This document shows, in pieces, positions 1 to 64,000 of a stretch of 64,000 nt of DNA. Where the stretch lies: positions 1 through 64,000 of IMG/VR virus record IMGVR_UViG_3300040801_004532, one strand, 5' to 3'. Position numbers and translations under genes: made by a program. The notes below the pieces were generated by a model that was given only the letters and a program-made list of their open reading frames with translations, was not told the DNA's origin and did not search any database. How positions within the stretch are numbered: the first letter of the stretch is position 1; each line of letters starts with the position of its first letter.

Positions 1-203
1 CCTGCTGTAACCTTGCATCCATTACTAACTCCTTCTACCGTAAATCCAGTTCCATCACCTCCAACAATTTGGCAGTCAAAAGGAGCTTGTCCCCCATCCA
101 CCTGTAAAATAGTTGATTCTCCATTATTAACTACCTCAGGTGAACCGCTATCAAACTCTGGTGGGAAGTATGTTCTTTTAAATGTTAGTGATATATTACC
201 CAT
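1..203 (-). CDS. Virion/tail-associated protein, 5' part only (paralog of 3687-4571)
   Basis: Minus-strand frame from ATG at 203 reads MGNISLTFKRTYFPPEFDSGSPEVV..., near-identical to the N-terminus of 3687-4571; runs off the window edge. Confidence 0.8.
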   Translation of the reverse strand, partial: MGNISLTFKRTYFPPEFDSGSPEVVNNGESTILQVDGGQAPFDCQIVGGDGTGFTVEGVSNGCKVTA

Positions 204-232
204 CTACAATATCTCTCCCTACAATCTGCTCA

Positions 233-1747
233 TTATGGACATCTCCACCTTTGGAAGTTGACAGAACAAAAATAACCAGAACTACAACCAACTTCTGTTG
301 CAGTTATACACCAATCTCCACAATATGAACAAATGCCTGGATTCAACCCACCTCCCTCTGCGCATGATTCTTGGAAACCGAAAGATCCACTTATACGACA
401 TGTGTATTGCACACGACAGCCAGGGTTATTATAATAGATCTGTTCTGCTCCAGGAGTGCAACCACCCGAGACACCACCATGACAACTACTCCACCCACCT
501 GAAGTACAACGAACAATTCCAAGAACAGTATTGCCACAAATATCTGTTACTGTAATCTGTGCTGCACCACAAGCAGATCCATTAGCATATAGAGTATTGG
601 TTTTTCCATAAGTTCTTAAATTTTCCAATGAAAAACCAGTTCCCGAAACAGACCAATCATAATATCCACAAGTACCTGTTGAATCAACTGCAACTGTTAC
701 ACCAATTTCATCATCACCTTGAGAAATTATATCAGCACTTATATCATTATCCCAATCTATAGCAATACATGAACTACAATCTACTCCGCCTACAGACCAA
801 CCAACAGATTGTCCCTGATCATCAGTACAAGTAACATCAACATAACCTGAAATACTCTCTCCTGCTGTTATGGAGAAACCATTTTCAGTATCATTAAATG
901 TAAAACCACCTCCATTTATTACTGCTTCACAATCAACTGGAGGCATTCCACCATCAACTGTATAATTAATAGTCTGCCCTGGTTCGATTGTTTCTGATTG
1001 TCCAGAAGGTATGGTTGGAGGAGAAAAAAGTGGGTACCCTGGATAATAATCATCTATATCATCAGGTCCCATTCCATAAGTTTTAACCATCCAATTTAAA
1101 AAATAACCATCCTGGTCAATCGGATCTGAAAATTGCACCCGAAAACCATCAAATCTTTTTTCAATTACCATTAGATCATAAGGAAAAGGACCACTTGAAT
1201 AATCTAATGAAAACTCTAAACTAGCTACAACTGCATATTTTAAAGTGGTCATTTCTTCAGAAAAAACAATATTAGCAGTTGTGTCTCCAGAAGCTATTTC
1301 CCATAGACCGTCTGTTACAATATATGCTGGGTTTAACTCTGAACCATCTATTCCAGATGATCCAGATGATCCAGATGTTCCACTTGTACCAATGACTCCA
1401 GATGATCCAGAAGTTCCTGATGTTTTTGATGTACCAGATGTACCAGATGTACCAGATGTACCAGATGTACCCCCACTTGTTCCAGATGTACCAGATGTAC
1501 CAGAAGACCCAGAATAGCCTGAAGAACCAGAAATTCCAGCCTCACATGATCCAGCTTTCTGTCTTACAGCGCATAAGGTTATGAATGTATCTGCTCGCGT
1601 ACTATCCAGACCATATGTTGGATCGCCAGAGATATTTAGATGTTGCCCATCATAATATATCTCCACTTCGTTGGAATTTTCGGTACGACCCATACGTACT
1701 CTTTTATTTGTTCCAACATATAGTTTTCCATTCTTAACCTTGGCCAT
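233..1747 (-). CDS. Tail fibre/adhesin-like protein: GTS triplet tract, shared beta domain, Cys-rich C-terminal tip
   Basis: 504 aa; (GTS/GSS)n tract; C-terminal half paralogous to 4594-6120 and 3687-4571; AGGAG SD. Confidence 0.7.
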   Translation of the reverse strand: MAKVKNGKLYVGTNKRVRMGRTENSNEVEIYYDGQHLNISGDPTYGLDSTRADTFITLCAVRQKAGSCEAGISGSSGYSGSSGTSGTSGTSGGTSGTSGTSGTSGTSKTSGTSGSSGVIGTSGTSGSSGSSGIDGSELNPAYIVTDGLWEIASGDTTANIVFSEEMTTLKYAVVASLEFSLDYSSGPFPYDLMVIEKRFDGFRVQFSDPIDQDGYFLNWMVKTYGMGPDDIDDYYPGYPLFSPPTIPSGQSETIEPGQTINYTVDGGMPPVDCEAVINGGGFTFNDTENGFSITAGESISGYVDVTCTDDQGQSVGWSVGGVDCSSCIAIDWDNDISADIISQGDDEIGVTVAVDSTGTCGYYDWSVSGTGFSLENLRTYGKTNTLYANGSACGAAQITVTDICGNTVLGIVRCTSGGWSSCHGGVSGGCTPGAEQIYYNNPGCRVQYTCRISGSFGFQESCAEGGGLNPGICSYCGDWCITATEVGCSSGYFCSVNFQRWRCP

Positions 1748-1756
1748 TAGTACTCC

Positions 1757-3676
1757 TTATGTATTTTCATTAAGGACAAAAACTCTACCTCTATATGGCA
1801 TTATATGACTACTCGGATCTCCTGGATAGCCAGTGCCTCGATATGAATTTGTAGTAACCCATAGATAAGAGTCAACTCCGTATCCTTCCTTTGGGTAAAC
1901 GGTTGCAGTTGCTATCCCAGTAAATAATCTATCAGGGTAATAATATGCAGCATCCCAGTCGGAAAAAAGATGTGCAGCAACTGGTGAATTTTTAACTCCA
2001 AACGTCATTGTTGAGAGATCATATACAAGAATTGTCGAACCTTGAGATCCTTGTACAGATCCACATACATATAACTTACCTTTATATGGTACTATTTTTT
2101 GTATATTACTGAAAGCAGGTTGTAAACTAATTGTAGGTTCAGCAACAATTTGCCAACTACCGACTCCATCATTCCACACACAGACCTTATCATATTGATC
2201 ATAACCAAGATAATCTCCAAACGCAACAAAAAGATACCCGTTAGCATTACATAGTGCTATTGGTCTCCATTTTGCAGACGCACTTCTGTCTGTATTAAAA
2301 TAAGGAGGAAGATAAGACCAACCGCCTCCGTCAGGATACCATGGTCCAAGAAAGTCACCTGCTGTTTCTGTGAATGAAAGTATAACATACAATGGTCCAT
2401 CCTCTGTAATTGGAGAATATTCCTGACCAGAAACAGTTTCTACCCCTGATAATGACGTATATATAGTTTCTCCTTGAGCATAACGTATCGCGTAGTTAGG
2501 ACCAATAACCCCATATGCATTTTCATCTGTATGAGTGACTATATATACACCTTCTCCAAATTGACGAAATCCACAAACAGTCCAATCTGGCTCTGCATAA
2601 TATGGTTGCCACATTCCAACCCAATATTGCATACTACCACCTAAAAATGGAGAAGTCATTAATGATCCATTAGCTTCATGTAAGTGAGTTCTAGCACCTG
2701 TACTGTGCATATCTCGATCTGTTGAAGTCAAAACACTAATTTCTCCACTTCCGGGATAAGTCCATATATCATGATCTGGGGATAAAACTGAGATAGCACT
2801 CCAGTCAGCGGCAAAATATAACGATCTTGGCGATCCTGCTGATTCACCTACTGCAGTAAATAATGGAGTATCCGCATAAAATGACCCAGATCCAAGCTGT
2901 TTAAATCCGGCTCCAGCTACAGCAGGCGGTGAAGAAAACTCAGGATAAGGTGGTGGAGGCGGAGGTGGAATAATATGGATATTCTCTGACTTTGCCACAT
3001 CTTCAACTAACCAATCAAAAACAAAAGCAGAGGAATCAATTGGTTGATTAAAAGCAACCTTAAAACCGTAGGATGTTTTATCAAATATTAAAAAGTTAAA
3101 TGTTGGGTATGGAACATTGGTCCCCCTGAAGTTTATCGATCCAGTTACAGAATAATATTCTACAATCCTTGGAGTTTCAAAAATAATCAACGATGTTGTA
3201 TCACCGGGATTGAGCTCCAACATTCCTGCTGTAACTATGTTTGTTGAATCGAATTGTGTTACTAATGCAGATGTGCCTGAGTTACCGCTACTACCTGAAG
3301 TACCCGAAGTTCCATCTGTAGCTGAAGTTCCGCTTGACCCTGAGGTTCCATCTATTCCACTAGTTCCTGATGAACCCGATGTCCCAGAAGAGCCACTTGT
3401 CCCACTTGTCCCACTAGATCCAGATGTTCCGCTTGTTCCACTAGTACCAGAAGAGCCAGATGTACCACTTGTCCCTGCACCGCCAGCCTTTACATACTCC
3501 TCAAAGACAGATCTAATAATAAAAGTGTTTTCATTAAGATCTTGTACTCCTGCTGTAGGCGCACCAGATATATTAATAGTTTCACCATCCCATTTAACGA
3601 TAACTTCATTGTTATCACCAAAAATAATGGCTTGGTTTGTTTTGATGTTTAGATTTCTATTTTTATATCTGGCCAT
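1757..3676 (-). CDS. Tail fibre/adhesin-like protein with GTS tract, poly-Pro linker and aromatic beta-rich C-terminus
   Basis: Start moved to ATG 3676 (MARYKNRNL) behind AGGAG; N-terminus resembles those of 233-1747 and 4594-6120. Confidence 0.7.
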   Translation of the reverse strand: MARYKNRNLNIKTNQAIIFGDNNEVIVKWDGETINISGAPTAGVQDLNENTFIIRSVFEEYVKAGGAGTSGTSGSSGTSGTSGTSGSSGTSGTSGSSGTSGSSGTSGIDGTSGSSGTSATDGTSGTSGSSGNSGTSALVTQFDSTNIVTAGMLELNPGDTTSLIIFETPRIVEYYSVTGSINFRGTNVPYPTFNFLIFDKTSYGFKVAFNQPIDSSAFVFDWLVEDVAKSENIHIIPPPPPPPYPEFSSPPAVAGAGFKQLGSGSFYADTPLFTAVGESAGSPRSLYFAADWSAISVLSPDHDIWTYPGSGEISVLTSTDRDMHSTGARTHLHEANGSLMTSPFLGGSMQYWVGMWQPYYAEPDWTVCGFRQFGEGVYIVTHTDENAYGVIGPNYAIRYAQGETIYTSLSGVETVSGQEYSPITEDGPLYVILSFTETAGDFLGPWYPDGGGWSYLPPYFNTDRSASAKWRPIALCNANGYLFVAFGDYLGYDQYDKVCVWNDGVGSWQIVAEPTISLQPAFSNIQKIVPYKGKLYVCGSVQGSQGSTILVYDLSTMTFGVKNSPVAAHLFSDWDAAYYYPDRLFTGIATATVYPKEGYGVDSYLWVTTNSYRGTGYPGDPSSHIMPYRGRVFVLNENT

Positions 3677-3686
3677 TAAATAACTC

Positions 3687-4571
3687 CTATTGTGGGCATC
3701 CCCACTTTTGCAATCCCGGATTAGCACCTGAAAAACCAGAATTATAATATCTACCAGTTTCACATCTTCCGCTTACTTGAGCAAATGGAGGATGACAATA
3801 AGATAGATAAGCTGTTGAACCATCTTCACATGAATATGCTGGATTGTTGCCTGCATTTTGACCACCACATCCCCCACAATATAAAGATCCACTATAGGCA
3901 TATCCGTACTTATATAACCCATCTGGAGAAGTTGCACTACGAGCTATCATACATGTATATACATATGATCTAGTATACGTCAAATTTGAGGTTGGAGTAC
4001 AAGTCAACCATGTACCAGAAGTACATTTAACTTCATGTATTACTTCATTACCACAGGCATCAGTTACAGTAACTTCCGCTGCGCCACAAGCGGATCCATT
4101 TGCATGAAGTGTATTAGTTGTCCCATATGTTCTTGTGTGTTCTAGTGAAAATCCAGTTCCTGAAACTGACCAATCATAATATCCACATGCTCCACCGTTA
4201 ATAGCAATTGTTGTTGAGTCATTTTGAGCAACAGAAGTTCCGCTTGTAATATCGTCCCATGTGATTTCTGTACATGAAGTACAATCTACACCTCCAACAG
4301 ACCATGTTCCAGTTGTATTTCCTTGGTTATCTGTGGCTTGAACTTTAATATAACCACTAATATTTTGTCCCGCAGTTACTCTACAACCAGTTTCTGTTGA
4401 CTTAACTGTAAAACCTGTACCCCCACCCCCAACATTTTGACAATTGAAAGGTGCCTGTCCTTCATTAATCAATAACTCTACGGATTCTCCAGATTCAACG
4501 GTTTGCGGCGATCCACCATCAAATTCTGGCGGAAAGTATGTTCTTTTAAATGTTAGTGATATATTTCCCAT
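3687..4571 (-). CDS. Virion protein with Ig-like repeats and Cys-rich variable tip
   Basis: 294 aa; shares CG(Y/F)YDWSVxGxGFSL...CTSG...WxCP with neighbours. Confidence 0.65.
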   Translation of the reverse strand: MGNISLTFKRTYFPPEFDGGSPQTVESGESVELLINEGQAPFNCQNVGGGGTGFTVKSTETGCRVTAGQNISGYIKVQATDNQGNTTGTWSVGGVDCTSCTEITWDDITSGTSVAQNDSTTIAINGGACGYYDWSVSGTGFSLEHTRTYGTTNTLHANGSACGAAEVTVTDACGNEVIHEVKCTSGTWLTCTPTSNLTYTRSYVYTCMIARSATSPDGLYKYGYAYSGSLYCGGCGGQNAGNNPAYSCEDGSTAYLSYCHPPFAQVSGRCETGRYYNSGFSGANPGLQKWGCPQ

Positions 4572-4593
4572 TTAACTCCTCTTAAATTTTAAA

Positions 4594-6120
4594 TTATGGA
4601 CAGCTCCATTTATAAATATCCATCCAATCAGGTCTTGCTGGCCAAGCACAATTATTCATTGAAACATCGCTATATCCATATTTTTCTAAGAATGGGGTTC
4701 TTCTATCAACTGTTTCACCATCTGGGCAAGTTAGAACATCTTGATCGAATATTCCAGGATCATCACACCCATTAACCTTAACAGATGTTAAGCTATACCA
4801 GCATGCCTGTGCTGTATTTCCACCTGTACAATTTGTACAACTTATAGCACAACCCGAAGGAGAACCGCAATTTATTTGATTTACAGTTCCACATTTAACC
4901 ATAGTACCTGATGTACATTTTATTTTTTCTGTAATAATATTTCCACATGCATCTTCTACAGTTACAGTTGCAATACCACAAGCACTACTACTTGAATATA
5001 GGGTGTTTGTGGTTCCGACTGTCCTTAAACTTCCTAATGAGAATCCCTCCCCTGTTACAGACCAATCATAAAATCCACAATTGGAGTTTGTTGAAGTTGA
5101 ATCAATCGCAATTGTTACTGAGTCATTTGTTCCAATGACAGAAGCACTTAAATCATGATCCCACTCCATAACAATACATGAACTACAATCAGTACCTCCT
5201 GCTCCCCAACTCCCAACATATCTTCCTGCATCGTCTGTTGCACCAACAGTTATATAACCAGATGCTCCCCCGGGGTCAGCAGTTAAGGTACAACCATTAG
5301 TATATGAACCAATTGTAAAACCACTTCCGCTACCAGATTCTTGATAGCAATTATATGGAGGAAGTCCACCATCAATTTCTAAATATATAGTCTCTCCTGG
5401 TTCAACTGAGTCAGGAGAGGTTTGTGAAAATTCTAAAGTTGGATTTCCAATTTGGTCATAGTCTTTTAAAAGAAAATCAATAATATATGTCTTATCAACT
5501 GGACCGTTTACCTTGATTTTAAAACCTGTTGTTGTCTTATCAAATACCAATGCCTTATAAAAAGTATATGGAGGATCCACTGCATAACATTGTGTTATAG
5601 ATACTGTATATTGATTATGAGGTCTTGGCGATGTAAAGGTTAGAGATGCGGTTGTATCTGATGAGGTTGTATCAAATACTAAAGCTCCAGCTAAAACTAT
5701 TAATGAACTTGAGTCTGAAGGAATAAACGATTCTCCGGATGTTCCTGATGTACCAGATGTTCCTGATGTTCCTGGATCTCCCGAAGTCCCACTCGTTCCA
5801 CTCGTTCCTGATGTTGACCCACTTGTTCCTGATGTGCCAGATGTTCCAGAAGATCCCGAAATTCCCGAAGATCCGCCAGTACCAGAAGTTCCTGATGATC
5901 CACTTGTACCCGATGTCCCCGATGTACCGGAAGGAGACCAATCATCCAAATCCTGTCTGGTTACAAACGTATTGCCTGCAGTTCCATCAATACCTGAAAC
6001 TGGAGTTTGATCTGTTCTTACGAAGTAATCATCATAATAAATTCTTCCTTGGTCATTATCACCAAGTTTAATATCTTCATCAGCTCCGAAGAACACATCG
6101 CCTTTTCTAAATTTTGGCAT
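4594..6120 (-). CDS. Tail fibre/adhesin-like protein (paralog of 233-1747)
   Basis: 508 aa; GTS tract; same domain order as 233-1747. Confidence 0.7.
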   Translation of the reverse strand: MPKFRKGDVFFGADEDIKLGDNDQGRIYYDDYFVRTDQTPVSGIDGTAGNTFVTRQDLDDWSPSGTSGTSGTSGSSGTSGTGGSSGISGSSGTSGTSGTSGSTSGTSGTSGTSGDPGTSGTSGTSGTSGESFIPSDSSSLIVLAGALVFDTTSSDTTASLTFTSPRPHNQYTVSITQCYAVDPPYTFYKALVFDKTTTGFKIKVNGPVDKTYIIDFLLKDYDQIGNPTLEFSQTSPDSVEPGETIYLEIDGGLPPYNCYQESGSGSGFTIGSYTNGCTLTADPGGASGYITVGATDDAGRYVGSWGAGGTDCSSCIVMEWDHDLSASVIGTNDSVTIAIDSTSTNSNCGFYDWSVTGEGFSLGSLRTVGTTNTLYSSSSACGIATVTVEDACGNIITEKIKCTSGTMVKCGTVNQINCGSPSGCAISCTNCTGGNTAQACWYSLTSVKVNGCDDPGIFDQDVLTCPDGETVDRRTPFLEKYGYSDVSMNNCAWPARPDWMDIYKWSCP

Positions 6121-6128
6121 TTATCTCC

Positions 6129-7427
6129 TTATCTTATAATAGACCATTCAAGAATATAATTTTCAGAATCAATTGGATTAGAAAATAGGACTGTAAATCC
6201 AGATGTTGTCTTTGATATAATTGCCATTGAATAGAACGAAATAGGATCATCAACTGTATTAACTAAAACTAAAGAATCAATGTTATAATTTTCATCTGCC
6301 TCTTCAGAATAAAATAAGATAGTTGCAGATGTTGAGTCAACTTCCAAAGGTCCTGCCCCAACTTTCTGATATCTAACTCTATTCCACCTTTCGCCAAGAT
6401 GTTTTATTTCAAGGACTCCAGTATGATCTCTTATTCCATAACCAGTAGCCCCAGCAGTATCTCCAAAATTTAAATATCCGTTTTCTTTAAAAAGAACTGA
6501 ATTTTCATTTGCTGAAGCAGAAGTTATTTTTATAGGTCTGTTTCCATTTATATCTACATACCAATCCGTATTTCCATAAAATGCCAATCCATAGTTAATA
6601 TGACCAAAGTTATTAGATGTAGCAAACGTATCTCCAAATTCAATTCCGTCGGTTGTTATTGATCCACCTGCGCCCCTTATTCCAGTTGAAACTTTATTAG
6701 CATCAATATCGCCACATCCAGTAACACTAGTTGTTCCATAGTTACATTGAATTCCAACAGTATTTGTATTTCCATTATCTCCAAATTTACAAGTACTTAC
6801 AGATAAAACATTTCCATAACTTAAAATACAAACACGGTTATCATTTTGGACTTTAACAGATAAATATGCAAATGCCACCCAGGAATTTTCTATAAAAAGT
6901 CCAACATCCCCCTCTGGTATTTCAATTAATACAGTATCTGGATCATAATTTTGACCAATTATGTAGATAGACCCCTCAGTTCTTCCTCTTATTTCAAATG
7001 TTTCTAAATATGTACCATCGGCTAAAAATATATATGCATAGTAACCATTAAGAAATCTTGGAACCTGTGTTAATGCATATGTTATTGTTGCCCAAGGAAG
7101 GGTTATAGTTCCTTCACCTGTTGAATCACTTCCTGTTGGAGAAACATAATAATATAAATCCTCTGATGCTCCAGCTTCAGTATCAATATATGTTTTAACG
7201 GCTTTTTCTGTTGGAACTGCAGTATCTGAGTTTCCTACTAATGTTCCATCAGTTGAAAATTCAGAAATGGCTGAACCAGAAATTAGAGAAAGACCTGATT
7301 GATCAAAGGTTCCAACAACGGACCCATCACTTTGTATTTCGATCTTTTTAGAATTATCGTCAACAATAACCTTTGTATCTAAGTCAAAAATCCTATTGAA
7401 GAAATTCCATCTGCGATCATAGGTCAT
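6129..7427 (-). CDS. Tail spike/fibre protein with probable beta-helix region
   Basis: One EFSTDGTL...AVKTYID repeat; YYVSPTGSDSTGEGT..PWATI..AL motif typical of beta-helix N-caps; C-terminal domain shared with the GTS proteins. Confidence 0.65.
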   Translation of the reverse strand: MTYDRRWNFFNRIFDLDTKVIVDDNSKKIEIQSDGSVVGTFDQSGLSLISGSAISEFSTDGTLVGNSDTAVPTEKAVKTYIDTEAGASEDLYYYVSPTGSDSTGEGTITLPWATITYALTQVPRFLNGYYAYIFLADGTYLETFEIRGRTEGSIYIIGQNYDPDTVLIEIPEGDVGLFIENSWVAFAYLSVKVQNDNRVCILSYGNVLSVSTCKFGDNGNTNTVGIQCNYGTTSVTGCGDIDANKVSTGIRGAGGSITTDGIEFGDTFATSNNFGHINYGLAFYGNTDWYVDINGNRPIKITSASANENSVLFKENGYLNFGDTAGATGYGIRDHTGVLEIKHLGERWNRVRYQKVGAGPLEVDSTSATILFYSEEADENYNIDSLVLVNTVDDPISFYSMAIISKTTSGFTVLFSNPIDSENYILEWSIIR

Positions 7428-7449
7428 TTAAAATTTTCTCCTAAAAAGA

Positions 7450-7476
7450 GGAGCAGTGAAAGATATTCACTGCTCC
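7450..7476 (-). terminator. Intrinsic terminator
   Basis: GGAGCAGTGAA/TTCACTGCTCC 11-bp stem, followed by a T-run on the minus strand. Confidence 0.7.
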
Positions 7477-7491
7477 AATTTTCTGTGCGTA

Positions 7492-10400
7492 TTAGATTAT
7501 GTAGAAATCACTTCCGTCGCTTACAAATGTATATGCTGAATTGTAAGCATCAATTGATTTAGAAGCAAGCCCATCAATTGTTCCCGGTGTTGTTGAAACA
7601 ATTACACTATTCGAATCAGAAGTAATTTTCTTAATTGTAATTTGCGCATCAACCCCTTCAAATAGATCAATATTAACGTCACCTGCTGTTGTATCAACAA
7701 GTAGAATTTCACCATTCACTGCTGTAGTATCTGAGCTAACATATTTAACTTCTCTAAGTGTGTCAATTGAGGTATCAACATATGTCTTAACTGCTTGCTC
7801 AGTCGGAACTGCAGAATCAGAGTTGTCAGTTAATGTTCCATCGGTTGAAAATTCATTTACAGTTGCTCCAGTTGATAAATATAAGCCAGTTGAATAGAGT
7901 GTAGCTGCTGCTTGAGTATCAACATAGAATCTGATATCTGGATTAGATTTTCCTCCTTCCCAAACGTTGATGAAGGTATTTGAGTCTGCTCTTACAAAAG
8001 TTCCGACTCCATCATTCTCAAATATAGTTGTACCCCCACGGAAAATTTTAAGGGATGGAGTTACTGAGTCATCTGCATCAAAATAAGTACTACCACTAAT
8101 TCCAAAAGTAGCACGAGATCCAGCATAAGCTGTTATATTAGTATCAGCTAATATATCTACATTTGCTCCTGTTTCAGTAGCATATAGATAAAGATATCCT
8201 GATGATCCTTCTAAATAAACATAAGTTTCATCCCCAGCTAATCCTAATCCAATCCAATCCTGTGAGTCAGTATCACAATAAATATAATTATTGCTTCCAG
8301 ATAGATTTGTATAATCACCAACATCAAAGAGAGAAACTCCATCACTTTGAACGAAAGATGTTGTAGCTGCTGCTCCAGTGGAGTCCACATAAAACATATA
8401 ATTAGGAGTTTGCCCTATTAAAATGTCTGGATTAGAAGCATCCACATATGCTTTAACAGCTTTTTCAGTTGGGATTGCACTATCTGAATTTCCAGACAAA
8501 GTCCCATCAGTTGAAAATTCATTTACAGTTGCTCCAGTTGTTAAAGTTAGACCAAACTCTGTAAATGTCGCAGCAACAACGCTTGATTCACTTACTGTAA
8601 TTATATTTGATGTTTGATCAATGGAAACATATGCTTCAGATTCATCACCAAGATTAATTCGTTCCTCATTTGCATCAAGAATTACTCTTGTATCAATATA
8701 ACCATATAGATATTCATCTGTAACTAATAATCTTCCTGCTGCTGATGCTTTTCCAATTCTTTGAGTTGAAGAATCAGGATCAAAATGAGCAACTTCAACT
8801 CCATCGGTTACAATTGTTACATAACCAGATGCTGTTCCATCATCTACAACTTCAACATATGAGTCACCTTCGTAAATTTTGTCTCTAGCAACTTGTCCTG
8901 TTGCTTGATCAACATAGGTTTTTACTGCTTTTTCAGTTGGAACTGCATCATCGGAGTTCCCTACTAATGTCCCATCAGTTGAAAATTCATTTATAGATGC
9001 CCCCGAGGCTAATGTCAGACCCTCAGAAGTGAATGTACCAACTGTAGATGCTGCAACATTCATAGTAATATATTCAGGGGCTACTTCAGCATCAGTTGCA
9101 CCAATTTCAATATAATTATTTGGATCATAAAAAACAGATGTAATTCCTCCAGCAATTTTCTCAAATGCTTTATCATTGCCTGAATAAAGGGAAATGCTTT
9201 CTGAAGCTGTAGAGTCCTGTCCAGTACTTATCTTTAAATAACTTCCTACATCTGTAGAACCAAAATAATTATAAGTATAATCTATATCCATGAAAACTTG
9301 CTCACTAAAACCGGTACCAACAGTGTAAGTAAGTTTTGCATTGTCTCCCGCAACAGAGGAATCAACTTTTATTTCTCCTCCGAGAGTTCCCAACCTAATA
9401 TTTGGATCACCACCTTCTGGATCATTTGCTTCAAAATAAGCACGACCTTCTAGAGCTGTACCCAAATAACCATAATCATACACCGTTAGGGTTATTCCGC
9501 CATAATTTGAATCCGCAGTAATAGAACCGTCAGCGGCTATATCTATCACAGCATCTGTTGCTGTAGCATAGATATAAGTATTACCATCCCCGTCTATATA
9601 ATAGTAAGACAAATCGTTTGCCGCTCCTATTCCTACCCATGTAGAACTTCTATAAAGATAAGGAACAGACCCTGTATTATTCGTATAATCCCCAGCATCA
9701 AAAATTGATGATCCATTAGTGATAATTGAACCTGATGTTACAGCCATCTCATTAGATGCACCAATGTTAAGTTGAATCTGTGTATCTGAAACTTCAATTC
9801 TTCCTGCTGCTGATGCTTTTCCAATTCTTTGAGTTGATGATGATGGATCAAAGTGTGCAACTTCAACTCCATCGGTTACAATAGTTACATAACCAGTAGA
9901 AGTTCCGTCATCTACAACTTCAACATAGGAGTCCCCTTCATAAATCTTATCTAAAGAAATCCCTGAAGTTGCATTATCTACATAGGTTTTTACTGCTTTT
10001 TCTGTAGGAATTACATTATCTGAATTTCCTAGTAATGTTCCGTCAATTGAAAACTCATTTACTGAAGTTCCAGATTGAAGTGAAACTCCAGAAGCAGCAA
10101 TTGTCATGACTCCGGTTGTAGCAATACTCATAGAAATTTGAGCGTCTGTTACTTCAATCCTTCCCGCACCGACTGCTTTACCAATTCTTTGTGTTGAAGC
10201 ATCTGGATCAAAATATGCAACTTGAACTCCATCAGTTACAATTTCAACATACCCAGTTGCAGTTCCATCATCACCAATTCTTACATATGAGTCACCACTG
10301 GCCATTGTAACTTCATCAAGAACGTTATCAATTGTAATATAAGCGTCACCAGCAGTGTCAAATCTCTTTTCAGTATCATTCCACCATGGAACTCTTAGAT

Positions 10401-11310
10401 TTACTGGAACATCTTCTCTAGTTGCAACCGCTTGTGTATCACCCACTTCCCCAATTCTGAATGTATCTGAGTCTTCCGAAAAGATAAATTGATAATTTGG
10501 TTCTGTGCCTCGATCTACTTCCATGCCAGCGGTTCCGGCTGTAACACCAGGACCTGTTTCGCCATCATTCACAACAATAATATTATCTGATGTAGTTACC
10601 TGTTGATTATGAATAACGAAGGTTGTTCCGTCAACAAACAGATCCCCGCTTATGGATACGTCTTGTGAGAAAACTGTTGATTCGCCATCTGTTCGTATAA
10701 CTTCTTCGCCATCAATTACTGTAGTTACATACCCTTCCCCAGTATCAACGACCTCAACATAAGAATCACCTTCTGAAATTTGATCTGTAGAAATATTGCC
10801 AATTTCTGTATCAACGTATGTTTTTACTGCTTGTTCTGTAGGAACTGCATCATCCGAGTCTCCAGATAAAGTTCCATCAGTTGAAAATTCATTGATTGAT
10901 GTTCCGCCCGCCAATGTTAATCCATCTGATGTCCATGTTCCAACTGTAGCTGTATTAATCACAACTTCAACATACGCAGTATTTGTACCGTCATCAACAA
11001 CCTGAACCCTTGAGTCATCTTGTGTAATTCTATCTGCCGCAAGAGAAGCAAATTTATTGTCAACGTATGTTTTTACTGCTTGTTCAGTAGGAACAGCATC
11101 ATCTGAATTTCCTATTAAAGTTCCATCAATTGTAAATTCATTAATAGAAGCACCATTTGCCAATGTTAAACCATCAGCATTAAATGTTGCAACTGTAGCG
11201 TTATCAATTTCGATTAAAGCTCGGCTATTTGATACATCGTCGATAACTCTGACTCTACTATCAGAGTCAAAAATTTGATCGAAAATGTTCCATCTTGGAC
11301 TATAAGCCAT
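7492..11310 (-). CDS. Long tail fibre-like structural protein
   Basis: 1272 aa; six copies of NEFxxDGTLxxxSDxx(V/I)PTExAVKxYVD; internal duplicated blocks. Confidence 0.75.
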   Translation of the reverse strand: MAYSPRWNIFDQIFDSDSRVRVIDDVSNSRALIEIDNATVATFNADGLTLANGASINEFTIDGTLIGNSDDAVPTEQAVKTYVDNKFASLAADRITQDDSRVQVVDDGTNTAYVEVVINTATVGTWTSDGLTLAGGTSINEFSTDGTLSGDSDDAVPTEQAVKTYVDTEIGNISTDQISEGDSYVEVVDTGEGYVTTVIDGEEVIRTDGESTVFSQDVSISGDLFVDGTTFVIHNQQVTTSDNIIVVNDGETGPGVTAGTAGMEVDRGTEPNYQFIFSEDSDTFRIGEVGDTQAVATREDVPVNLRVPWWNDTEKRFDTAGDAYITIDNVLDEVTMASGDSYVRIGDDGTATGYVEIVTDGVQVAYFDPDASTQRIGKAVGAGRIEVTDAQISMSIATTGVMTIAASGVSLQSGTSVNEFSIDGTLLGNSDNVIPTEKAVKTYVDNATSGISLDKIYEGDSYVEVVDDGTSTGYVTIVTDGVEVAHFDPSSSTQRIGKASAAGRIEVSDTQIQLNIGASNEMAVTSGSIITNGSSIFDAGDYTNNTGSVPYLYRSSTWVGIGAANDLSYYYIDGDGNTYIYATATDAVIDIAADGSITADSNYGGITLTVYDYGYLGTALEGRAYFEANDPEGGDPNIRLGTLGGEIKVDSSVAGDNAKLTYTVGTGFSEQVFMDIDYTYNYFGSTDVGSYLKISTGQDSTASESISLYSGNDKAFEKIAGGITSVFYDPNNYIEIGATDAEVAPEYITMNVAASTVGTFTSEGLTLASGASINEFSTDGTLVGNSDDAVPTEKAVKTYVDQATGQVARDKIYEGDSYVEVVDDGTASGYVTIVTDGVEVAHFDPDSSTQRIGKASAAGRLLVTDEYLYGYIDTRVILDANEERINLGDESEAYVSIDQTSNIITVSESSVVAATFTEFGLTLTTGATVNEFSTDGTLSGNSDSAIPTEKAVKAYVDASNPDILIGQTPNYMFYVDSTGAAATTSFVQSDGVSLFDVGDYTNLSGSNNYIYCDTDSQDWIGLGLAGDETYVYLEGSSGYLYLYATETGANVDILADTNITAYAGSRATFGISGSTYFDADDSVTPSLKIFRGGTTIFENDGVGTFVRADSNTFINVWEGGKSNPDIRFYVDTQAAATLYSTGLYLSTGATVNEFSTDGTLTDNSDSAVPTEQAVKTYVDTSIDTLREVKYVSSDTTAVNGEILLVDTTAGDVNIDLFEGVDAQITIKKITSDSNSVIVSTTPGTIDGLASKSIDAYNSAYTFVSDGSDFYII

Positions 11311-11370
11311 TTTAATAAACCCCCATTAGTAATTTATAATTTATTCTAAACTAAAAACAATTTATAATAA

Positions 11371-11958
11371 TTAGACTGCATAAAAATTCGATGCATCGCA
11401 TAAGAAAGTATAAGATTCATTCTCCTGACTAATTATAAATTGGCTATTCCCATCAACCAATCCTGAATTTCCTTGAACATAAACAACATTTGAATCTGAA
11501 GTTATTTTCTTTATAATATATCGTCCATTCCCTGTGTTTATAAGGGTAATGGTTACATCACCATTGGTAGTATCAACAAGGAGAGCTTCTGCGTCAACTG
11601 CGTTGTCATTTGAACTTACATGTCTTAAAGTATATCCGGCTGAAATCGACGCGATTTGGGTGTCAACATAAGTCTTAACCGCCCGTTCCGTAGGAACTGC
11701 AGTATCTGAGTTTCCTACTAATGTTCCGTCTGTTGAGAACTCAGCAATAGTAGATCCGGTTGGTAAAGAAAGGGTAGTAAACTTGCCACTACTTGGATTT
11801 GTTGCCCCGATTGGTCTTGGAGATGCAAACAAATCCTGAGTAGTGATGTTCATTGTTAGATCGGGGTCTTCGCTTACATCTACTATTGCTAACAGATCAG
11901 CATCATCAGCTTGAGTTAATGGATCAAGTTCTGAAATCCTTTTGTCATCATCTGCCAT
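11371..11958 (-). CDS. Short fibre-related structural protein
   Basis: One EFSTDGTL repeat; C-terminal LLVDTTxGDV...KKITSDSN domain shared with 7492-11310. Confidence 0.65.
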   Translation of the reverse strand: MADDDKRISELDPLTQADDADLLAIVDVSEDPDLTMNITTQDLFASPRPIGATNPSSGKFTTLSLPTGSTIAEFSTDGTLVGNSDTAVPTERAVKTYVDTQIASISAGYTLRHVSSNDNAVDAEALLVDTTNGDVTITLINTGNGRYIIKKITSDSNVVYVQGNSGLVDGNSQFIISQENESYTFLCDASNFYAV

Positions 11959-11977
11959 TGTATATACTCATCCTTTT

Positions 11978-12256
11978 TTAGTCGTCAACTAAAATTCCAT
12001 CATTTGAGTAAAGTGAATCTAGTTTGCTTCCTGTAAGGGTACCATAATCATTTGAGTATTTTCGCATAGCGGCCTGTAGCAGATTAAGTTTTTCCAGAAG
12101 CTGATATGCTGTACTTACAATCTCGATTTCAATTGGCTCTGGATCGTTCTTGTTTTCTAACTCATCAAGTAACGACGAGATCGAACCGAGAGCACTCTTC
12201 ATGGAGTCTGACTGTAGCTCATTAAGAATGTTGGCTACTTGATTGGGTTTTGACAT
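11978..12256 (-). CDS. Hypothetical protein
   Basis: 92-aa ORF with GGGAG SD, co-oriented with neighbours. Confidence 0.6.
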   Translation of the reverse strand: MSKPNQVANILNELQSDSMKSALGSISSLLDELENKNDPEPIEIEIVSTAYQLLEKLNLLQAAMRKYSNDYGTLTGSKLDSLYSNDGILVDD

Positions 12257-12338
12257 TAAATTGCTCTCCCTCTTAATAGATTAAAACTTTTATAATGCGA
12301 AATACTTTAAAATTTAATATCCTTACAGTTTTGTCTAG

Positions 12339-12677
12339 TTATTCTATTGATTTCTTTGGATCTGGTCCCGATACAATTTTTGTGATACTTCGTCTTAAAA
12401 GATTTTCTTGTTCTGGGTTTGCCATTTTAATATCGACCATGGTTTTTAAAGCTACAATATTTTTCATATCTCCAACTTCTTTTTGCATCATATAGGCTCG
12501 ATTATGAGATGCCTCAAGATTATCCGCAATAACATTTATTGCACACTCTTCGATTGGATATGTTTCTCCAGTTTTCTCGTTGTATCTCACACCTTTTCTA
12601 TATAGAACACAATTTTCATCACATGGTTTCAAATTTCTAAAAGGACACTTTCCTCTTTTATTCTTCTTTGATAGCAT
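12339..12677 (-). CDS. Hypothetical protein with CPF...C...C...C metal-binding motif
   Basis: 112-aa ORF with SD. Confidence 0.6.
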   Translation of the reverse strand: MLSKKNKRGKCPFRNLKPCDENCVLYRKGVRYNEKTGETYPIEECAINVIADNLEASHNRAYMMQKEVGDMKNIVALKTMVDIKMANPEQENLLRRSITKIVSGPDPKKSIE

Positions 12678-12689
12678 TAAGATTCTCCC

Positions 12690-14498
12690 TTATATTCTTG
12701 TTTGTTTCGTAAAGTTTACGCCCTTTGGACGCCATTCAACATTTCCCACAATTCCTTCTGTTTCCCCTCCATGCTCATGAGATCCAGCTGGTTCAGTTGT
12801 ATCATAATTATCAGGTGCTCGTTTAATTGTAAACCCTTGGCCGCTTGTTGCTTGTCTAAAATAATTAATATTTGTACTATCTACATTCTCCAATGTAACA
12901 GTCAAATCATGGTCATGGTTTCCAACCAAATCAATAACATGCTCATGGGCGGGGAATGTCCATGTGCTTCCAGTTGTATCCGACCCTCCAACCTGACCTC
13001 CAGCCGCAGAACCTTTGGTAATATATACAACCGTATCATCTACATCTGTATCAAGGGTATAACCAATTACTGCTGTGTCTTTATAGAATAGAATTGTTTC
13101 TCCGGAAGGAATGGCTGGTACTGCGTGGTCTGCATCTGTGTGTGGATTGGCTGAAAAACCAGTATGTCCAGATGAACCAAAATCCAGGTTATATAAAGCT
13201 GAGTGATCTGTGGCGCTTGCTTCAACTTTACTATAACCTGCTGAATTTCCTGACATTATCACATAGTTTAATGTGATAGTATTAGTTGACATTATAATTC
13301 TTAATGTGTTGCCACCATCTCTAACCTCAACTGCTGTTGGAACAATTTGTCTATTGTTTGAGTCATCATACCATTGACAAATATAAGCATTGCTTCCATC
13401 CAATTGTGAAACGTCAATATCCTCGTAATAACCAAGTGCATGAACATTGGATGGGGTAACCTGTCCTTCAACACCAAAACCTATAACTACTTTTGGATCA
13501 AAAATCATATCAATTCTGGTTGTTGAATTTCCAGATGAAAGTGCTCTACCAACAACTTGATAAAACGGTCTCGTTCTTACGTTTGTAACAGTTCCAGGAT
13601 CTGTATTTGAAAGGTATAGTAAATCTCCAGTTGAAACAATAGATCCGGTTTCAACAGGAACTTGTTCTACAAATCCAGAAACCGATGCTCGTCCGCTTCC
13701 CCCAACAGCAAGTCCAATTCCTAGGGTAACAATATCAGCTCCAGTATCAACACCGGTGGCAATGGCGAGTTGTGCTACACGGTTGTTGTCAACATAGCAA
13801 AGAGAACCAACTGTAACTCCAGTTGTATCAATTGTATTAATATCAATCGTAACACCGCCAGCGGTTAATTCTCTCCATTCGCTTAAATGACCAAAGAAAA
13901 ATTTATCGTTGGATGTCTCAAATATAATCCTTCCTTGGTCTCGCTCATCGTCAAATGTTGGTCTTGTTACTGCACCACCCGCATAATATCTTAAGTATTG
14001 TCTTTCGTTGGTTGGTGTATCAGGATCGTAATCATAGAGTGCGTCAATGACGTGGGGGGAAACAATATTTAATTCAACGACCTTTAATAGGATATAATTC
14101 GTACTTAGACTTAATAGATTTCGTTCTGTCGGTTTTAAAATCTTGATGCTTGCTTGTGGAGCAGGTCGTGATTTAGCGTATGCATAGTCTAAAACAACAT
14201 AATGATAACCGCCTTGTTGAGGTAAAACTGTAGATGGGTTAACATAATTCTCGGCTTTTGAAAAATCAACCTGATGTGGGCTAGTTATGTGAATTAAGAC
14301 GTCATCCTTAATTGCATATCCTTCGCTAACCACAACGGTATCAGTTGGAGATGTCGAGTCAATTGTAACTTGTAAAGACCCAACTGTCAGAAGCCCCTCA
14401 ACATCGTGGCTAACCATTTGAGTGATCTTATTAACCACATTGCTGTTATAGGATGCAAACGGATCAATCATCCTCTCTTGACTTGGGATACTCGCCAT
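12690..14498 (-). CDS. Virion structural protein (baseplate/fibre-like, HxH motifs near C-terminus)
   Basis: 602 aa; GDLLYLS..PG.V...VGRA segment; HEH/HDH/HEH motifs as in metal-binding fibre tips. Confidence 0.55.
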   Translation of the reverse strand: MASIPSQERMIDPFASYNSNVVNKITQMVSHDVEGLLTVGSLQVTIDSTSPTDTVVVSEGYAIKDDVLIHITSPHQVDFSKAENYVNPSTVLPQQGGYHYVVLDYAYAKSRPAPQASIKILKPTERNLLSLSTNYILLKVVELNIVSPHVIDALYDYDPDTPTNERQYLRYYAGGAVTRPTFDDERDQGRIIFETSNDKFFFGHLSEWRELTAGGVTIDINTIDTTGVTVGSLCYVDNNRVAQLAIATGVDTGADIVTLGIGLAVGGSGRASVSGFVEQVPVETGSIVSTGDLLYLSNTDPGTVTNVRTRPFYQVVGRALSSGNSTTRIDMIFDPKVVIGFGVEGQVTPSNVHALGYYEDIDVSQLDGSNAYICQWYDDSNNRQIVPTAVEVRDGGNTLRIIMSTNTITLNYVIMSGNSAGYSKVEASATDHSALYNLDFGSSGHTGFSANPHTDADHAVPAIPSGETILFYKDTAVIGYTLDTDVDDTVVYITKGSAAGGQVGGSDTTGSTWTFPAHEHVIDLVGNHDHDLTVTLENVDSTNINYFRQATSGQGFTIKRAPDNYDTTEPAGSHEHGGETEGIVGNVEWRPKGVNFTKQTRI

Positions 14499-14575
14499 TA
14501 GTTTAATATCTCCTTACTATTTATCACTCTAACAAATTAGAAAATTCTTGCTGTAGGATCATCACTTGCATTTTA

Positions 14576-14588
14576 TTTTTGTTCTAAA
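14576..14588 (-). promoter_or_regulatory. Putative late promoter TTTAGAACAAAAA
   Basis: Motif recurs upstream of many structural and replication genes (see findings). Confidence 0.6.
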
Positions 14589-14642
14589 TTTTTATTATTA
14601 TTAGATTTGTACCGAGAAGTATTTTTGGTAATGAGATGGCAT

Positions 14643-14662
14643 CTATATATATTAATAACCGA
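14643..14662 (+). promoter_or_regulatory. Putative early promoter CTATATATAT-WAATW-NNN-GA
   Basis: Five identically spaced copies in the window. Confidence 0.55.
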
Positions 14663-14699
14663 AGAGGTGAATTTGTCTTGCGGAATTTAGAAAAGGAAA

Positions 14700-14725
14700 G
14701 GGCGCTTCTACATATAGAAGCGCCC
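14700..14725 (-). terminator. Intrinsic terminator hairpin
   Basis: GGGCGCTTCTA/TAGAAGCGCCC stem, then TTTCCTTTT on the minus strand. Confidence 0.65.
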
Positions 14726-14802
14726 GTAACATGCTAATAACTATCAATGATAACTCATTGGTAATTTATCATATTTTTGTTCTAAAAACAGGAACACATT
14801 AG

Positions 14803-15444
14803 TTACAATCTTTCTAATGCAGAAGAGATATCTTGTATCCTAGGAGGGTTAGCAGTAATCTCAACGATTTTCCATCCATGTTGCTCAAGTTTTAAATTTT
14901 TATTTGGGTCAATATATGCTTCTTTATTATGCCAAAATGTTTTTGGAAATTGTATTACAATCTTCAAAACCGGGTCACAGAAGTCTGTAATGAACTCAAA
15001 CACGATTCTGCCAGCGACCTCCTGCCTTATCATGTAATCTTTTTTTACATTCGTGAAATAGGCTCTAAGAAGGTCAAGTACCTGATCCTTACTATTACAA
15101 CAAATATCATTGGACTTCTTTTCATTAAGCATTTTAGAAAAATCAATTTCTTCTTCAATTTCAGGTTCTACAACTTCAATCTCCTCTCCCATATCTTCAG
15201 GAAGCTCGTCGATCTTTTCAAGTTCTTCTTTTACAAATACTTGTTTTTCCTTCCCGTATTTTGATGAAGCATTAAATTCTTCTGATGAAAGAGGAGCATC
15301 GGGAAATCGTAATTTATATTCAGCATATTTTATTGAGTGGTTAGATGAAAGATGTCTAGGCGAAATCACCAAAAAGGGTTTACCACAAAGCTGACAAATT
15401 ACTCGTCCTTTTTCATCAAAAAATGGGTGCTCATATTCGCTCAT
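14803..15444 (-). CDS. C2H2-type zinc finger plus DUF559/Vsr-like nuclease-fold protein
   Basis: CQLC...HLSSNH; C-terminal TDF.DP.LKIVIQF..TFWH...GWK. Confidence 0.55.
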   Translation of the reverse strand: MSEYEHPFFDEKGRVICQLCGKPFLVISPRHLSSNHSIKYAEYKLRFPDAPLSSEEFNASSKYGKEKQVFVKEELEKIDELPEDMGEEIEVVEPEIEEEIDFSKMLNEKKSNDICCNSKDQVLDLLRAYFTNVKKDYMIRQEVAGRIVFEFITDFCDPVLKIVIQFPKTFWHNKEAYIDPNKNLKLEQHGWKIVEITANPPRIQDISSALERL

Positions 15445-15511
15445 TTCATTTCTCCTTATAAATTAATATTCAAACACAATTTAATATTTGTTCTAAAATG
15501 GAGGCAATCAG

Positions 15512-15985
15512 GTGGACCTACAAAAATTTATTTGGAGGAAAATTTTGAATGTAGAACAAAATCCACTTCTAGTATTAAACATTGATGAGAAGCTCCCATA
15601 TCATTTTATAATAGGAGTAGCGATACATACTATGAGATCTAAGGAACGTGGAAAAATGTTTCTTAAATATGGACCGCTAAGATTTACTAATGATGATATA
15701 AAAAGACTACAAAACGCAGCGTTATTATCAACCGATAAATTATTCAAAACATCACAGCTAGATTGTATCAAAATTGCAAATGTTGAAGAATTAGTTTCAA
15801 CCTTTAGTGCTATGAAATTATCATGTGCTGTAAATCAATGCAGCCTACATCATTTTTCTTCTGAGTATGATATAGAGGATGAATGGTTTGATACGCTTGT
15901 TAAGATGGCGAATACAGATAAGCACTCGGAGGAATTATTGGATAATGCACAAATCAACTATAAACCATTTCACTTCGGACAATGA
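15512..15985 (+). CDS. Hypothetical protein
   Basis: 157-aa ORF, GGAGG SD, GTG start. Confidence 0.6.
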   Translation: MDLQKFIWRKILNVEQNPLLVLNIDEKLPYHFIIGVAIHTMRSKERGKMFLKYGPLRFTNDDIKRLQNAALLSTDKLFKTSQLDCIKIANVEELVSTFSAMKLSCAVNQCSLHHFSSEYDIEDEWFDTLVKMANTDKHSEELLDNAQINYKPFHFGQ

Positions 15986-16454
15986 AGAATATAGTAATTT
16001 TTATCCTGTCGAAGTACAATTCGAAGGAATAGTATATCCTTCAGTTGAACATGCTTTTGTAGCAGCTAAAAGTCTAAATATAATGTTCAGAAAAGAGATT
16101 TCAGAGATGCCAGCTGATTCTGCTGGACTAGCAAAAAGAAAAGGAAGAAAAGTTAAACTACGCCCAGATTGGGATCTGATTAAGTTAAGAGTCATGAGAG
16201 AATTGTTAGATCAAAAATTTAGGCAACCTAAATTTAAAGAGAAACTATTAGCCAGCGGAGATGCTGAAATAATTGAAGGAAACTATTGGCATGATAACTA
16301 TTGGGGTGATTGCTATTGTAAAAAATGTATAAATATAAAAGGAAAAAATCACCTAGGAAGACTTATTATGAAAATAAGAGAGGAAATCAAAAATGAAGAT
16401 CTTAGTAACCGGAGATATACACAACGAGTTCGGACGATTAAACGAACTAATTAA
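15945..16454 (+). CDS. NADAR (YbiA-like) family protein
   Basis: SNFY...YPSVEHAFVAAK...AKRKGR...W...M...KF.Q...LL.SG...IEGN.W.D.YWG...G.N.LG..IM.IR. Confidence 0.9.
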   Translation: MHKSTINHFTSDNEEYSNFYPVEVQFEGIVYPSVEHAFVAAKSLNIMFRKEISEMPADSAGLAKRKGRKVKLRPDWDLIKLRVMRELLDQKFRQPKFKEKLLASGDAEIIEGNYWHDNYWGDCYCKKCINIKGKNHLGRLIMKIREEIKNEDLSNRRYTQRVRTIKRTN

Positions 16455-17070
16455 CAAGAAACAACCTGATATGATAATTTGTTGTGGGGATTTTGGTTAT
16501 TGGCCAAAAATTGAGTCGCTAGAAAAACTATCAAATATCAAACTTCAATCAGCAAAAAAATTGCTATGGTGTGATGGAAATCATGAAGATCATTGGTCTC
16601 TAAAAGAAAGAGAAACAGATGAACTAGCACCAAATATTTTTTATATGCCAAGAGGATCAACATATACTTTAGATGATGGGAGAGTAATCTTATTTATGGG
16701 CGGAGCAGATTCAATTGATAAAGAGTGGAGAAGACTGGGTGTTGATTGGTTTCCAGAAGAAATAATCTCACAAAAAGATTTTGAAAATCTGCCTGATTAT
16801 AATACTAGAATTGATATTATTATTTCACATACATGCCCCGAGTGCTTAGTTGATGAAATGCGAAAAACTTATCCTGAAAAGGGATATGAACCATCTAACA
16901 CAGCATTATCAAGGCTGTTAAATATCTACAAACCAGATTTATGGTTTTTCGGTCACTGGCACAGTTATAGAGAAGGTGTTGTTGAAAACACTAAATGGTA
17001 TGCTCTTTCAGCTCCTGGTTTTGAAACTAGATGGTGGATGTGGTTACCAGAAAGGAGGCGAGTTTTTTAA
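16393..17070 (+). CDS. Calcineurin-like metallophosphoesterase
   Basis: GDIH, GDFG, GNHE, SHT and GHWH motifs. Confidence 0.9.
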   Translation: MKILVTGDIHNEFGRLNELINKKQPDMIICCGDFGYWPKIESLEKLSNIKLQSAKKLLWCDGNHEDHWSLKERETDELAPNIFYMPRGSTYTLDDGRVILFMGGADSIDKEWRRLGVDWFPEEIISQKDFENLPDYNTRIDIIISHTCPECLVDEMRKTYPEKGYEPSNTALSRLLNIYKPDLWFFGHWHSYREGVVENTKWYALSAPGFETRWWMWLPERRRVF

Positions 17071-17119
17071 TTTAATTGCTAGTAAATCTTTTTACAACAA
17101 AACCAAAACGGAGGTCTAA

Positions 17120-18886
17120 ATGACGTTAATCATCATGTTCGTGATCTTTCTACTGGCAGCAATTTTTGTTCCGAAATTCATCCCGGACGTCAAATACAAT
17201 CGTGGATACGATGATGTCCAAACAAAAGATATGGGCTGGATTCGTAATACGGTGCGGGGAGCATGCGTCGTTTTGGCAATCCTATGCTTCCTCAGCATGA
17301 GCTGCTTCACCATTGATTCTGACAGCGTTGGCCATATGAAACGGGTATATTTTGGAGAATCCATGCCCTCTGGCCGGATCATTGCAGATCAAAATCAAAA
17401 GGGGCCGCAGGCAAACATTATCGCTCCTGGATTCCATCTGATGCCATTCATTAAGGTTACCCACGATATCGAAGAACTTCCTTTGATTGAAGTTCCCGAA
17501 GGACAGTATGGGTACCTTGTTGCAAAAGATGGTCGTCCCATGCCCGATGGACAATTCATTGCCTCAGCATGGGAGAATGTAAGTGATATGATCAATGCTG
17601 AAAAATTCATGGGCTACCTGGATGAGTCTGAAACCCCGTTGGGAATCAAAGGTCCCCAACTTACCGTTCTCCCGCCTGGCCAATACCGGGTCAATCGCTA
17701 TTTGTTTGATGTTTATGCCGACACCGCAACAGATGTTCCAATCGGTCATGTGGCCGTGGTCAAGTCCAACGTGGGAGATCATTACAATGGTGATCCGATC
17801 CTTCCGACTGGGGTTGACAAAACCACACTTTCCGTCCCGATTGTTCCGAAAGGACATAAAGGGGTTTGGAACGAAGTTCTTCGGCCGGATCGTTATTACC
17901 TAAACAAAAAAGCATATGATATTATTATCATTCCAACACAGGTTCAAACCTGGAAATATCTAGGAGGATACGAACGTCGTTTTATTGATCTAACCCTAAA
18001 TGACGATGGCAAAATTCAACAACATGTACGAAGCCTTCAGGTTGACATTCCAAAAGATGCAGCCGATGGTTCAGTTCTTCTTCGCGTTGAAAACTGGGAT
18101 GTCTTTCAGGATGCAAGAATCCAGGTTCAGGTCACCCCGGAAAATGCTCCATTTGTTGTTGCAGCAGCGGGAGGAATTTCCGCCATCGAAGACAAAATTA
18201 TGACTCCGACATTTAGGAGTGTTCTTCGTAATGAAGCTGCAAAAAATATTGTAGAAACTACAGAGGTAAAGGGTAAAGAAACAAAAATCAGTCGCCCAAG
18301 AAGAGTTCTTGATCTTCTTTATAAAAGAGAGGGCCTGGAAAGTGCAGTCGAGAGCAAGCTGATTCCAGAAGGCGAGAAATATGGTCTGACAGTTATGGAA
18401 GTCAGATTTGGGGATCCGGTTGTTCCTCCCGAACTATTGGTTCCTGGCAAAAGAAAACAGCTCGCCGAATCCTTGATGGCAACCTATAAACAGGAGCAAG
18501 AAGCGCAAATCAAGCGTGTTGAATCTGAACGAGAACGAGCCCGAGCAGATCAGCAACCTGTCCTGATGAAATCTGAGATTGGAATCAAGGTGGCTGACAA
18601 TGAAAAGAAAGCCCGAATCAAACGAGGTGAAGGTGAAGAAGCTTATTTGAAAGCTGTCGCCAACGGGCAAAGGGCTCAGGCTACTGTACTCGGGCAGGAT
18701 CGTGCCTTCGAACTGGCATATGTTGAAAAGATCCTTGAAGCAGCAGTTAAAAATCCGGAGATTATCAAATACCCCGGAACACTCGTCATGGGATCAACTG
18801 GCGGGTTTGAAGGTGCAGCAGCAATTCTCGGTCGAAGCAATCTCAATATGGGACTGGCAACCCCCGTGCCTGCTGTAACCAAGTAG
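17120..18886 (+). CDS. SPFH/band-7 (flotillin-like) membrane protein
   Basis: Two N-terminal TM segments, repeated PGxY/H beta units, SPFH-like core, C-terminal coiled coil. Confidence 0.8.
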   Translation: MTLIIMFVIFLLAAIFVPKFIPDVKYNRGYDDVQTKDMGWIRNTVRGACVVLAILCFLSMSCFTIDSDSVGHMKRVYFGESMPSGRIIADQNQKGPQANIIAPGFHLMPFIKVTHDIEELPLIEVPEGQYGYLVAKDGRPMPDGQFIASAWENVSDMINAEKFMGYLDESETPLGIKGPQLTVLPPGQYRVNRYLFDVYADTATDVPIGHVAVVKSNVGDHYNGDPILPTGVDKTTLSVPIVPKGHKGVWNEVLRPDRYYLNKKAYDIIIIPTQVQTWKYLGGYERRFIDLTLNDDGKIQQHVRSLQVDIPKDAADGSVLLRVENWDVFQDARIQVQVTPENAPFVVAAAGGISAIEDKIMTPTFRSVLRNEAAKNIVETTEVKGKETKISRPRRVLDLLYKREGLESAVESKLIPEGEKYGLTVMEVRFGDPVVPPELLVPGKRKQLAESLMATYKQEQEAQIKRVESERERARADQQPVLMKSEIGIKVADNEKKARIKRGEGEEAYLKAVANGQRAQATVLGQDRAFELAYVEKILEAAVKNPEIIKYPGTLVMGSTGGFEGAAAILGRSNLNMGLATPVPAVTK

Positions 18887-18937
18887 AATGAAAAGGTGGG
18901 AGGGGAGTATTCCTCCCACCTTTCCCAAGGAGCTAAA

Positions 18938-19324
18938 ATGTCAGATCAAATTTATATTGGAGCATTTGATGGGTCTGCAAAACCAAATCCTGGCGAAATA
19001 ACAATTGGCGGATGGATTGCAGATTCTGATAAAAAAACGCTTATTTCATTTACCGAAAAAATCGGCTATGGTACAAACAATGAAGCAGAATATCTAGCAT
19101 TTATAAGGCTCCTAAAGGAGGCAAAAGGATTAGGGATTAAAAAATTATCAATAAAGGGAGATTCCTCATTAGTTGTAAATCAAATAAACGGCACATGGAA
19201 AATAAAAGAACCAAGGATGAAGGAGTTAAACAATAAGGCCCATTCTATTATGGAAGGAATGGTTATAAAACTAACTCATGTAAAACGAAAATTTAACATC
19301 GTTGCAGACTCACTAACCAGGTAA
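18938..19324 (+). CDS. rnhA: Ribonuclease HI
   Basis: FDGSAKPNPG, TNNEAEY, GDSSLVVNQ, HVKR..N..AD motifs. Confidence 0.9.
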   Translation: MSDQIYIGAFDGSAKPNPGEITIGGWIADSDKKTLISFTEKIGYGTNNEAEYLAFIRLLKEAKGLGIKKLSIKGDSSLVVNQINGTWKIKEPRMKELNNKAHSIMEGMVIKLTHVKRKFNIVADSLTR

Positions 19325-19381
19325 CCTTGGAATACAACAGTTTCCTTGCATGGTTATCAATTTCAAAGAAAGGATTTCAAC

Positions 19382-20236
19382 ATGCGTATCGAATTGCTAA
19401 TTATTGATCCACAGAATGATTTTTGCTGGCCGGGACTTAACCCGATTGAAGTTTCAGATGAAGGCAAACGAGTCCTTCCTTCTGAAGTATTCAAACCGGG
19501 CGCCCTTTATGTTCCGGGGGCAGAAGAAGACATGACCAGGGTGGCTGCCATGGTTCGGCGCCTGAAGGACAAACTGGACGACATCCACATCACCTTGGAC
19601 AGCCATCACTACATCGACATCGCCCATCCTCCGTTTTGGATTTCTTCCAGCGGAAAGAATCCGGATCCGTTTACCATCATCACAAAAGATGATGTGGCGA
19701 ACGGAGTGTGGCGAGCAACCAACCCCCAATTCCAGGATCGTGTGATGGAATATGTCACACAACTGGAAGTGAACGCCCGTTACCCGTTATGCATCTGGCC
19801 GGTCCATTGTGTCATCGGGAGCTGGGGCTATGGGGTATTTCCGGACCTACTCAAAGCCATCTTGGAGTGGGAATCGGATTTTGCCATGGCAGACTATGTA
19901 ACAAAGGGATCGAATCTTTGGACGGAACATTACAGTGCGGTTCAAGCAGATGTCCCGGATCCCGAAGATCCCGACACCCAGCTCAACATGCGCCTCATCG
20001 AAACCCTCCAGGAGGCAGATGAAATCATCCTGGTCGGCGAGGCAAGATCACATTGCCTTGCCAATACGGTCATCGACATCGCAAACAATTTCGGGGAGGA
20101 AAACATCAAAAAGATGGTTCTCCTTGAAGATGGGTCAAGCGATGTCCCCGGCTTTGAAAACCTTGGGGAGGATTTCGTCAAAGAAATGAAGGGCCGAGGC
20201 ATGCGTATTTCGACCACCACGGAATATCTAAAATGA
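19382..20236 (+). CDS. Nicotinamidase/isochorismatase-family cysteine hydrolase
   Basis: IIDPQNDF, LDSH, WPVHC, KG, GEARSHC catalytic motifs. Confidence 0.85.
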   Translation: MRIELLIIDPQNDFCWPGLNPIEVSDEGKRVLPSEVFKPGALYVPGAEEDMTRVAAMVRRLKDKLDDIHITLDSHHYIDIAHPPFWISSSGKNPDPFTIITKDDVANGVWRATNPQFQDRVMEYVTQLEVNARYPLCIWPVHCVIGSWGYGVFPDLLKAILEWESDFAMADYVTKGSNLWTEHYSAVQADVPDPEDPDTQLNMRLIETLQEADEIILVGEARSHCLANTVIDIANNFGEENIKKMVLLEDGSSDVPGFENLGEDFVKEMKGRGMRISTTTEYLK

Positions 20237-20466
20237 AAGGGGGCGGGGAGATAGACTTCATCGCTTCCGATTTAGAAGATCTCCACAGAATCAAGTGGAT
20301 AGCAATTCATAACCCTCATCGAGGGTTGCCACTTGATCGCTCCCCCGAACTCACAGAAGACGACCGAGTTATTTTAGATTTTGAATGTAAAGTTATCAAT
20401 TGCTGCAAAAAAGGCAAGATACCAGCTCAAATAACCATCGAAGATGCTAAGCTGATACAGGGGTGA
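20233..20466 (+). CDS. Hypothetical protein
   Basis: 77-aa ORF whose start overlaps the upstream stop. Confidence 0.5.
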   Translation: MKGGGEIDFIASDLEDLHRIKWIAIHNPHRGLPLDRSPELTEDDRVILDFECKVINCCKKGKIPAQITIEDAKLIQG

Positions 20467-20469
20467 CAT

Positions 20470-20721
20470 ATGTACTTTGTTTGTCATTATTGGGATAATG
20501 GAAATGATTTTTGGATCTCGCCATGCAGTAAACCAGAAGACGTAATCAACTATATTGAATCGTTTGAGCTTGATCCCAAGGATTACTATATTATAAAGGG
20601 ACGAATGCTAAAAGGAATTGAAAATACTTCTTTTAACCTGGTAACTTTCAAGGAGAATGAATATGCCAAGACTGATGGCGACAACGGAGGATCAGGTAAT
20701 CAAGATACCGGGTCCGGGTAA
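20470..20721 (+). CDS. Hypothetical protein
   Basis: 83-aa ORF within the operon. Confidence 0.5.
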   Translation: MYFVCHYWDNGNDFWISPCSKPEDVINYIESFELDPKDYYIIKGRMLKGIENTSFNLVTFKENEYAKTDGDNGGSGNQDTGSG

Positions 20722-21421
20722 CTTCCAATTTTCGGCGATTCGAATCGAGGATCTCGGAGCAACAGAATACACCCTGGCCACCCTGGTGGTTGATATTTCA
20801 GGAAGTGTAACCACATTTGCCGATGAGCTACTCGACTGTATCAAAACAATCATCAAAGCATGTCAAAAGAATCCGCGAGCAGAAAATATGCTGGTTCGCC
20901 TCCTTCTGTTCAATGAAAAAATTTATGAAATACATGGTTTCAAAAATCTATCAGATATTGATGTAAACAACTATGAGGCTCTTCGCCCAGACGGATTTAC
21001 AGCTCTATATGATGCAACTTATGATGCAATCGGCGCAACCCTGGAATACTCCAAACGATTGGTTGACCAGGATTTCGATTGCAATGGCGCCGTTTATATT
21101 GTGACGGATGGTATGAACAACCGGGGTAAGATGACCCCAAGTGCAATCGCCCAAAAGATCGGCGAAGCGGTTCATAACGAAGAGATTGAATCGCTTATTT
21201 CAATCCTTGTTGGGCTGCATGATCCCAATAGTTCATGGGAACAGGAGGTTCGGGAATCCTTGGAGATGTTCCACGAGAAAGCAAACCTCACGGAATTTCT
21301 GGACATCGGCGAAGCAACACCACAAAAGCTGGCCAAGTTGGCCGGTTGGGTAAGCGAAAGCGTCAGCAGCCAAAGCCAGGCACTCGGCAGCGGCGCTCCA
21401 AGCCAAACCCTCCAGTTCTAA
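20657..21421 (+). CDS. vWA domain protein (TerY-like)
   Basis: MIDAS motif DISGS, G.TALYDA, VTDG. Confidence 0.85.
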   Translation: MNMPRLMATTEDQVIKIPGPGNFQFSAIRIEDLGATEYTLATLVVDISGSVTTFADELLDCIKTIIKACQKNPRAENMLVRLLLFNEKIYEIHGFKNLSDIDVNNYEALRPDGFTALYDATYDAIGATLEYSKRLVDQDFDCNGAVYIVTDGMNNRGKMTPSAIAQKIGEAVHNEEIESLISILVGLHDPNSSWEQEVRESLEMFHEKANLTEFLDIGEATPQKLAKLAGWVSESVSSQSQALGSGAPSQTLQF

Positions 21422-21524
21422 TGTTTAGAATAATGAACATTAAATAGGTTAATGATGTATATAATGAACATTAAACCGAAAACGGGGGGAGGCAACTCCC
21501 CCCATAAATCTTAGGGAGTAGAAA

Positions 21525-21905
21525 ATGAAAAAAAGTCAGTTGATTGAAACGATTTATCGAAGCAAATTGACCAAAACGAACAAGTCGACAAAGGTCAAAA
21601 AGGGCGTTATGGTGGCCCAACATACAGATGGATATACAGTCGGGATCGGTTTCTCCATGTGTCACAGGAGAGATCGATTTGATTATCATCCCGGAACAGG
21701 TCAAAGAACCCCCGGATGGGGAAAAACGGTAGCAGCCGAAAGGGCCGAAAAGTGGAAGGATCGACTATCAATTGAAATTCCCCAAAGCATTGAACCGGAA
21801 ATGAAAGACTTTATCGGTCGGTGCCGTCGTTATTTCAAAGACAAGGTACTTCCGCCATGGGCCGAAATCCTGATTAACCAGGAATGTGAAAACCCAAAAG
21901 AATAA
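21525..21905 (+). CDS. Hypothetical protein
   Basis: 126 aa; GFSMC...D.F....GK..A..RA motif. Confidence 0.6.
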   Translation: MKKSQLIETIYRSKLTKTNKSTKVKKGVMVAQHTDGYTVGIGFSMCHRRDRFDYHPGTGQRTPGWGKTVAAERAEKWKDRLSIEIPQSIEPEMKDFIGRCRRYFKDKVLPPWAEILINQECENPKE

Positions 21906-21915
21906 AGGAGATGTT

Positions 21916-23031
21916 ATGACCCAGCCCAAAATTGTTGCAAAATCGCTCAAGACCATTCTGGAGGATCCGGGGGTTCAATGTATTTTGGACCGGTCCTGCA
22001 ATCTTTCCGACGAACTAATTAACGAGGTTCAAGGCTGGTGGGGGTATGATCTGTTCAATAGAAAACCCAGCCCTGCATATGATGAATACGGGGTTTTCTC
22101 CGGCACCGACCTTGACCTGGCATGCTTCCTTTATTCCCTTTCGGGACGCGGTGCAGTTATCAACATCCCCACATACAAATCCCACACCCAAACCAAACTT
22201 CGGGAAGACCAAATGGTCACCTCCAAGGCAAATCGCCATGGCGAAGTTCTTGGTGTTGGTGCCAACAAAATTTTCTTTTCCTTCAACGTCACCATTATGG
22301 ATCAGAATGTTGTCGGGGAAGAAAAGGTTGGCGATTTTCGGACCTTCTCATTAACCGACAAACTCGGTGACTGGTATGATGGGTGGCAGCGAATCGAGTT
22401 CGTGCCAACCCTCAAAGAAAATCGGTTTATCACCGAAAACAAACTATGGACGGGAAGCAAGATCATTTTCAAAAATTTCATTCATCCGAATCGGTGGACA
22501 TCCATGTTCGGTCGGCATTACGTGATCACGAAAATGCTGATCGACCGCCTGGAGGATGAATGTAAATTCATTCAGGCCGAAATCAAGCGAATCCAGGCAG
22601 CCGGAATTGAATTTCCAGAGGGCGAAGGCCCCATAAAATATTCATATGATTATGGAAAGGGTGTTCAGAAAAAATTCCCGGCGTTTGAAACAATGATCTT
22701 TATTCCAGATACCGAAATCAAGGAAGATTATGATTTCTATCCCACCGACCAGGAAGGATTGGTCAATGCATACAACCGACGGAAGCGACTCCTCTATGGC
22801 GTCATTCCTTCACTTCGATTCATGACCAGGGCCTCAGAATTTGCCCATTACAAACATCCGGATCGTTTTCCGGCATGGATGCGTGGGACAAAATGGGAGG
22901 AAGATTTTACCATCCCCGGGAAACGAATCAAGTGGCAACGGCTGAAACTATTTCAACCCAAGGTCGGAACCCAATCAATATCAATCCTGAAACGATCGTT
23001 CGAAAAATCGGCGACAGTTTCAGGCGATTAA
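21916..23031 (+). CDS. Hypothetical protein (GC-richer codon usage)
   Basis: 371 aa from ATG behind AGGAG. Confidence 0.7.
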   Translation: MTQPKIVAKSLKTILEDPGVQCILDRSCNLSDELINEVQGWWGYDLFNRKPSPAYDEYGVFSGTDLDLACFLYSLSGRGAVINIPTYKSHTQTKLREDQMVTSKANRHGEVLGVGANKIFFSFNVTIMDQNVVGEEKVGDFRTFSLTDKLGDWYDGWQRIEFVPTLKENRFITENKLWTGSKIIFKNFIHPNRWTSMFGRHYVITKMLIDRLEDECKFIQAEIKRIQAAGIEFPEGEGPIKYSYDYGKGVQKKFPAFETMIFIPDTEIKEDYDFYPTDQEGLVNAYNRRKRLLYGVIPSLRFMTRASEFAHYKHPDRFPAWMRGTKWEEDFTIPGKRIKWQRLKLFQPKVGTQSISILKRSFEKSATVSGD

Positions 23032-23044
23032 TTTGATACTCGTA

Positions 23045-23077
23045 GGGAATGGGGAATATTATATATTCCCCATTCCC
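23045..23077. terminator. Strong hairpin (terminator or processing site)
   Basis: GGGAATGGGGAATAT/ATATTCCCCATTCCC inverted repeat; no clear T-tract. Confidence 0.5.
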
Positions 23078-23109
23078 ATACTAAACAGGCTTTTAAATAG
23101 GAGGTTGAG

Positions 23110-23325
23110 TTGCTTCCAAAAACAAAGATCGTAAACTATCCAATCAAAGTTCCGTTGAGTGATTATTGTTGGAGCCATGAGCCTCCGCATACTATATGCG
23201 AAAATTTTGACAACGAGGGCGGACATGCCAGATGTATTTTGTTTCGTAGAGAAACAATTCACAGAAATGATAAAGGGTATTTAAAACCAGAAATCTGTAA
23301 GAACCTTAAAACTAGTTGGGAATAA
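23110..23325 (+). CDS. Small Cys-rich hypothetical protein
   Basis: 71 aa, GGAGG SD, TTG start. Confidence 0.5.
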   Translation: MLPKTKIVNYPIKVPLSDYCWSHEPPHTICENFDNEGGHARCILFRRETIHRNDKGYLKPEICKNLKTSWE

Positions 23326-23343
23326 TACTACCAGGAAGGGAAA

Positions 23344-23778
23344 ATGATTAAAAATTTTTTCTGTCTGACTTTAATAATTGCGTCATTATTCATTTTTTCA
23401 TGTGGTCCAACAATTGACGTTAGAATACCTATAAAAGTAGAAAAGCTTCATATAGATTTTGAAGAAGAAACTGTCCATTTAAAATATCATATAAAGAAAA
23501 CTATATTTATTGATAGCGTTGATAATCTAGAAGAAAAACAAATGATTATATTGGAACGTGCAAAAACCGATTTAATTAATGCTGATTTTTCAGTGGTAAT
23601 AATAAGCGTTCCAGGCGGATCTACAGATATAACCTATTTCTGTGGTCCAGTTAAAATTGGTTTCTCAAATCTAGCAATATCAAGAGCCCTAGCATTGAAA
23701 TTATTTTCTCCATCAAAAGATGACCCATCAAAACCAATTATGTCAAATGAATTATCAACCCCAAAAAAACCACTTTGA
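23344..23778 (+). CDS. Putative lipoprotein
   Basis: Signal peptide ending in LFIFSC lipobox-like motif. Confidence 0.55.
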   Translation: MIKNFFCLTLIIASLFIFSCGPTIDVRIPIKVEKLHIDFEEETVHLKYHIKKTIFIDSVDNLEEKQMIILERAKTDLINADFSVVIISVPGGSTDITYFCGPVKIGFSNLAISRALALKLFSPSKDDPSKPIMSNELSTPKKPL

Positions 23779-23787
23779 GGAATTTAA

Positions 23788-24603
23788 ATGATTGAAATAG
23801 ATACCTTTCTTGAAATAGGAAGTCAACATCGAATGTGTGAGGATTATATCATTCAGGGAAACGATCCCACGCAATATATAATTTTGGCTGATGGTTGTAG
23901 TTCAGCCAACAATACAGAGATGGGCGCAAGAATTTTATGCCATCTTGCAAAACAATATCTTAAATACCGGGGCGAAGATAATCTATATTCTATTGGTTAT
24001 TCAGACCTTGGTAACTGGGTTATCTATAATGCAGAATTAATTGCAAGGCAGATGGGGTTATCATTATCTTCTTTAACTTCAACCTTGATTGTTTCATTTA
24101 TAAGAGATGGAATGGTTAAGGTTTTTATGTACGGAGATGGTTGTATTATAACAACATCCCCCAACCATGATAGTATAGAGATCACTAGAGTTGACTTTGA
24201 GGGGAATGCTCCATATTATTTGGTTTATCGGGTAGATAAAGAAAGAGGACAAATCTATCACGAAAATTGCCCAGAAAAAATTACATCTATAAATTTCTCA
24301 ACCAAAACAGATTTACCATATACCAATCGTTGTGCTTACGATTATCCCAGCGAATTTACATATTTAATGTCCACACATCCATTGATCATGATCGCATCAG
24401 ATGGGCTGTTTTCATTTTTGATGGGTAATGGTTCATCTGATTTAATAGACCCGATGGACCTTTTAAAAGGCGGATTTATTTCTTTTAAAAATACAAAAGG
24501 TTCTTTCCTCCAAAGAAGACTTAACAAATATATGAAACATCTATCAAAAGATGGAATCGCCCATTTTGATGATTTATCAGTAGGAGCATATTTAAAAAAG
24601 TAG
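23788..24603 (+). CDS. PP2C-family protein phosphatase
   Basis: G..H..CEDY, LADGCSS, YGDG, ASDG, DDLS motifs. Confidence 0.85.
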   Translation: MIEIDTFLEIGSQHRMCEDYIIQGNDPTQYIILADGCSSANNTEMGARILCHLAKQYLKYRGEDNLYSIGYSDLGNWVIYNAELIARQMGLSLSSLTSTLIVSFIRDGMVKVFMYGDGCIITTSPNHDSIEITRVDFEGNAPYYLVYRVDKERGQIYHENCPEKITSINFSTKTDLPYTNRCAYDYPSEFTYLMSTHPLIMIASDGLFSFLMGNGSSDLIDPMDLLKGGFISFKNTKGSFLQRRLNKYMKHLSKDGIAHFDDLSVGAYLKK

Positions 24604-24612
24604 GAGGGAGAA

Positions 24613-24921
24613 ATGACCGCCATTGATATAACACCTATAGCTGCTGACGTGCCAAAACTTCAAAAGAATTGGCCGACCTTTAAAGCAGTTAATGATTGTG
24701 ATCGAGATAAGATTGAACTGGATATGGAAGTAAGTATAAGAGTTAAAGGAGAAACTATAAGAGTTAAAATAGAAGCTATGAATGATTCCTTATTAATAGG
24801 AAAGGTTTTAACAAAAAAGTTTTATTTTGTTCAACCATTTATAGAAGGTGATATGATCCAATTTGAAAAGAAAAACGTCATAGATATTTTTGACATAAAC
24901 AGAACAGGAGTACTTTACTAA
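24613..24921 (+). CDS. Hypothetical protein
   Basis: 102 aa with strong SD. Confidence 0.55.
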   Translation: MTAIDITPIAADVPKLQKNWPTFKAVNDCDRDKIELDMEVSIRVKGETIRVKIEAMNDSLLIGKVLTKKFYFVQPFIEGDMIQFEKKNVIDIFDINRTGVLY

Positions 24922-25109
24922 TGCCCTATTATCATTGTAGAAAATGTCACCACGAATTTGAACGTATTCCATATGAAAAAGAAAATGTTATTTGTGATTG
25001 GTGTGGCGCCGACCGGCCAATGATATTAGAAGAAAAAACTCCGCTTGAAAAAATGGCTGAGAATGCTGATAAATTACTAGATAAATTGATCAAAGAAGGG
25101 AAAAAATAA
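24921..25109 (+). CDS. Zinc-ribbon protein (FmdB-like)
   Basis: MPYYHCRKCHHEFE...CDWCG; start and stop overlap both neighbours. Confidence 0.6.
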   Translation: MPYYHCRKCHHEFERIPYEKENVICDWCGADRPMILEEKTPLEKMAENADKLLDKLIKEGKK

Positions 25110-26797
25110 TGGAAATATTTGTGGGGGGTAAAAAGGTTACCTTAACACAAAAGAACTTCGTCGCAAAAGGAGGCGAAGGGCAAATATTTCATCGTAGTAA
25201 TGTTGCATATAAAATATATGAAGACCTTACAAAGATGATTCCGCCCGCAAAGATCGGCGAATTGAATCTCCTGGATGACCCATGTATTGTTAGACCCAAG
25301 GATCTTATTATGAATAATAAAAAGCAGCCAGTGGGTTTTACAATGGACTGGGTAGGGGACTCAAATCATCCATTATGTAAATTATTTACAACAAAATTTC
25401 AGCGGGATAATGGAATTATAATTGATCAAATTATAGCTTTAGTTGAAAAGATAAAAGAAGTAACAAATTTCATTCATAACCATAATTGCCTTATAGTAGA
25501 TGGTAATGAACTAAACTATTTAGTCAAGGGAGATTTTGTAACTCCCTTGTTTATTGATGTCAATTCATGGCAAACTCCATCATATCAAGCAACAGCAATA
25601 ATGCCTTCAATTAGAGATTGGTCAACTGATACATTTACACAATTGACTGACTGGTTTTCATTTGCTGTTGTTTCATTTCAACTTTTCGTTGGAATACATC
25701 CATATAAGGGCAAACATCCAAAGTATAGAAAAAATGATTTTGCAAGTCGAGTTAGAGATGGTATCTCAGTATTTAATCCCCAAGTAAACTTGCCTCCAAC
25801 TACAAGGGACTTTTCTTTGATCCCATCTTCATATAAAGATTGGTTTTATCAAATGTTCGAAAACAAAGATAGAAAACCGCCGCCAACTCTACCAGGAGAG
25901 GCAGGAGTTATACAAGTTACAATACAGGTCATTACAAGCACTGATGCTTTTGAGGTAACTCTTATTAAGGATTATGGTGAAGAAATTTTATTTCATAATC
26001 CAGAGTTTGATATAACAAAAACAAAATCAAAAATCTTTATAGGCAAAACCGATTACCGGGTTTCGAAGGGAGTTGAAATATTATTTGTATCGCCACAACA
26101 AATCCCCATACTTGTAAAAATACAAGATGGTATGGCCCAATTTAAATGCCTTCAAGCTGGTTATGTAATGAAGGGAAATAATATTGCCTGTACTGAAATG
26201 ATGATTGTTAATAATACGTTGTATCTAAAAAATGGAATGAAACTGATTGAAATGGACTTTAAAGAAATGTCCCAAAATATCATTCCAATGCCCAAAACAA
26301 CGTGGACAGTCGAACCTCTTTCAAGTCAAATACTAAGCAATGTTATTTATCAAAGTGTCCTTGGAAAAGCCTTCCTCTGTATACCGGAACCTTTGAGCGG
26401 AAAAAGTAGGTTCCATAACATTCGTATCCCCGAGATAGATTCTCATCGAGTAATTGAGGCAAAATATGAAAATCAGGTTTGTTGTCTTATTACTCACACA
26501 GGGAAAGAATATGAACGTGTTATCATTGTATTTGATAAATCTTTTCAGAAATATACATTGCGAATTATTCAGGGGATTGACTACATTCCATTGAACTTTA
26601 CAGTTCTTGATAATGGCGTATGTGTTATGATCCCCGAAGATAATGTTGTTGAGTTATTTCTGAATCGAATGGATAAACAAGAGGTGAAACGGATTGAAGA
26701 TCCACAAATTGATAGTTCCATGAGGGTATTAAAAGATGGAACAAGAATCAAATTCTTCAAAGATAATAGCTTATATACAATGAAGATGAAAAAATAG
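25109..26797 (+). CDS. Ser/Thr protein kinase with C-terminal beta-rich domain
   Basis: GGEG loop, AYKIY, DGNELN catalytic loop, FIDVNS, TDWFSF. Confidence 0.85.
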   Translation: MEIFVGGKKVTLTQKNFVAKGGEGQIFHRSNVAYKIYEDLTKMIPPAKIGELNLLDDPCIVRPKDLIMNNKKQPVGFTMDWVGDSNHPLCKLFTTKFQRDNGIIIDQIIALVEKIKEVTNFIHNHNCLIVDGNELNYLVKGDFVTPLFIDVNSWQTPSYQATAIMPSIRDWSTDTFTQLTDWFSFAVVSFQLFVGIHPYKGKHPKYRKNDFASRVRDGISVFNPQVNLPPTTRDFSLIPSSYKDWFYQMFENKDRKPPPTLPGEAGVIQVTIQVITSTDAFEVTLIKDYGEEILFHNPEFDITKTKSKIFIGKTDYRVSKGVEILFVSPQQIPILVKIQDGMAQFKCLQAGYVMKGNNIACTEMMIVNNTLYLKNGMKLIEMDFKEMSQNIIPMPKTTWTVEPLSSQILSNVIYQSVLGKAFLCIPEPLSGKSRFHNIRIPEIDSHRVIEAKYENQVCCLITHTGKEYERVIIVFDKSFQKYTLRIIQGIDYIPLNFTVLDNGVCVMIPEDNVVELFLNRMDKQEVKRIEDPQIDSSMRVLKDGTRIKFFKDNSLYTMKMKK

Positions 26798-26975
26798 GGG
26801 GATCTATGAATGAGGTAACATTAGTAATTTTAGTATTAATAATGATAATAGATTTTACGTTATACTATATAACAAGAAAGATTGATCCAACCCTCAAACC
26901 ATTTTCCTTTCGTTTTTTCGGGTCTGGAATTTACGCCTTTATATCATACCTAAAACGAATTAAAAAGCAATAGCA

Positions 26976-26995
26976 CTATATATATAAATATTTGA
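26976..26995 (+). promoter_or_regulatory. Putative early promoter
   Basis: CTATATATATAAATATTTGA. Confidence 0.55.
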
Positions 26996-27035
26996 AGAAG
27001 GATAATTTTTATCTTCAAACGAAAGGAGGAGATAG

Positions 27036-27485
27036 TTGGAAATCAAAGGATTGAAGGCGACCCAGAAAGAACTAACTTTTATGAAAGGGGGTGAAAGAGT
27101 GAAAAGAGAAGTAAGGTACAGGGGAATCAGCAACGCAGTTCGTCGGGCAATCGCCAGAAGTGAAATAAGCGGCGAAATCAAAATCCAGGATGTACGGGCA
27201 AAACTCGATGCCAGCAAATGCAGCGCCCCGGAAAAAGTGATCGAAAAATCTCTGTCGTATCTCGCCAACAACGGCGAAATCATTGCCGGGAAAAATGGTC
27301 GATTCTTTACCAAGGACAGTTTGAAGTCAGAGTCGACACCGTCTGCTGTCAATAAGGAATCCCGTTCGGGGATGCTTTTGGGAGCAGGAGATTCGGCCCT
27401 GGTGTCCGGCAAGATCACCTCCATGAGCTATGAAGAGGGGAAGGTGATCGCCACGGTTGAGGTTAAGTCGCTGGATTTGGCTTAA
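27036..27485 (+). CDS. Hypothetical protein, possibly winged-helix DNA-binding (start uncertain)
   Basis: GC-richer ORF between the promoter motif and a terminator. Confidence 0.55.
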   Translation: MEIKGLKATQKELTFMKGGERVKREVRYRGISNAVRRAIARSEISGEIKIQDVRAKLDASKCSAPEKVIEKSLSYLANNGEIIAGKNGRFFTKDSLKSESTPSAVNKESRSGMLLGAGDSALVSGKITSMSYEEGKVIATVEVKSLDLA

Positions 27486-27515
27486 CTCAACCAAACTAAG
27501 AGATTGAGAAAAGAA

Positions 27516-27546
27516 ATGCTCGGGAATCCCCCCGGGCATTTTTTTT
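27516..27546 (+). terminator. Intrinsic terminator
   Basis: ATGCTCGGG/CCCGGGCAT stem plus T-run. Confidence 0.7.
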
Positions 27547-27560
27547 GGAAGGAAAATGAA

Positions 27561-27899
27561 ATGAAGAAAAAATCTTATAAGGAAATGAATTTTGTTTGGG
27601 TTTCCAGTCATTGGGATATCCATTTGAAGGGACTATGTATTGAAGAAGGAAAACTACAGAGGTTCAAAACAGATTATGATACAGAGCTATGTACAATTTA
27701 TCCATTGACCACAAAAGAAAAATTTATATGGTTATTTAAGAAAAAAATGTTTGAATGGTGCGTTGGATACCATTGGACTTATCCTCATAGAAAAACTGGC
27801 AATTTATATCATAGAAGAAAACCAGTTTGGATTCATAAAGGTCTTGTGTGGTTATATTACACAATAACCCTCAAGGAGATACAACGATGGATTCCATAA
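27561..27899 (+). CDS. Hypothetical protein
   Basis: ORF from ATG 27561. Confidence 0.55.
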   Translation: MKKKSYKEMNFVWVSSHWDIHLKGLCIEEGKLQRFKTDYDTELCTIYPLTTKEKFIWLFKKKMFEWCVGYHWTYPHRKTGNLYHRRKPVWIHKGLVWLYYTITLKEIQRWIP

Positions 27900-28171
27900 A
27901 AAAATGTCCATGTGAGGATTGTTTGTTACGACCTCGATGTAAAGAAAGATTGATAGCCACATCAAAAAATGATAACTATAAGTATTTGATTATGGAACGA
28001 GCATCATCATGTCCATATATAATAGAATATTTTGGGTATAAGAATTATCTTGATAGGCACGGAGAAAAACTTTTAGATTTTTCATATGATAAAATTTACA
28101 GAATGTGTGATTTATTTGGGATAGATAACCATTACTTTGTTTGGCAAGCAGGTTGGGAATTTACCATTTAA
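27887..28171 (+). CDS. PCxxCLxxxxC family small protein
   Basis: CPCEDCLLRPRC; AAGGAG SD. Confidence 0.6.
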   Translation: MDSIKKCPCEDCLLRPRCKERLIATSKNDNYKYLIMERASSCPYIIEYFGYKNYLDRHGEKLLDFSYDKIYRMCDLFGIDNHYFVWQAGWEFTI

Positions 28172-28191
28172 CTATATATATAAATTAATGA
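28172..28191 (+). promoter_or_regulatory. Putative early promoter
   Basis: CTATATATATAAATTAATGA. Confidence 0.55.
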
Positions 28192-28229
28192 AAAGAAGTT
28201 ATTTAATTAATCTTTAAAAGGAGAATGTT

Positions 28230-28571
28230 ATGCTTTACTGTGACGGTTGTGCAAAGGCAAATGGGCATGAAATTACCAGCCAAAAACAGAAAGGTGAATG
28301 TGAATTGTGTCGCCGGCGTCTTGGAACCATGAATGTCATGCCAGACAATGTGGTTGATAGCCACATCAACAACGTCAAAAAGGAAGATTTCTCAGCGGCT
28401 GGGATCAAGGTTAAGCAGGTCCCCGGATTTGTTCCGGGAACAAATCTGGATGCAATTGAGCCGGGTGCACCCCACAGATTCCTCAGCGAAACCAAGGTAC
28501 TGTTTCATCAATCAAACCGGTTAATCATCGCGGATATGGAGTCCGGAAAAAGAGTTGAAATTAATTTCTAA
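28230..28571 (+). CDS. Hypothetical zinc-binding protein
   Basis: CDGC...CELC; AGGAG SD. Confidence 0.6.
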   Translation: MLYCDGCAKANGHEITSQKQKGECELCRRRLGTMNVMPDNVVDSHINNVKKEDFSAAGIKVKQVPGFVPGTNLDAIEPGAPHRFLSETKVLFHQSNRLIIADMESGKRVEINF

Positions 28572-28581
28572 TCTACTGACG

Positions 28582-28625
28582 AAAAAAGACCCGAGCCTGA
28601 TTTCTCAAGCCCGGGTCTTTTTTTT
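28582..28625. terminator. Bidirectional intrinsic terminator
   Basis: AAAAAAGACCCG...CGGGTCTTTTTTTT between convergent genes. Confidence 0.8.
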
Positions 28626-28645
28626 GGAAGGTAGTTTAATTTATC

Positions 28646-28996
28646 CTAGTTTTTTATTGATATTGATTCGTTCACTGGGTTTTGGTTTGTATTGGCTACT
28701 ACTTTATTAAAGGTTTTTCCTTCATCATTCATAATATATGCAACTGTATCAAATGCAATAGTATATTCGCTTCCGTTTTCCAATCTACAAACCAGCCTCT
28801 TATAACGAACACAACTTGAGCACCCTTCTTTTTCTGTTTGGCAAGTACATGCACTATTAATATCAAACAAAATAGCGTCAGTATATGCCTCACAGTCCGG
28901 TCGCCTTAAAAGATCAGTTGAAATACTAACCTTTCTAATACTATCCAACAACCACATTTCCTGGTTGTCTTTATACCGTTGGATTCCTATAATCAT
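28646..28996 (-). CDS. Small beta-rich protein with C-terminal AYIMNDEGKT motif
   Basis: 116 aa, GAGGAG SD, tandem-repeat leader. Confidence 0.65.
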   Translation of the reverse strand: MIIGIQRYKDNQEMWLLDSIRKVSISTDLLRRPDCEAYTDAILFDINSACTCQTEKEGCSSCVRYKRLVCRLENGSEYTIAFDTVAYIMNDEGKTFNKVVANTNQNPVNESISIKN

Positions 28997-29013
28997 GATT
29001 TTTTTCTCCTCTC

Positions 29014-29050
29014 TAATGTCTAATGTTTTAATGTCTTATGTCTTATGTCT
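29014..29050 (-). repeat. Five tandem ~7-nt repeats (GACATAA/GACATTA) in a 5' leader
   Basis: Minus strand reads AGACATAAGACATAAGACATTAAAACATTAGACATTA, then GAGAGGAG. Confidence 0.8.
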
Positions 29051-29060
29051 ACCTTCCTGT

Positions 29061-29876
29061 TTATTTGTTCTGAGAATTGGGAATGGGATCTATATTAAGA
29101 GGCAATGAATCCACAAATCGGAATACTTTCCACCCTAGTTTTCCAAGGATCGAATCTCTAATTGCATCTTTCTCGGGGTCGTGCCAGTAGGAACCGTCAT
29201 ATTCAAATGCAAGTTTTTCCTCTGGCACGGCCACATCTATACAGAAATCACCCAAAGGATATTCAAGAATTGCTGTCGGATATTTTTCTTTTACCATTTC
29301 ATAGAGTTGTAATTGGGGGGTTGAGATGCGGGGGGCGGCTAACCAACCTTTCTGACCATTAATAATTTGTTGCTTCCTTCTTTTTTTGGCTTTATCTTTT
29401 CCCATTATTTCTTCATAGGTTTTTCCTTTTAGTAAAGAAGGTCGCCCTTTTAAAGCATCTGAAACTTTTTTGGATATTTCTGGATCTTTTAATGGATTTA
29501 ATTCACCCAAAAAAAATTTTTTCCCATGATCAGTTTTCATAATATTTTTTTTACCAAATTTTCTTTTTGTAGTCTTTTCTGACTTTCCTAAAAGTTCTTC
29601 ACTAGAATATCCTATACCTCCATAGAGTTGGTTACATGTTTCTATAATTTGTGTTTCACATTTTTTCCTTCGTTTACTTCTTTTTTCAGAATCTTTTTTT
29701 GTCATTGTAGGAAGGTTGGGAAATTCTTCTCTAACATCACGAATTGTTTTTTTATGGAGTTTTAAGTGTTGCCAATGCAAAAATTGCATTTCTTTTCCGC
29801 AATAGGGACATACTACATATTTAACATCTACTACTAGGTGTATCCTATTTCTTTCTTTTCTTGTTAGCCGTTTCAT
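29061..29876 (-). CDS. Putative homing endonuclease (zinc finger, NUMOD-like region, DUF559/PD-(D/E)xK domain)
   Basis: CPYC...HLKLH; KGKTYEEIMG; ID.A......AFEYDGSYWH...RD..L...GWKVFR. Confidence 0.7.
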   Translation of the reverse strand: MKRLTRKERNRIHLVVDVKYVVCPYCGKEMQFLHWQHLKLHKKTIRDVREEFPNLPTMTKKDSEKRSKRRKKCETQIIETCNQLYGGIGYSSEELLGKSEKTTKRKFGKKNIMKTDHGKKFFLGELNPLKDPEISKKVSDALKGRPSLLKGKTYEEIMGKDKAKKRRKQQIINGQKGWLAAPRISTPQLQLYEMVKEKYPTAILEYPLGDFCIDVAVPEEKLAFEYDGSYWHDPEKDAIRDSILGKLGWKVFRFVDSLPLNIDPIPNSQNK

Positions 29877-29898
29877 ATTAATTTGTTCTGAACCGACG

Positions 29899-29939
29899 AA
29901 AAAAAGACCCAGAAGAGATTTCTCCCTTCTGGGTCTTTT
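29899..29939 (-). terminator. Terminator downstream of the major capsid gene
   Basis: AAAAGACCCAGAAG/CTTCTGGGTCTTTT stem with A/T runs. Confidence 0.8.
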
Positions 29940-29970
29940 AAAGTTAGGCTAATGTACCATACCCTATTGA

Positions 29971-31422
29971 TTATGCACCAATACTTAAAGTTGCAATCCC
30001 GGATGCCCTAACAAGAGCAGTTGCGTATCTACTTAGGATTGTCAAGCTTGGTGTATAGCCAAGTGGATACGGATGCAAAACTGCTGGCACATATGGGCTG
30101 TAAAAGTAAATAGCCTTTAGTTCTTCAACTGGTTTGTACACCATCAACATTGTTCCTTGTGTTACGACTGCTGATGTAAGAACTTTCCATTTTCCACCAG
30201 CAACTGTGGCTGAACGGTAACCTAGATCACCATCAACTGAGCTTGTTCCTGTATAGTTGAAGGTTTGTAGATCTTCAAGAATAGCAACATCTAGTGGGTT
30301 AGCTAGAATTGTATTTCCAGCTTCGATGTTGGTATCTGTATAGATCTGACCTGATAGTTCGTTCAATGGAACAATGATGTTCTCATGCCAATACTTGGTT
30401 CCCCATGTATATGTAACAGGTGGGGTACGGTTGAATGTCTTTTGATGTGTTGCAGAGTTCAAGCGAGTATTGGCTGTGATTAGAGCATTGATGATTTCTC
30501 TGTCAATGTCTAGCGCTACTTGCTGACCAAGAATGTTTACGATTTCAGCTTGCATTGAAACATCAAATAGAGCTCTCATGTCTTGCTCCATGTTGATTGT
30601 CCAATTTGCTGAGATCTGGCGGTCTCTTGCATATAGACGAATTTTGTCTACATTAAGAGTTACGCTTGGGTTAATTCTGTTTTCTTCTAGTGAAGTGGTT
30701 ACCTGGAAACGAGCATATAGAACTGTTCCAGTTGTACTAGAAATGTCTACAGTACCATTTAGGAAATCAACTTTACCAGAGATAACGTCAGCGGAACCAC
30801 CAACTGTTACACTTGATGAAAAGTGTCCTTCAACAGCAGGTACAATTGAAACGTCTGTCCATGCAGTACCGTCTGTAGAAACACCAGTAATTTCGAAGTC
30901 TCTTTCAAGGTGAGCCTGTGTGCTATTAAGACCAATTACACCAAGAACATCATATGACGAACTTGGAACAGCCATTGAAGCAGAAACAGGTGTACCTATT
31001 GCGGCACCTTGTGAAATATCTGTGCTTGTTACGGGTGCATCATACTGAGAAGGATTGTTTGATGGACTAAACTTGGCTTTAATAAACGCCTTAACTGTTT
31101 CAGGTTTGTCCATTGGTGAAACTGTTACGGCTTCTTTTGCAACTAGTTTCGGATAAAATACACGAAGAATGGGTAGAGTTAATGTTTCATATGGGTTGAT
31201 CTGAAACATTGAGTTCTCTAGAAGGTTAATTCTTGTGTTTTCCGCTAGCTGAACAAAAGCTGCCCGGTCTTTTTTGCTCTCGATTGATTCCGCTAGACCT
31301 TGTACATACGCATCAAAAGCAGCGTCATCAACAAGAACGGCTTTTAGATTACCTGGCTTTGATGGATCAATACCAGACATCTTTTTAGTGGTCGCATAGA
31401 CCTCTTGTAGCAACTCTTTCAT
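29971..31422 (-). CDS. Major capsid protein (T4 gp23-like)
   Basis: VSPM, R.ISA.WT..MEQD, EI...L...V...IDREII, FYSPYVP, SRYA motifs; head-gene context. Confidence 0.9.
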   Translation of the reverse strand: MKELLQEVYATTKKMSGIDPSKPGNLKAVLVDDAAFDAYVQGLAESIESKKDRAAFVQLAENTRINLLENSMFQINPYETLTLPILRVFYPKLVAKEAVTVSPMDKPETVKAFIKAKFSPSNNPSQYDAPVTSTDISQGAAIGTPVSASMAVPSSSYDVLGVIGLNSTQAHLERDFEITGVSTDGTAWTDVSIVPAVEGHFSSSVTVGGSADVISGKVDFLNGTVDISSTTGTVLYARFQVTTSLEENRINPSVTLNVDKIRLYARDRQISANWTINMEQDMRALFDVSMQAEIVNILGQQVALDIDREIINALITANTRLNSATHQKTFNRTPPVTYTWGTKYWHENIIVPLNELSGQIYTDTNIEAGNTILANPLDVAILEDLQTFNYTGTSSVDGDLGYRSATVAGGKWKVLTSAVVTQGTMLMVYKPVEELKAIYFYSPYVPAVLHPYPLGYTPSLTILSRYATALVRASGIATLSIGA

Positions 31423-31486
31423 AACCCTTTAACCTCCATAGTAAATTTTTTTTGGGTAAAGCATACATCTCACTCTAGCTTTTGGA

Positions 31487-31498
31487 TTATGTTCTAAA
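31487..31498 (-). promoter_or_regulatory. Putative late promoter upstream of the capsid gene
   Basis: TTTAGAACATAA on the minus strand. Confidence 0.6.
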
Positions 31499-31582
31499 CT
31501 TATGATAAGATTGGTTTTATGCTAAAAAGGAGGGATATTTGAGTTTTAAACTGAATTGATAAAATTGGCTTGAGAATTAAAC

Positions 31583-31996
31583 TTAACGAGAAAATCTTTT
31601 ACTAATTGTTGTGAGTGTATTTCTCAAATGGTAATCAAGTTTTTCATCTGATAACTTAGTAATAATTTTAAGTAACACAGTTGTTTCGTGTTTAAGTGTT
31701 CCATCATAAACTAACCCTGAAGAAATAAGTTTATCAATTCTATCAAGTAATTTTGAAATCTTTTTCTTTCTTTTGTAGTCTTCCATTAACCTTTCAAGGT
31801 CTTCCTTGTTTTTCTTAACGCTTATTTTTTTGTTTTCTATTTCTGTTTTAATATCTTCAATTTCGCCAATTCTTGTGGAATAAATTTCGCTAAACAATGG
31901 ATAAACATTTTGGATAATGTTATCTGCCAGAACTAGTTTGGATTCATCAATATTTTCTGGAACAACATTTGGAATAGAGGTTTCTTCTATGATCAT
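31583..31996 (-). CDS. Hypothetical coiled-coil protein
   Basis: 137-aa ORF in the head operon. Confidence 0.6.
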   Translation of the reverse strand: MIIEETSIPNVVPENIDESKLVLADNIIQNVYPLFSEIYSTRIGEIEDIKTEIENKKISVKKNKEDLERLMEDYKRKKKISKLLDRIDKLISSGLVYDGTLKHETTVLLKIITKLSDEKLDYHLRNTLTTISKRFSR

Positions 31997-32283
31997 AGTT
32001 CACTCCCGATAGATTCTAGAAGTTCCATTTGCTTTCTTGAGTTCTGGTCATCTAGAATCTCAATTCGTTGTATTATATCATTCTTTATAGTATCGGATTG
32101 TTCTAGTAGAGCATTTTGTTTTTCTCTTTTTTTCCTTAGCGACTCAATTCTATTTTCAACTATTTCTAGTTCATTCCTTAGTTGAAAATTGGGGTCATTT
32201 TTGCATATCAAAAATATTCGATCTACAATTGATGGTAGAAGGACTTGTGGATTTTCTTTTTTGTCTATATTCTCAACTTTCAC
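31993..32283 (-). CDS. Hypothetical coiled-coil protein
   Basis: 96-aa ORF with AGGAG SD. Confidence 0.55.
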   Translation of the reverse strand: MKVENIDKKENPQVLLPSIVDRIFLICKNDPNFQLRNELEIVENRIESLRKKREKQNALLEQSDTIKNDIIQRIEILDDQNSRKQMELLESIGSEL

Positions 32284-32293
32284 ATTAGACTCC

Positions 32294-32686
32294 TTACTGT
32301 TTTTGGTAGGCTTGTTTTTTTATTTCTTTGAATCTATTTGAAAAGAATTTAATCTGATCAGAAATTTTCATCATTCTACCAGAAACCTTTTCTTTACATT
32401 TCTCAGGATTTTTGGCTTTTTGACATTTTGCCATATTCTGTTTTAATTTTTGAAGTTGAAGATTTTTAGCCGTTATCCTTGCTTTTAACATACATAAGGC
32501 TTTTTCTTCGGGCGGCAACGTGCCACATTGTCTAGCTGCTTTTGTAAAATAGTCTTTATATATTTTAAATCCATGTTGTAAAATACTAACTGCAGATAAT
32601 CCAATCCCAACTGCTGCTAGAGGAACAACCTCATCAACATAATTCAAGTGATCAAGATACTCATCAACTAGAATATGTTTTTCCAT
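32294..32686 (-). CDS. Putative internal head protein (paralog of 33370-33912)
   Basis: YK.(Y/F)..KAA..C......K..CM...KC...K.P..CK.K motif shared with 33370-33912. Confidence 0.55.
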   Translation of the reverse strand: MEKHILVDEYLDHLNYVDEVVPLAAVGIGLSAVSILQHGFKIYKDYFTKAARQCGTLPPEEKALCMLKARITAKNLQLQKLKQNMAKCQKAKNPEKCKEKVSGRMMKISDQIKFFSNRFKEIKKQAYQKQ

Positions 32687-32687
32687 A

Positions 32688-33350
32688 TTACACCCATCTA
32701 TCAAAGAAAGTATATACCTTCTTTTCGATTAATTTATCAAAATAATCTGGCATAAAACATTGTCCATTTACACAAACAAGACCATTTCTATTTTCAAAAA
32801 GCATGCTTTGCTCAAATTTCATTTCGTTAAAATCAACAACTGCTGCTTGATGTGATGGAGAAGAAACACAATCAAAGGCAATAATTGTTAGAGGAGCTTT
32901 AACCTCATTATAATCAGTTCGTCTTTCTAATTCCGCCAGCCCTCTCATGCTAAATCCAACGCCGGTTTTATCTCTCAATAACCCAAGAAGAATCCCACCA
33001 TTTGGAGTGCTTGTTGTTTCCATTTCAGCATACAACATGTTATTTCTAAATTCATAATCACGAATAATATGAGAAACTTTTTCAAGAGAAACGGTAGTTT
33101 GCCTAATACCATCAACCTGGTTATTTCCAGTTGGTAGTGGATGATCAAGTTCTGAATAAAATGCTCTTCGTCTCATTCTTGACTCGCAATTAGTCATTCC
33201 TTCAGAAAGGACAGAAGAAGGATATAATCTATGGTTCTGATTTACTTCATCCACGGTTTGAATTGGGCATCTGAAGATGGCTTTTGCGGGGGTTTCCCTA
33301 ACCATCTGTGCCTCTGCCAATACAGTACCTTCAATAATTAGCTTACCCAT
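32688..33350 (-). CDS. Prohead protease (T4 gp21-like)
   Basis: N.N.R.YP, ELDHP, VSHII, GFSMRG, FDCVS.PS motifs. Confidence 0.9.
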   Translation of the reverse strand: MGKLIIEGTVLAEAQMVRETPAKAIFRCPIQTVDEVNQNHRLYPSSVLSEGMTNCESRMRRRAFYSELDHPLPTGNNQVDGIRQTTVSLEKVSHIIRDYEFRNNMLYAEMETTSTPNGGILLGLLRDKTGVGFSMRGLAELERRTDYNEVKAPLTIIAFDCVSSPSHQAAVVDFNEMKFEQSMLFENRNGLVCVNGQCFMPDYFDKLIEKKVYTFFDRWV

Positions 33351-33369
33351 CTTATTTATCTCCTGATGT

Positions 33370-33912
33370 TTATAGTTGGCCCATTTTTGCTTTTTCTTTA
33401 GAAATTTTTGCTTGTATTTTTTGTTTGCATGTAGTCGGATCTTTGGTGTTTCCGCATTTACTAAGTGCTGATTGCATAGCTTGAATTTTAGCTTTTTGAG
33501 CGTCTTGTTTGAATTTAGACATACAATTTGTTTTTTCGACTCCAGATTTTCCTTTACATGCTTTTGCTGCTTTAGACAAAAATCTTTTATATGCTTTATA
33601 TGCTAAAGCCCCTGCTAATGCAACAACTGCCGCTGCTTGCATACCGCTTGCTTGACCAGCCTTAAATGAAGCACCAATAGGGTCTTTATAGTTATTAATA
33701 GCGGAAACAGCAGCACCCCATCCTCCTTCTCTTAGAGAAGTTTTATCTTTCATAATTCCTTCTATTAAAAGACACTTCATTTGATCCATAGTCGCTTCAA
33801 TAACAAATTGATGAAGCTGCGATTTTTCATCATCTGAAAGATTATCATGTTCATCAATATAGAAACTTGTAAAAATTTTTATATCGTCTAGTTTGCCAAA
33901 ATTTAAGTTCAT
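33370..33912 (-). CDS. Putative internal head protein
   Basis: Paralog of 32294-32686. Confidence 0.55.
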   Translation of the reverse strand: MNLNFGKLDDIKIFTSFYIDEHDNLSDDEKSQLHQFVIEATMDQMKCLLIEGIMKDKTSLREGGWGAAVSAINNYKDPIGASFKAGQASGMQAAAVVALAGALAYKAYKRFLSKAAKACKGKSGVEKTNCMSKFKQDAQKAKIQAMQSALSKCGNTKDPTTCKQKIQAKISKEKAKMGQL

Positions 33913-33913
33913 C

Positions 33914-34807
33914 TTATTTATCTCCTGTTTTTGCCTGTTTTTTATAGTAATCTTTTATAGAATCATAAACCTCTTTTATGAACTTATAGTATATCACAAT
34001 AATTTCGTTGAGTTTTCCTTTATAAGAGTTAAAGTTAGCAGAGATTATTTCAAATAATTCGATGGCTTGCGATACATAATTTCTAACCTTCAATAACTCT
34101 TCACTTGACTCACTTCCCAAATAGGCTTCAATTGCAGTCATACGAGCATATACTTTTTTTAGTTCATAAATTCTACCTAATTCTGTGGGCGATTTTTCTT
34201 CTTCTTCTTGTCCCATTCCCATATCGCCGCCCATACCTGCTGTTTCATCGCCCATTCCAACATCACCACCAGTATCTCCCAAGTCGCCGCTAGCACCTGC
34301 TTCATCTCCAAGTCCAGCATCCGGGTCAGAACCAGCAGCATGTACTGCTGTCTCTGGATCTTCTCCAACTTCTCCACCCTCTATATCTTCTTCATCAACC
34401 TCTTCATCAGACTCGCCAGTTGCTTCTTCAGCAGATTCCTCACCTGCTGTTGCAGCCATAGCTGCTTCATCCTCTGGATCTAGTTCCTCTTCTCCTTCTG
34501 GTGGTTCAAACTCTTCTTCTTCTGGATCAATATCTTTTGATTTCTTTTTCTTATCCTTTTTTTCATCATCTTCCTGTTCAAGGATTCTTAACCAATCTTC
34601 TTGTTCTAAAGGATAATAGTTGCTTCCAGCTTTCTTTCCTTTTGGTAAAGCAAATGGCCGATGTGTAACATAAGGCGTATCGACGGCATCAGGAACATCA
34701 ATATGATCATCTTCTGGATCATCTGTATATGGAGGATATTGAAAATTAAAACCAGGCCCAAATACCTCATCCTGAAGAAGTTTATGTATCTTTTTTAGTC
34801 TAGACAT
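33914..34807 (-). CDS. Acidic prohead core/scaffold-like protein
   Basis: Long E/D/G-rich tract; lies between portal and protease. Confidence 0.55.
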   Translation of the reverse strand: MSRLKKIHKLLQDEVFGPGFNFQYPPYTDDPEDDHIDVPDAVDTPYVTHRPFALPKGKKAGSNYYPLEQEDWLRILEQEDDEKKDKKKKSKDIDPEEEEFEPPEGEEELDPEDEAAMAATAGEESAEEATGESDEEVDEEDIEGGEVGEDPETAVHAAGSDPDAGLGDEAGASGDLGDTGGDVGMGDETAGMGGDMGMGQEEEEKSPTELGRIYELKKVYARMTAIEAYLGSESSEELLKVRNYVSQAIELFEIISANFNSYKGKLNEIIVIYYKFIKEVYDSIKDYYKKQAKTGDK

Positions 34808-36730
34808 TTAGAATGCTGCTCCTCCAAAGCCTCCTCCTGCTCCACCTAAACCGCCCATATCATCTTCATCTTTTTTAGATGGATCAAGCGATTGCTCAAC
34901 ATTTTGGTCAATATTATACTTCTTGATTTCATCCCAATCAAAATGAGATAAGTATTTCTTTTTGGCATATTCTTTTGGAATTCCGATTCGATCAAGACTT
35001 TCAATTAGACCAACAAGCTCATTCATGTATCTTGCCTCTCGTTCATATTGTAGAGATTTTGGTGCAGGAAGATTAACTTCGACGTTATCAAATATTTGTA
35101 GTGCCTCGTCTGGATCTATAATCTCAAAAACCTTTTCTAATAGATCTCTAATCTGCATACTGATATATTTTTGATGTCCAATTACAGTTCTTGCAAATAG
35201 AATATTCTCTTCACTTAATGCTGCCTTATTTGAAAGGTTTTCTTCTATTCCAATAAAACTAGGCGGAATACCCCAAGAGGCTGTTAATTGATCTCGCATA
35301 AATTTTAACTCATCTGTTTTACTTCTAACATCAACATTGCCTTCATTAAATGTACTAATATCAACAAAAGGTTTTCCATCCTTTTGTGGAATGTAAACAT
35401 CTTCGAACGTTGTAATCATACTTGGAATTGTATCAACAGTTCCAAAGCTATCAAGACTAACCTTTCTTTTTCTAAACTCTTCTTTCATCTGTTCAATAGC
35501 TTTTCTTGCATCACGAGGCAAACCAATTTCAACAGCAATCTTTCTTTTCTCTGTTGATCTCGACAATCTTTGAACTGCTAATGCAGTTTCAAGAGCAATT
35601 AAAACTTTAGCCGAATACTGTGAAGAATCAAACACTGACTCCCCATATGGATAATATTTTGTAGATGGAATTTGAAAATGAGTCATCTTGTCCGGCGGAA
35701 CATATCTGATCTCTAGTGCTTGAGTTGGATCAGAATGTTGAATCATATAGACAATAATATCTTTAAGTTCCTGATTATCTTTAAACTCGCCCATCTGTGG
35801 AATTTTCTTTTCAAGATTCCTTAAAATCGACAGACAAATATTGTTTACAGCTTCGTCTTCCAAATTCGTTCCTACGATATTCATTCCCCTAAAAGTAGGG
35901 AATACTAAATATCCAAAACAAACTGGGAACAATGAACTCTGTAGTTTAACAATTGAACTGGGTTTATGAAAAACTAAATGTATATTTGAAACCTTTACCT
36001 TTTTACTTGTATCATTTTGTTCCGAAAAAGATGAATAGTCAATCTTTATATTTAATGATCTATCCTTTTTTCCTTCTTTAAATGTTTCATTCCAAACGGA
36101 CAGATCTCCATTATTTATTTTATTTTGAATGTGGTCACGATATGCGGTTGTTTCACTTAGCATTGATTTGCTTGTAAGAGCAATCTTTGGAGAGGCAATC
36201 TCGCAGAAGAAATCGCCATATAATAGCGTATTTCTAACAACTATATCTAGTCGCTTTTCAAGCCCAATTTCTTTTATTACTTCTTTGACTCGTTTAACTC
36301 TTGACTCGGCAGATTCTTCATCCTCAATATAGCTAGTTGGTTTAACATCAAGCGATACTTTTGTAATATCATCTGGTGAAAGAATATTATCAACAAGAAC
36401 TGCCAACGCTCTATGGGCATAGTTAATATTTGAAATGATGGCTTCATACGTCTTATAACGCATCAACCTAGCGGCTTGACCAAAAGCAGCAGGACCAGCT
36501 TGGGATTGTGAAAATATCCCGCCTGCTGAAAGACCAACGCCAGTTGTTGATTTCGAAATTACAGCTCTAACTAAATCAATATATCCATTTCTTCCACTGT
36601 GGGATTTGTATGTAACAATATCCTTGACAGCTTTATCTAGAGCTGTATCAATTTTCTGAGTTTTCGTTCCTACGACATTCGACTTAAGCTGTGTAAATAA
36701 ATCTGCTAGCTTTTTATTTTCTGGCATCAA
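34808..36730 (-). CDS. Portal protein (T4 gp20-like)
   Basis: LYGDFF, ETALAVQRLSRSTEKR, EDVYIP, L...WGIPPS, FAR motifs. Confidence 0.9.
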   Translation of the reverse strand: MMPENKKLADLFTQLKSNVVGTKTQKIDTALDKAVKDIVTYKSHSGRNGYIDLVRAVISKSTTGVGLSAGGIFSQSQAGPAAFGQAARLMRYKTYEAIISNINYAHRALAVLVDNILSPDDITKVSLDVKPTSYIEDEESAESRVKRVKEVIKEIGLEKRLDIVVRNTLLYGDFFCEIASPKIALTSKSMLSETTAYRDHIQNKINNGDLSVWNETFKEGKKDRSLNIKIDYSSFSEQNDTSKKVKVSNIHLVFHKPSSIVKLQSSLFPVCFGYLVFPTFRGMNIVGTNLEDEAVNNICLSILRNLEKKIPQMGEFKDNQELKDIIVYMIQHSDPTQALEIRYVPPDKMTHFQIPSTKYYPYGESVFDSSQYSAKVLIALETALAVQRLSRSTEKRKIAVEIGLPRDARKAIEQMKEEFRKRKVSLDSFGTVDTIPSMITTFEDVYIPQKDGKPFVDISTFNEGNVDVRSKTDELKFMRDQLTASWGIPPSFIGIEENLSNKAALSEENILFARTVIGHQKYISMQIRDLLEKVFEIIDPDEALQIFDNVEVNLPAPKSLQYEREARYMNELVGLIESLDRIGIPKEYAKKKYLSHFDWDEIKKYNIDQNVEQSLDPSKKDEDDMGGLGGAGGGFGGAAF

Positions 36731-36738
36731 TGGACTCC

Positions 36739-37002
36739 TTATCGTCTAGCTTGACTTCTAACCCTTGGTCCATATTTATCATGGATCATATTTCTGTATT
36801 TATGGTAGAGATCACGATACTTAACCATTCTTTTATATAAGGGGTCGTTTCTTTTTCTTGCTGCAATACTTGAAAGTTGCCCCGCAGCCCTTTTAATTTT
36901 TGATTGTCCTGTAATCGTGGCTTTTGAGGTTAGTTTCGATTCGTCAAGTGAGTTTAGATATTCTGTGACCTTATTATCAATATTGCCTTGACTCATTATC
37001 AA
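36739..37002 (-). CDS. Small basic hypothetical protein
   Basis: AR.RNDPLY motif; overlaps the upstream gene. Confidence 0.55.
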   Translation of the reverse strand: MIMSQGNIDNKVTEYLNSLDESKLTSKATITGQSKIKRAAGQLSSIAARKRNDPLYKRMVKYRDLYHKYRNMIHDKYGPRVRSQARR

Positions 37003-37426
37003 CTTGCCCCTCTTGTTTCTCCATCATGGTATCCATAGAAGATTTCCTGACTTCGTCCGCTTCATAGCGGGTATTGAAATATTCAATCATGTTGAATATC
37101 AGCGTATCTTCATCCCCATAGAGAAACACAAATTCTTTATATAAATTTGGTCCTATTAGCTTAATAACCAATCGAGCAAAATCCTGAGAAATTACATTAA
37201 AATCTTCGTCATTAACTCTTGAAGCATCTAATGAATAAACTAAAATCCTGTCCTTATGAATAATCTCATATGCTTTATTCATATGATATTCTAAAACTGA
37301 TGCGTAATCGGTAAATTTTGTAACTATGTTATTCCTTCGTTTGCTTTTTAAAGTTGCCAGTAAAAGATATACACACGATAGAATTGAGATCCCTAAAAAA
37401 GTTGTTAAAACATATATTATTGTCAT
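36977..37426 (-). CDS. Membrane-anchored hypothetical protein
   Basis: N-terminal TM helix. Confidence 0.6.
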   Translation of the reverse strand: MTIIYVLTTFLGISILSCVYLLLATLKSKRRNNIVTKFTDYASVLEYHMNKAYEIIHKDRILVYSLDASRVNDEDFNVISQDFARLVIKLIGPNLYKEFVFLYGDEDTLIFNMIEYFNTRYEADEVRKSSMDTMMEKQEGQVDNESRQY

Positions 37427-37427
37427 A

Positions 37428-37700
37428 TCAGTCAGAAATTATATCCTCTTGAATTTCTTCTTTCGCTGTCTCTTGTTGTTGCCCCAATTCAAAATTTTCT
37501 GTGTCTATATCTTCAACTGTAATGGCGGAAATTTTACTGGGTCGGATTATAGTCGAACATGTTGATGTATGCAAAATAGAAACGTTATTACTTTCTAGAA
37601 GACTTGATGTCTTTCTGGTATATTCCTCTATGGGTGTCTTATCATCATCTTTAATTAGAATTGGACTACCCCCGTCTTGATAAATTATGATTTGTTTCAT
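37428..37700 (-). CDS. Hypothetical protein
   Basis: 90 aa; start overlaps the upstream stop. Confidence 0.55.
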   Translation of the reverse strand: MKQIIIYQDGGSPILIKDDDKTPIEEYTRKTSSLLESNNVSILHTSTCSTIIRPSKISAITVEDIDTENFELGQQQETAKEEIQEDIISD

Positions 37701-38020
37701 TAGCCGCTCTCTTTCATAAATTTATCAAGTAAAGATTTAGGCTCCTCATTTGATTTATTATCCGAGGGTTTAGACTCTTCTATGATTAGAGGGGGTGTGT
37801 CTATCTTCTGTAACTCTACTTCATCTTGTTCAACCTTTCTTTCATTAGGATCTATTACCTCAAAATTTTCAATTTCAGCCATTTTTAGGGCGATTCGCAT
37901 TTGAATAAGCTCTTTTTCTGAAAGCTCTATTTCAACAGGAGTTCGCAATTTTCTATTTCTAAAACGAATCATCCTATTATTGTCTCTTATTATTAAGATT
38001 TTCATATCTTCCCTTTCCAA
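37700..38020 (-). CDS. Hypothetical protein
   Basis: ~100-aa ORF. Confidence 0.55.
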   Translation of the reverse strand: MEREDMKILIIRDNNRMIRFRNRKLRTPVEIELSEKELIQMRIALKMAEIENFEVIDPNERKVEQDEVELQKIDTPPLIIEESKPSDNKSNEEPKSLLDKFMKESG

Positions 38021-38029
38021 AACCGACCA

Positions 38030-38063
38030 AAGGTTAAGCAGGCATCATTACCTGCTTAACCTT
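38030..38063 (-). terminator. Hairpin after the acidic head gene
   Basis: AAGGTTAAGCAGG/CCTGCTTAACCTT 13-bp stem. Confidence 0.55.
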
Positions 38064-38088
38064 CAGGTCTATAAATATAGAGAAAATT

Positions 38089-39096
38089 TTACTCGTCGTC
38101 TTCGATGGCTTCTTTGAAGATTCTAAAGGCTTCTTCATATTCATCGCCTTGATCTTCATTATCCATCTTTCTTTGTAGAGATGGTGGGGGAGCATGACCC
38201 GCTCCCGAACCTTGTTCGTTCATCTCTTTATCGACGTCGAGGTCTTCCTCGTCTTCTTCCTCACCACCTTCCTCGTCTTTTTCTTCTTGCTCATTGTAGT
38301 TTTTGGCCTTTACCATTTTATCATGAATATCTTTTCGTGGAGGGATTTGGCCTTCTGCATCACCTGTACCTGCTTGCTCTGTACCAGCACCTTCCGTATC
38401 TTCTTCTGGGCCTGAAGCTTTCTTTTCTTTTGGAGCTTCCATTCCTGGTTTTGGTCCGTCACCAGTATAGGACATATCTCCCTCTTCTACTTCTTCCTCT
38501 CCTTCTTCTTCCTCTCCTTCTTCATCTTCCATTTCAGCAATCAGTTTTTCAATAACTGCATTTTCTAGACCTTCAGTCATATCTTCTTCTTCTTCGTCTT
38601 CCTCTTCTTCCTCTTCTTCGTCTTCCTGTTCCTTCACATATTTCTTACCTTTAGGAACTTTCTTTCCAGACCATTCGGCTTCTTCCATTTCTTCCTTTTC
38701 GTCTTCTTCGTCTTCTTCTTTCTCGCCTTTTTCCTCTTGTTCCTTGGCTATTTCTTTTGCGGCGTCTTTCTTTGAACCTGAAATATTGCCTGCATCAGAA
38801 GTTCCAGCTTGTTCTGTACCTGTTCCTTCACCATGTTTTTCTGAAGCTGTTTTCTTTTCAGTACCATCTTCATTATAGTCACCTTCTGATACCTCAACAC
38901 CAGCATCTTGTGACTCATTGAAGTAATACCGTTCTAAAATACTAGCTGCGTCCTTATAAACTGGCAACTCGCCTTGCCCGTCCCATTTCAGAATGGGATC
39001 TAGCATGGGTCCTTTAACATCGACAGATTTCGATGTATCAAATTCAGAAATTGCCTGTTTCAATAAGTTCTGGTATGAAACTCTTTTTCTACTCAT
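38089..39096 (-). CDS. Highly acidic scaffold/internal head-like protein
   Basis: 335 aa, E/D-rich; duplicated GTEQAGT motif; own late-type motif at 39155-39167. Confidence 0.55.
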   Translation of the reverse strand: MSRKRVSYQNLLKQAISEFDTSKSVDVKGPMLDPILKWDGQGELPVYKDAASILERYYFNESQDAGVEVSEGDYNEDGTEKKTASEKHGEGTGTEQAGTSDAGNISGSKKDAAKEIAKEQEEKGEKEEDEEDEKEEMEEAEWSGKKVPKGKKYVKEQEDEEEEEEEDEEEEDMTEGLENAVIEKLIAEMEDEEGEEEEGEEEVEEGDMSYTGDGPKPGMEAPKEKKASGPEEDTEGAGTEQAGTGDAEGQIPPRKDIHDKMVKAKNYNEQEEKDEEGGEEEDEEDLDVDKEMNEQGSGAGHAPPPSLQRKMDNEDQGDEYEEAFRIFKEAIEDDE

Positions 39097-39198
39097 TTTT
39101 AGTTATCCTCCTAGAATAATTAAGAAAGTAATAACCAGTTTCCTTGGCATTTGATTTTTGTTCTAAACTACATAACCTATAAAACCCCAGTTTAATTC

Positions 39199-40701
39199 TT
39201 AAAGCATTCCTCCCATTCCTGTGAATGTCATTAATTCACAATGACCATCACTATTCTTTTTATCACTTGAATCTCTATTACTTTTTCTTGTTGCACTAAT
39301 AAATTTAAACCTTTCAAAATCAACCTTAAAATCAATCGCTACATTACTTTGTCCTGATCTGTTTTTTCCAATCTTGCCATGAACAAGATTATCATCAACT
39401 GGATCCTTAGCTAAAAGACCAACAAAATCAGCATGTTCTACTTTTTTGATTGATTCTGAAATTTGATCAACTCCAAGCTCTTTAGAGTCATTAATTTTAT
39501 ATGCAGAACGACCCAATTGAGTTGCAGTTATAATTGGTATATTATATTGAACAGCAAGGGTTTTTAATGCTAATGCAATATGCCCAAGCTCTAATCTATA
39601 TATATCATATCTAGTATCTGTTTTTAATAAATCTAGATAATCAACATAAAGTCCTGCAATTTTAGAATTTGGATATTGATCAATGGTATCATCAATAACA
39701 CCCATAAGATCCAATGGACTCATTGAAGTGGGTGGGAAATATTTCATTATGATTGTTGCGCTATTTTCATCAAGACGATCAAAAATCCTCTTTTTAATAT
39801 CTACCTTTTGACTAATCTCTGTTAGAAATTGTTTAATTGTTACATCAAATAATGGTTGATATGTTCTCATTAAAGATTCTTCAATTGTATTTTCCATAGT
39901 TACATAAATGAAAACATTATGAACCTCGCCTTTAACTGGTTGCTTTGCTTCTGGGATTGCTCTCATAGCGGTCGATGTTGCAGAAAATATAATTGAGTTA
40001 TTTAAAATTGTTGATTTCCCTGCTCCAGACCCCCCACCCCAAACATACAACCTTGAAGGTTCATACCCCCCAAATAAAATTTCATCAAGAAGAGGAAATC
40101 CAGTTGGGGTTTTATTTACCCTGTCATATTTCCTAAGGATCATTTCTTTAACACTATCAAAATCATCTTTATATAAATCGAGTGATGCTGCAGCCTCTAT
40201 TGCCATCGCTCTGTTATTTTCCATCATATTTGAATAAAGCTGTTTTATTGTAACCTCATAGTCTTCAATCAAATCATCAATTGAGTCAAATGATCCATCT
40301 TTAATTGACTCCAAAACCTTATCTAGATCATCATAATTTTTAAACAGAGAATTAATTTTCTTTCTTAATCTAACCTGTTTTACAATGTCCTGAAATACTG
40401 ATTCTTTTAATTCCTCGTGAATTTTTGAATCTAGAAAATCTTTGTGTTGGTTAAATTTTTCACTAAAAGCAATACTGTCTAGAACATTCTCGATAGTCTT
40501 ATCCTCAAGAAGAAGTTGGCAAATTGTCTTGAGACAATCTAATTTTGATTTTATTGTGACAGGAATTTCAAATGCCTGTTTGGATTCACTAAATAGAAGA
40601 ATATCTAATAAATCTCGATATAAAGCTTTTGTCTTTTTGATTCTTGAATTTTTATTAAGAATTAATGTAAAACAAGAATTTAGAAACGACTCTGTTATCA
40701 T
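39199..40701 (-). CDS. Replicative DNA helicase (DnaB/gp41-like)
   Basis: PTGF..LD, Walker A GGSGAGKS, VDYLDL, TATQ, SES, KNR. Confidence 0.9.
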   Translation of the reverse strand: MITESFLNSCFTLILNKNSRIKKTKALYRDLLDILLFSESKQAFEIPVTIKSKLDCLKTICQLLLEDKTIENVLDSIAFSEKFNQHKDFLDSKIHEELKESVFQDIVKQVRLRKKINSLFKNYDDLDKVLESIKDGSFDSIDDLIEDYEVTIKQLYSNMMENNRAMAIEAAASLDLYKDDFDSVKEMILRKYDRVNKTPTGFPLLDEILFGGYEPSRLYVWGGGSGAGKSTILNNSIIFSATSTAMRAIPEAKQPVKGEVHNVFIYVTMENTIEESLMRTYQPLFDVTIKQFLTEISQKVDIKKRIFDRLDENSATIIMKYFPPTSMSPLDLMGVIDDTIDQYPNSKIAGLYVDYLDLLKTDTRYDIYRLELGHIALALKTLAVQYNIPIITATQLGRSAYKINDSKELGVDQISESIKKVEHADFVGLLAKDPVDDNLVHGKIGKNRSGQSNVAIDFKVDFERFKFISATRKSNRDSSDKKNSDGHCELMTFTGMGGML

Positions 40702-40709
40702 TAATGATT

Positions 40710-41093
40710 TTACCTCTTCTTTTTGATTTTTTGTTCCAATGTCGAATTAAACATTTCCATGATTTTCTTATCTACTTCCTCAGCAATCTTTTCTGACATA
40801 ATATCTATTATAGATTTTCCCTCTATATAAATATCACTAGCAGAGATAGTATTTGAAAATGCCATAGAATCATCCATAGAAAAAGAAACAAACCCCTCAT
40901 CTTTTTCTCCTGTGGCATTACTAATCCAATCAACCTTCCCTTTTCCTTGGCATTTTCTACAAAAAGGCGTGATGATATAATTAGAATTTTGATCTACATC
41001 TTTTTCTGTTCCTTTTCCGCCACAATGGTCACATATAAGTTCGCCTTCATTGATAACAACCTTTTGACCTTTTGCATTAACCAAATCTTCCAT
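40710..41093 (-). CDS. DnaJ-type zinc-finger protein (KxDWI family)
   Basis: CDHCGGKG...CRKCQGKGKVDWI. Confidence 0.65.
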   Translation of the reverse strand: MEDLVNAKGQKVVINEGELICDHCGGKGTEKDVDQNSNYIITPFCRKCQGKGKVDWISNATGEKDEGFVSFSMDDSMAFSNTISASDIYIEGKSIIDIMSEKIAEEVDKKIMEMFNSTLEQKIKKKR

Positions 41094-41318
41094 TTATTCC
41101 GCCTTTTTTCCCACTGCTTTTTCAATCCAATCAATTTTTCCTGACCCAAGACAATGGTGACAGACCAACATAGTATTGTTTGGTACCTTTGGAAATTTTG
41201 ATGTTTTAATAAATTTTGCCCTCCTCACCAAACCACTACCACCACACGTTCTACAAAACTCCTGCCCTTCTTCAAGGGCAATGTAAGTTTTGTTATAAGC
41301 ATTATATCTTTTATTCAT
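41094..41318 (-). CDS. DnaJ-type zinc-finger protein (KxDWI family)
   Basis: CRTCGGSG...CHHCLGSGKIDWI. Confidence 0.65.
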   Translation of the reverse strand: MNKRYNAYNKTYIALEEGQEFCRTCGGSGLVRRAKFIKTSKFPKVPNNTMLVCHHCLGSGKIDWIEKAVGKKAE

Positions 41319-42708
41319 GGAAAGGCAATACCCTCGATTTATCATCAAGATCTACAAACTCATCTTTGGATAAATATTTCTTTACCAAATAATGACAATA
41401 ATCCTCATCTAAACTAGCTAAGACATTAAGGGATCTTGGGATACTATGAGCTTTAACTTTTTGTTTTCTTGTTAATTTTCCTTGGTTTAAAATCCTTGTA
41501 GCTTCTAAACATTCTCTATAAAATTCTTCTTCGTCACCAGATTCATAAATTGGATAAACACGTTCTGCAAATTCTCTCATACCTTGTTGAATATCTGTAT
41601 ATAAATCCAATGTATATAATATTGAATAGACCTTAACATCTTCCCAAAATGTATTTCTACTTGGATCATAAATCCCATCAACATTAATCTTTGAAAACCC
41701 CCACTTATCGGATAGACGATCAAAAATTCTTTGTGTCATATCATGAACAGATAGATCCTTTAAAAATCTCAGATCAAGTCTATCGCTTTTGATACTCATT
41801 TTTCTAATGTAGCCATATTCATCTGCAACATGCATAAACCTTGCGTGCATTACCTGCTTATAAATACCCGATGAATCATAAGTAATGTTCAAATCAATTC
41901 CATGTTTCTTTTTAATAACGACACTAAACAATTCATAAAACAATACATCCCTGAAATTTGCACCACCAAGAATATGAAAATTTAAATGTTTGAATCCATG
42001 TCTTATGGCTTCATTTACAAGCGGAACAATAGGAAGGATATAAATCACACATGGGATTGACATATCACTAGACATATTCGCAACAATTCCGCCTGTACCA
42101 TGATACTTAAAATGTCTGAACATATCATGGTCTCTTAGGAGCTTCGTATAAATTTCCCAAAGTTTGGGGGTACGAAAATGATGAACATATATAATCTTAT
42201 CACGAACATGATCAGGAAGAGATTTGGCTTTTTCATATGACTCAAGATTTAATTTATAAACATCATCAAAATTATGAAAAATCTTGCAACCAGGTCCCGG
42301 AGGAATATCAAGAATAAATGCTTTATCATAAACATCTGCATACTCAACAAGCCACTCATAATATAATTTATAAAGCAAATCAGATTCTGCTCTTGTTAAT
42401 CTTCCAATTGAAATCTGAAAGCCACCACTATCTGCAATCAAATTACAATTATCAAAGAGTCCCCACTCTCGACACTTCCTATATAAATCACCTTCTCGTT
42501 GTTTATATTTATCAAATTTTTTCTTTCCGCCAAAATCCTGACCAAATGAATGAAGAAACCCGGCAGTTGTTTTAGAAAGAAAGTTTGATATGTCTTCTCT
42601 CGTAAAATTATTGTTAAATCTCCCTCTTCGTCCTTCGATAAAATTTTCAAGAATAGTTGCAAGCGTCTCAAATCCTGCTAGAACATATCCACTTCTTTTA
42701 ACATCCAT
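41311..42708 (-). CDS. TGT-fold guanine transglycosylase (DpdA-like; probable DNA 7-deazaguanine insertase)
   Basis: ADSGGFQ, LDIPP, FHILG, YDSS in the order of the TGT/DpdA catalytic elements; queE nearby. Confidence 0.7.
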   Translation of the reverse strand: MDVKRSGYVLAGFETLATILENFIEGRRGRFNNNFTREDISNFLSKTTAGFLHSFGQDFGGKKKFDKYKQREGDLYRKCREWGLFDNCNLIADSGGFQISIGRLTRAESDLLYKLYYEWLVEYADVYDKAFILDIPPGPGCKIFHNFDDVYKLNLESYEKAKSLPDHVRDKIIYVHHFRTPKLWEIYTKLLRDHDMFRHFKYHGTGGIVANMSSDMSIPCVIYILPIVPLVNEAIRHGFKHLNFHILGGANFRDVLFYELFSVVIKKKHGIDLNITYDSSGIYKQVMHARFMHVADEYGYIRKMSIKSDRLDLRFLKDLSVHDMTQRIFDRLSDKWGFSKINVDGIYDPSRNTFWEDVKVYSILYTLDLYTDIQQGMREFAERVYPIYESGDEEEFYRECLEATRILNQGKLTRKQKVKAHSIPRSLNVLASLDEDYCHYLVKKYLSKDEFVDLDDKSRVLPFHE

Positions 42709-43140
42709 TCAAATACCCCCCACCCTCCCCAATTCTGTCATTCCCTTTGAGTATGGACTTGTGGCAGCACCACTAGTTCCCGAAATCCCAGCAAATCCAA
42801 TTGATCCAGATACTCCCGATGGTCCAACACATCCACTTGTTCCAGATGTACCCATATAACCAGAAGACCCATTATAATCTGGAGGTTCAACTCCAGTAGC
42901 TTGTTCAATCCAATCTAATTTTCTTTTTCCCCAACATTTAGGGCAAATTGAAATATTCCTACATATTGATCCATCCTTCCTCGCTAATTCAATTGCTCCA
43001 CGCCCACCACAAATGGGGCACACAATTTCTCCCAAATCTTCATCTAGTTCAATTTCGCTTATTCCAGCACCATTGAAAGGGGTGCGTTTAGAAATAACTT
43101 CACCATTTAGATATTTTTTAAAATTATCTAATATTCCCAT
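42709..43140 (-). CDS. DnaJ-type zinc-finger protein with GTS-like tail
   Basis: CPICGGRG...CPKCWGKRKLDWI followed by Gly-X-Y triplets. Confidence 0.65.
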   Translation of the reverse strand: MGILDNFKKYLNGEVISKRTPFNGAGISEIELDEDLGEIVCPICGGRGAIELARKDGSICRNISICPKCWGKRKLDWIEQATGVEPPDYNGSSGYMGTSGTSGCVGPSGVSGSIGFAGISGTSGAATSPYSKGMTELGRVGGI

Positions 43141-43151
43141 TTATTCACCAC

Positions 43152-43676
43152 CTACAATTTTTCTATTACAATACTACCACCAGTGGACGAATCAAATTCC
43201 ATTGCACATTTTAACGCCAACTCAATTCGTTTTACTGGTTCCATATCATTGTTTAGTTCTTGTATTGCTTTCAAAGATCCCAAAGCATATGTACCGCCAG
43301 ATCCAATAGCAGTAAATTCATCCACGGTACTAATATGAAAATCAACCAAAATTTCATATAGCTGCTTTTTGTAACCAATAATAAGATTGGATACCCACGC
43401 TTCAGTTTGGTCGTCTGTAATAGCAAGACATCCCTTTTCTCGACAATGATTTCTCAGATAATCAGGGAAGTCAAGTATATCTTCTGGAGGGTCAAAAAAT
43501 TTAGAATGTAAAATTTGACACCCCCTTGCGCTGCCAACTGCACCCAGCAAATAATTTCCAACTCTAAATATTTTTTGGGCTTTAATGGGACGAATGTCAC
43601 CGCCTTCAGACGATCCTCTGGTATCTGCTCCTATATAAACATTTCCCTTATGTTTTATTCCTACAACACATGACAT
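43152..43676 (-). CDS. Ntn-hydrolase, HslV/proteasome-beta-like peptidase
   Basis: MSCVVG...IGAD...KIF...AIGSG..YALG. Confidence 0.8.
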   Translation of the reverse strand: MSCVVGIKHKGNVYIGADTRGSSEGGDIRPIKAQKIFRVGNYLLGAVGSARGCQILHSKFFDPPEDILDFPDYLRNHCREKGCLAITDDQTEAWVSNLIIGYKKQLYEILVDFHISTVDEFTAIGSGGTYALGSLKAIQELNNDMEPVKRIELALKCAMEFDSSTGGSIVIEKL

Positions 43677-43677
43677 T

Positions 43678-44478
43678 TTATTCCCCCTTTAATTTCATAT
43701 CATCTCTCATCCTAAGACATTTTGCTAGATCAAATGAGTAGTCGTATATATGTAACCCTTTACTTGAAGCAAATATTTCTCCATCTTCAATCCCAATCTC
43801 TTCTGTAATATATTCCTTTAATAATTGAATACCAGCAAGATTTGCAGGGAATCCTCCCCATAGGTCCCACGATCTGAAATATGGATAAAAGTGAAGTTTT
43901 CCATCTTGAATCCTTGTATCAATGTGTCTTAAACATGGAGGATCTTGTAAAAGCATATCAGTTGGATGTGCAACTTGTAAAACCATTTGATTATTTCTGT
44001 AACCTTTATTTTTATATGTCCAAATTAACAGTTCAATTTGATTTAAATGCCAATGACCGGTAGAATAAATAATGCCAAGATCAATTAATTCCTCAATTTC
44101 CTCTATGAGAATATTTGGCCAATGACCCTCCTTATATAAATGTAAGGGATAATTTATTGGATACGCAGTTAACCTTTGACCATATGTATATGATTCCCCA
44201 TCTTTTAATGCTCCAGTCATCAAATACGGAAGGTATTCATCTAGATAATCATCAGCTACAGGGTTTGGAATATTATGGTGTGCTTCTATCTGAGGTAAAA
44301 GAGGTTTTGACCAGGGATGTTTAATATGAACATTTACCCAATCAAATTCTAATCTTTTTTGCCCAGCATATGATCCCCGGTCAATTTTAAATACTGAACC
44401 TTCTTCAAGGATTCTAAAAAGAGTTTGAAACCAAGCATCTCCTAAATCTCTGGCTTCAATCGTTTGAACATTAAGCAT
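43678..44478 (-). CDS. thyA: Thymidylate synthase-family enzyme (archaeal-like ThyA, or dNMP hydroxymethylase)
   Basis: YTYGQR, DPPCL, FRSWD, FPAN, LHIY. Confidence 0.8.
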   Translation of the reverse strand: MLNVQTIEARDLGDAWFQTLFRILEEGSVFKIDRGSYAGQKRLEFDWVNVHIKHPWSKPLLPQIEAHHNIPNPVADDYLDEYLPYLMTGALKDGESYTYGQRLTAYPINYPLHLYKEGHWPNILIEEIEELIDLGIIYSTGHWHLNQIELLIWTYKNKGYRNNQMVLQVAHPTDMLLQDPPCLRHIDTRIQDGKLHFYPYFRSWDLWGGFPANLAGIQLLKEYITEEIGIEDGEIFASSKGLHIYDYSFDLAKCLRMRDDMKLKGE

Positions 44479-44490
44479 TATCTATTCCTT

Positions 44491-44817
44491 TCATGATATA
44501 ATTTTAGAATCTTCTTTTGGGGCTTCAAGGGTAAATTCATCAAGTGATTCTCGAGTTTTCTCATCTATAAGAAAACCATAAATTTCGTCAACCTTTAAAA
44601 CCTTCAAGAGGGATTTCCCAATTACCACATCCATTCCACCACGAGGATGCATAACAAGAATATCTCCTTTATTTATACCTTCAACTTTTAATCCAACAGA
44701 TAGAACCTTGCCATATGCTTGTGGATCCTGAACAGTTTCCGGAAGGATTATTCCTCCTGACGATTTACTTCTCTTCAGAACTTGTACTATAACTTTGTCT
44801 TCGATTGCTTCGATCAT
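44491..44817 (-). CDS. groES: Co-chaperonin GroES
   Basis: DKVIV...SSGGIILP...G.VLSVG...GD. Confidence 0.85.
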   Translation of the reverse strand: MIEAIEDKVIVQVLKRSKSSGGIILPETVQDPQAYGKVLSVGLKVEGINKGDILVMHPRGGMDVVIGKSLLKVLKVDEIYGFLIDEKTRESLDEFTLEAPKEDSKIIS

Positions 44818-45124
44818 TTTGTTTAGCTCCCTTCTTTTGCTTCTTTTTTTTACGAATGATTTTTTCTTTCAACTTCTCCAACTTTTCTTCTTCTTTTTGT
44901 ATTGCTCTTATAGATTGGACTTTTTTTCTTCTTTTCCTATCGCTAGGTTTCTCATAATACATCTTTTCTCTAAACTCTTTGGCAATACCACTCTTTGAAA
45001 ATTTCTTACGAAAGCGTTTTAAAAGTTCTTCATCACTCTCGTCTTTTCTACGAACTACACATATTCCTGTGTGTTCATCAGGATAATAATGTTTATGATA
45101 AGTCATAGCTTGAATATTTGCCAC
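44765..45124 (-). CDS. rpsU: Ribosomal protein bS21
   Basis: V.....ES.E..LKRFRKK..K.GI..E.R...YYEKPS..KRRK. Confidence 0.85.
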   Translation of the reverse strand: MANIQAMTYHKHYYPDEHTGICVVRRKDESDEELLKRFRKKFSKSGIAKEFREKMYYEKPSDRKRRKKVQSIRAIQKEEEKLEKLKEKIIRKKKKQKKGAKQNDRSNRRQSYSTSSEEK

Positions 45125-45133
45125 CTCCCTTCA

Positions 45134-45805
45134 TTATACAAATCCATAAATTATATGGTCTCTCGATGAAAAGCTGAAACCATATTTCTCGCAAATATCA
45201 AAAACAGCTGCAGAATTTTTAATGAGATCTACCCTGGTTGTTCCCTCAGGCATAACCCAAACTCTATGGTTCCAACTAAGGTTTTTATAATTAGCGGAAA
45301 TATTGGCCAAAAACTTTTCAATCAACGGACTATCATCATATACAACTTTTATATAAACTTCTGGAAAACTTTCTAGAAGTTTAACATTTTGTAGTGCTGA
45401 TGATAGATCACTATCATTAAAGATTTTTGGCGAATAAACATATCTAACATGTTTATCAGGAGAAACCTCTTGAATTAACTGGAACAATTTATACCCATTT
45501 GATTCAACATTTGCAATTGGATAGTCCAGCTCATTAAGTAATAAAGCGGCTTCATCAAAATGTTTTGGAACCGTTGGTTCTCCACCTGTAATCAAAAGTC
45601 CTGCATTTGTTCTATAAATTGTATCTTGAATATCTGAAAGAAGATGCGGAGCCTCTGCTGAGATTCTCATTTTTACAGAGGTATCACACCAAGGACATTT
45701 CAGATTACAAGTCTTAAATCTGAGAATGATCATTGGTCGCCCGCTATCAATTCCTTCGCCTTGCCATGAAATAAAATTTTCGATTAATTTAACACTTTTA
45801 CTCAT
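45134..45805 (-). CDS. queE: 7-carboxy-7-deazaguanine synthase (radical SAM)
   Basis: E.F.SWQGEG..G....LR...CNLKCPWCDT, ITGGEP, ESNG, SPK. Confidence 0.85.
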   Translation of the reverse strand: MSKSVKLIENFISWQGEGIDSGRPMIILRFKTCNLKCPWCDTSVKMRISAEAPHLLSDIQDTIYRTNAGLLITGGEPTVPKHFDEAALLLNELDYPIANVESNGYKLFQLIQEVSPDKHVRYVYSPKIFNDSDLSSALQNVKLLESFPEVYIKVVYDDSPLIEKFLANISANYKNLSWNHRVWVMPEGTTRVDLIKNSAAVFDICEKYGFSFSSRDHIIYGFV

Positions 45806-45840
45806 TTATAATTTCCCCTTTCGTTTATTGTTTGTTCTGA

Positions 45841-48800
45841 TTATATAGTTAATAGTTCCGACTTTTCTCTTATATCAGTCAGCGGCTTAAGCATTAGCTC
45901 ATGCCTATCCATAAATGAAAATCTCAATGCTGCGTTTAAATCAGGGACAAAAAATGCTGGTAGCCTCCTTTCTTCATCGGGAATAGCAATTACCTCAAGT
46001 TTATTACCACGCCCAATAAATTTATCATATTTAGCTCTTATTTTTTCTCTTTCTTTATCATCTTGTATTTTATCAAAATCAATTCCTCTAACCCAGAACA
46101 TGTATGCCTTATTTCCAGGTCTATGAATATCATACATTATATTATTCCAGGCTTCCATAGCTCTAACGCCTTGTGGAATTGTTTTATAATCGCTTAGTTC
46201 TTTTCCCCAAGTTACAGGTCGAGCAATAGTTTTATCGCCTTGAATAATAAGATCTTTAAATTCCTTTTCTTTTCTTGACACATATTTTATAACTTTTGAT
46301 AATTTAAATTTTTCATCTTTCAGGATCAGCTCTGAAAGCTCTGATAAAAATTCTTTTGATTTACTTGGATAATCTGATCTTTTAATTTCAACACCCATAT
46401 AATTAATCTTATCAACTTCTTTTCCTTCGTTATTTATAACACGAATTGCATATCTCTTTTTAGCCAAAAACAATCCTCGTGAAATAACAAGCTCATTTTT
46501 TAATTCAAGGCGATTAAATTCTAAATTAACATTGTGTCGTTTAACCATTTCAACAATTCGATGTTTATTTAAAAATTCTTCAACCTCTTTACACCATCCT
46601 TGAATTTTCTCGACTGATAGATCTTTATTTTTAAACCCTCCAAAATAACAGAAAATTGAATCTGTATCGCCTGTTATTATATATTCGTTATTTCTTTCGG
46701 GCATTTCATCTGAGTACATTTCTTTTTTGGTTAAGGGATTGGGGTGCTCGTATTTTTCATTCTTGTCTATGTGCCTCATAAAAGCATCACCTTCAATAAT
46801 TGATGTTTTTAATGCCTCTTGTCCGGATAATGTTACGGCCCCTGCTACATCAATATCAAAAAATCTAAATGCCTTATTAGCTACAACTCCATATAATGTA
46901 TTTGCAAGGACCTTATAAACTAACTGTCTTGTATAAAAGAAATTTTCGGAATCTTTATCTTTTTCTTCAATCGCTTGAAACATCTCTTTTTTATATCTTT
47001 TTCTTGTTTTCATTAACATATCAACGACCTCACCAAAAACAGAAAACTCTTTTTCGTGTGGTAAAAAGAAACATCCGTTGATTGTATAAACTAAATTATT
47101 TTCTTTAACTTTTTTCATTAACTGGTCAGGAGTAATAACCATCTCTTTCTTTTCAAACAATGGATCATATACAACCTCAATTTTCTCCGGAAGATTTTCT
47201 GGATGATATGCTAATTCATAACCAAGATGTGAGTCTTTAGTTTTCATTACATAACTATTCACGCCAATGTTATATGTAATCATAATACTTGGGTATAGAG
47301 ATGCAAAGTCAAAGTCTGTAATCCAATCATATGCGCCTGGAATTGGACTAAAAACAAATGCCCCCGGATATTTTCCTTTTTCAGTATGAGGGTCAGAATT
47401 TTTTGAACCGAAACCTTTATTTCTAAGATATGATACCATCAACGAATCAATTTGACCAAATGATGATACAGAATCAAATGAAGTATTACAAATTATTCTT
47501 AACTCATTAAGCAGGTTAATATGAGCTAATTTATCATCAAGTTGCTCAAGGAGATCTGTATCCCGAATGTTATATTCAATTGTCTTATTAAACATTTTCC
47601 AATACATTTCATTGAAAGGTAAGGGCAGATCTATTTTTGTAATCCCCAACTCATGTTGTGCAATAAAACCAAGTTTATAATTTTCCATTTTTGTAAATGT
47701 AAATGTCCTATATAAAAAGTCCTGATCAATTGCTACACAACCAGGAATATGGCAAACATATTTTGAACCGTCAACATAAAACTCGCCAAATCTATTGAAC
47801 ATTGATTGCTTTAATCCAATCTTTGGCATTCTGTTATATATATATTCAAGGTCGAATGAAATACAGTTCCATCCTGCAATAAAATCAGGATCTTCACTTT
47901 TAAAATCTTTGGAAAATTCCCTCAACAGTTCCTTTTCTGTATTAAAAATTTTAAAATCAACCCCATCAATTTTTTCAATCGGTTCTGTTTTATTGTCAAC
48001 TACATAATGTGTTTTGGTTTTATTGAATATTGTTGTAAGCATATTAATTGGAAATTTGGCCTCTAGAGGACGGGGGAAAACTCGCTCATCCCCTGTATCT
48101 ACCTCAATATCGAAAAACATAATATTTGATTTAACTTTTTTAGCTTCGCCTTTACTGTAATGATAATAATCCATTGCATGTTTCGCTGTTATTCTGACAT
48201 CACCTTCGTATGTTATATCAGGATCTAAATTATATCTATCTCGGTATTTCACCTTAATTTGATTTAAATGATCATAAGGAACAATCTTCTTTCCTTGATG
48301 TCCCTTTTTTATTTGATAACAAACATAATCGTCATTCTCCGTATGATATATTTTTCTATTGTCCTTATCACGAAATATATAAAGGATTTGACTTGTTTTG
48401 TTAAGAAACTGAACATCAATCAATCTATAATCATCTGAATAAAATTGCTTTGGAATCTTATATCTAAATATTCCAGCCCCCATAGATTCAATATCATGAT
48501 GCGAAACCTCTATGTCTTTTCCACTCAACATTGTAGAAATTTGCCCCATCGCTTCTTCAAATTTTGGTTCCCAAACTCCCAAATTTCTATTGACAAACGA
48601 AGGATGAACTATTATGACAGTTTTAAACCCATTCCATTCTGTAACCTTGCCATGAATTTTTGTTATGCCTGATTTTCCCATTCCAAATGCAGACATAGGA
48701 CTTCCGCCCATAATAACAACAAGTTTTGGATTACAAATCTTTGTTATATTTATACAATTGATTTTGCAGTTTTTAATAACATCATCATCTGGGTTGCCGG

Positions 48801-49080
48801 TTGTTCCATCATCATTTAAGGTTTGACAAAGGACAACATTTGTAAGAAGGTAATTGCATTTATTTAAACCAAATTTATTAAAGTATTTTCTAAATAATTT
48901 CCCAGCCTTCCCGACTAATGGATTACCTTTTTTAACTTCTTCTTTACCAGGATTTTCTGCGATAAAAACTACATCTACTTTTGATAAATCATCTTCACAA
49001 TTTGTTTCAAGAATACACGAAGGGAATTCTAAAAGTTTACACTCGGCACAATTTGCAAAAGACTTTTTTATTGAAAACAA
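45841..49080 (-). CDS. Family B DNA polymerase with N-terminal family-4-like uracil-DNA glycosylase domain
   Basis: UDG: CAEC, AENPG, P.VGKAG, TNVVLC, HPS. Exonuclease: DIE, N...FD, YN..D. Polymerase: DFASLYPS, K..AN..YG, GDTDS, KKRY. Confidence 0.9.
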   Translation of the reverse strand: MFSIKKSFANCAECKLLEFPSCILETNCEDDLSKVDVVFIAENPGKEEVKKGNPLVGKAGKLFRKYFNKFGLNKCNYLLTNVVLCQTLNDDGTTGNPDDDVIKNCKINCINITKICNPKLVVIMGGSPMSAFGMGKSGITKIHGKVTEWNGFKTVIIVHPSFVNRNLGVWEPKFEEAMGQISTMLSGKDIEVSHHDIESMGAGIFRYKIPKQFYSDDYRLIDVQFLNKTSQILYIFRDKDNRKIYHTENDDYVCYQIKKGHQGKKIVPYDHLNQIKVKYRDRYNLDPDITYEGDVRITAKHAMDYYHYSKGEAKKVKSNIMFFDIEVDTGDERVFPRPLEAKFPINMLTTIFNKTKTHYVVDNKTEPIEKIDGVDFKIFNTEKELLREFSKDFKSEDPDFIAGWNCISFDLEYIYNRMPKIGLKQSMFNRFGEFYVDGSKYVCHIPGCVAIDQDFLYRTFTFTKMENYKLGFIAQHELGITKIDLPLPFNEMYWKMFNKTIEYNIRDTDLLEQLDDKLAHINLLNELRIICNTSFDSVSSFGQIDSLMVSYLRNKGFGSKNSDPHTEKGKYPGAFVFSPIPGAYDWITDFDFASLYPSIMITYNIGVNSYVMKTKDSHLGYELAYHPENLPEKIEVVYDPLFEKKEMVITPDQLMKKVKENNLVYTINGCFFLPHEKEFSVFGEVVDMLMKTRKRYKKEMFQAIEEKDKDSENFFYTRQLVYKVLANTLYGVVANKAFRFFDIDVAGAVTLSGQEALKTSIIEGDAFMRHIDKNEKYEHPNPLTKKEMYSDEMPERNNEYIITGDTDSIFCYFGGFKNKDLSVEKIQGWCKEVEEFLNKHRIVEMVKRHNVNLEFNRLELKNELVISRGLFLAKKRYAIRVINNEGKEVDKINYMGVEIKRSDYPSKSKEFLSELSELILKDEKFKLSKVIKYVSRKEKEFKDLIIQGDKTIARPVTWGKELSDYKTIPQGVRAMEAWNNIMYDIHRPGNKAYMFWVRGIDFDKIQDDKEREKIRAKYDKFIGRGNKLEVIAIPDEERRLPAFFVPDLNAALRFSFMDRHELMLKPLTDIREKSELLTI

Positions 49081-49154
49081 ATAAATGCCTCCTCAGTTTA
49101 GTTTTGATTTTGTTCCGATTAAAAAAATAATTAACCATTTAAAAAAACATTCAT

Positions 49155-49174
49155 CTATATATATTAATAAGTGA
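49155..49174 (+). promoter_or_regulatory. Putative early promoter
   Basis: CTATATATATTAATAAGTGA. Confidence 0.55.
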
Positions 49175-49221
49175 AAGTAGGTTGGGCGCCTAATATTTAT
49201 TACCGAAGAAAGGAGAACAGC

Positions 49222-50043
49222 ATGACCGAACATGAAACGACAGCAATTACCAAGCAAGACGTGGAAAAGGTTGTGTCAGTGATTTCGATCAATGACGCAG
49301 AAAAAATCCTCGGAATCAAAAACGAGCCTCCGTACGACATCAAAAAGCTCCTCCATGAGTATCACATCGGTTTTGAAGTTCTCATGGAAAACCGCGAGTT
49401 CAAAAAGCTTCGCCCTTTGACGGATGCCAAGAATATCATTCTTCGGCACCTCATCGAGAACCAAGTCGAAGAGAACGGCCGGTTCGACATGGAAGGGGTT
49501 ATTCCGTTTGAAGATGCTTGCACGTCTTGCCACGGCACCGGGGAATTATATAAATTCTTCCGGCGAGTCGTCACCCTCGATTGCAAATTCTGCGAGGGCG
49601 AGGGTGAAGTTACTTTAGAGTGCCGGGCCTGCGGCGGATCCGGTCGCTATATACGAGAGTACGGCGACCTGAAGATCGATGTGGCTTGCAAAAAATGCGA
49701 CAAAGATCCCGAAACCGGCGACCCCCTTGGGGTTGTGACTTACAAATGCCGGCGGTGTCGGGGAAAAGGAACATTCCGGAAAACCGTGATTGACAGCAAG
49801 ATCAAATCCACGACCCATTGTAAGGTTTGCAAGGGCCGGGGGTTCATCGTTCCGGATGATCGGTTCCCTCCCCGAAGGGGTCAAACGATTCAAATTGCCA
49901 ACCCGGTCATCAAGGAAAGCGACCTTGAATCAATCGGAAGCGTCATCAAGGAAAGCAAGCCGGAAGCGGCCGAAATCTCCATCGAGGAAGACAACCTGGA
50001 ATCACTCGAAAGCGCCATCAAGGATTCCCCCGCAAGCGAATAA
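49222..50043 (+). CDS. Multi-CxxCxGxG (DnaJ central domain-like) zinc-finger protein without a J-domain
   Basis: Six CxxC units; AAGGAG SD; GC-richer. Confidence 0.7.
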   Translation: MTEHETTAITKQDVEKVVSVISINDAEKILGIKNEPPYDIKKLLHEYHIGFEVLMENREFKKLRPLTDAKNIILRHLIENQVEENGRFDMEGVIPFEDACTSCHGTGELYKFFRRVVTLDCKFCEGEGEVTLECRACGGSGRYIREYGDLKIDVACKKCDKDPETGDPLGVVTYKCRRCRGKGTFRKTVIDSKIKSTTHCKVCKGRGFIVPDDRFPPRRGQTIQIANPVIKESDLESIGSVIKESKPEAAEISIEEDNLESLESAIKDSPASE

Positions 50044-50091
50044 TTAATCTCTGGTGCCCAACCAGGCAATGAATGGAGGAGCATTTCAAAG

Positions 50092-50634
50092 CTATTGTAA
50101 CTCAATAGTCGAGAAATGCTCCTCCATTAGTTTTTTAACAGACATTTTTTCGCTTTTTATTTTTTTCTGTTTTTTTAACTTTTTCTTTTTTGGTTTCTCA
50201 ATTCCCAATGTATCGAAAACCATATCACGTTCATCTGACTTTTCAATTATATCACATAGTAAATATAAATCATCATTTTTCAAATAGGGAATTTTTTCCC
50301 TTAATTTTTCATATAAAATAACCCTTGGCTTTCTTGGATAAAATGTTATATCTCGCCTAGTTATCCGGAAATCACGAACACATCTTTTTATAAAATACAA
50401 TAACTCTTCTCTGCTTAAATATCTTAAATTAATATCATTAAAATATCTATCTAAATATTTATTCAACGGACCATTCTTTAAAAACATTGAAATAACAAAT
50501 GTGTGTGTAATCGGAGAATTATATTTTAAAATATCAGGAGTTATAACCTTACCATTCTCATCTGTTTTTTGTTTTGGTATCTTAGTTTCTCTTCTCCCGT
50601 CAAACAACCAGTTATTAAAAGTTTTGAATGGCAT
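50092..50634 (-). CDS. Hypothetical replication-region protein (possibly clamp-loader small subunit)
   Basis: 180 aa; functional guess from context only. Confidence 0.45.
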   Translation of the reverse strand: MPFKTFNNWLFDGRRETKIPKQKTDENGKVITPDILKYNSPITHTFVISMFLKNGPLNKYLDRYFNDINLRYLSREELLYFIKRCVRDFRITRRDITFYPRKPRVILYEKLREKIPYLKNDDLYLLCDIIEKSDERDMVFDTLGIEKPKKKKLKKQKKIKSEKMSVKKLMEEHFSTIELQ

Positions 50635-50636
50635 TA

Positions 50637-50909
50637 TTAATAATCCTTTAAAAATCTCAATAAAATTCCATCACGCAAACCTTTATTACCACAATTATGA
50701 TTAACTAAAAAAGTATCGTCTGATAAATCAACTTTGATCTTTATATTGTATATATCTAATTTGTTAGGTTCACTATTATCTTCTCCGGCTCCAATCTGAC
50801 TTCTTAAAAAATTTTCAACAATATTTGGGACTGCCTCTTTTTTCATATTTGTTGAAATATCAAAACTATCTTTGTTAATATCATATTTCAACTCAACAAA
50901 CAAATTCAT
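50637..50909 (-). CDS. Hypothetical protein
   Basis: 90 aa; start overlaps the glycosyltransferase stop. Confidence 0.55.
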   Translation of the reverse strand: MNLFVELKYDINKDSFDISTNMKKEAVPNIVENFLRSQIGAGEDNSEPNKLDIYNIKIKVDLSDDTFLVNHNCGNKGLRDGILLRFLKDY

Positions 50910-51904
50910 TAAATTGCCCCTTTCATTTCATTACAAATCACATCATAGAATTTATTCATTTGTTCCTCACATAACAGTTTTGGAACATCAACCTTTGGCA
51001 CCCAATCAACATTTGCATTTAGAATATAATCTATTTTTCTCATTAGTTCTCCGGAGGAGTTATACAAGTATTCATCAGGCAGTAGTTCTGGATATGCTAA
51101 ATCTCTCCTAGCCAAAGGGATACAATTATTCATTACAGCATCAACAATTTGATAACCAAATGTATCCTCATGAGCTGTAATCAATAATATTTTTGACGAT
51201 CTCAAATTATAAAAATAATCATACCATGTATATGAAATAGGTCTTTTAATTTCACAGAAAGTATCCTCAACCAATTTCTCAAGAGATTCATCAATCTTCT
51301 GTGGGTTTGATCTTGAGGCTGACATAATTTCAATTGTTTTTTCTATTTCAGGAAAATCAAATTCTAGTGGGGGAAATGGTAAATAAGATACCATTATATT
51401 CCTCCAGTGTGCATCATTTCCAAAGACACTATGGCCACCAACTCTTAGTTTATTTTTATGATAACAACTTCCAACAAAAATCTTATCAAACATTCTACAT
51501 ATGCTTGATTCAATTGGAAATTTATCAGACCTAACTTTTCCATAATAATCTAAAACATTCAATGATGTTGCATGACAAAAAGCATACATTTTCTTTGGGC
51601 GTTTGTGAAATAAAACATGACCAAAAATTCCTGGAAAGCTAATATCCGCCCAAAATAAAATATCATCATCCTTCAAATCTAAATTCATATACTCGTTGAT
51701 TTGAGCTGTTTCAAGTTCAATGGCTTGATTTATTGGAGAGAACATATCTAATCCGCTTCGTCTATGAACCATCTCCTTAATTTTATCTCTCCCAAGAGTT
51801 AGTACCTCAAACCCTCGTTTTTCAAATTCTTCTGGCAGTTTCCAGAACCACCATTCAGAATATCTTAAAGCTGATGGAAATTGTGGTACAAAGATTATTC
51901 TCAC
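50909..51904 (-). CDS. GT-B (GT4-like) glycosyltransferase
   Basis: C-terminal TAHEDTFGYQIVDAV...CIPL....LAYPE...EYLY donor-binding region. Confidence 0.75.
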   Translation of the reverse strand: MRIIFVPQFPSALRYSEWWFWKLPEEFEKRGFEVLTLGRDKIKEMVHRRSGLDMFSPINQAIELETAQINEYMNLDLKDDDILFWADISFPGIFGHVLFHKRPKKMYAFCHATSLNVLDYYGKVRSDKFPIESSICRMFDKIFVGSCYHKNKLRVGGHSVFGNDAHWRNIMVSYLPFPPLEFDFPEIEKTIEIMSASRSNPQKIDESLEKLVEDTFCEIKRPISYTWYDYFYNLRSSKILLITAHEDTFGYQIVDAVMNNCIPLARRDLAYPELLPDEYLYNSSGELMRKIDYILNANVDWVPKVDVPKLLCEEQMNKFYDVICNEMKGAI

Positions 51905-52107
51905 TTTCCCTTCCTTTCATTGATTAAATCTGGAATAGGTAAAGGCTTTCTATATTCACAATATAAACAAAGGTCTTGCATATTTACCACTTTTTCAGCA
52001 TTACACTTACCTTTAAAAGTACACCAATCATCCCTTGTTATCTGAAGTGAAACCCAACCTCCTAACCTTTTTACAGACCCCCCTGTACAAGTTGGACCAT
52101 TCGACAT
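51901..52107 (-). CDS. Small Cys-rich protein
   Basis: 68 aa, GGAGG SD. Confidence 0.5.
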   Translation of the reverse strand: MSNGPTCTGGSVKRLGGWVSLQITRDDWCTFKGKCNAEKVVNMQDLCLYCEYRKPLPIPDLINERKGK

Positions 52108-52339
52108 TTGAAAAACCTCCTACCCATTTAGAATAATTATATAGATTAAATAAAATTAAAACTGCCATTTGAATTAAGAGGAACCAATGAGTTTTTTGAT
52201 AAAAAATATATGCTTGGCACAAAAGACTAATATTAAACACCATGAAACCAGCAGGGCGCTTCTCTCCAATGAGATAAAGTCCAATTAATGTTGTGATAAG
52301 GGAAACTATTTCTAACCACCTTAGAAGATCCATTTGCAA
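52028..52339 (-). CDS. Small membrane protein, PnuC-like half transporter
   Basis: Three hydrophobic segments; G.YL...K...GF...Q......N.Y....W pattern. Confidence 0.5.
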   Translation of the reverse strand: MQMDLLRWLEIVSLITTLIGLYLIGEKRPAGFMVFNISLLCQAYIFYQKTHWFLLIQMAVLILFNLYNYSKWVGGFSNVEWSNLYRGVCKKVRRLGFTSDNKG

Positions 52340-52791
52340 TATCCTTCATAAAGTATATATTTCTTTTCATATTTCCAAAGGGATTTTTGACTGGGGTAAA
52401 TTTTATTGAGATAGTCTTCTTTTACTGTTGGGAAAGCTACCTTATGAACATAATGAGCAATCATATTAACCGAGTAAAAAATCACATCTTCTTTTGAGCG
52501 TCTGGCCAATGATTCTCCAATCGCTCCAAACTCTCTATGATCCGGTTGATATTCATAAACAGGATCTGGAAAATAAAAGGTATTGTTTTGACCTAGAAAT
52601 CGGTCTGGAATTTTGTCTTCAAAAATAGTGGTTACTTGAAAATTTTTGGCTAGATTTTCTGTTTCTCTTCTTCTTTCATCTGAAGTACTCTTTGGATAAA
52701 TAACAACAGTTGATCTACTTGAAGTTAAAACCTCAAAACAGCCAATTAATTCATCATCTGGATGTGGTGCAACAATGACAATTTCGCTCAT
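52321..52791 (-). CDS. PIG-L/LmbE-family N-acetyl-sugar deacetylase
   Basis: VAPHPDDE..G, R..E, PDH, Y.SQ. Confidence 0.8.
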   Translation of the reverse strand: MSEIVIVAPHPDDELIGCFEVLTSSRSTVVIYPKSTSDERRRETENLAKNFQVTTIFEDKIPDRFLGQNNTFYFPDPVYEYQPDHREFGAIGESLARRSKEDVIFYSVNMIAHYVHKVAFPTVKEDYLNKIYPSQKSLWKYEKKYILYEGYCKWIF

Positions 52792-52858
52792 ATAAATCTC
52801 CTTTCAATTATTTGTTACTCATTATTAAAAAAAGATCTCTCTCTATACATTCTCATAT

Positions 52859-52891
52859 TTTTATGTTCTAACTATATATATTAATAACTGA
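52859..52891. promoter_or_regulatory. Back-to-back late-type (minus) and early-type (plus) promoter motifs
   Basis: TTTTATGTTCTAA immediately followed by CTATATATATTAATAACTGA. Confidence 0.55.
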
Positions 52892-52907
52892 TACAGGACA
52901 TTTGGTT

Positions 52908-53260
52908 TGGATAGAAGGGGTTTTCCGGTTTGTAAGGATAGCGCAATCGGATCTTCGGTCTCCTGGTATGGCGGTGCAAAAACGGCGCCGGCACCGGCCC
53001 TACTTCGGATTCTCGAGAAGCGCAATAAGAAATCTCATGAAGCATAGAATATTGTGCTTCGGAGTAAGGACCACAGTTCCTTGGTATTCCGGAAACCAAA
53101 ACTGTAGATGGTATGCTGTGACCTACTCTTCGCCCTCCTGCCGTGTACACAGGCTACATCCCCGGCCTTGCGGATGACTGCCCACGGCCATTCTGGCGGA
53201 CCGTTTTTCACACCGCCGGCGGCGAGATCAAAGGAACAGAATCCATCCCCCTTCTTTCCA
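52908..53260 (+). ncRNA. Unassigned ~350-nt structured RNA
   Basis: Terminal stem TGGATAGAAGGGG/CCCCTTCTTTCCA, long nested stems, GC-rich, downstream of the promoter motif. Confidence 0.7.
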
Positions 53261-53285
53261 TTAACTATTCAAACGGAGGTATAAA

Positions 53286-53459
53286 ATGACCTTAAAAATA
53301 TGTTCCATTTGCAATGAACCGTTTGAAAGTAAAAGTAAGAAACCTTATAAGATATGTAAAAACTGTTGTATAACAAAGGTTGAAAATGGAAACGTAAAGA
53401 ATGCATTAGAAAAACACAAAAAGGTCATTGAGAATTTAAGTTTAAAAACAACTAACTAG
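53286..53459 (+). CDS. Small zinc-finger protein
   Basis: 57 aa MTLKICSIC...ICKNC; GGAGGT SD; below the ORF-track size cutoff. Confidence 0.55.
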   Translation: MTLKICSICNEPFESKSKKPYKICKNCCITKVENGNVKNALEKHKKVIENLSLKTTN

Positions 53460-53470
53460 AGGGGGATCAA

Positions 53471-53776
53471 GTGAGTTTGATAAATCCATTTTCTGAAATG
53501 AGCAGAGAGGAAATTATCACCGGCCAAATATTCTTTCGGGAGAAAGCACTAGCAAAAAAATTAGATTTGACAAACAGAAAGATCTTCCTTATCACAGGGA
53601 TTATTGCGATTCCTCCTTTCTTTCCATTCAAGAGCGAGCATATGTATGATTGTGGAGGGATGAATACTTCATCTGAAACCTTATTATCAATTAATCATTT
53701 AGGCAAAGATATACGAGATCTTTCTTTGGGAAGTACCCCTGATCAGTTAATTACAAAACCAATATGGAGAATTTGA
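53471..53776 (+). CDS. Hypothetical protein
   Basis: 101 aa with SD. Confidence 0.5.
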   Translation: MSLINPFSEMSREEIITGQIFFREKALAKKLDLTNRKIFLITGIIAIPPFFPFKSEHMYDCGGMNTSSETLLSINHLGKDIRDLSLGSTPDQLITKPIWRI

Positions 53777-53841
53777 GTTTAAAACTCATTAGTTTCATTT
53801 TTATTTTTTAGAACAAAATAGAGAATCATACTTCAAATTAT

Positions 53842-53918
53842 CGGGGCGTGGCGCAGCCTGGTAGCGCGCCTGCTTTGGGAGCAGGAAGCCGGAGGTTCAA
53901 ATCCTCTCGCCCCGACCA
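53842..53918 (+). tRNA. tRNA-Pro(UGG)
   Basis: Cloverleaf; CCTGC-TTTGGGA-GCAGG; CCA end. Confidence 0.95.
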
Positions 53919-53957
53919 CCCAATTTTAATTTTAAAAAACATAAAGGTCGAATAGTT

Positions 53958-54203
53958 ATGGTGAGGGTCATCCATAGGAATTGCAACAAACCAGCTTTTT
54001 ATTTTAAAAGCCGATTGGATATTGGGGATATTATATATGCCTCAAATATAATTTTCCTGGATGGATCAACTCCAGAACCGGACACCCCTATGATTTGTGG
54101 TTCATGCAACCAAATGATTTTATCAGGCGAATTAGAACAAGAAGGTTGGACCGACTGGTTTATGGTCGAAGAATTTCACACATTTGAAAACAAGAAAGGA
54201 TGA
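53958..54203 (+). CDS. Hypothetical protein
   Basis: 81 aa with HxxC/CxxC. Confidence 0.55.
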
Positions 54204-54207
54204 GAAA

Positions 54208-54474
54208 ATGTCGTTGTTTGCAAAGAAGAAAATGACCCATGCTGAAATCGTTGCTCCATTAAAAACCATGGCTGAAACTCTATCAAGCTATATAAAAGAT
54301 CAAGCAGAAACCATTGGGGAATTGAATGTAAAAAAGAGAGAGATCGACAATCAGATTGAATTTTCAAATGAAGAAATTGAAAAATCAAACCATACAGTTG
54401 AGCAGATTAAGAAAATGGTTAACCTTCCCAAAATCAAGAAAATGCCGGCTGATTCGGTTCCTTCGGATGAATAA
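54208..54474 (+). CDS. Coiled-coil hypothetical protein
   Basis: ORF from ATG 54208. Confidence 0.55.
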   Translation: MSLFAKKKMTHAEIVAPLKTMAETLSSYIKDQAETIGELNVKKREIDNQIEFSNEEIEKSNHTVEQIKKMVNLPKIKKMPADSVPSDE

Positions 54475-54501
54475 CAATATGCCTGCGTGGCGATTAAATT
54501 C

Positions 54502-54558
54502 TTATATTCGAACCCTAAATTATTTTAGAACAAAAAAATAAAAGGGGTTCGACTATAA
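54502..54558 (+). promoter_or_regulatory. RBS-sequestering hairpin with late promoter motif in its loop
   Basis: TTATA-T-TCGAACCCT pairs with GGGGTTCGA-C-TATAA; loop contains TTTAGAACAAAA. Confidence 0.65.
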
Positions 54559-55328
54559 TGATTTGTGAATATTGTAAAAATAAACACGATGGATCATATG
54601 GATCGGGGAGATTTTGTTCTTCAAAATGTGCCAGGGGGTTTTCTACATCAAAGAAAAGAAAAGACATTAACAAAAAAGTGTCGGAAACTCTTAAAGGATA
54701 TAAAACAATTCCTGGCGGAAAAGTTAAATTATGCGATTATGGTTGTTGTAAAGAAGCAAAATTTCAATTGAAAAACAAAAAATGGTGTTGCTCAGAAAGC
54801 CATAATAAATGCTCAGCTGTTAGAAAGAAAAATTCTAAAGGTTTGACAAAATCGCATAAAAATGGGCGTCCTGCTTTTCCAGAAGGAGCTTATTTAAAGG
54901 GGCATGAGTCATTCAAAAAAAATCTTAAAGAAAAATATAAAAAGTTAAATTTTATTGATAAACCTATAGCAGAAAAACGAAAAATTATATTAAAGGATCA
55001 AAACAATAAATGTGCCATTTGTAATATTGAACAAGAATGGAATGATAAACCTTTAATTTTCCATCTTGATCATATAGATGGCAACAGAAAAAATTGGAGT
55101 AGAGATAATCTAAGATTTATCTGTCCCAACTGTCATAGCCAAACAGAAACATATTGTAGGGGAGGTAATAAGAACATATCAAATAAGCAGCTTAAAAAAT
55201 TACTAATAGAAACAAACTTTAATTTTACAAAAACTTTAGAATTAGCAAACTTATTTCCTGGTGGTTATAACTGGAACCGTGTTAAAAAAATAGCAAGTAA
55301 AATGTGCCAGGGTGATGGAATTTGGTAG
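54558..55328 (+). CDS. HNH homing endonuclease
   Basis: MICEYC...GSGRFCS..CA N-terminus; CAIC...HLDHIDG...N...NLRFICPNCHSQT. Confidence 0.9.
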   Translation: MICEYCKNKHDGSYGSGRFCSSKCARGFSTSKKRKDINKKVSETLKGYKTIPGGKVKLCDYGCCKEAKFQLKNKKWCCSESHNKCSAVRKKNSKGLTKSHKNGRPAFPEGAYLKGHESFKKNLKEKYKKLNFIDKPIAEKRKIILKDQNNKCAICNIEQEWNDKPLIFHLDHIDGNRKNWSRDNLRFICPNCHSQTETYCRGGNKNISNKQLKKLLIETNFNFTKTLELANLFPGGYNWNRVKKIASKMCQGDGIW

Positions 55329-55392
55329 ACATGTATGTTTTAGAAGCATATGCCGTAATGGCGTGGGAGTTCAAGTCTCCCTCCTGGCACCA
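55306..55392 (+). tRNA. tRNA-Leu(UAG)
   Basis: Long variable arm; TAG anticodon; CCA; overlaps the HNH 3' end. Confidence 0.9.
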
Positions 55393-55416
55393 AATCAAAT
55401 GAAAGTGAAAACAAAA

Positions 55417-55872
55417 ATGAGCGATCATTTCCTTGAAGCGAGAATTCCATGTTATAAATGCCTTGTTATTTCAGCATGTAAAGAATTTAGTTGTCTTGAT
55501 GAATACCAAAAGGAAGCATTGAAAAATAATTATAGACAAATATGCCTAATGATTCCACAACCTGATTCACAAAATAAAAACTATAAGAAAAGTCTTTTAG
55601 AATGTTGGGCGAATTTAGGACATAGAATTTCTTCAAGTGTACAAAATAGTGAATCAGGCGATGTCAAGGAAGGAGATAGTGTTAAAATAAATCCTTCTTT
55701 ATCTTTTCTTATAAATGATCTATCTGCATTAACACAATGGATTATAAACTCCTCTAGTTGGAGAGAATCAGAATTCTACGAATTTGATCGTTTTGAAATA
55801 TCAAGGCGATTGGAAATTCTATTAAGAATTGTAAATTCAAGCCCGAGTAGCTCAGCTGGCCAGAGCGACTGA
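55417..55872 (+). CDS. PCxxCLxxxxC family protein
   Basis: IPCYKCLVISAC; 3' end runs into tRNA-Thr. Confidence 0.55.
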   Translation: MSDHFLEARIPCYKCLVISACKEFSCLDEYQKEALKNNYRQICLMIPQPDSQNKNYKKSLLECWANLGHRISSSVQNSESGDVKEGDSVKINPSLSFLINDLSALTQWIINSSSWRESEFYEFDRFEISRRLEILLRIVNSSPSSSAGQSD

Positions 55873-55917
55873 TTTGTAATCAGTAAGTCGGGGGTTCGAC
55901 TCCCTCCTCGGGCTCCA
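55841..55917 (+). tRNA. tRNA-Thr(UGU)
   Basis: ACTGA-TTTGTAA-TCAGT; CCA. Confidence 0.95.
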
Positions 55918-56116
55918 AAAAAAAGAAAGGATTGAATTATGAATCCAGATGGGTATCATTTGGCATCAACTATATTCCTTCTGGTAAATGGGATTTGGTG
56001 GGGTAAAAATACTCCAATAAATCTTTTAATAAAAACTATATTCTGGAGTCTTGGTATATGGGGGGTAATTATTTGCCTTATTGATTTTGGATTGCTAACT
56101 CCTTAATTTAGATAAA

Positions 56117-56193
56117 GCCCCCGTAGCTCAGCGGAATAGAGCATCTGACTTCTAATCAGAGGGTCGCAGGTTCGAATCCTGCCGGGGGTACCA
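56117..56193 (+). tRNA. tRNA-Arg(UCU)
   Basis: TCTGA-CTTCTAA-TCAGA; CCA. Confidence 0.95.
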
Positions 56194-56206
56194 CCAAAAC
56201 AAGGAA

Positions 56207-56509
56207 TTGCTAATGCTTGGAATGAGAGAAGAAATTTCAGAAATGATAGAAAATATCACATGTATAATCATAGGGCCACTTATTGTATTTATAGTTTTAG
56301 CAATAACCTCTATTGCTTTTATATTTTATAAAAATCCTTGTAACAAATGTATATTAAAAGTAAGGTGCTCAGAAGTATGTCATCAATCTAAAAAGTGGGA
56401 TTCAGCTCATGACATTTTTAACGACGCTAAAGAAATGCCAATATTGGCGGCAGCGGGTGCCTGTTATATTTTAGCAGTTGGAATAGCATTATATAATCTA
56501 CTCGTATAA
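56207..56509 (+). CDS. Membrane protein of the PCxxC(I/L)xxxxC family
   Basis: TM-NPCNKCILKVRCSEVC-TM. Confidence 0.55.
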   Translation: MLMLGMREEISEMIENITCIIIGPLIVFIVLAITSIAFIFYKNPCNKCILKVRCSEVCHQSKKWDSAHDIFNDAKEMPILAAAGACYILAVGIALYNLLV

Positions 56510-56540
56510 TTTGGTTAACCTGAAACAAGGCAGGAATTAA

Positions 56541-56798
56541 ATGGGAATTGAAAATCTTGAAGAGTTCAGAATAATTAAAGAAATTATCAGAAGGGACGGG
56601 GTCGGGATTCCTGATAGAAATGGATGGAAACCAAAAAGAGGTATGATAGTTGAGTTAAAAGACGGAAGACATGAAGTCTTTCGAACTACAGTTAAATCGT
56701 CTCTTGAGGAAACTATTATTCCACTCCTACCGCAAATCGAAAGAATAACATTCATTCTAGATGATGAAGAATATGAATTGGCTATATGTGATTGGTGA
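56541..56798 (+). CDS. Hypothetical protein
   Basis: 85 aa. Confidence 0.5.
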   Translation: MGIENLEEFRIIKEIIRRDGVGIPDRNGWKPKRGMIVELKDGRHEVFRTTVKSSLEETIIPLLPQIERITFILDDEEYELAICDW

Positions 56799-57063
56799 AA
56801 ACGCTGCTTATGTTTATACACAAATTATATGGTTGCTTGTACGACTATGGGTATATATAACAGTAAAAGATCCATGTAAAAATTGTTTAATTAAATCATG
56901 CTGTACAGAAAAATGTGAAGAAAAAATTCAAATATTAAATTTCATATATCCTGAAGAAAAAGAAGGCGATGCAAAATTTATCGGGGTGCTTTGTCTATTT
57001 GCATTGGTCGTTCCTTCTTTTCTTTTGATATACTTTACAATTATGATAATTGCAGACCTGTAG
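56761..57063 (+). CDS. Membrane protein of the PCxxCLxxxxC family
   Basis: TM-DPCKNCLIKSCCTEKC-TM. Confidence 0.55.
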   Translation: MMKNMNWLYVIGENAAYVYTQIIWLLVRLWVYITVKDPCKNCLIKSCCTEKCEEKIQILNFIYPEEKEGDAKFIGVLCLFALVVPSFLLIYFTIMIIADL

Positions 57064-57127
57064 CCAAGCGGTAAGGCACGAGGTTTTGGTCCTCGCATCC
57101 CAGGTTCGAATCCTGGCAGGTCTGCCA
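57054..57127 (+). tRNA. tRNA-Gln(UUG)
   Basis: CGAGG-TTTTGGT-CCTCG; CCA. Confidence 0.93.
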
Positions 57128-57144
57128 ACTCGAAAGGAAAATAA

Positions 57145-57309
57145 ATGAAAGAAATTCAATTTCATCAAGTCAAAATTGATTTCTATTGTGATCGTTGTGA
57201 AGCAAGGGAAAAGGGTGTAAGCGTTCAGGAATGTATTTTCAATGGTCCGCCCATGTGTCAAAAATGTGACGAAGAAATGTCACCGGTCAAAATCTTTCTC
57301 GACAAGTGA
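57145..57309 (+). CDS. Small zinc-ribbon protein
   Basis: 54 aa with CDRC...CQKC; AAGGA SD. Confidence 0.5.
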   Translation: MKEIQFHQVKIDFYCDRCEAREKGVSVQECIFNGPPMCQKCDEEMSPVKIFLDK

Positions 57310-57319
57310 AAGGAACGTC

Positions 57320-57685
57320 ATGACCGAAGAGCAAAGGTTTGAGCAGTTAATCGAAGATGAACGTATCAAAAATGTTACAACACTATTAAAAAAGATTGAC
57401 GAAAACGAAGTTCATTTTCAGGATCCAAATATTCAAGCGATTTTAGAAGAACTTTCTTCTTCCGAGAAGAAATTTTACAAATGGGTTTCATTGGCTGATT
57501 CCCTTCCGCGCGGATCCAAACTATTCAAATTATTAGTAAAGGTTCATAAACTCGGTATGATGGGGCATGAGAACTATCAAAAAATCTATGGTGACACGGT
57601 AGATAAGGACACGGAAGTCAGAGATAAATTATACGAAGATACTCCATTTGATAAGTTGGATGTCGATCAGGCATTTTTTGATTAA
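57320..57685 (+). CDS. Hypothetical protein
   Basis: ORF from ATG 57320. Confidence 0.55.
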   Translation: MTEEQRFEQLIEDERIKNVTTLLKKIDENEVHFQDPNIQAILEELSSSEKKFYKWVSLADSLPRGSKLFKLLVKVHKLGMMGHENYQKIYGDTVDKDTEVRDKLYEDTPFDKLDVDQAFFD

Positions 57686-57691
57686 AACAAT

Positions 57692-57781
57692 GCCTGGGTG
57701 GTGGAACCTCGGTAGACACAAGGGACTTAAAATCCCTCGGGAATTATTCCTGTGCGGGTTCGATTCCCGCCCCAGGCACCA
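57692..57781 (+). tRNA. tRNA-Leu(UAA)
   Basis: AGGGA-CTTAAAA-TCCCT; long variable arm; CCA. Confidence 0.95.
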
Positions 57782-58069
57782 ACATTAAGAAAGGAACAGA
57801 ATTTGTATAAGCTGACCTACTGTTTAAATAACCTTGGTGAATATGAAACATTTGCAGAGGCATTCTCTGTACTATATAAAAAATTAAGAGAAGATTCTAA
57901 AGATGGATTTTCATTACAGCTTCTCGAGACAGCAATATGGATCGACCATGATGGATATGGAAGTCCAATCTTCTTTTATGATATAGTAGATAGAGCTAAT
58001 AAACAAAACTTGCTTAAAGATGGCCAACTTGATGAAAAAGTCGTAAAAGAAGCAATAAATAAAGGGTGA

Positions 58070-58155
58070 GGCCCGATGGTGGAACTGGTAGACACGCTGG
58101 ATTCAAAATCCAGTGCCATAATGGCGTGTGGGTTCAACTCCCTCTCGGGCTACCA
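58070..58155 (+). tRNA. tRNA-Leu(CAA)
   Basis: CTGGA-TTCAAAA-TCCAG; long variable arm; CCA. Confidence 0.92.
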
Positions 58156-58353
58156 ACTATTTTAGGAGGGAAGTAATGGGTCTTCGAATTAAAAGTGGTC
58201 CTAAATGGGAAGACGATTCTTTAAATGAAATCAGTTTAAGTGCACTTGAAAGAGAGGCCAGAAAGTTTTATGAAAAAACAAGGCCTTGGGAAAAGAATTA
58301 TTGGAAAATAAATCAACGGAAAAAAAGAGATTGGGAAGAAGAATAAATTAAAT

Positions 58354-58431
58354 GGACCCATAGCTCAGTTGGCTTAGAGCCGCCGGCTCATAACCGGAAG
58401 GTCGAAGGTTCGAATCCTTCTGGGTCCACCA
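58354..58431 (+). tRNA. tRNA with CAU anticodon (Ile2-like, or elongator Met)
   Basis: CCGG-CTCATAA-CCGG; G1-C72 paired; body resembles Ile2; CCA. Confidence 0.9.
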
Positions 58432-58454
58432 TACTAAATACGAAAGGAATTACT

Positions 58455-59093
58455 GTGATACCAAGTGTCTTTTTCAAAGATTTCGAACAAGCTATAGATT
58501 CAATTATCAAAAAGAAAAACCAACGAAAAGTTACAGAAGAAATTATTGAAAAATTAAAAAGCCACGGATTCCCCCCATCATTGAATAAGGGAATTATAGT
58601 TGATGGACTTTCAAAAATTATTAATGAAGAACTTCCTTTCGATTCTTCTCGAGTTTTAACAGAAATGATTACATTTTCAAAAGCTGTACCCATTAAATTG
58701 ACAAACCATCAGAGATCAAATTTAAAAAAGATTATGGAGTGTATTCTTGAAACTCCAACAGACACAAGTTGCAACCATGACTCATTGGTAATTTCAATAT
58801 CAATTCATGGAGGCGGCTTTACACCAGTAATTAGATTGCCCGAAGTGATCTGTTTATATTGTGGTTTAAATGTCACTCTTTATTCAAAAGAAACAGAAAA
58901 ATATGGTATTGAAATCTCCGATAAAAAAATGAAAGAATTATTCAAATGGGCTATGGAAAACAGAGGTAAATTTGCAGAAGATTTTGTAAAAGATCCGATT
59001 GGATCATATAATAGCTGTGAATCAAAATGGGAGGGAGATATTCCTTTTAGAATAACAAATATGAAAGCATTCGAATCGCGTAGTGGTCAATAA
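58455..59093 (+). CDS. Hypothetical protein
   Basis: 212 aa with CxH...CLYC. Confidence 0.6.
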   Translation: MIPSVFFKDFEQAIDSIIKKKNQRKVTEEIIEKLKSHGFPPSLNKGIIVDGLSKIINEELPFDSSRVLTEMITFSKAVPIKLTNHQRSNLKKIMECILETPTDTSCNHDSLVISISIHGGGFTPVIRLPEVICLYCGLNVTLYSKETEKYGIEISDKKMKELFKWAMENRGKFAEDFVKDPIGSYNSCESKWEGDIPFRITNMKAFESRSGQ

Positions 59094-59134
59094 CCAACAA
59101 CTTTCAAGAGTCAAGACTAAGGAGAAAGAACAAA

Positions 59135-59680
59135 ATGGAAATGACAATAACGGAAGGTTTGAAAAGACTGAAACTCCTTGAAAAAAGGATGGCCAGAAAC
59201 TGTGGGGAAATCGAAAGATATTCCTCAATTCTATCAAATGAAAAACCTGCTTTCGATACAGAAGAAAAGCAGAAGCAAGAAGTGAAAAGTCTTATCCAGG
59301 CAAATATGGACCTGGTACAAGAATATGAAAAACTCAAAGCATCAATCGACTATACCAATCTTGTTATCAAGGTTAAGATTGGTGATCAAACCAGGACAAT
59401 CCATGGGTGGTTGACCATTCTGAGAAAGACTGGTCAGTTGCTCATTCAAACCTACAATTCCTTGAGCACGAGGGATGCAACATCAAGACAGCCCCGTTAT
59501 CGGGACCAGAACACAGGACAAAGCCCAACAGTTGTTCGTCTCTATGATGAAAATCAAAAACGGGATGGCCAAAGACTTTGGGAAGACCTTACCAAAGGAA
59601 AAGAGGTTGAAGGTCGTCTTGAAGTTATCAACGCAACAACCCAACTGCTGGATCCGCCCGAACCAGTTGAAAGGAGTTAA
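59135..59680 (+). CDS. DIP1984/DUF6847-like helical protein
   Basis: MTITEGL..LK.L.KR N-terminus, L...I..TN....V centre and L...NA.T.L C-terminus fit the family pattern as recalled; TAAGGAG SD. Confidence 0.55.
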   Translation: MEMTITEGLKRLKLLEKRMARNCGEIERYSSILSNEKPAFDTEEKQKQEVKSLIQANMDLVQEYEKLKASIDYTNLVIKVKIGDQTRTIHGWLTILRKTGQLLIQTYNSLSTRDATSRQPRYRDQNTGQSPTVVRLYDENQKRDGQRLWEDLTKGKEVEGRLEVINATTQLLDPPEPVERS

Positions 59681-59684
59681 CTCT

Positions 59685-60017
59685 ATGAAGAAGTTTGGAG
59701 CATTCCTATTAGTAATTGGTTTCGTTCTGCTCCTTTGTGCTTCTGCAAGTGCTGATGGATTCTATAGGTGTGGCGGATATATGGTCAAGATTGGAGATCT
59801 GAAGTTTCAGGTCCTTCAAAAATGTGGACCGCCAGAAATGAGAGAGTTTGTCGGAAACTCGGCAGAAAGACAAACATATAGAAGGGGCAGAACAAGAAGT
59901 TATAATTACGACATGCCGGTCGAACAATGGATATATGGACCTGACCGTGATCTATGGCATGTTATCACCTTTAAAGGTGGTAAAGTATATAATATCGAAA
60001 GTATCATTCAACGATAA
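59685..60017 (+). CDS. DUF2845-like exported protein
   Basis: Signal peptide, RCG...V.IGD....V..KCG.P...E.W.Y......F.GG.V..I. Confidence 0.75.
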   Translation: MKKFGAFLLVIGFVLLLCASASADGFYRCGGYMVKIGDLKFQVLQKCGPPEMREFVGNSAERQTYRRGRTRSYNYDMPVEQWIYGPDRDLWHVITFKGGKVYNIESIIQR

Positions 60018-60104
60018 AGTTTGGGTTCGCTGGTCCTCACTGCTGCTTTTGTGCGGTGGGTTGGTATTAAGACCAGAGGGCTACGAGAAGCGGACCCAAT
60101 ACTT
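60017..60104 (+). ncRNA. Small structured RNA element
   Basis: TTGGGTTCGC/GCGGACCCAA, TGGTC/GACCA and CTCACTGC/GCGGTGGG nested stems. Confidence 0.55.
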
Positions 60105-60107
60105 CTT

Positions 60108-60399
60108 TTGGATTCTGTAGTGTAAACAAGTGAAACCGGGGAGCCCTTTCATATTGGGATAAATATGAGACTACAATGGATATAGGTTGATTACCTATAA
60201 AACTATTTCAAGTTTCAAGTATAAATTCTCAAGTCTCACTCGTGACCGCGGCGAGGGTAAATAACCATTTGCGGGTTTCAAGTTTAAAGGGGTAAAGAAT
60301 CAAGTTTAGGGCTTGGAATGATTCCATGCGAGAAAAACCCAGGTTTGGTGGTGCATCTCTCCAGCAACATTGCCACTACTGGCTGCTACACGGATCCAA
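60108..60399 (+). ncRNA. ~290-nt structured RNA with five TCAAGT repeats
   Basis: Closing stem TTGGATTC-TGTAGT / GCTACA-C-GGATCCAA; internal hairpins; no credible ORF. Confidence 0.65.
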
Positions 60400-60408
60400 T
60401 CAATTTAA

Positions 60409-60493
60409 TGCGGCGTAGAGAAGCGGTCAATCTCAGAGGGCTCATATCCCTCCGGCGTAAGCCTCACGGGTTCGAATCCCGTCGCCGCTACCA
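60409..60493 (+). tRNA. Initiator-type tRNA-Met(CAU) with a long variable arm
   Basis: U1xU72 mismatch, A11-U24, GGG/CCC anticodon stem, 13-nt variable region, CCA. Confidence 0.85.
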
Positions 60494-60497
60494 AAAT

Positions 60498-60575
60498 GGG
60501 GGCTTGGATTAATGCTTGATCGCCCTGACTCAAGAAGCAGGGAGGAGTAGAGTAGCGACCTACTAGCCCCCACCA
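60498..60575 (+). ncRNA. Aberrant tRNA-like RNA
   Basis: GGGGGCT/AGCCCCC-A-CCA acceptor, D-like stem, CCCTG/CAGGG with 10-nt loop, AGTAG/CTACT with 9-nt loop lacking TTC. Confidence 0.7.
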
Positions 60576-60592
60576 TTAAAAAAGGAATAACC

Positions 60593-61168
60593 ATGATAAA
60601 AGAAGATACAACGAATGAAGAACTAGAGAAGGAAAAACAAAAATTAGAAAAAGACCTTGAGTCTTTAAGAAAAAATTATAAAACATTAATGACCAAATTG
60701 ACAAAAACAACTAATCGAATAAGTGAAATCGACAGCGAATTGGATAAAAGAAATTTAAAAGGAAATGATATTGAAAAATTATTAGAAACATTTCCTGAAA
60801 CCGAGACAAAAGAAAAATTGCTGCGCGATCTATTGAGCAAGTTTGATCTTTCAGCAGAAGGATATTTTCCCGATACTGGTCAAAGATGTATCCAAATTTC
60901 CTTGGAAAAGGACAGTAAAGAATCTCTCCAAAAAACATATTATGGTCTTAAATTACTTTTACCATATCTCAAACCAGTAAAAGATGGTAATATCTATGTA
61001 GATATTTTTGAAAGCACTTTATCAAGATTTGGAATCTATACTCTTATTATCAAAAAAGAGAAATTTGAAGTTGAGAAAACAACATGTGGACATCCCGAAA
61101 CAATCTACTCAAATAAAGATTTGAAAAAAGTTTTAGAATATATTCAAAAACATCATTATTACGAATAA
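60593..61168 (+). CDS. Hypothetical protein with N-terminal coiled coil
   Basis: 191 aa with SD. Confidence 0.65.
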   Translation: MIKEDTTNEELEKEKQKLEKDLESLRKNYKTLMTKLTKTTNRISEIDSELDKRNLKGNDIEKLLETFPETETKEKLLRDLLSKFDLSAEGYFPDTGQRCIQISLEKDSKESLQKTYYGLKLLLPYLKPVKDGNIYVDIFESTLSRFGIYTLIIKKEKFEVEKTTCGHPETIYSNKDLKKVLEYIQKHHYYE

Positions 61169-61179
61169 GGAGATAAAAA

Positions 61180-61548
61180 GTGACAAGTTTTAGAGCAATG
61201 AAGGTTTTTGATTTTAAAGATGGGAATTTTTATAGAATCGCGTGTGCATGTGGAAGCTCTGATTGCGATTTAACACTTGAGTTAGAATATGATCCTCAGA
61301 TCAATCATGTTTATTTAAACATGTATAAAACCCTTAGATGGTCTTCATATTATAATGATGGAGATAAATGGTATAAAAATATTTGGTATCGTTTTAAAGC
61401 AGCTTTCAAATGTCTTTTCTTTGGTTATGTAGAAGTTGAAGAATCCTTTATTATAAGTGGTTCAGAACATATGAATGAATATATTAAGGTCCTTCAAGCA
61501 TGCCAAAAACATGTTGATAAAAGAGAAAAAGAAAGTCTGAACAAATGA
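61180..61548 (+). CDS. Hypothetical protein
   Basis: 122 aa with CAC motif; AAGGAG SD. Confidence 0.6.
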   Translation: MTSFRAMKVFDFKDGNFYRIACACGSSDCDLTLELEYDPQINHVYLNMYKTLRWSSYYNDGDKWYKNIWYRFKAAFKCLFFGYVEVEESFIISGSEHMNEYIKVLQACQKHVDKREKESLNK

Positions 61549-61883
61549 AAAAGGTTCATATAACAATAATTTACTTCACGCCAGAAAATGATGGGAATGT
61601 AAACTTATTAAAATTTACAAAAACAATTGAAATTGAACTCCCCGTTTTCATGTGTGGAGTATTTATAAAAAATGACGCAATTGAACAACTTGATCTAAAA
61701 GATGGTTATGTTAATTTTGATCCTTATATTAGAGAATACTTTGTTACAAATAGATGCTGTGATGGATTACCTAGGTATGGTTATTACTTTGGTCGTGACG
61801 GATATGATGACCCAAGAATAATTGATATTATCAATAAATTTGAAACTCATGGTTGGAAAACAGAACGATTGAAAAAAGGGTGA
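61545..61883 (+). CDS. Hypothetical protein
   Basis: 112 aa; ATGA overlap with the upstream stop. Confidence 0.55.
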   Translation: MKKVHITIIYFTPENDGNVNLLKFTKTIEIELPVFMCGVFIKNDAIEQLDLKDGYVNFDPYIREYFVTNRCCDGLPRYGYYFGRDGYDDPRIIDIINKFETHGWKTERLKKG

Positions 61884-61966
61884 GTTGCCCGAGTCAGGTA
61901 AGGGAGCGGTTTGCTAAACCGTCGAGTGTAAAAGCTCCACAGGTTCGAATCCTGTACTCACCGCCA
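61879..61966 (+). tRNA. tRNA-Ser(GCU)
   Basis: GCGGT-TTGCTAA-ACCGT; long variable arm; G73-CCA. Confidence 0.93.
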
Positions 61967-62374
61967 ACAACTTCTAGAAAGGATTAAAAAATGAATGATG
62001 GAAATTTGGCCCTTTTGATGATATTACTTCTGGCTTGGGGAATCTTTGGTTTAGCATGTAGCCTATCATGTGCTGTTTATTCGATTAAAAATTCCTCAAC
62101 AACCTGGTATAAAATTGCAGGATGGGTCGTTATTGCAAATACAGTCATTACTTTTCTAGCTGGAATACTCACACACTGAAAGGGGTTGAGATGACCGGTC
62201 GATATGTAGTAACTGGGGTCCAACTTGGTATGCTACAAGTTTTTTTTAAGGAGGGAAAATCTTCTGATGGACTAACTCTTCTTGAAAAAATTCTAGATAA
62301 ACAATTTGTTGGAAATTCATCCCGTGATATTGGGATTGACATAAAACTAATAGAACATTCGAAAACATTTACCA

Positions 62375-62704
62375 ATGAAACTTCTACCTAAAGATCTTCT
62401 ATATAATCTATTAACTAAATATGGGGAAGACGAACAGCTAAGACAAGCTATGGGTGAATGTGGGGAACTAATAGCTGCTTGTCAAAATTATCATCGAGCA
62501 CAAACATACGGGCATCGAACAGAAACTCTTTCTGTTGTAATAGAGGAAGCAGTTGATGTTTTTTTCATGACTCAACAAATTCGGATTTTAAACCCGGAGT
62601 ATTTTGATGAACTTTGTGATAAAAAGCTTAAAAAAGTTTTGGCAAAATTTAAGAATGAAGTTCCTATTAAGACAAAAACCGATATACATAGTAACAACAA
62701 TTAG
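62375..62704 (+). CDS. MazG-like NTP pyrophosphohydrolase
   Basis: Q...AMGECGELI....EEAVDV all-alpha NTP-PPase motif. Confidence 0.7.
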   Translation: MKLLPKDLLYNLLTKYGEDEQLRQAMGECGELIAACQNYHRAQTYGHRTETLSVVIEEAVDVFFMTQQIRILNPEYFDELCDKKLKKVLAKFKNEVPIKTKTDIHSNNN

Positions 62705-62969
62705 AATATCAAAACCTGAATCTAGGTGCATGAGTTTCTATTATAGTTTAAAGAAAGCAAAAAGAGTAGTTGAATCAAATCAAGGTGACATAAATGAGAA
62801 TGGGCATTATTCATATTGTGTGATTGAAGAAACACTGCCAGGAATGTATTCATATCTCTTAAAAACCAGAAAAGAATGGTGGTTTCGTTTCAACCATGAC
62901 ATAAATAAATATGTGCCATGTGAAAAACCAGAGGAAAAAAGAAACACCATCGCCTTTGGAATGGGATAA
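62604..62969 (+). CDS. Hypothetical protein (start uncertain)
   Basis: N.GDI.E...Y.Y.VIEE...G.Y motif. Confidence 0.55.
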   Translation: MMNFVIKSLKKFWQNLRMKFLLRQKPIYIVTTIRISKPESRCMSFYYSLKKAKRVVESNQGDINENGHYSYCVIEETLPGMYSYLLKTRKEWWFRFNHDINKYVPCEKPEEKRNTIAFGMG

Positions 62970-62996
62970 TGAAACAAGATTAAAGAAAGGTATAAA

Positions 62997-63359
62997 ATGA
63001 AATACGAGGAATGTCCTAATTGCGAAAGTTCATATCTTGGAGATATATGGCAGAAAGAAAGAAAGTTACAACAAATCTGTCATGATTGCGGGTGGAAAGG
63101 CGAGGTTAGAACACCGGAGAAAAAACGAATCAACTATACAAAATCGGTTCGGGTGGGCCAATTCTATGGCTACCATTATGAAATTTTTGATAAGTATGGA
63201 CACACGGCAGTAATATCCAGGTATTATGATTCATGGGAGTCTGCGGATGCTGCAATAAAAAAAGAAATTGAAAACGGGAAAACCAACGTCCACGCTGGTC
63301 CCTATACTGGCATCCTATGGCCCCCAACTGTAACGGTAAAAGGAACTCGTTATAAATAA
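62997..63359 (+). CDS. Zinc-ribbon hypothetical protein
   Basis: CPNC...CHDC. Confidence 0.6.
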   Translation: MKYEECPNCESSYLGDIWQKERKLQQICHDCGWKGEVRTPEKKRINYTKSVRVGQFYGYHYEIFDKYGHTAVISRYYDSWESADAAIKKEIENGKTNVHAGPYTGILWPPTVTVKGTRYK

Positions 63360-63366
63360 GATCTAC

Positions 63367-63455
63367 GGAGGGGTGGTCAAGTATGGCGTGACAGCGGTCT
63401 TGAAAACCGTCGGGTGTAAAAAGCCTTGCAGGTTCGAATCCTGTCCCCTCCGCCA
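63367..63455 (+). tRNA. tRNA-Ser(UGA)
   Basis: GCGGT-CTTGAAA-ACCGT; long variable arm; G73-CCA. Confidence 0.93.
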
Positions 63456-63474
63456 TTAAAAAGAAAGGTTCAAA

Positions 63475-63804
63475 ATGGAACTTCAAATTATACTAGCAAT
63501 TATATGGCTTCATTTCATAGCAGATTTTCTATTACAAACTGATTACATGGCTTTAAATAAGTGTAAAAGCATTTCTGCTCTATCTTTTCATTGTATTGTA
63601 TATTCAATTCCATTTTTAGCATTTGGCCCAGAATACGCTTTGTTAGCTGGAATGTTTCATTTTCCAGTTGATTTTGTAACATCAAAAATAACAGCAAAAT
63701 TATATGAACAACAACGAATAGGTTTATTTTTCAAAGTAATTGGTTTAGATCAAGCAATACACATGACCGTTTTAGTTTTAACTTTTGAGTACTTTTTCTC
63801 ATAG
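63475..63804 (+). CDS. DUF3307 family membrane protein
   Basis: HFIADFLLQ...K...H..VY...HF.VD....DQAIH. Confidence 0.8.
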   Translation: MELQIILAIIWLHFIADFLLQTDYMALNKCKSISALSFHCIVYSIPFLAFGPEYALLAGMFHFPVDFVTSKITAKLYEQQRIGLFFKVIGLDQAIHMTVLVLTFEYFFS

Positions 63805-64000
63805 AAAGGACCCCTCAATGAAGTGTGTAAAAAAGCATGGAGAGATCAAACGAGTAAATGATAATCTAGCAAAGCAGCTTGTTGAAGAGCATAATTGGTC
63901 TTATTGCCCAAAATCAGAATGGAAAGAAAAAATTAGAAATAAAAAGAACTGATAGGAAAAACTAATGGGTATAAGAATAATGATATACTGGGAATTTATG

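What the first reader, a model, noticed from the sequence alone, without database searches (positions are those of the whole stretch)
1..6120. Paralogous fibre genes with a constant scaffold and divergent Cys-rich tips
Seen: 233-1747, 3687-4571 and 4594-6120 share a scaffold (..CG(Y/F)YDWSVxGxGFSL..TNTL..ACG.A..TV.D.CGN....CTSG). After CTSG the last ~80-105 aa are unrelated and Cys-rich, but all end in WxCP. The gene pair 4594-6120 + 3687-4571 is repeated as 233-1747 + (<1-203). Inference: an adhesin repertoire whose tips are exchanged by recombination at the CTSG boundary. The Cys density is unusual for virion proteins folded in the cytoplasm.
Basis: partly seen in the sequence, partly recalled or inferred. 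Interest (0 to 1): 0.6.

Follow-up and report, generated by a model that had tools for sequence, protein, structure and literature searches.

The report
Jumbo-phage fibre genes with swappable tips
A large uncultivated phage carries several fibre genes that share two Ig-like domains but end in different cysteine-rich tips of about 100 residues, and relatives show these tips were replaced wholesale by ordinary recombination; the tip-bearing module belongs to a large protein family that has never been described.

Summary
Genes 233-1747, 3687-4571 and 4594-6120, plus a fragment at 3-203 cut by the contig end, share a scaffold: two predicted Ig-like domains ending in the residues CTSG. Each then carries an 87-108 aa Cys-rich tip ending in W-x-C-P. 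The tips show no detectable sequence similarity to each other.

The window is the start of a 248-kb tailed-phage record.

An orthologue of 233-1747 on an ENA metagenome contig is 82% identical in DNA over 1.24 kb. Similarity ends about five codons before CTSG and resumes at the next gene. Other relatives are mosaics with breakpoints at other domain junctions as well.

Across the wider family, 27 of 32 protein pairs with bodies at least 60% identical have tips with no significant similarity. Some tips are more alike than their bodies.

The held DNA contains no reverse transcriptase, serine or tyrosine recombinase, template repeat or silent cassette. Exchange is therefore ordinary lateral recombination, not programmed diversification.

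The Ig-plus-tip module defines a family of at least 1,687 clusters. It has no Pfam model, no PDB relative and no match in 50,697 deposited phage genomes.

The tip fold and the chemical state of its cysteines remain unknown. A receptor-binding role is inferred, not shown.

The parts
3..203 (-). Gene D: the first 67 codons of a second short-form gene (start of Ig1), cut by the contig end. It is the orthologue of P0003 (L005 gene 3).
   Evidence: 70% aa identity to the 3687-4571 N-terminus; 84% nt identity to L005:2560-2762; Shine-Dalgarno AGGGAGAG
233..1747 (-). Gene A, long form, 504 aa: N-terminal part, collagen-like G-X-Y repeats (about 1343-1537), mid domain (about 1082-1336), Ig1 (about 767-1021), Ig2 (497-766), tip.
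236..496 (-). Tip of A: 87 aa, 11 Cys, ends WRCP. It is a singleton by sequence and is replaced by an unrelated 105-aa tip in the orthologue L005 gene 2.
497..508 (-). CTSG codons of A. DNA similarity to the orthologue ends about 16 nt upstream, at 524.
530..670 (-). 141-nt repeat D3 (also at 4047-4187 and 4939-5079): the conserved 3' part of Ig2, ending 22 nt before CTSG in all three genes. It is a candidate homology anchor on the upstream side of each tip.
1757..3676 (-). Gene E, 639 aa. It has a collagen-like fibre and the same mid domain, but an unrelated C-terminal domain of about 400 aa with no Pfam hit. It separates the two gene pairs.
3687..4571 (-). Gene B, short form, 294 aa: Ig1 (about 4272-4538), Ig2 (4014-4271, CTSG at 4014-4025) and tip. 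It has its own strong Shine-Dalgarno sequence, AAGAGGAG.
3690..4013 (-). Tip of B: 108 aa, 8 Cys, ends WGCPQ. The same tip type occurs in P0002, in L005 gene 1 (a long form) and in P0005 (a different N-terminal architecture).
4594..6120 (-). Gene C, long form, 508 aa: collagen-like repeats (about 5728-5934), mid domain, Ig1, Ig2 (CTSG at 4906-4917), tip.
4597..4905 (-). Tip of C: 103 aa, 10 Cys, ends WSCP. It is a singleton by sequence.
115..206 (-). Repeat D6 (also at 4483-4574, 79% identity with a near-perfect block of about 39 nt): the conserved 5' end of the two short genes. It is a candidate homology anchor on the downstream side of the long-gene tips.

Best explanation
Positions 1-6120 are part of the host-recognition (fibre) module of an uncultivated tailed jumbo phage.

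Architecture. The region encodes a set of modular fibre proteins. Three are long proteins (A, C, E), presumably trimeric, with collagen-like repeats. Two or more are short proteins (B, D). A, B, C and D end in the same module: two Ig-like beta-sandwich domains that act as a rigid spacer, followed by a terminal knob of about 90-110 residues. The ends of the knob are conserved: C-T-S-G-x-W..C at the start and W-x-C at the C-terminus. Its Cys-rich interior is hypervariable.

Function (inferred). The knob is the ligand-binding surface. Carrying several different knobs gives the virion several binding specificities.

Origin of the diversity. No dedicated diversifying machine is involved. Instead, lateral homologous or illegitimate recombination between phage lineages replaces whole tips, and sometimes Ig2+tip or Ig1+Ig2+tip. 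The conserved coding sequence on either side of each tip serves as the crossover anchor: the 3' part of Ig2 upstream, and the conserved 5' end of the next gene downstream.

Shown versus inferred.
- Shown: paralogy, domain architecture, mosaic breakpoints, family-wide discordance between tip and body, and absence of RT, recombinases and template repeats in the held DNA.
- Inferred: presence in the virion, receptor binding, trimer state, disulfide bonding, and the recombination route.
For: Phage context. The window holds a major head protein, portal, DnaB-like helicase and DNA polymerase. The record is 248 kb and is classed as a virus.

Fibre character. There are Collagen Pfam hits and tail-fibre PHROG hits. 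The adjacent upstream genes 6129-7427, 7492-11310 and 11371-11958 hit tail-fibre phrog_9851.

Scaffold. AlphaFold2 models residues 15-190 of B as two beta sandwiches, with pLDDT 84-98 over most of that range. Foldseek matches them to the tandem Ig-like domains of intimin, SraP, LigA and cadherins, and to phage Ig/Big_2 proteins.

Clasp. The strand just after CTSG and the last strand are modelled with confidence in two independent models, while the interior is below pLDDT 50. W-x-C ends 165 of 170 family tips, and W and C are invariant columns.

Tip replacement.
- A versus L005 gene 2: 82% nt identity over 1243 nt and 88% aa identity to residue 417. The tip beyond is unrelated and of different length. 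Similarity is 84% again in the next gene.
- P0002 (short form) versus L005 gene 1 (long form): nt identity is 0.5-0.65 in Ig1, then 0.83-0.93 through Ig2 and the tip.
- L005 gene 1 is a three-way mosaic: E-like mid domain, C-like Ig1, and P0002-like Ig2+tip.
- Family-wide, 27 of 32 non-identical pairs with bodies >=60% identical have no significant tip similarity. Conversely, some tips are 69-93% identical on bodies only 34-73% identical.
- Contigs of a freshwater-sediment run cover the bodies of A, E and C at 85-92% identity but leave the tips uncovered.

No programmed system. PF00078, PF00239 and PF00589 are absent from the 248 kb. There is no second copy of any tip in DNA or protein. All genes are on one strand. 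No RT is present in four complete genomes that carry family members.

Tail-module position. In contigs of about 50 kb, family members sit directly after P22-type portal ... SU10-type adaptor plus a gene of about 805 aa.
Against: - There is no proteome, structure or host, so virion location and receptor binding are untested. The proteins could be head fibres or whiskers rather than tail fibres.
- The tip fold could not be predicted (pLDDT <50), so a binding-knob role rests on position and variability alone.
- About 21% of the genome is missing by CheckV's estimate, so a reverse transcriptase or recombinase could lie in the unseen part.
- Only one true orthologue pair with a swapped tip was found for this phage's own genes.
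- The Logan contig gaps over the tips are weak evidence.
- Within this genome the paralogues are old, with synonymous sites near saturation. Nothing shows ongoing exchange among them.
- Cys positions are not conserved even within one tip type (8, 5 and 6 Cys in the B-type tips). This sits uneasily with a fixed disulfide framework.
Confidence: 0.6

Rival explanations
1. The tips diverged in place by fast point mutation and indels under diversifying selection, with no recombination. On this view the sharp boundary only reflects different constraint on Ig2 and on the tip.
For: All tips keep the same end features: a first Cys soon after CTSG and a terminal W-x-C. A tip profile links 76 of 170 family tips, so many tips are divergent homologues. 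B versus P0002 shows graded divergence in both body and tip.
Against: Between A and its orthologue, DNA identity drops from about 0.8 to noise within a few codons and returns to 84% in the next gene. Tips that are 93%, 91% and 69% identical sit on bodies only 63%, 73% and 34% identical. L005 gene 1 is a three-part mosaic.
Confidence: 0.1
2. The tips are diversified by a programmed system encoded in the missing ~21% of the genome: a diversity-generating retroelement, an invertible segment or shufflon, or gene conversion from silent cassettes.
For: The record is estimated at 79% complete, and the locus touches the contig end, so neighbouring DNA is unseen. C-terminal variable regions on phage fibres are the classic targets of such systems (own knowledge: BPP-1 Mtd, Mu G segment, P1 C segment).
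Against: The 248 kb held contains no RT, no serine or tyrosine recombinase, no template-like repeat and no extra tip copy. The tips differ in length and in Cys pattern, unlike adenine-directed DGR variation at fixed length. All genes are co-oriented, and the inverted repeats found are short, imperfect and do not flank any tip. Four complete genomes carrying family members have no RT.
Confidence: 0.05
3. The proteins are not receptor-binding tail fibres. They could be capsid or neck decoration fibres (hairs or whiskers) that mediate loose adherence to surfaces or polymers, or non-virion proteins. The short forms could be assembly factors for the long forms.
For: Ig-like domains are common on phage capsid decoration proteins, and the BFVD matches include head and decoration proteins. 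The short forms lack collagen repeats and any obvious anchor domain. No baseplate gene was identified next to the locus.
Against: The locus is contiguous with three genes that hit tail-fibre phrog_9851. Family members in podovirus-like contigs follow the adaptor and a gene of about 805 aa in the tail module. Wholesale tip replacement is the pattern expected of specificity determinants.
Confidence: 0.2

Closest known systems
T-even phage long-tail-fibre adhesins (gp37 tip and gp38; modular determinants of host range, e.g. PMC3157838, abstract seen)
   Same: A distal, C-terminal specificity element built from conserved framing motifs around hypervariable segments. It has a mosaic history of exchange between phages. 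Gene pairs consist of a long fibre gene followed by a small gene.
   Different: There is no sequence or predicted-fold relation. gp38 uses glycine-rich motifs and no cysteines. Here the variable part is a Cys-rich tail of about 100 aa fused behind two Ig-like domains. Whether the short form binds the long form is unknown.
Diversity-generating retroelement targets (Bordetella phage BPP-1 Mtd and relatives; own knowledge)
   Same: The variable region lies at the extreme C-terminus of a phage fibre protein on a constant scaffold.
   Different: There is no reverse transcriptase and no template repeat. The variation involves length, indels and Cys pattern, not adenine-specific substitutions. No C-type lectin fold was detected.
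Invertible tail-fibre segments (Mu G segment with Gin, P1 C segment with Cin; own knowledge)
   Same: Alternative C-terminal fibre parts are joined to a constant N-terminal part at a fixed boundary, with a small accessory gene after each.
   Different: There is no invertase and there are no inverted crossover sites. All alternative copies are complete genes on one strand, each with its own ribosome-binding site.
Phage structural proteins with Ig-like (Big_2 / I-set type) domains and collagen-like tail fibres (PHROGs 5073, 366, 1806)
   Same: Collagen G-X-Y repeats (Pfam PF01391). The predicted beta sandwiches match Big_2-like domains of intimin, invasin and LigA, the lambda and T5 tail tube proteins, and the SU10 tail, with VIA-align Z of 7.4-9 and 75-84 residues aligned.
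   Different: The Ig2 domain does not reach any Pfam Ig model. The Cys-rich terminal knob has no counterpart in those families.

Membership tests
Diversity-generating retroelement (DGR) target | A reverse transcriptase gene in the same element | tested here: not met
   PF00078 is absent from the 248-kb record, with positive controls ringing. It is also absent from 5 records carrying family members, 4 of them complete. The record is only about 79% complete.
Diversity-generating retroelement (DGR) target | A template repeat nearly identical to the variable region, differing at adenines | tested here: not met
   blastn (word size 7) and tblastn of the three tips against the whole record find only the tips themselves.
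Invertible-segment / shufflon tail-fibre switch | A site-specific recombinase (serine invertase or tyrosine recombinase) | tested here: not met
   PF00239 and PF00589 are absent, with controls positive.
Invertible-segment / shufflon tail-fibre switch | Alternative 3' segments in opposite orientation flanked by inverted crossover sites | tested here: not met
   All genes are on the minus strand. Only three short, imperfect inverted repeats were found, and none flanks a tip.
Collagen-like phage fibre | Uninterrupted G-X-Y repeats sufficient for a triple helix | tested here: met
   G-X-Y runs of 24-54 residues occur in A, C and E. PF01391 E-values are 5.7e-6, 1.2e-5 and 8.6e-10, and only E exceeds the gathering score. 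B and D have none.
Bacterial Ig-like (Big_2-type) domain | Beta-sandwich fold of about 85 aa matching solved Big_2/intimin-type domains | tested here: met
   AlphaFold2 pLDDT is above 90 for these domains. Foldseek probability is 1.0 to intimin D00-D0, SraP and LigA. VIA-align Z is 8-9 with rmsd 2.0-2.7 over 78-84 residues.
Bacterial Ig-like (Big_2-type) domain | A match to the Pfam sequence model (PF02368 or a related model) | tested here: not met
   There was no Pfam hit for B at E<=0.01, and none of 66 family members hit an Ig model. The domain is therefore Ig-like by fold only.
Uncharacterised 'Ig2 + Cys-rich W-x-C tail' family (defined here) | The conserved domain of about 84 aa (W.VSGTGF.L ... 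TNTL ... ACG.A.[IV]TV ... C[TS][ST]G) followed by a C-terminal tail of 70-160 aa ending in W-x-C | tested here: met
   All three complete genes match. There are 1,687 cluster representatives at E<=1e-3. In 170 members the tails are 69-159 aa, and 165 of 170 end in W-x-C.
Virion receptor-binding protein | Presence in the virion and binding to a host surface receptor | not testable with these tools
   No isolate, proteome or host is available. The support is purely positional.

The most novel reading that the evidence does not exclude
The Ig2 domain plus the Cys-rich tail closed by a W-x-C clasp may be a previously undescribed, widespread class of phage receptor-binding module. It comprises at least 1,687 clusters at 50% identity. 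It has no Pfam model and no PDB relative, and it is absent from 50,697 deposited phage genomes.

In this reading, a disulfide-stabilised (or metal-stabilised) knob with fixed ends tolerates almost unlimited sequence replacement, working as a protein-engineering-like framework for specificity. This jumbo phage would be unusual in fusing the module to collagen-like fibres and in carrying at least four different copies.

The strong excess of odd Cys counts in family tips (140 of 170) would then mean that one tip Cys pairs with the Cys of CTSG.
Probability: 0.35. Interest if true: 0.65.

Novelty: new variant of a known kind. Interest (0 to 1): 0.45.

Why it matters
Modular exchange of receptor-binding tips is the accepted way in which phages change hosts, so the mechanism here is not new.

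The module itself is undescribed. It is abundant in environmental viromes and has very clean exchange boundaries and fixed ends. If the knob is the binding element, it offers three things:
- a compact, naturally swappable specificity cassette of about 100 aa;
- a marker for finding host-range determinants in uncultivated podovirus-like and jumbo phages;
- a test case for how Cys-rich extracellular-type domains are made by viruses that assemble in a reducing cytoplasm.

Tried and rejected
- Megablast of 1-6200 against deposited phages found nothing. tblastn of B and of a typical member (P0026) against the same collection also found nothing.
- The search for related loci with A in IMG/VR, and with the A/orthologue alignment in JGI metagenomes, found nothing.
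- The search for homologous proteins with the whole of A was swamped by collagen repeats and was useless. Restricting the query to residues 138-420 gave only 13 hits and oddly missed the known orthologue.
- A PDB profile search gave no hit.
- ESM Atlas look-alikes gave only weak Ig-like leads, with scores around 0.79, below the trust level.
- AlphaFold2 failed on the tip interior for both B (145-sequence alignment) and a typical member, P0025 (66 sequences). No tip fold is reported, and the fold searches only tested the Ig domains.
- A profile built from the dominant tip cluster does not reach the window's tips, which score 2-4 bits.
- Looked for a phage-encoded route to disulfides. No Erv1/ALR (the control for this family did not ring anywhere, so this is uninformative), DsbA or thioredoxin was found.
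- Tested for recent gene conversion between the window's paralogues at fourfold sites. There was no signal.
- The joints reported by read laying between paralogous segments (for example 920>4047) come from low-likeness contig pieces across repeats and were not interpreted.


Full report
**Setting.** The window is the first 64 kb of a 248,136-bp record that IMG/VR classes as a linear virus, about 79% complete by CheckV. It encodes a major head protein (29971-31422), a portal (34808-36730), a DnaB-like helicase and a DNA polymerase, so it is a tailed jumbo phage. Every gene from 1 to about 14.5 kb is on the minus strand. No deposited phage resembles the region at DNA level. The only public run holding similar DNA is a freshwater-sediment metagenome.

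**Check of the observation.** I use these labels:
- A = 233-1747 (504 aa)
- B = 3687-4571 (294 aa)
- C = 4594-6120 (508 aa)
- D = 3-203 (67 codons, cut by the contig end)
- E = 1757-3676 (639 aa). The listed 668-aa ORF starts too early; the ATG at 3676 has an AGGAG ribosome-binding site.

B matches A, C and D at E = 1.9e-54, 1.6e-49 and 1.9e-27. The quoted motifs, including CTSG, are present in A, B and C.

The tails after CTSG are 87, 108 and 103 aa, with 11, 8 and 10 Cys. They end in WRCP, WGCPQ and WSCP. The genome-wide median Cys content of 275 ORFs is 1.4%, against 7.4-12.6% in the tips. A dozen other ORFs in the genome also have Cys-dense stretches.

DNA repeats D3, D4, D6 and D7 confirm that C+B and A+D are a duplicated pair, with E between them. 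B and D have their own Shine-Dalgarno sequences.

**Anatomy.**
- A, C and E begin with a short N-terminal part, followed by G-X-Y collagen-like repeats (Pfam PF01391, tail-fibre PHROGs).
- Next comes a mid domain of about 85 aa. This domain also forms the C-terminus of the neighbouring 432-aa fibre-like protein, 6129-7427 (E = 1e-9).
- A and C then continue with the part that B and D consist of alone.
- AlphaFold2 on B with a 145-sequence alignment gives two beta sandwiches, with pLDDT 84-98 over most of residues 15-190.
- Foldseek and VIA-align match these to tandem Ig-like domains of intimin, invasin, SraP and LigA, to S-layer proteins, and to Ig domains of phage tail and head proteins.
- No Pfam Ig model is reached. 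The scaffold is therefore Ig-like by fold only.
- The tip interior is not predictable (pLDDT <50). However, the strand just after CTSG and the final strand carrying W-x-C are confident, both in B and in an independent model of a typical family member.
- I infer that the two ends of the tip come together as a clasp and that the variable interior is an excursion between them. I could not inspect coordinates, so this is inference.

**The wider family.**
- A profile of B plus 12 relatives finds 1,687 representatives of 50%-identity clusters at E <= 1e-3, and 1,130 at E <= 1e-10.
- None of 66 members tested has a Pfam match, apart from one SprB repeat.
- The profile hits nothing in the PDB.
- tblastn of B and of a typical member finds nothing in 50,697 deposited phage genomes.
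- The conserved unit is the second Ig-like domain, about 84 aa, present in one to six copies per protein. It is always followed by a C-terminal tail.
- In 170 members the tail is 69-159 aa (median 110) with a median of 11 Cys (9.4% Cys). It ends in W-x-C in 165 of 170. It holds an odd number of Cys in 140 of 170 (binomial p = 3e-18).
- Thirty-nine independently fetched loci (35 from IMG/VR, 4 fetched by protein look-up) show the same features, nearly always as a single gene per locus of 6-13 kb around the match. Only one locus has two copies in tandem.
- In contigs of about 50 kb, the gene follows a P22-type portal, an SU10-type adaptor and a gene of about 805 aa. That is a tail-module position.
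- This phage is unusual in two ways: it fuses the module to collagen-like fibres, and it carries at least four copies.

**Are the tips exchanged?**
- A 3,956-bp ENA contig (L005) carries an orthologue of A followed by an orthologue of D.
- Its DNA is 82% identical to window 1766-524 over 1,243 nt. The CTSG codons are at 508-497, so similarity ends about five codons upstream of them. Similarity returns at 84% from the start codon of the next gene.
- At protein level the two are 88% identical up to residue 417. They then carry unrelated tips of 87 and 105 aa.
- A second case has a different breakpoint. The short protein P0002 and the long protein L005 gene 1 are only 0.5-0.65 identical in DNA through Ig1, but 0.83-0.93 identical through Ig2 and the tip.
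- L005 gene 1 as a whole joins an E-like mid domain, a C-like Ig1 and a P0002-like Ig2+tip.
- The B tip type recurs in P0002 and L005 gene 1. It also recurs in P0005, which has a quite different N-terminal architecture.
- Across 211 family proteins, 32 distinct non-identical pairs have bodies >=60% identical over >=150 aa. Of these, 27 have no significant tip similarity, most with no BLASTP hit at E <= 10. One such pair has bodies 94% identical.
- Conversely, tips 93%, 91% and 69% identical sit on bodies 63%, 73% and 34% identical.
- Only 164 of 14,365 tip pairs are detectably similar.
- Contigs from the freshwater-sediment run cover the bodies of A, E and C at 85-92% identity, with zero depth over the tips. 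This is consistent with replacement but weak, because the data are assembled contigs.

**How are they exchanged?**
- The 248 kb held has no reverse transcriptase, serine recombinase or tyrosine recombinase, with positive controls in the control genomes.
- No second copy of any tip exists in DNA or protein.
- No inverted repeats flank a tip.
- Four complete genomes carrying family members also lack a reverse transcriptase.
- The tips differ in length and in Cys pattern, which is unlike DGR variation.
- Each long-gene tip is bracketed by conserved sequence. Upstream is the 141-nt block D3, which ends 22 nt before CTSG in all three genes. Downstream is the conserved 5' end of the short gene, D6.
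- I therefore favour ordinary recombination between co-infecting or related phages, anchored in these conserved flanks and at other domain junctions. This route is inferred from the breakpoints and was not observed.
- Within this genome the paralogues are old. Identity at fourfold-degenerate sites is 0.38-0.67 and is no higher in Ig2 than in Ig1. Nothing indicates recent intragenomic conversion.

**The cysteines.**
- The density is real, and the family-wide excess of odd counts suggests that one tip Cys pairs with a Cys outside the tip, most simply the one in CTSG. That would argue for disulfides.
- Three points count against a fixed framework. The window's own tips have 11, 8 and 10 Cys. This clade has a fourth Cys in Ig2, so total parity is inconsistent. 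Homologous B-type tips have 8, 5 and 6 Cys at partly different positions.
- The held DNA encodes no DsbA or thioredoxin. The Erv1 search was uninformative.
- None of the proteins has an evident signal peptide (my own reading of the N-termini, not tested with a tool).
- Oxidation after lysis, or metal binding, both remain possible.

**Comparison with known systems.**
- Functionally the locus resembles the modular tail-fibre tips of T-even phages: framing motifs around hypervariable segments, and mosaic exchange (PMC3157838, abstract only). It also resembles multi-fibre jumbo phages (own knowledge).
- It is not a DGR target or an invertible-segment system. The defining parts of both were tested and not met.
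- It contains collagen-like and Ig-like elements that are common in phage fibres.
- The Ig2-plus-Cys-rich-tail module is not covered by any described family that I could test.

**Verdict.**
- A fibre or adhesin repertoire is plausible.
- Tip replacement at the CTSG junction is demonstrated between lineages.
- Exchange also uses other junctions.
- No dedicated diversification machinery is present.
- Virion location, receptor binding, tip fold and Cys chemistry remain open.

I rate this a new variant of a known kind, of moderate interest.

Noticed in passing
window 6129-7427, 7492-11310, 11371-11958 (minus strand): Three further fibre-like genes lie upstream. They share an N-terminus (M.Y..RWN.F..IFD) and a repeated motif, S/TD.AVPTEKAVKTYVD: six copies in the 1272-aa protein and one in the 432-aa protein. 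All three hit tail-fibre phrog_9851.
   Followed up: partly
window 6132-6431 and the mid domains of A (about 1082-1336), C and E: A domain of about 85 aa (..GF.V.F..PID...Y...W) ends the 432-aa protein and sits between the collagen repeats and the distal part in A, C and E (BLASTP E=1e-9). It looks like a shared module, perhaps for trimerisation or as a junction. No Pfam hit.
   Followed up: partly
window 1757-2899 (C-terminal ~380 aa of gene E); L006:1084-2067: Gene E carries a distal domain unrelated to the Ig+tip module and with no Pfam hit. In the relative L006, a separate 328-aa gene after the short-form gene has faint Kelch/propeller hits. Whether the two are related was not tested.
   Followed up: no
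window 42709-43140 (minus strand): A small 143-aa ORF far from the fibre locus combines a CxxC-type zinc-ribbon-like N-terminus (weak hits) with a short collagen-like repeat.
   Followed up: no
window 49171-50043, 54558-55328, 55312-55872; also G000 67347-67679, 230390-230734, 240296-240598: Several other ORFs in this phage have Cys-dense stretches (8-10 Cys within 90 aa, or 8-9% Cys overall). High Cys content is therefore not unique to the fibre tips in this genome.
   Followed up: no
L020:1838-4435 and 4442-7051 (IMG/VR contig 3300035698_013164): This is the only other locus with two tandem family genes (866 and 870 aa). Their bodies are 66% identical and their tips 46% identical, a smaller-scale version of the paralogous repertoire seen here.
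   Followed up: no
L007:4228-11707: In a groundwater contig, the family gene lies four genes upstream of a giant gene (2888 aa or more) with an ART-PolyVal domain, typical of polyvalent virion proteins of podovirus-like phages.
   Followed up: no
window 1 (contig start): The record begins inside gene D, so the fibre locus continues into unsequenced DNA. The number of tip-bearing genes (four seen) is a lower bound.
   Followed up: yes

What the first reader, a model, noticed from the sequence alone, without database searches (positions are those of the whole stretch)
14643..52891. Second motif CTATATATAT-WAATW-NNN-GA heads GC-richer plus-strand units
Seen: five copies with identical spacing at 14643, 26976, 28172, 49155 and 52872. 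Four precede visibly GC-richer units (27036, 28230, 49222 and the 52908 RNA). Three sit back-to-back with a divergent late-type motif. Inference: an early promoter class without a -35 box, possibly read by a virion-packaged RNA polymerase, with early genes tuned to a higher-GC host.
Basis: partly seen in the sequence, partly recalled or inferred. Interest (0 to 1): 0.6.

Follow-up and report, generated by a model that had tools for sequence, protein, structure and literature searches.

The report
Early promoter class of a jumbo phage
The repeated 20-base AT-rich motif is real and is most likely the early-gene promoter of an uncultured 248-kb phage that carries two RNA polymerases of its own; it closely resembles the known early promoter of Bacillus phage AR9, and in this phage it heads short gene cassettes whose codons are unusually GC-rich.

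Summary
The motif has 5 exact copies in the window against 0 expected by chance. The window's 248,136-bp contig holds 13 copies, all on the + strand and all intergenic, with no weaker copies.

The motif is invariant at matching positions in related uncultured phage contigs (DNA polymerase 54-71% identical) while the flanks diverge. The genome is a jumbo phage with a T4-like capsid protein and DNA polymerase, about 28 tRNAs, and two sets of unsplit beta'/beta RNA polymerase genes. No sigma-70 or T4 gp55 homologue was found.

The motif aligns base for base with the mapped AR9 virion-RNA-polymerase early promoter (AAATATATATTAT-N6-G+1). That places the start site at the conserved G/A of TGA. A Shine-Dalgarno site and start codon follow 40-50 nt later, and several units end at intrinsic terminators.

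The GC-richness is real: GC3 is 0.56 against 0.25 in the rest. It is confined to coding sequence and to this lineage. An orthologous gene ranges from GC3 0.16 to 0.73 among relatives, and 75 sites across the family show no rise.

Early timing, the start site and virion packaging are inferred by analogy. No RNA data exist. I classify it as a new member of a known kind.

The parts
14643..14662 (+). Early-type promoter copy 1 (CTATATATATTAATAACCGA). It points antisense toward the minus-strand gene 14803-15444.
   Evidence: Exact match, weight-matrix score 30.3. The same arrangement is conserved in two relatives.
26976..26995 (+). Early-type promoter copy 2
   Evidence: A Shine-Dalgarno site and start codon lie 60 nt from the motif start.
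28172..28191 (+). Early-type promoter copy 3
49155..49174 (+). Early-type promoter copy 4, divergent from the DNA polymerase gene
   Evidence: CTATATATATTA and TGA are invariant in 8 aligned orthologous intergenic regions whose mean column identity is 44%.
52872..52891 (+). Early-type promoter copy 5, heading a non-coding RNA and the tRNA array
   Evidence: The motif and the downstream RNA are conserved in a relative.
27036..27485 (+). GC-rich early gene (149 aa, GC 0.49, GC3 0.56) with no known family
   Evidence: No homologue in five relatives.
27514..27549 (+). Intrinsic terminator (GC hairpin plus T-run) that closes the 26976 unit
   Evidence: GC falls from 0.47 inside the unit to 0.32 after it.
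28230..28571 (+). GC-rich early gene (113 aa, GC 0.46)
28588..28625 (.). Hairpin with A-run and T-run flanks: a two-way terminator that closes the 28172 unit
49222..50043 (+). GC-rich early gene (273 aa, GC 0.51, GC3 0.61) encoding a multi-CXXC zinc-finger protein of the DnaJ central-domain type
   Evidence: Pfam PF00684. It is orthologous and syntenic in six relatives, where GC3 ranges from 0.16 to 0.73.
52892..53280 (+).
   Evidence: Conserved blocks with frame-breaking indels against a relative. No Rfam family. Folding z-score -2.3.
53842..63455 (+). First 11 tRNA genes of a roughly 28-tRNA array downstream of copy 5
52856..52871 (-). Late-type motif TTAGAACATAAAAATA on the other strand, directly abutting copy 5
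49100..49117 (-). Late-type motif variant (GGAACAAAATC) in front of the DNA polymerase gene
   Evidence: A GAACA element is also seen in front of the DNA polymerase gene in several relatives.
14571..14589 (-). Late-type motif TTTAGAACAAAAATAAAA in front of gene 12690-14498
14700..14725 (.). GC hairpin between convergent early (+) and late-type (-, at 14784) promoters. It is the terminator of the minus-strand gene 14803-15444.

Best explanation
The motif is the core promoter of one temporal class, most likely the early class, of an uncultured jumbo phage that transcribes its genome with its own multisubunit RNA polymerases.

**Proposed mechanism**
- A phage polymerase binds the invariant C-TATATATAT-W-AAT element, centred near -10. 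No -35 element is involved. By analogy this is a virion-delivered enzyme, and the better candidate is the long-beta set at 155783-162880.
- It starts at the conserved G or A of TGA, motif position 19 or 20.
- It transcribes a 40-50-nt AT-rich leader, then one to five genes or a non-coding RNA followed by tRNAs. In several units it stops at an ordinary intrinsic terminator.
- A second motif, TTTAGAACAAAAT, serves the capsid, portal, helicase and DNA polymerase genes, and also the long-beta polymerase operon itself.

**Shown versus inferred**
- Shown: the motif, its statistics, its orientation, its conservation, the polymerase genes, the terminators and the codon shift.
- Inferred: the start site, the early timing, which polymerase reads the motif, and virion packaging.

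**The GC-rich coding sequences**
- In 7 protein-coding units, plus the GC-rich non-coding RNA behind copy 5, they are best read as a lineage-specific codon-usage shift.
- Early cassettes avoid the A-ending codons served by the phage's own tRNAs.
- That tRNA array is itself launched from one of these promoters.
For: **Motif statistics**
- 5 copies in the window against 0 expected.
- 13 sites in the genome, all + strand and intergenic, with a bimodal score distribution.
- The sites head 7 of about 9 minus-to-plus strand junctions.
- A Shine-Dalgarno site and start codon lie at fixed short range. Among 75 sites in other contigs, 64 have a Shine-Dalgarno-like site within +30 to +110.

**Conservation**
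- In 8 orthologous intergenic regions, CTATATATATTA and TGA are invariant against 44% mean column identity.
- A 244-kb relative has 17 hits on one strand and 3 on the other; the control pattern gave 2 and 1.
- All 10 multi-hit IMG/VR loci carry their copies on one strand.

**Polymerases**
- Two beta'/beta sets, both with the NADFDGD motif. A distant relative also has two sets.
- No Sigma70_r2 or gp55 homologue.
- Sigma-70-like sites are not enriched: 56 against 50.6, and 43 against 38.5.

**Match to AR9**
- The AR9 early promoters were mapped by dRNA-seq and primer extension and are chloramphenicol-independent. Their consensus is AAATATATATTAT-N6-G+1 (PMC5312081).
- Read from the AR9 record, two of the three promoters read continue ...ATAATTGA. 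They share ATATATATTA and a TGA at nearly the same distance.
- The second motif contains the AACA core of AR9 late promoters.

**Unit structure and polymerase context**
- Terminators close several units.
- The long-beta set has a late-type promoter at -489, conserved at -504/-505 in relatives. This fits a late-made virion component.

**Gene content**
- The units carry ORFans, a Dda-like helicase, tRNAs and a zinc-finger protein.
Against: - No transcript data exist for this phage. Only one DNA metagenome run holds part of it.
- The canonical scheme needs the non-virion polymerase genes to be early. Here the short-beta set has no early motif within 10 kb in 80 relatives: 1 hit in 1.6 Mb. In this genome the nearest one lies 30 kb upstream.
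- The long-beta set lies 2.7 kb behind an early motif as well as behind a late-type one, so the two roles could be reversed.
- No homologue of the AR9 gp226 specificity subunit was found.
- The polymerases are unsplit and only 21-24% identical to the AR9 beta subunit.
- The contig is estimated to be 79% complete, so a missing sigma-like gene cannot be excluded.
Confidence: 0.62

Rival explanations
1. It is a promoter for a phage polymerase, but not for a virion-packaged one. A polymerase made after infection, perhaps the short-beta set with an unidentified specificity factor, reads it, so the class is middle or delayed-early. The very first genes would then be transcribed by the host enzyme or from some other signal.
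For: - Neither polymerase operon lies directly behind the motif.
- The short-beta set sits in a long co-directional block with neither motif within 10 kb upstream in the 47 full-length relative loci.
- Only 13 sites serve 248 kb.
Against: - No sigma-70-like promoter enrichment and no sigma-family gene were found.
- The motif closely matches the AR9 virion-polymerase promoter rather than any non-virion class.
- The long-beta set has a conserved late-type promoter, as expected for a packaged enzyme.
Confidence: 0.2
2. It is a host-polymerase promoter: a strong extended -10-only site read by the host's housekeeping sigma factor, or by a small phage sigma like T4 gp55, whose target TATAAATA is contained in several copies.
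For: - Six of the 13 sites contain TATAAATA or TATAAATT.
- The capsid protein and DNA polymerase are T4-like.
- Two sites score 9 of 12 as sigma-70-like.
Against: - No gp55 or Sigma70_r2 homologue was found.
- The structural genes, which T4-type late promoters serve, carry the other motif.
- A 15-base invariant core with a fixed C and TGA is unlike sigma-70 promoter sets.
- There is no -35 signal.
Confidence: 0.1
3. It is not a promoter. It is the conserved end of mobile GC-rich gene cassettes, or a binding site for a regulator or a replication or recombination protein.
For: - Several units look like self-contained cassettes (motif, gene, terminator) whose composition differs from the surrounding genome.
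- Some of their genes are absent from relatives.
Against: - Four sites head ordinary AT-rich operons and two head RNA genes.
- The site opposite the DNA polymerase gene is syntenic in 8 genomes and precedes an orthologous gene.
- Orientation and distance to the start codon are fixed.
- The motif matches a promoter that has been mapped experimentally in AR9.
Confidence: 0.05

Closest known systems
Early (virion RNA polymerase) promoters of Bacillus phage AR9/PBS1: AAATATATATTAT-(6N)-G+1 (PMC5312081; review PMC7598289)
   Same: - It shares a 10-base alternating core (ATATATATTA), followed 7-8 bases later by a conserved G within TGA.
- It has no -35 element, its copies are highly uniform, and it often sits back-to-back with a divergent non-early promoter.
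- The genome has two multisubunit polymerases.
- The second promoter class contains AACA.
   Different: - It has a fixed C two bases upstream of the shared core (motif position 1), an extra A (TTAAT against TTAT), and a spacing one base shorter.
- There are 13 sites against 41 in AR9.
- The polymerase subunits are unsplit and very divergent, at 21-24% identity.
- The capsid protein and DNA polymerase are T4-like rather than phiKZ/AR9-like.
- No uracil-DNA evidence was sought.
phiKZ and phiR1-37 early promoters (AT-rich element of about 10 nt near -10, with the start site 6 nt downstream; PMC7598289)
   Same: It has the same general architecture, and the genome has the same two-polymerase logic.
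   Different: The sequence differs. phiKZ late promoters (TATG) are unlike the GAACAAAAT motif found here.
mReC, the metagenomic Caudovirales lineage with deeply branching unsplit beta and beta' subunits (PMC7481178)
   Same: - The beta and beta' subunits are unsplit, and the capsid protein's only Pfam hit is PF07068.
- The paper's tables list contigs from the same metagenome as one of our relatives, with subunits of 999 and 903 aa.
   Different: - The main text of that paper contains no mention of promoters, and none of 'virion' or 'copies'.
- Placement of this phage in that tree was not tested.
T4 late promoter TATAAATA read by gp55
   Same: It is a -10-only AT-rich element, the octamer is present in some copies, and the core genes are T4-like.
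   Different: No gp55 homologue was found, and the motif does not precede structural genes.

Membership tests
Jumbo-phage virion-RNA-polymerase early promoters (AR9/phiKZ kind) | The genome encodes two multisubunit RNA polymerases | tested here: met
   The beta'/beta pairs lie at 155783-162880 and 194018-199680 (PHROGs and Pfam). A 244-kb relative also has two sets.
Jumbo-phage virion-RNA-polymerase early promoters (AR9/phiKZ kind) | A highly conserved AT-rich element of about 10-13 nt with no -35 box, found upstream of presumed early operons | tested here: met
   The element aligns with the AR9 consensus.
Jumbo-phage virion-RNA-polymerase early promoters (AR9/phiKZ kind) | A transcription start about 6-7 nt downstream of the element | not testable with these tools
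   No RNA runs hold this phage. A conserved G/A sits at the expected distance.
Jumbo-phage virion-RNA-polymerase early promoters (AR9/phiKZ kind) | [quoted passage not shown] | not testable with these tools
   This needs infection time courses with chloramphenicol or rifampicin, and virion proteomics.
Jumbo-phage virion-RNA-polymerase early promoters (AR9/phiKZ kind) | Non-virion polymerase genes lie behind early promoters | tested here: inconclusive
   The short-beta set has no early motif within 10 kb in 80 relatives. The long-beta set has one 2.1-3.8 kb upstream in three of the five closest relatives (2.7 kb in this genome) plus a late-type motif at about -500.
phiKZ-like phages (as a phage group) | [quoted passage not shown] | tested here: not met
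   Beta' is a single ORF of 999 or 888 aa, beta of 1361 or 999 aa. The DNA polymerase is a single 1079-aa ORF.
mReC lineage (PMC7481178) | Unsplit beta and beta' together with a Gp23-type (PF07068) capsid protein | tested here: met
   The paper's tables list contigs from the same metagenome with matching subunit sizes.
mReC lineage (PMC7481178) | Placement inside the mReC clade in a polymerase phylogeny | not tested
   No tree was built.
T4-type late promoters (gp55-dependent) | A gp55-like sigma factor is encoded | tested here: not met
   No match at E up to 10. The contig is estimated to be 79% complete.
T4-type late promoters (gp55-dependent) | The promoter precedes late structural genes | tested here: not met
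   The capsid gene is preceded by the GAACA motif, and the capsid, portal and tail-fibre genes lie on the strand that has no copy of this motif.
Sigma-70/sigma-A promoters | -35 and -10 hexamers at 16-18 nt spacing | tested here: not met
   There is no information upstream of the motif. Sigma-70-like sites are not enriched.

The most novel reading that the evidence does not exclude
In this lineage the early class is also a codon class.
- Cassettes behind the motif have been recoded toward C- and G-ending, host-like codons, so they can be translated on arrival.
- The bulk of the genome uses A-ending codons served by the phage's own near-complete tRNA set.
- That tRNA set is itself launched from an early promoter (copy 5).
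- tRNA supply would then act as a second, translational timer on top of the two-polymerase cascade.
- The GC3 swing of one orthologous early gene, from 0.16 to 0.73 among relatives, would then track host changes.
Probability: 0.3. Interest if true: 0.7.

Novelty: new member of a known kind. Interest (0 to 1): 0.55.

Why it matters
- It gives a concrete, testable transcription map (an early motif, a late-type motif and terminators) for a large uncultured phage family. More than 300 IMG/VR contigs carry its polymerase. The one study of the lineage this family may belong to, mReC, did not examine promoters.
- The early element nearly matches that of AR9, and the late element shares its AACA core. 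This holds despite unsplit, very divergent polymerases and a T4-like virion and replication core.
- That suggests the two-polymerase programme and its promoter grammar are older and more widespread than the phiKZ/AR9 group.
- The family may preserve an unsplit form of these enzymes.
- The codon-shifted early cassettes offer a natural test of whether phages adapt early genes to host translation while covering late genes with their own tRNAs.

Tried and rejected
**Searches that found nothing useful**
- Megablast of 16 kb against the phage collection found no match. The nearest cultured hits are only about 26% identical at protein level.
- Rfam found no family for the RNA behind copy 5 or for the region behind the 163775 site, apart from a tRNA. 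A 19-mer from that RNA found only one true homologue, too few for covariation.
- The sequencing-run search found no RNA run, only a partial DNA holder from freshwater sediment. I therefore did not use read laying, because contigs cannot show transcript starts.
- Searches for Sigma70_r2, T4 gp55 and AR9 gp226 in the genome were all negative. These are weak negatives for such divergent proteins.

**Host and origin of the GC-rich genes**
- A search of bacterial genomes with the GC-rich SPFH protein found only 23-29% identical homologues across several phyla. The host is not identified.
- Two GC-rich early proteins have no homologue in five relatives.
- One of them has only unnamed metagenomic homologues. 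One of these sits in a related phage fragment, in a GC-richer stretch that begins about 1 kb downstream of the same motif.

**Ideas rejected**
- TAG recoding, suggested by a tRNA with anticodon CTA: TAG-ending genes read through no more often than TAA-ending ones. The standard code was used throughout.
- A family-wide GC rise behind the motif: 0.340 against 0.337, p = 0.83.

**Technical notes**
- My own terminator finder was too strict, so terminators were read by eye.
- A k-mer hunt for a third promoter class upstream of the short-beta polymerase found only conserved coding motifs.
- Searches returned no answer. One search was re-run, and one search was replaced by the alignment tool.


Full report

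The pattern CTATATATATWAATWNNNGA occurs exactly five times in the window, at 14643, 26976, 28172, 49155 and 52872, all on the + strand. None of 100 dinucleotide-preserving shuffles gave a match.

The window is the first 64 kb of a single 248,136-bp contig with 35.2% GC. Across the whole contig there are 11 exact copies and two one-base variants, at 96170 and 153044. All are on the + strand.

A weight matrix built from these 13 sites scores them at 26.7-33.8. Nothing else exceeds 14, and the strongest of those weak hits are palindromic echoes of two true sites. All 13 sites are intergenic. The class is therefore sharply defined.

Upstream of the C there is only A/T richness and no -35-like signal.

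**2. What is the genome?**

PHROG and Pfam scans show:
- tail fibres, a T4-type major capsid protein (PF07068), a portal protein, a DnaB-like helicase and a T4-like family B DNA polymerase, all on the minus strand of the window;
- about 28 tRNAs, a tmRNA and a tRNA with anticodon CTA on the plus strand between 53.8 and 82.8 kb;
- outside the window, two complete sets of unsplit multisubunit RNA polymerase genes.

The polymerase sets are:

| Set | beta' | beta |
|---|---|---|
| Long-beta | 999 aa, 155783-158782 | 1361 aa, 158795-162880 |
| Short-beta | 888 aa, 194018-196684 | 999 aa, 196681-199680 |

 The two sets are old paralogues, 31% identical in beta' and 24% in beta. Both keep the NADFDGD catalytic motif.

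No Sigma70_r2 domain and no T4 gp55 homologue was found. Sigma-70-type promoter matches are at the level of shuffled sequence: 56 against 50.6, and 43 against 38.5.

No cultured phage is close. The only sequencing run holding part of the contig is a freshwater sediment metagenome, and no RNA run holds it.

**3. Where do the sites sit?**

A crude gene map of 340 ORFs covering 91% of the contig shows that the sites head 7 of about 9 major minus-to-plus strand junctions: 49155, 52872, 91274, 96170, 120584, 221860 and 229872. The remaining sites lie inside plus-strand blocks.

For 9 of the 13 sites a strong Shine-Dalgarno site (AAGGAGG type) and a start codon begin 58-71 nt after the motif start, which leaves a 38-51-nt leader.

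Two sites head RNA genes:
- 52872 is followed by about 390 nt of GC-rich sequence and then the tRNA array. That sequence is conserved with a relative, with indels that break any reading frame. It has no Rfam family.
- 163775 is followed by a tRNA.

Several units end at textbook intrinsic terminators, a GC hairpin followed by a T-run. In the window these lie near 27514-27549 and 28588-28625. Elsewhere they lie near 96948, 149792, 151470 and 230930.

**4. The second motif**

K-mer enrichment in upstream regions recovers TTTAGAACAAAAT, with core GAACAAAAT. It lies on both strands in front of:
- the capsid gene (31496),
- the helicase gene (39165),
- the DNA polymerase gene (49115),
- parts of the tRNA region,
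- the long-beta polymerase operon (155297).

At 52872, 96170 and 229872 the two cores touch.

**5. Comparative evidence**

Nine IMG/VR contigs encode a DNA polymerase 54-71% identical to ours.

In eight aligned orthologous intergenic regions between the DNA polymerase gene and the divergent gene, mean column identity is 44%. Within them CTATATATATTA, TGA and the Shine-Dalgarno GGAG are invariant.

A 244.5-kb relative has 17 core hits on one strand and 3 on the other. A reversed control pattern gave 2 and 1. That relative also has two beta genes, in open frames of 1019 and 1363 aa.

The exact 20-mer occurs in at least 117 IMG/VR stretches. In all 10 loci with more than one copy, the copies share a strand. 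Of 75 such sites, 64 have a Shine-Dalgarno-like site at +30 to +110.

The short-beta beta' has 303 relatives in IMG/VR, so the family is large.

**6. Comparison with known systems**

In AR9, 41 early promoters were mapped by dRNA-seq and primer extension. They are independent of protein synthesis and were assigned to the virion polymerase. Their consensus is AAATATATATTAT-(6N)-G+1. The late promoters are AACA-(6N)-T-A/G (PMC5312081; review PMC7598289).

I read three annotated early promoters from the AR9 record. They are AAATATATATTAT followed by ATAATTGA or AAAAAAGA.

Our motif shares the ten-base core ATATATATTA and a conserved G, usually within TGA, seven bases after it. In AR9 the G lies eight bases after the core. 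By analogy the start site is at motif position 19 or 20.

The GAACAAAAT motif shares the AACA core of AR9 late promoters.

The review notes that every polymerase-encoding jumbo phage has such an AT-rich element of about 10 nt upstream of early operons. This motif is therefore a new member of that kind.

The phage is not phiKZ/AR9-like in other respects. Its polymerase subunits and DNA polymerase are unsplit, and its capsid protein and DNA polymerase are T4-like.

It fits the metagenomic mReC lineage (PMC7481178). That paper's tables list contigs from the same metagenome as one of our relatives, with subunits of 999 and 903 aa. The main text of that paper does not mention promoters, 'virion' or 'copies', and a literature search for mReC together with promoter found nothing relevant.

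**7. Which polymerase reads the motif?**

This is inferred, not shown.

The long-beta set has a late-type motif 489 nt upstream. In the three closest relatives (two of them near-identical contigs) that motif is conserved at -504/-505. Early motifs lie 2.1-3.8 kb upstream and about 8-10 kb downstream. Late expression fits a packaged enzyme.

The short-beta set hits the AR9 non-virion beta subunit somewhat better: 24.1% identity at E = 7e-26, against 21.5% at 6e-21 for the long-beta set.

The short-beta set has no early motif within 10 kb in 80 relatives, with 1 hit in 1.6 Mb. It has few late-type motifs upstream, and I found no third motif. How it is first transcribed is therefore open.

This is the main weakness of the virion-polymerase model. 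It keeps alive the rival in which the motif is read by a polymerase made after infection.

**8. The GC claim**

The first genes behind the motif have GC 0.40 and GC3 0.38, against 0.35 and 0.27 for all genes (Mann-Whitney p = 0.0014 and 0.0006).

Composition by codon position:

| Gene group | GC1 | GC2 | GC3 |
|---|---|---|---|
| 7 GC-rich early units (16 genes) | 0.524 | 0.421 | 0.559 |
| 4 ordinary early units (9 genes) | 0.442 | 0.321 | 0.273 |
| All other genes of 60 aa or more (293) | 0.445 | 0.347 | 0.245 |

In the GC-rich units ATC, ACC, GCC, TTC, CTG/CTC and CGG rise. TTA, AGA, ACA, GCA, CCA, TCA and ATA fall. These falling codons are the ones read by the phage's U34 tRNAs.

The 5' leaders have GC 0.338, and GC drops again after the terminator. 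The shift is therefore confined to coding sequence, plus the non-coding RNA, and is not regional.

It is not a property of the promoter class:
- Four units (120584, 153044, 163775 and 221860) are ordinary.
- A GC-rich island at 17120-23031 has no motif.
- Across 75 family sites, GC downstream equals GC upstream: 0.340 against 0.337, p = 0.83.

The gene opposite the DNA polymerase gene encodes a multi-CXXC zinc-finger protein (PF00684). It is orthologous and syntenic in six relatives at 27-47% identity, yet its GC3 ranges from 0.16 to 0.73, with 0.61 in our genome. For this gene the shift arose in place, so simple import of a foreign gene cannot explain it.

Other GC-rich early genes are lineage-specific. 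One has a homologue in another related phage fragment, in a GC-richer stretch that begins about 1 kb downstream of the same motif.

Adaptation of early genes to host translation before the phage tRNAs accumulate is a coherent reading. The host is unknown, and acquisition from GC-richer relatives remains possible.

**9. Verdict**

- That it is a promoter: about 0.9.
- That a phage-encoded polymerase reads it: about 0.75.
- That it is the early class read by a virion-delivered enzyme: about 0.6.
- The GC-tuning idea is possible, at about 0.3-0.4, and applies to this lineage only.
- It is a new member of a known kind. Interest is moderate because it extends AR9-type promoter grammar to a large uncultured lineage with unsplit polymerases and shows a striking codon split.

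No other genetic code was used, because TAG recoding was tested and not supported.

Noticed in passing
window 14643-14810: An early-type promoter (+, 14643) and a late-type promoter (-, TAGAACA at 14784) converge on one GC hairpin (14700-14725), just beyond the 3' end of a ROS/MucR-like zinc-finger gene (14803-15444, minus strand). Two relatives keep the same order: motif, hairpin, TAACAT, opposite-strand TAGAACA, gene end. This suggests a conserved pair of short sense and antisense RNAs, or early antisense control of that regulator.
   Followed up: partly
window 52892-53280: About 390 nt of GC-rich non-coding sequence begins right at the predicted start site of copy 5, ahead of the tRNA array. 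It has conserved blocks (for example GGGGTTTTCCRGTTTGTAA) and frame-breaking indels against one relative. No Rfam family matches. The only weak hit resembles a group II intron domain 5 (E = 0.012) and is partly deleted in the relative. The folding z-score is -2.3.
   Followed up: partly
window 53842-63455 and G000:C1:64616-82768, 164150-164225: The genome carries a near-complete tRNA set of about 28 genes (no Tyr or Trp tRNA), a tmRNA (68211-68561, tag ADDYYTEVALAA) and a tRNA with anticodon CTA (66784-66860). Stop-codon statistics give no sign of TAG recoding.
   Followed up: partly
window 17120-23031: A 6-kb GC-richer island (GC 0.44-0.50, apart from one AT-rich ORF) on the + strand has no early motif. 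It includes an SPFH/Band 7 protein and carries several GC hairpins. Bacterial homologues are only 23-29% identical. Its origin and timing are unexplained.
   Followed up: partly
G000:C1:155783-162880 and 194018-199680 (L011, L007): Two paralogous sets of unsplit beta'/beta RNA polymerase genes are 24-31% identical to each other. The long beta has about 350 extra N-terminal residues. The short-beta set has neither promoter motif within 10 kb upstream in the 47 full-length relative loci, so its first transcription is unexplained.
   Followed up: partly
window 233-11310 (minus strand): A run of five tail-fibre or tail-protein genes. Three have collagen-like or tail-fibre repeat matches, and the 1272-aa protein shows six repeated matches to one tail-fibre family.
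   Followed up: no
G000:C1:191925-192470: An isolated very GC-rich gene (157 aa, GC 0.56) is followed by a strong GC hairpin, inside an AT-rich operon just upstream of the short-beta polymerase genes. It has no early motif and looks like an inserted cassette.
   Followed up: no
L059 (JGI 3300005346 contig), 5563 and 8788: A 13.8-kb related phage fragment with baseplate genes carries the same early motif twice. A GC-richer stretch (0.44-0.48 against about 0.31) begins about 1 kb downstream of the first copy and holds a homologue of a GC-rich early gene of this phage.
   Followed up: partly

What the first reader, a model, noticed from the sequence alone, without database searches (positions are those of the whole stretch)
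19382..26797. Phage-encoded, dispersed TerY-P-like triad (vWA + PP2C + kinase) linked to a nicotinamidase
Seen: vWA with MIDAS (20657-21421), PP2C (23788-24603) and Ser/Thr kinase (25109-26797), in that order with catalytic motifs intact, interleaved with small ORFs and preceded by a nicotinamidase. Established: vWA-PP2C-kinase triads are bacterial stress and anti-phage modules. Inference: the phage has co-opted a phosphorylation switch for inter-phage competition, host takeover or jamming of host defence. The 371-aa unknown at 21916-23031 is a candidate substrate or effector.
Basis: partly seen in the sequence, partly recalled or inferred. Interest (0 to 1): 0.7.

Follow-up and report, generated by a model that had tools for sequence, protein, structure and literature searches.

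The report
Phage nicotinamidase–vWA–phosphatase–kinase operon
This huge phage carries a four-gene module, found in hundreds of related phages, that joins a nicotinamide-recycling enzyme to a vWA, phosphatase and kinase signalling trio, which suggests that phages regulate NAD+ salvage by protein phosphorylation.

Summary
The window, the first 64 kb of a 248-kb virus record, encodes these proteins on the + strand:
- a catalytically intact nicotinamidase (19382-20236);
- a vWA protein with a full MIDAS site (20657-21421);
- a PP2C phosphatase (23788-24603);
- a Hanks-type kinase fused to a beta-propeller (25109-26797).

The four genes form one conserved module. Starting from the kinase, 34 viral and 31 MAG/genome loci show the order nicotinamidase-vWA-PP2C-kinase wherever enough flank was fetched, often with the genes contiguous. 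Starting from the nicotinamidase, 65 of 74 viral loci carry all three partners, and 55 have exactly this order. The scattered layout in this window comes from lineage-specific ORF insertions. The 371-aa ORF occurs in only 5 of 35 loci, so it is not a core part.

The trio resembles TerY-P. The best Swiss-Prot structural match of the vWA is E. coli YegL, and profiles align to YegL, PphC and YegI. The kinase, however, ends in a beta-propeller rather than a zinc ribbon or OB fold.

The new point is the context. In relatives, PncB, NadE, NMNAT/Nudix and NrtR-like genes flank the module or sit inside it. A co-fold supports kinase-vWA binding (0.74 against 0.00 for controls).

My best reading is a phospho-switch coupled to Preiss-Handler NAD+ salvage. 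The function itself is untested.

The parts
19382..20236 (+). Nicotinamidase (PncA-like, 284 aa), first gene of the conserved module
   Evidence: The family profile's top PDB hits are nicotinamidases (Pnc1, E 1.1e-15). The D9/K175/C225 triad and D73/H75/H142 metal site are invariant. It lies next to the vWA gene in nearly all related loci.
20657..21421 (+). TerY/YegL-like vWA protein (254 aa; likely start 20663) with a complete MIDAS site and a conserved Ser-rich C-terminal helix and tail
   Evidence: Model pLDDT 90, with only vWA folds among PDB matches. The top Swiss-Prot structural match is E. coli YegL, TM 0.64/0.73. hhalign to YegL gives probability 84.5%. Invariant residues are D46, S50, T115, D151, S233, S235, S238 and S240.
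23788..24603 (+). PP2C-family Ser/Thr phosphatase (271 aa)
   Evidence: Pfam PP2C_2, E 2.4e-11. The catalytic Asp motifs are invariant. hhalign to E. coli PphC gives probability 74.7%.
25109..26797 (+). Hanks-type Ser/Thr kinase (residues 1-262) fused to a C-terminal beta-propeller (about 275-562)
   Evidence: Model pLDDT 86, with LRRK2 kinase-WD40 as the top PDB matches. Catalytic residues are invariant. hhalign to E. coli YegI covers 237 columns at 24% identity, probability 87.7%. The predicted complex with the vWA scores ipSAE 0.74 against 0.00 for controls.
20233..20721 (+). Two small ORFs (77 and 83 aa) inserted between the nicotinamidase and vWA genes
   Evidence: No homologue in any related locus and no family hit. 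Relatives have the nicotinamidase and vWA genes adjacent.
21525..23778 (+). Block of four ORFs (126, 371/381, 71 and 144 aa) inserted between the vWA and PP2C genes; includes the 371-aa unknown at 21916-23031
   Evidence: The 371-aa ORF (cluster c14) occurs in only 5 of 35 loci. It has no Pfam, PHROG or PADLOC hit and no Atlas lead. Many relatives have the vWA and PP2C genes adjacent.
24613..25109 (+). Two small ORFs inserted between the PP2C and kinase genes: 102 aa, and a 62-aa CxxC...CxxC zinc-ribbon protein whose end overlaps the kinase start
   Evidence: Weak Zn_ribbon_8 hit, E 2e-4. Translation. The zinc-ribbon ORF is shared only with L005.
15879..16454 (+). NADAR-domain protein (NAD/ADP-ribose-related) upstream in the same + strand gene block; a recurrent neighbour of the module
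   Evidence: Pfam NADAR, E 5e-22. Cluster c4 is present in 13 of 35 loci. NCBIfam matches a NADAR anti-phage family below its cut-off.

Best explanation
The four genes form one ancestral operon: nicotinamidase (PncA), TerY/YegL-like vWA protein, PP2C phosphatase, and a Ser/Thr kinase with a beta-propeller. The operon is widespread in huge T4-like phages and occurs in a few bacterial chromosomes. It belongs to the phage's NAD+ salvage (Preiss-Handler) gene set.

Shown:
- the identity and intact active sites of all four proteins;
- their strict co-occurrence and gene order;
- the nesting of PncB, NadE, NMNAT/Nudix and NrtR-like genes around and inside the operon in relatives;
- a confident predicted complex between the kinase C-lobe and the vWA protein.

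Inferred mechanism:
- The kinase binds the vWA protein and phosphorylates it, most likely on the invariant serines of its C-terminal helix and tail. In integrin I domains that helix controls the MIDAS state.
- The PP2C resets the switch.
- The MIDAS site then holds or releases a partner, which could be PncA or another NAD+ salvage enzyme.
- The beta-propeller is the input or targeting domain.

The proposed net effect is that conversion of nicotinamide to nicotinate, and so rebuilding of NAD+, is gated by the state of infection, for example when host NADase defences cleave NAD+ into ADP-ribose and nicotinamide. This phage keeps only PncA, the trio and NADAR. It would rely on host PncB, NadD and NadE, or on genes in the missing 21% of its record.
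For: Identity of the parts.

Co-occurrence:
- From the kinase, 34 viral loci were found, and the four families are the only clusters shared by nearly all of them: 31-35 of 35, with the next cluster at 13.
- The order is the same in 31 MAG/genome loci.
- From the nicotinamidase, 186 viral stretches were found. Of the 74 loci with at least 6 kb downstream, 65 have vWA, PP2C and kinase, and 55 have the exact order.
- In the 441-kb complete relative, the nicotinamidase and vWA genes lie just beyond the first flank, in the same order.

NAD+ context:
- PncB: Pfam E 1e-69, and NCBIfam 483 bits, above its cut-off.
- NadE, NMNAT-Nudix, NAD-dependent ligase and NADAR are recurrent neighbours.
- PncB and NadE sit between vWA and PP2C, or between PP2C and kinase, in L025, L028, L099, L101, L118, L121, L123, L129 and L135.
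- PncB is present in 5 of 5 relatives that are at least 90% complete. NadE and NMNAT are each present in 3 of 5.
- NrtR-like ADPR-responsive regulators flank the module in MAG contigs and in Myxococcota chromosomes.

Kinase-vWA complex:
- ipSAE 0.74 against a best control of 0.00. The mark was reached by 58 of 80 solved complexes and 2 of 110 mismatched pairs.
- The three runs agree in at least 98% of contacts, and partner pLDDT is at least 85.
- Interface residues are more conserved than the rest: 0.84 vs 0.73 in the kinase and 0.69 vs 0.55 in the vWA, permutation p about 0.009 each.

TerY-P likeness. The definition of the triad is taken from PMC11090510.
Against: - There is no experimental or expression evidence. 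Only DNA runs hold the sequence.
- This phage's own record lacks PncB, NMNAT and NadE above cut-off, and also LigA. The module therefore persists without a phage-encoded downstream pathway.
- Adjacency could reflect a shared accessory or counter-defence island rather than a mechanistic coupling.
- The phospho-acceptor site is a guess. The vWA tail is modelled at low confidence (pLDDT about 60).
- HMMER-level similarity to the E. coli triad is weak: 16 bits for the kinase, 21 bits for the PP2C and none for the vWA.
- The co-fold used my own unpaired alignments, so the calibration counts hold only roughly.
Confidence: 0.55

Rival explanations
1. This is a phage-borne TerY-P defence system. The trio acts like the bacterial stand-alone TerY-P anti-phage system and excludes competing phages. 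The nicotinamidase either starves rivals of nicotinamide or is an unrelated neighbour.
For: TerY-P-like modules are reported as stand-alone anti-phage systems and as parts of CoCoNuT systems (PMC11090510). The vWA, PP2C and kinase proteins resemble the E. coli triad. Copies exist in bacterial chromosomes.
Against: - The module behaves like a core gene set inherited with the phage lineage. It is present in every sufficiently long relative, and its divergence tracks the phages. It does not behave like a sporadic defence island.
- It is always tied to PncA and interleaved with NAD+ biosynthesis genes.
- The kinase C-terminus is a beta-propeller, not the OB fold or zinc ribbon of described TerY-P kinases.
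- No PADLOC TerY-P model matches, although this is a weak test.
Confidence: 0.15
2. This is a host-takeover kinase module with no functional tie to NAD+. The kinase phosphorylates host proteins, selected through the beta-propeller, to redirect the cell, much as T7 Gp0.7 does (this comparison is from my own knowledge). The PP2C and vWA proteins tune it. PncA is merely co-transcribed.
For: All kinase catalytic residues are intact. The beta-propeller lies outside the vWA interface and is free for another partner. This phage keeps the trio without PncB or NadE. The gene block also holds other accessory genes: a metallophosphoesterase, an SPFH protein and an RNase H.
Against: - The nicotinamidase-vWA adjacency survives in phages that share only 31-66% protein identity and in which every other neighbour has changed.
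- It also survives in GC-ameliorated Myxococcota chromosomal copies, which additionally have an NrtR-like gene.
- Starting from the nicotinamidase family, 88% of loci have the trio.
Confidence: 0.2
3. The nicotinamidase-like enzyme does not act on free nicotinamide. It is a longer-than-usual cysteine hydrolase, and the four genes might process another amide, such as a nucleotide-linked or signalling molecule derived from NAD+, with the trio as its regulator.
For: The protein is 284 aa, against 180-216 aa for most solved nicotinamidases, with extra sequence between the metal-binding motif and the WPxHC motif. It scores below the Pfam and NCBIfam cut-offs.
Against: All six residues that define nicotinamidases are invariant: the Asp-Lys-Cys triad and the Asp-His-His metal site, including the WPxHC motif. 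The best PDB and NCBIfam hits are nicotinamidases only. PncB, which uses the product nicotinate, is the commonest further neighbour.
Confidence: 0.1

Closest known systems
TerY-P triad (TerY-like vWA + PP2C + Ser/Thr kinase), as in tellurite-resistance clusters, CoCoNuT systems and the stand-alone anti-phage system (PMC11090510, citing Anantharaman 2012 and Gao 2020)
   Same: It has the same three protein types in the same order vWA-PP2C-kinase, with a perfect MIDAS motif, and is predicted to be a phosphorylation switch.
   Different: The kinase C-terminus is a beta-propeller rather than a zinc ribbon or OB fold. A nicotinamidase is a fixed fourth member. The module lies in huge phage genomes among NAD+ salvage genes. 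PADLOC TerY-P models do not match.
E. coli YegL-PphC-YegI operon (vWA, PP2C and an experimentally active eSTK; bioRxiv 10.1101/819920 and 10.1101/303594)
   Same: YegL is the best Swiss-Prot structural match of the phage vWA. Profile alignments cover the kinase core, the N-terminal half of the PP2C, and the vWA including its Ser-rich C-terminal helix. Both kinases are too divergent for Pfam Pkinase. K-12 also has an inserted gene (yegJ) splitting its operon.
   Different: The E. coli operon has no nicotinamidase or NAD+ genes nearby. The C-terminal half of YegI is not a beta-propeller. Sequence similarity is only at profile level.
NAD-jumbo phages, which encode salvage or Preiss-Handler NAD+ synthesis (Microbiome 2024, PMC11662467)
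   Same: Relatives of this phage encode PncA, PncB, NMNAT and NadE, together with NAD+-related enzymes, as that paper describes for 174 jumbo phages.
   Different: That paper does not mention a kinase, phosphatase or vWA (0 occurrences). This window's phage has only PncA and NADAR from the set in its 79%-complete record.
Phage NAD+ reconstitution pathways NARP1, NARP2 and NARP3 (bioRxiv 10.1101/2024.02.11.579819; PMC13464706)
   Same: These are phage-encoded rebuilding of NAD+ from its breakdown products, as a counter to NAD+-depleting immunity.
   Different: The enzymes differ (Adps/Namat; Nampt/Nmnat; PnuC/NadR). None uses a nicotinamidase, and none has a linked phospho-signalling module.
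NrtR-controlled pncA-pncB regulons of bacteria (an ADP-ribose-responsive Nudix-family repressor; from my own knowledge, plus the name of NCBIfam NF050029)
   Same: NrtR-like genes directly flank the module in many MAG and Myxococcota loci. This places the module in an ADPR-responsive NAD+ salvage regulon.
   Different: The hits are below the curated cut-off. The window's phage has no NrtR-like gene: its only related Nudix protein is MutT-like. No operator motif was found.

Membership tests
TerY-P triad | TerY-like vWA domain with a complete MIDAS motif (DxSxS...T...D) | tested here: met
   D46-x-S/T-x-S50, T115 and D151 are invariant. The fold is vWA. YegL is the top Swiss-Prot structural match.
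TerY-P triad | PP2C-like phosphatase with intact metal-binding aspartates | tested here: met
   Pfam PP2C_2, E 2.4e-11. The Asp motifs are invariant.
TerY-P triad | Hanks-type Ser/Thr kinase with catalytic Lys, Asp, Asn and Asp | tested here: met
   K35, D131, N136 and D150 are invariant or nearly so. The fold is a kinase. hhalign to YegI gives probability 87.7%.
TerY-P triad | The three genes are co-directional neighbours in one operon | tested here: met
   They are contiguous in L011, L012, L014, L018, L023, L029 and L034. In the window they keep the same order and strand but are split by inserted ORFs.
TerY-P triad | Kinase fused at its C-terminus to a zinc ribbon (CoCoNuT type) or an OB fold (stand-alone defence type) | tested here: not met
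   The C-terminal 290 residues model as a beta-propeller. A separate 62-aa zinc-ribbon ORF lies just upstream in this window, but it is not conserved.
TerY-P triad | Recognition by the PADLOC TerY-P models | tested here: inconclusive
   No hit at E <= 1 for the window proteins or for divergent relatives. The E. coli YegL/PphC/YegI control is almost missed as well: TerY at E 0.032 and nothing for PphC.
TerY-P triad | Anti-phage or tellurite-resistance phenotype | not testable with these tools
   This needs expression in a host and a phage or tellurite challenge.
Nicotinamidase (PncA/Pnc1) | Asp-Lys-Cys catalytic triad | tested here: met
   D9, K175 and C225 are invariant and align to the corresponding Pnc1 motifs.
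Nicotinamidase (PncA/Pnc1) | Asp-His-His metal site, including the WPxHC motif | tested here: met
   D73, H75 and H142 are invariant and align to the DWH and WPVHC motifs of Pnc1.
Nicotinamidase (PncA/Pnc1) | Score above the curated family cut-offs (Pfam Isochorismatase, NCBIfam PncA) | tested here: not met
   Pfam 17.3 bits against 27. NCBIfam 31.8 bits against 174. The family profile does reach E 1e-15 against solved nicotinamidases.
Nicotinamidase (PncA/Pnc1) | Hydrolysis of nicotinamide to nicotinate | not testable with these tools
   This needs an enzyme assay.
NAD-jumbo phage / complete phage-encoded Preiss-Handler pathway | PncA, PncB, NaMN/NMN adenylyltransferase and NadE all in one phage genome | tested here: not met
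   The phage's own record is 79% complete. It has no PncB or NMNAT, and no NadE above cut-off. The feature is met in relatives G018, G030 and G031.

The most novel reading that the evidence does not exclude
The PncA-vWA-PP2C-kinase cassette is a phosphorylation-gated NAD+ rescue device. The kinase's beta-propeller senses NADase-type immunity or its products. The kinase and PP2C flip the vWA MIDAS switch, and this turns on deamidating (Preiss-Handler) salvage of nicotinamide. It would be a regulated fourth route of phage NAD+ reconstitution, and the first assigned input and output for any TerY-P-type triad.
Probability: 0.3. Interest if true: 0.85.

Novelty: new variant of a known kind. Interest (0 to 1): 0.72.

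Why it matters
TerY-P triads are common in bacteria and act in anti-phage defence, but their input, their output and the role of the vWA protein are unknown. This module is a very large natural family. The kinase has 1738 homologues at E <= 0.001 in a database clustered at 90% identity. The vWA has at least 564 clusters at 50% identity with E <= 1e-30. The nicotinamidase is encoded in 186 viral stretches. In this family a TerY-P-like trio is hard-wired to one enzyme of known chemistry and embedded in NAD+ salvage. That gives a concrete, testable link between Ser/Thr phosphorylation and the contest between phage and host over NAD+. It would add a regulated, PncA-based route to the known phage NAD+ reconstitution pathways. 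It also supplies a tractable pair, the kinase and the vWA protein, for working out how such triads function.

Tried and rejected
- Megablast of the region against 50,697 phage records: no match. tblastn of the kinase found only three unannotated huge-phage records.
- PHROGs: one unknown-function family for the vWA protein.
- PADLOC: no TerY-P hit. I judged this uninformative after the E. coli control.
- Single-sequence and profile HMMER against the PDB for the vWA and the kinase: no significant hit, only a 30-residue kinase helix match. Structure prediction was needed.
- HMMER scores of the phage profiles against the E. coli triad are weak. Specific orthology to YegL/PphC/YegI is therefore not claimed.
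- The promoter and terminator scan is not above shuffled expectation for promoters: 52 found against 44 expected. The T4 late-promoter motif is not enriched. No shared motif lies upstream of the nicotinamidase across 80 loci. Timing and operon boundaries stay open.
- No RNA run holds the region.
- The Atlas search of the 371-aa ORF gave only low-score leads.
- The exhaustive profile search with the vWA alignment was saturated by the family itself, so it gave the family size but no distant cellular relatives.
- Pfam scans of neighbours of the Myxococcota copies gave almost nothing, probably because my ORF calls are poor at 70% GC. Whether those copies lie in prophages is open.
- I considered that the two DUF559-like ORFs flanking the + strand block are paralogues. 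Their similarity is marginal (E 0.006), so I dropped the idea.

Full report
**What the window is.** The window is the first 64 kb of a 248,136-bp IMG/VR virus record, estimated 79% complete. It carries a T4-type major capsid gene (Pfam Gp23, 29971-31422, minus strand). Near-identical DNA is found only in a freshwater sediment metagenome. No catalogued phage matches the region at DNA level. At protein level the kinase matches only three unannotated huge-phage records of 462-595 kb.

**Checking the observation.**
- PP2C. It is recognised directly: Pfam PP2C_2, E 2.4e-11. An alignment of 28 homologues keeps all the metal-binding aspartate motifs.
- vWA and kinase. Neither window protein has a Pfam, PHROG-function or PADLOC hit, so I tested them by structure.
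  - The vWA model (pLDDT 90) matches only vWA domains in the PDB. Its MIDAS residues are invariant.
  - The kinase model (pLDDT 86) is a protein-kinase domain followed by a beta-propeller. LRRK2 kinase-WD40 is the best PDB match. The glycine loop, the beta-3 lysine, the catalytic Asp/Asn and the DFG-equivalent Asp are invariant or nearly so in 23 homologues.
- Nicotinamidase. A single-sequence Pfam scan scores it below cut-off. A profile of 27 homologues hits solved nicotinamidases first (yeast Pnc1, E 1.1e-15). The Asp-Lys-Cys triad and the Asp-His-His metal site, including the WPxHC motif, are all invariant.

**The four genes are one module.** I tested this from both ends.
- From the kinase. 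A scan of viral contigs with the kinase alignment returned 34 loci on contigs of up to 442 kb.
  - tblastn and all-against-all clustering of their ORFs show that only four protein families are shared by nearly all loci: kinase 35, PP2C 34, vWA 32 and nicotinamidase 31 of 35. The next family reaches only 13.
  - The order is nicotinamidase-vWA-PP2C-kinase on one strand. In L011, L012, L014, L018, L023, L029 and L034 the four genes are contiguous.
  - Loci that seemed to lack members were cut by the flank. In the complete 441-kb record, the nicotinamidase and vWA genes lie a few kb beyond the fetched stretch, in the same order.
- From an independent collection. A scan of genome and MAG contigs gave 31 more loci with the same order.
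- From the nicotinamidase. 186 viral stretches encode a relative. Of the 74 best loci with at least 6 kb downstream, 65 carry all three partners and 55 have exactly this order. Only two have the nicotinamidase with none of the trio genes in the fetched flanks.

The 'dispersed' layout in this window is therefore secondary. The spaces hold lineage-specific ORFs, most of them without any homologue. The 371-aa ORF occurs only in the window and its four nearest relatives, and neither family scans nor the Atlas explain it. It is an insertion, not a conserved partner.

**How large the family is.** The kinase has 1738 homologues at E <= 0.001 in the 90%-clustered database, nearly all about 560 aa long. 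The vWA profile finds 564 clusters at 50% identity with E <= 1e-30.

**Relation to TerY-P.** The triad is defined as a TerY-like vWA, a PP2C-like enzyme and a Ser/Thr kinase. The kinase is fused to a zinc ribbon in CoCoNuT systems and to an OB fold in the stand-alone defence system (PMC11090510). E. coli K-12 has such a triad, YegL-PphC-YegI (bioRxiv 10.1101/819920).

Evidence for likeness:
- Among 550,129 Swiss-Prot models, YegL is the best structural match of the phage vWA: TM 0.64/0.73 over 220 residues, reaching into the C-terminal tail.
- hhalign aligns the vWA profile to YegL over 171 columns, including the Ser-rich C-terminal helix. It aligns the PP2C profile to PphC over 120 columns, and the kinase profile to YegI over 237 columns at 24% identity. 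Probabilities are 75-88%.
- Like YegI, the phage kinase is too divergent for Pfam Pkinase.

Limits of that likeness:
- HMMER scores against the E. coli proteins are weak.
- PADLOC's TerY-P models do not match, though they barely see the E. coli triad either.
- The kinase C-terminus is a beta-propeller.

I therefore call the trio TerY-P-like in architecture and fold. It is a distinct variant, not a member of the described defence subtype.

The recurrent neighbours of the module in relatives are NAD+ genes.
- Nicotinate phosphoribosyltransferase PncB: Pfam E 1e-69, and NCBIfam 483 bits, above its cut-off.
- NAD synthase NadE, some copies with a glutaminase domain.
- An NMNAT-Nudix protein.
- An NAD-dependent DNA ligase.
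- NADAR. The NADAR gene is in this window at 15879-16454.

These genes are not merely nearby.
- In L025, L028, L099, L101, L118, L121, L123, L129 and L135, PncB and/or NadE sit between vWA and PP2C or between PP2C and kinase.
- In the complete 205-kb record G030, PncB, NadE and an NMNAT-type gene follow the kinase, with one unassigned ORF between the kinase and PncB.
- PncB is present in all five relatives that are at least 90% complete. NadE and NMNAT are each present in three.
- In many MAG loci, and in Myxococcota chromosomes, a Nudix protein directly flanks the module. The two I scanned, L053 and L063, match the ADPR-responsive NAD regulator NrtR best (E 6e-54 and 8e-36, below the curated cut-off).

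This window's own record has no PncB or NMNAT, no NadE above cut-off and no LigA. PncA plus the trio is therefore the retained core.

**What the literature says.** Jumbo phages with Preiss-Handler genes have been described (PMC11662467), but that paper never mentions a kinase, phosphatase or vWA. NARP1-3 use other enzymes. A survey of viral NAD+/ADPr systems does not mention PncA, PP2C or TerY. A search combining these terms found nothing relevant.

**A physical link inside the trio.** A co-fold of the kinase and vWA proteins scored ipSAE 0.74 in three runs, against 0.00 for the best of three controls.
- That mark was reached by 58 of 80 solved complexes and 2 of 110 mismatched pairs. The counts hold only roughly here, because my own alignments were used.
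- The runs agree in at least 98% of contacts, and partner pLDDT is at least 85.
- The interface lies on the kinase C-lobe, including residues beside the catalytic loop and the P+1 region. On the vWA it lies on loops 30-37, 73-77 and 135-141, plus tail residues 241-247. The beta-propeller is not involved.
- Interface positions are more conserved than the rest in both families, permutation p about 0.009 each.

**Proposed mechanism.** This paragraph is inference. The vWA protein ends in a helix and tail with four invariant serines (S233, S235, S238, S240). In integrin I domains, movement of the C-terminal helix sets the MIDAS affinity state (from my own knowledge). I propose the following:
- The kinase, docked on the vWA protein, phosphorylates this segment.
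- The PP2C reverses that phosphorylation.
- The MIDAS site then binds or releases a partner from the NAD+ salvage set.
- The free beta-propeller receives the input.

The biological logic is that NADase-type defences split NAD+ into ADP-ribose and nicotinamide, PncA commits nicotinamide to the Preiss-Handler route, and the switch would gate that step.

**Bacterial copies.** Most 'genome' hits are short MAG contigs and are probably mis-binned phage DNA. Three Myxococcota contigs (0.6-9.4 Mb) and a 974-kb Moduliflexus scaffold also carry copies.
- The Myxococcota loci have a uniform 69-74% GC. Two of the three, L063 and L064, lack the PP2C gene.
- In Moduliflexus, the PP2C-kinase pair lies next to TonB-receptor and CobN genes.
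- In a kinase tree these copies are nested among viral sequences. The tree is midpoint-rooted with SH-aLRT support only. This is compatible with transfer from phages to bacteria but does not prove it.

**Verdict.** The module is a new, very widespread variant of the TerY-P kind, with a fixed nicotinamidase partner and a beta-propeller kinase, set in phage NAD+ salvage. Its function is inferred, not shown.

Noticed in passing
window 15879-16454 (+): A NADAR-domain protein (Pfam E 5e-22) lies in the same + strand block, and 13 of 35 related loci have one near the module. NCBIfam also gives a sub-threshold match to a 'NADAR family anti-phage protein' model. It fits the NAD/ADP-ribose theme.
   Followed up: partly
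window 16393-19324 (+): Three accessory genes lie just upstream of the nicotinamidase: a calcineurin-like metallophosphoesterase (225 aa), a 588-aa protein with an SPFH/Band 7 domain, and an RNase H-like protein (RVT_3). Each is shared with only 1-7 relatives.
   Followed up: partly
window 29061-31422 (-): A T4-type major capsid protein (Pfam Gp23, E 3e-33) places the phage among T4-like huge phages. A DUF559/MTES endonuclease-like ORF (29061-29876) lies right beside it and looks like a homing-endonuclease insertion.
   Followed up: partly
window 24921-25109 (+): A 62-aa CxxC...CxxC zinc-ribbon ORF ends exactly where the kinase gene starts. Described TerY-P kinases of CoCoNuT systems carry a fused zinc ribbon. 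Here it is a separate gene, shared only with L005.
   Followed up: partly
window 18890-18925, 21482-21505 and 14700-14725: GC-rich perfect hairpins (10-14 bp stems) sit in the short gaps between genes: SPFH/RNase H, after the vWA gene, and at the edge of the + strand block. Their role as terminators, processing sites or repeats is unknown.
   Followed up: no
window 18001-22000: G+C is 0.445-0.453 over the end of the SPFH gene, the RNase H-like, nicotinamidase and vWA genes and the ORFs that follow, against 0.31-0.40 in the rest of the window. The PP2C and kinase genes are at 0.34-0.40.
   Followed up: no
L029 (record G028, 33,226 bp, direct terminal repeats, rated 100% complete): A small 'complete' virus record carries the full four-gene module plus PncB and an RNA ligase. 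It is either a small element that carries the cassette or an assembly or completeness artefact.
   Followed up: no
L063, L064, L057 (Myxococcota contigs of 9.4 Mb, 575 kb and 909 kb): These are chromosomal copies of the module at the host's G+C (about 0.70). Two lack the PP2C gene, and they are followed by an NrtR-like Nudix regulator. Whether they lie in prophages was not resolved.
   Followed up: partly
L003, L005, L007, L094, L107, L143: A second vWA paralogue (217-348 aa) lies near the module. This recalls the duplicated TerY genes of some TerY-P and CoCoNuT operons.
   Followed up: no
L037, L038 (MAGs labelled Promethearchaeota and Thermoplasmatales): The window's near relatives (48-49% kinase identity, full module) sit on 31-38 kb contigs binned as archaea. 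These are most likely phage contigs mis-binned into MAGs, so the host labels should not be trusted.
   Followed up: no
G000:C1:90879-91172 (-) (L069): This is the only trace of an NAD synthase-like PP-loop domain in the phage's own record (14 bits, below cut-off), inside a 314-aa ORF. It is probably another PP-loop ATPase.
   Followed up: no
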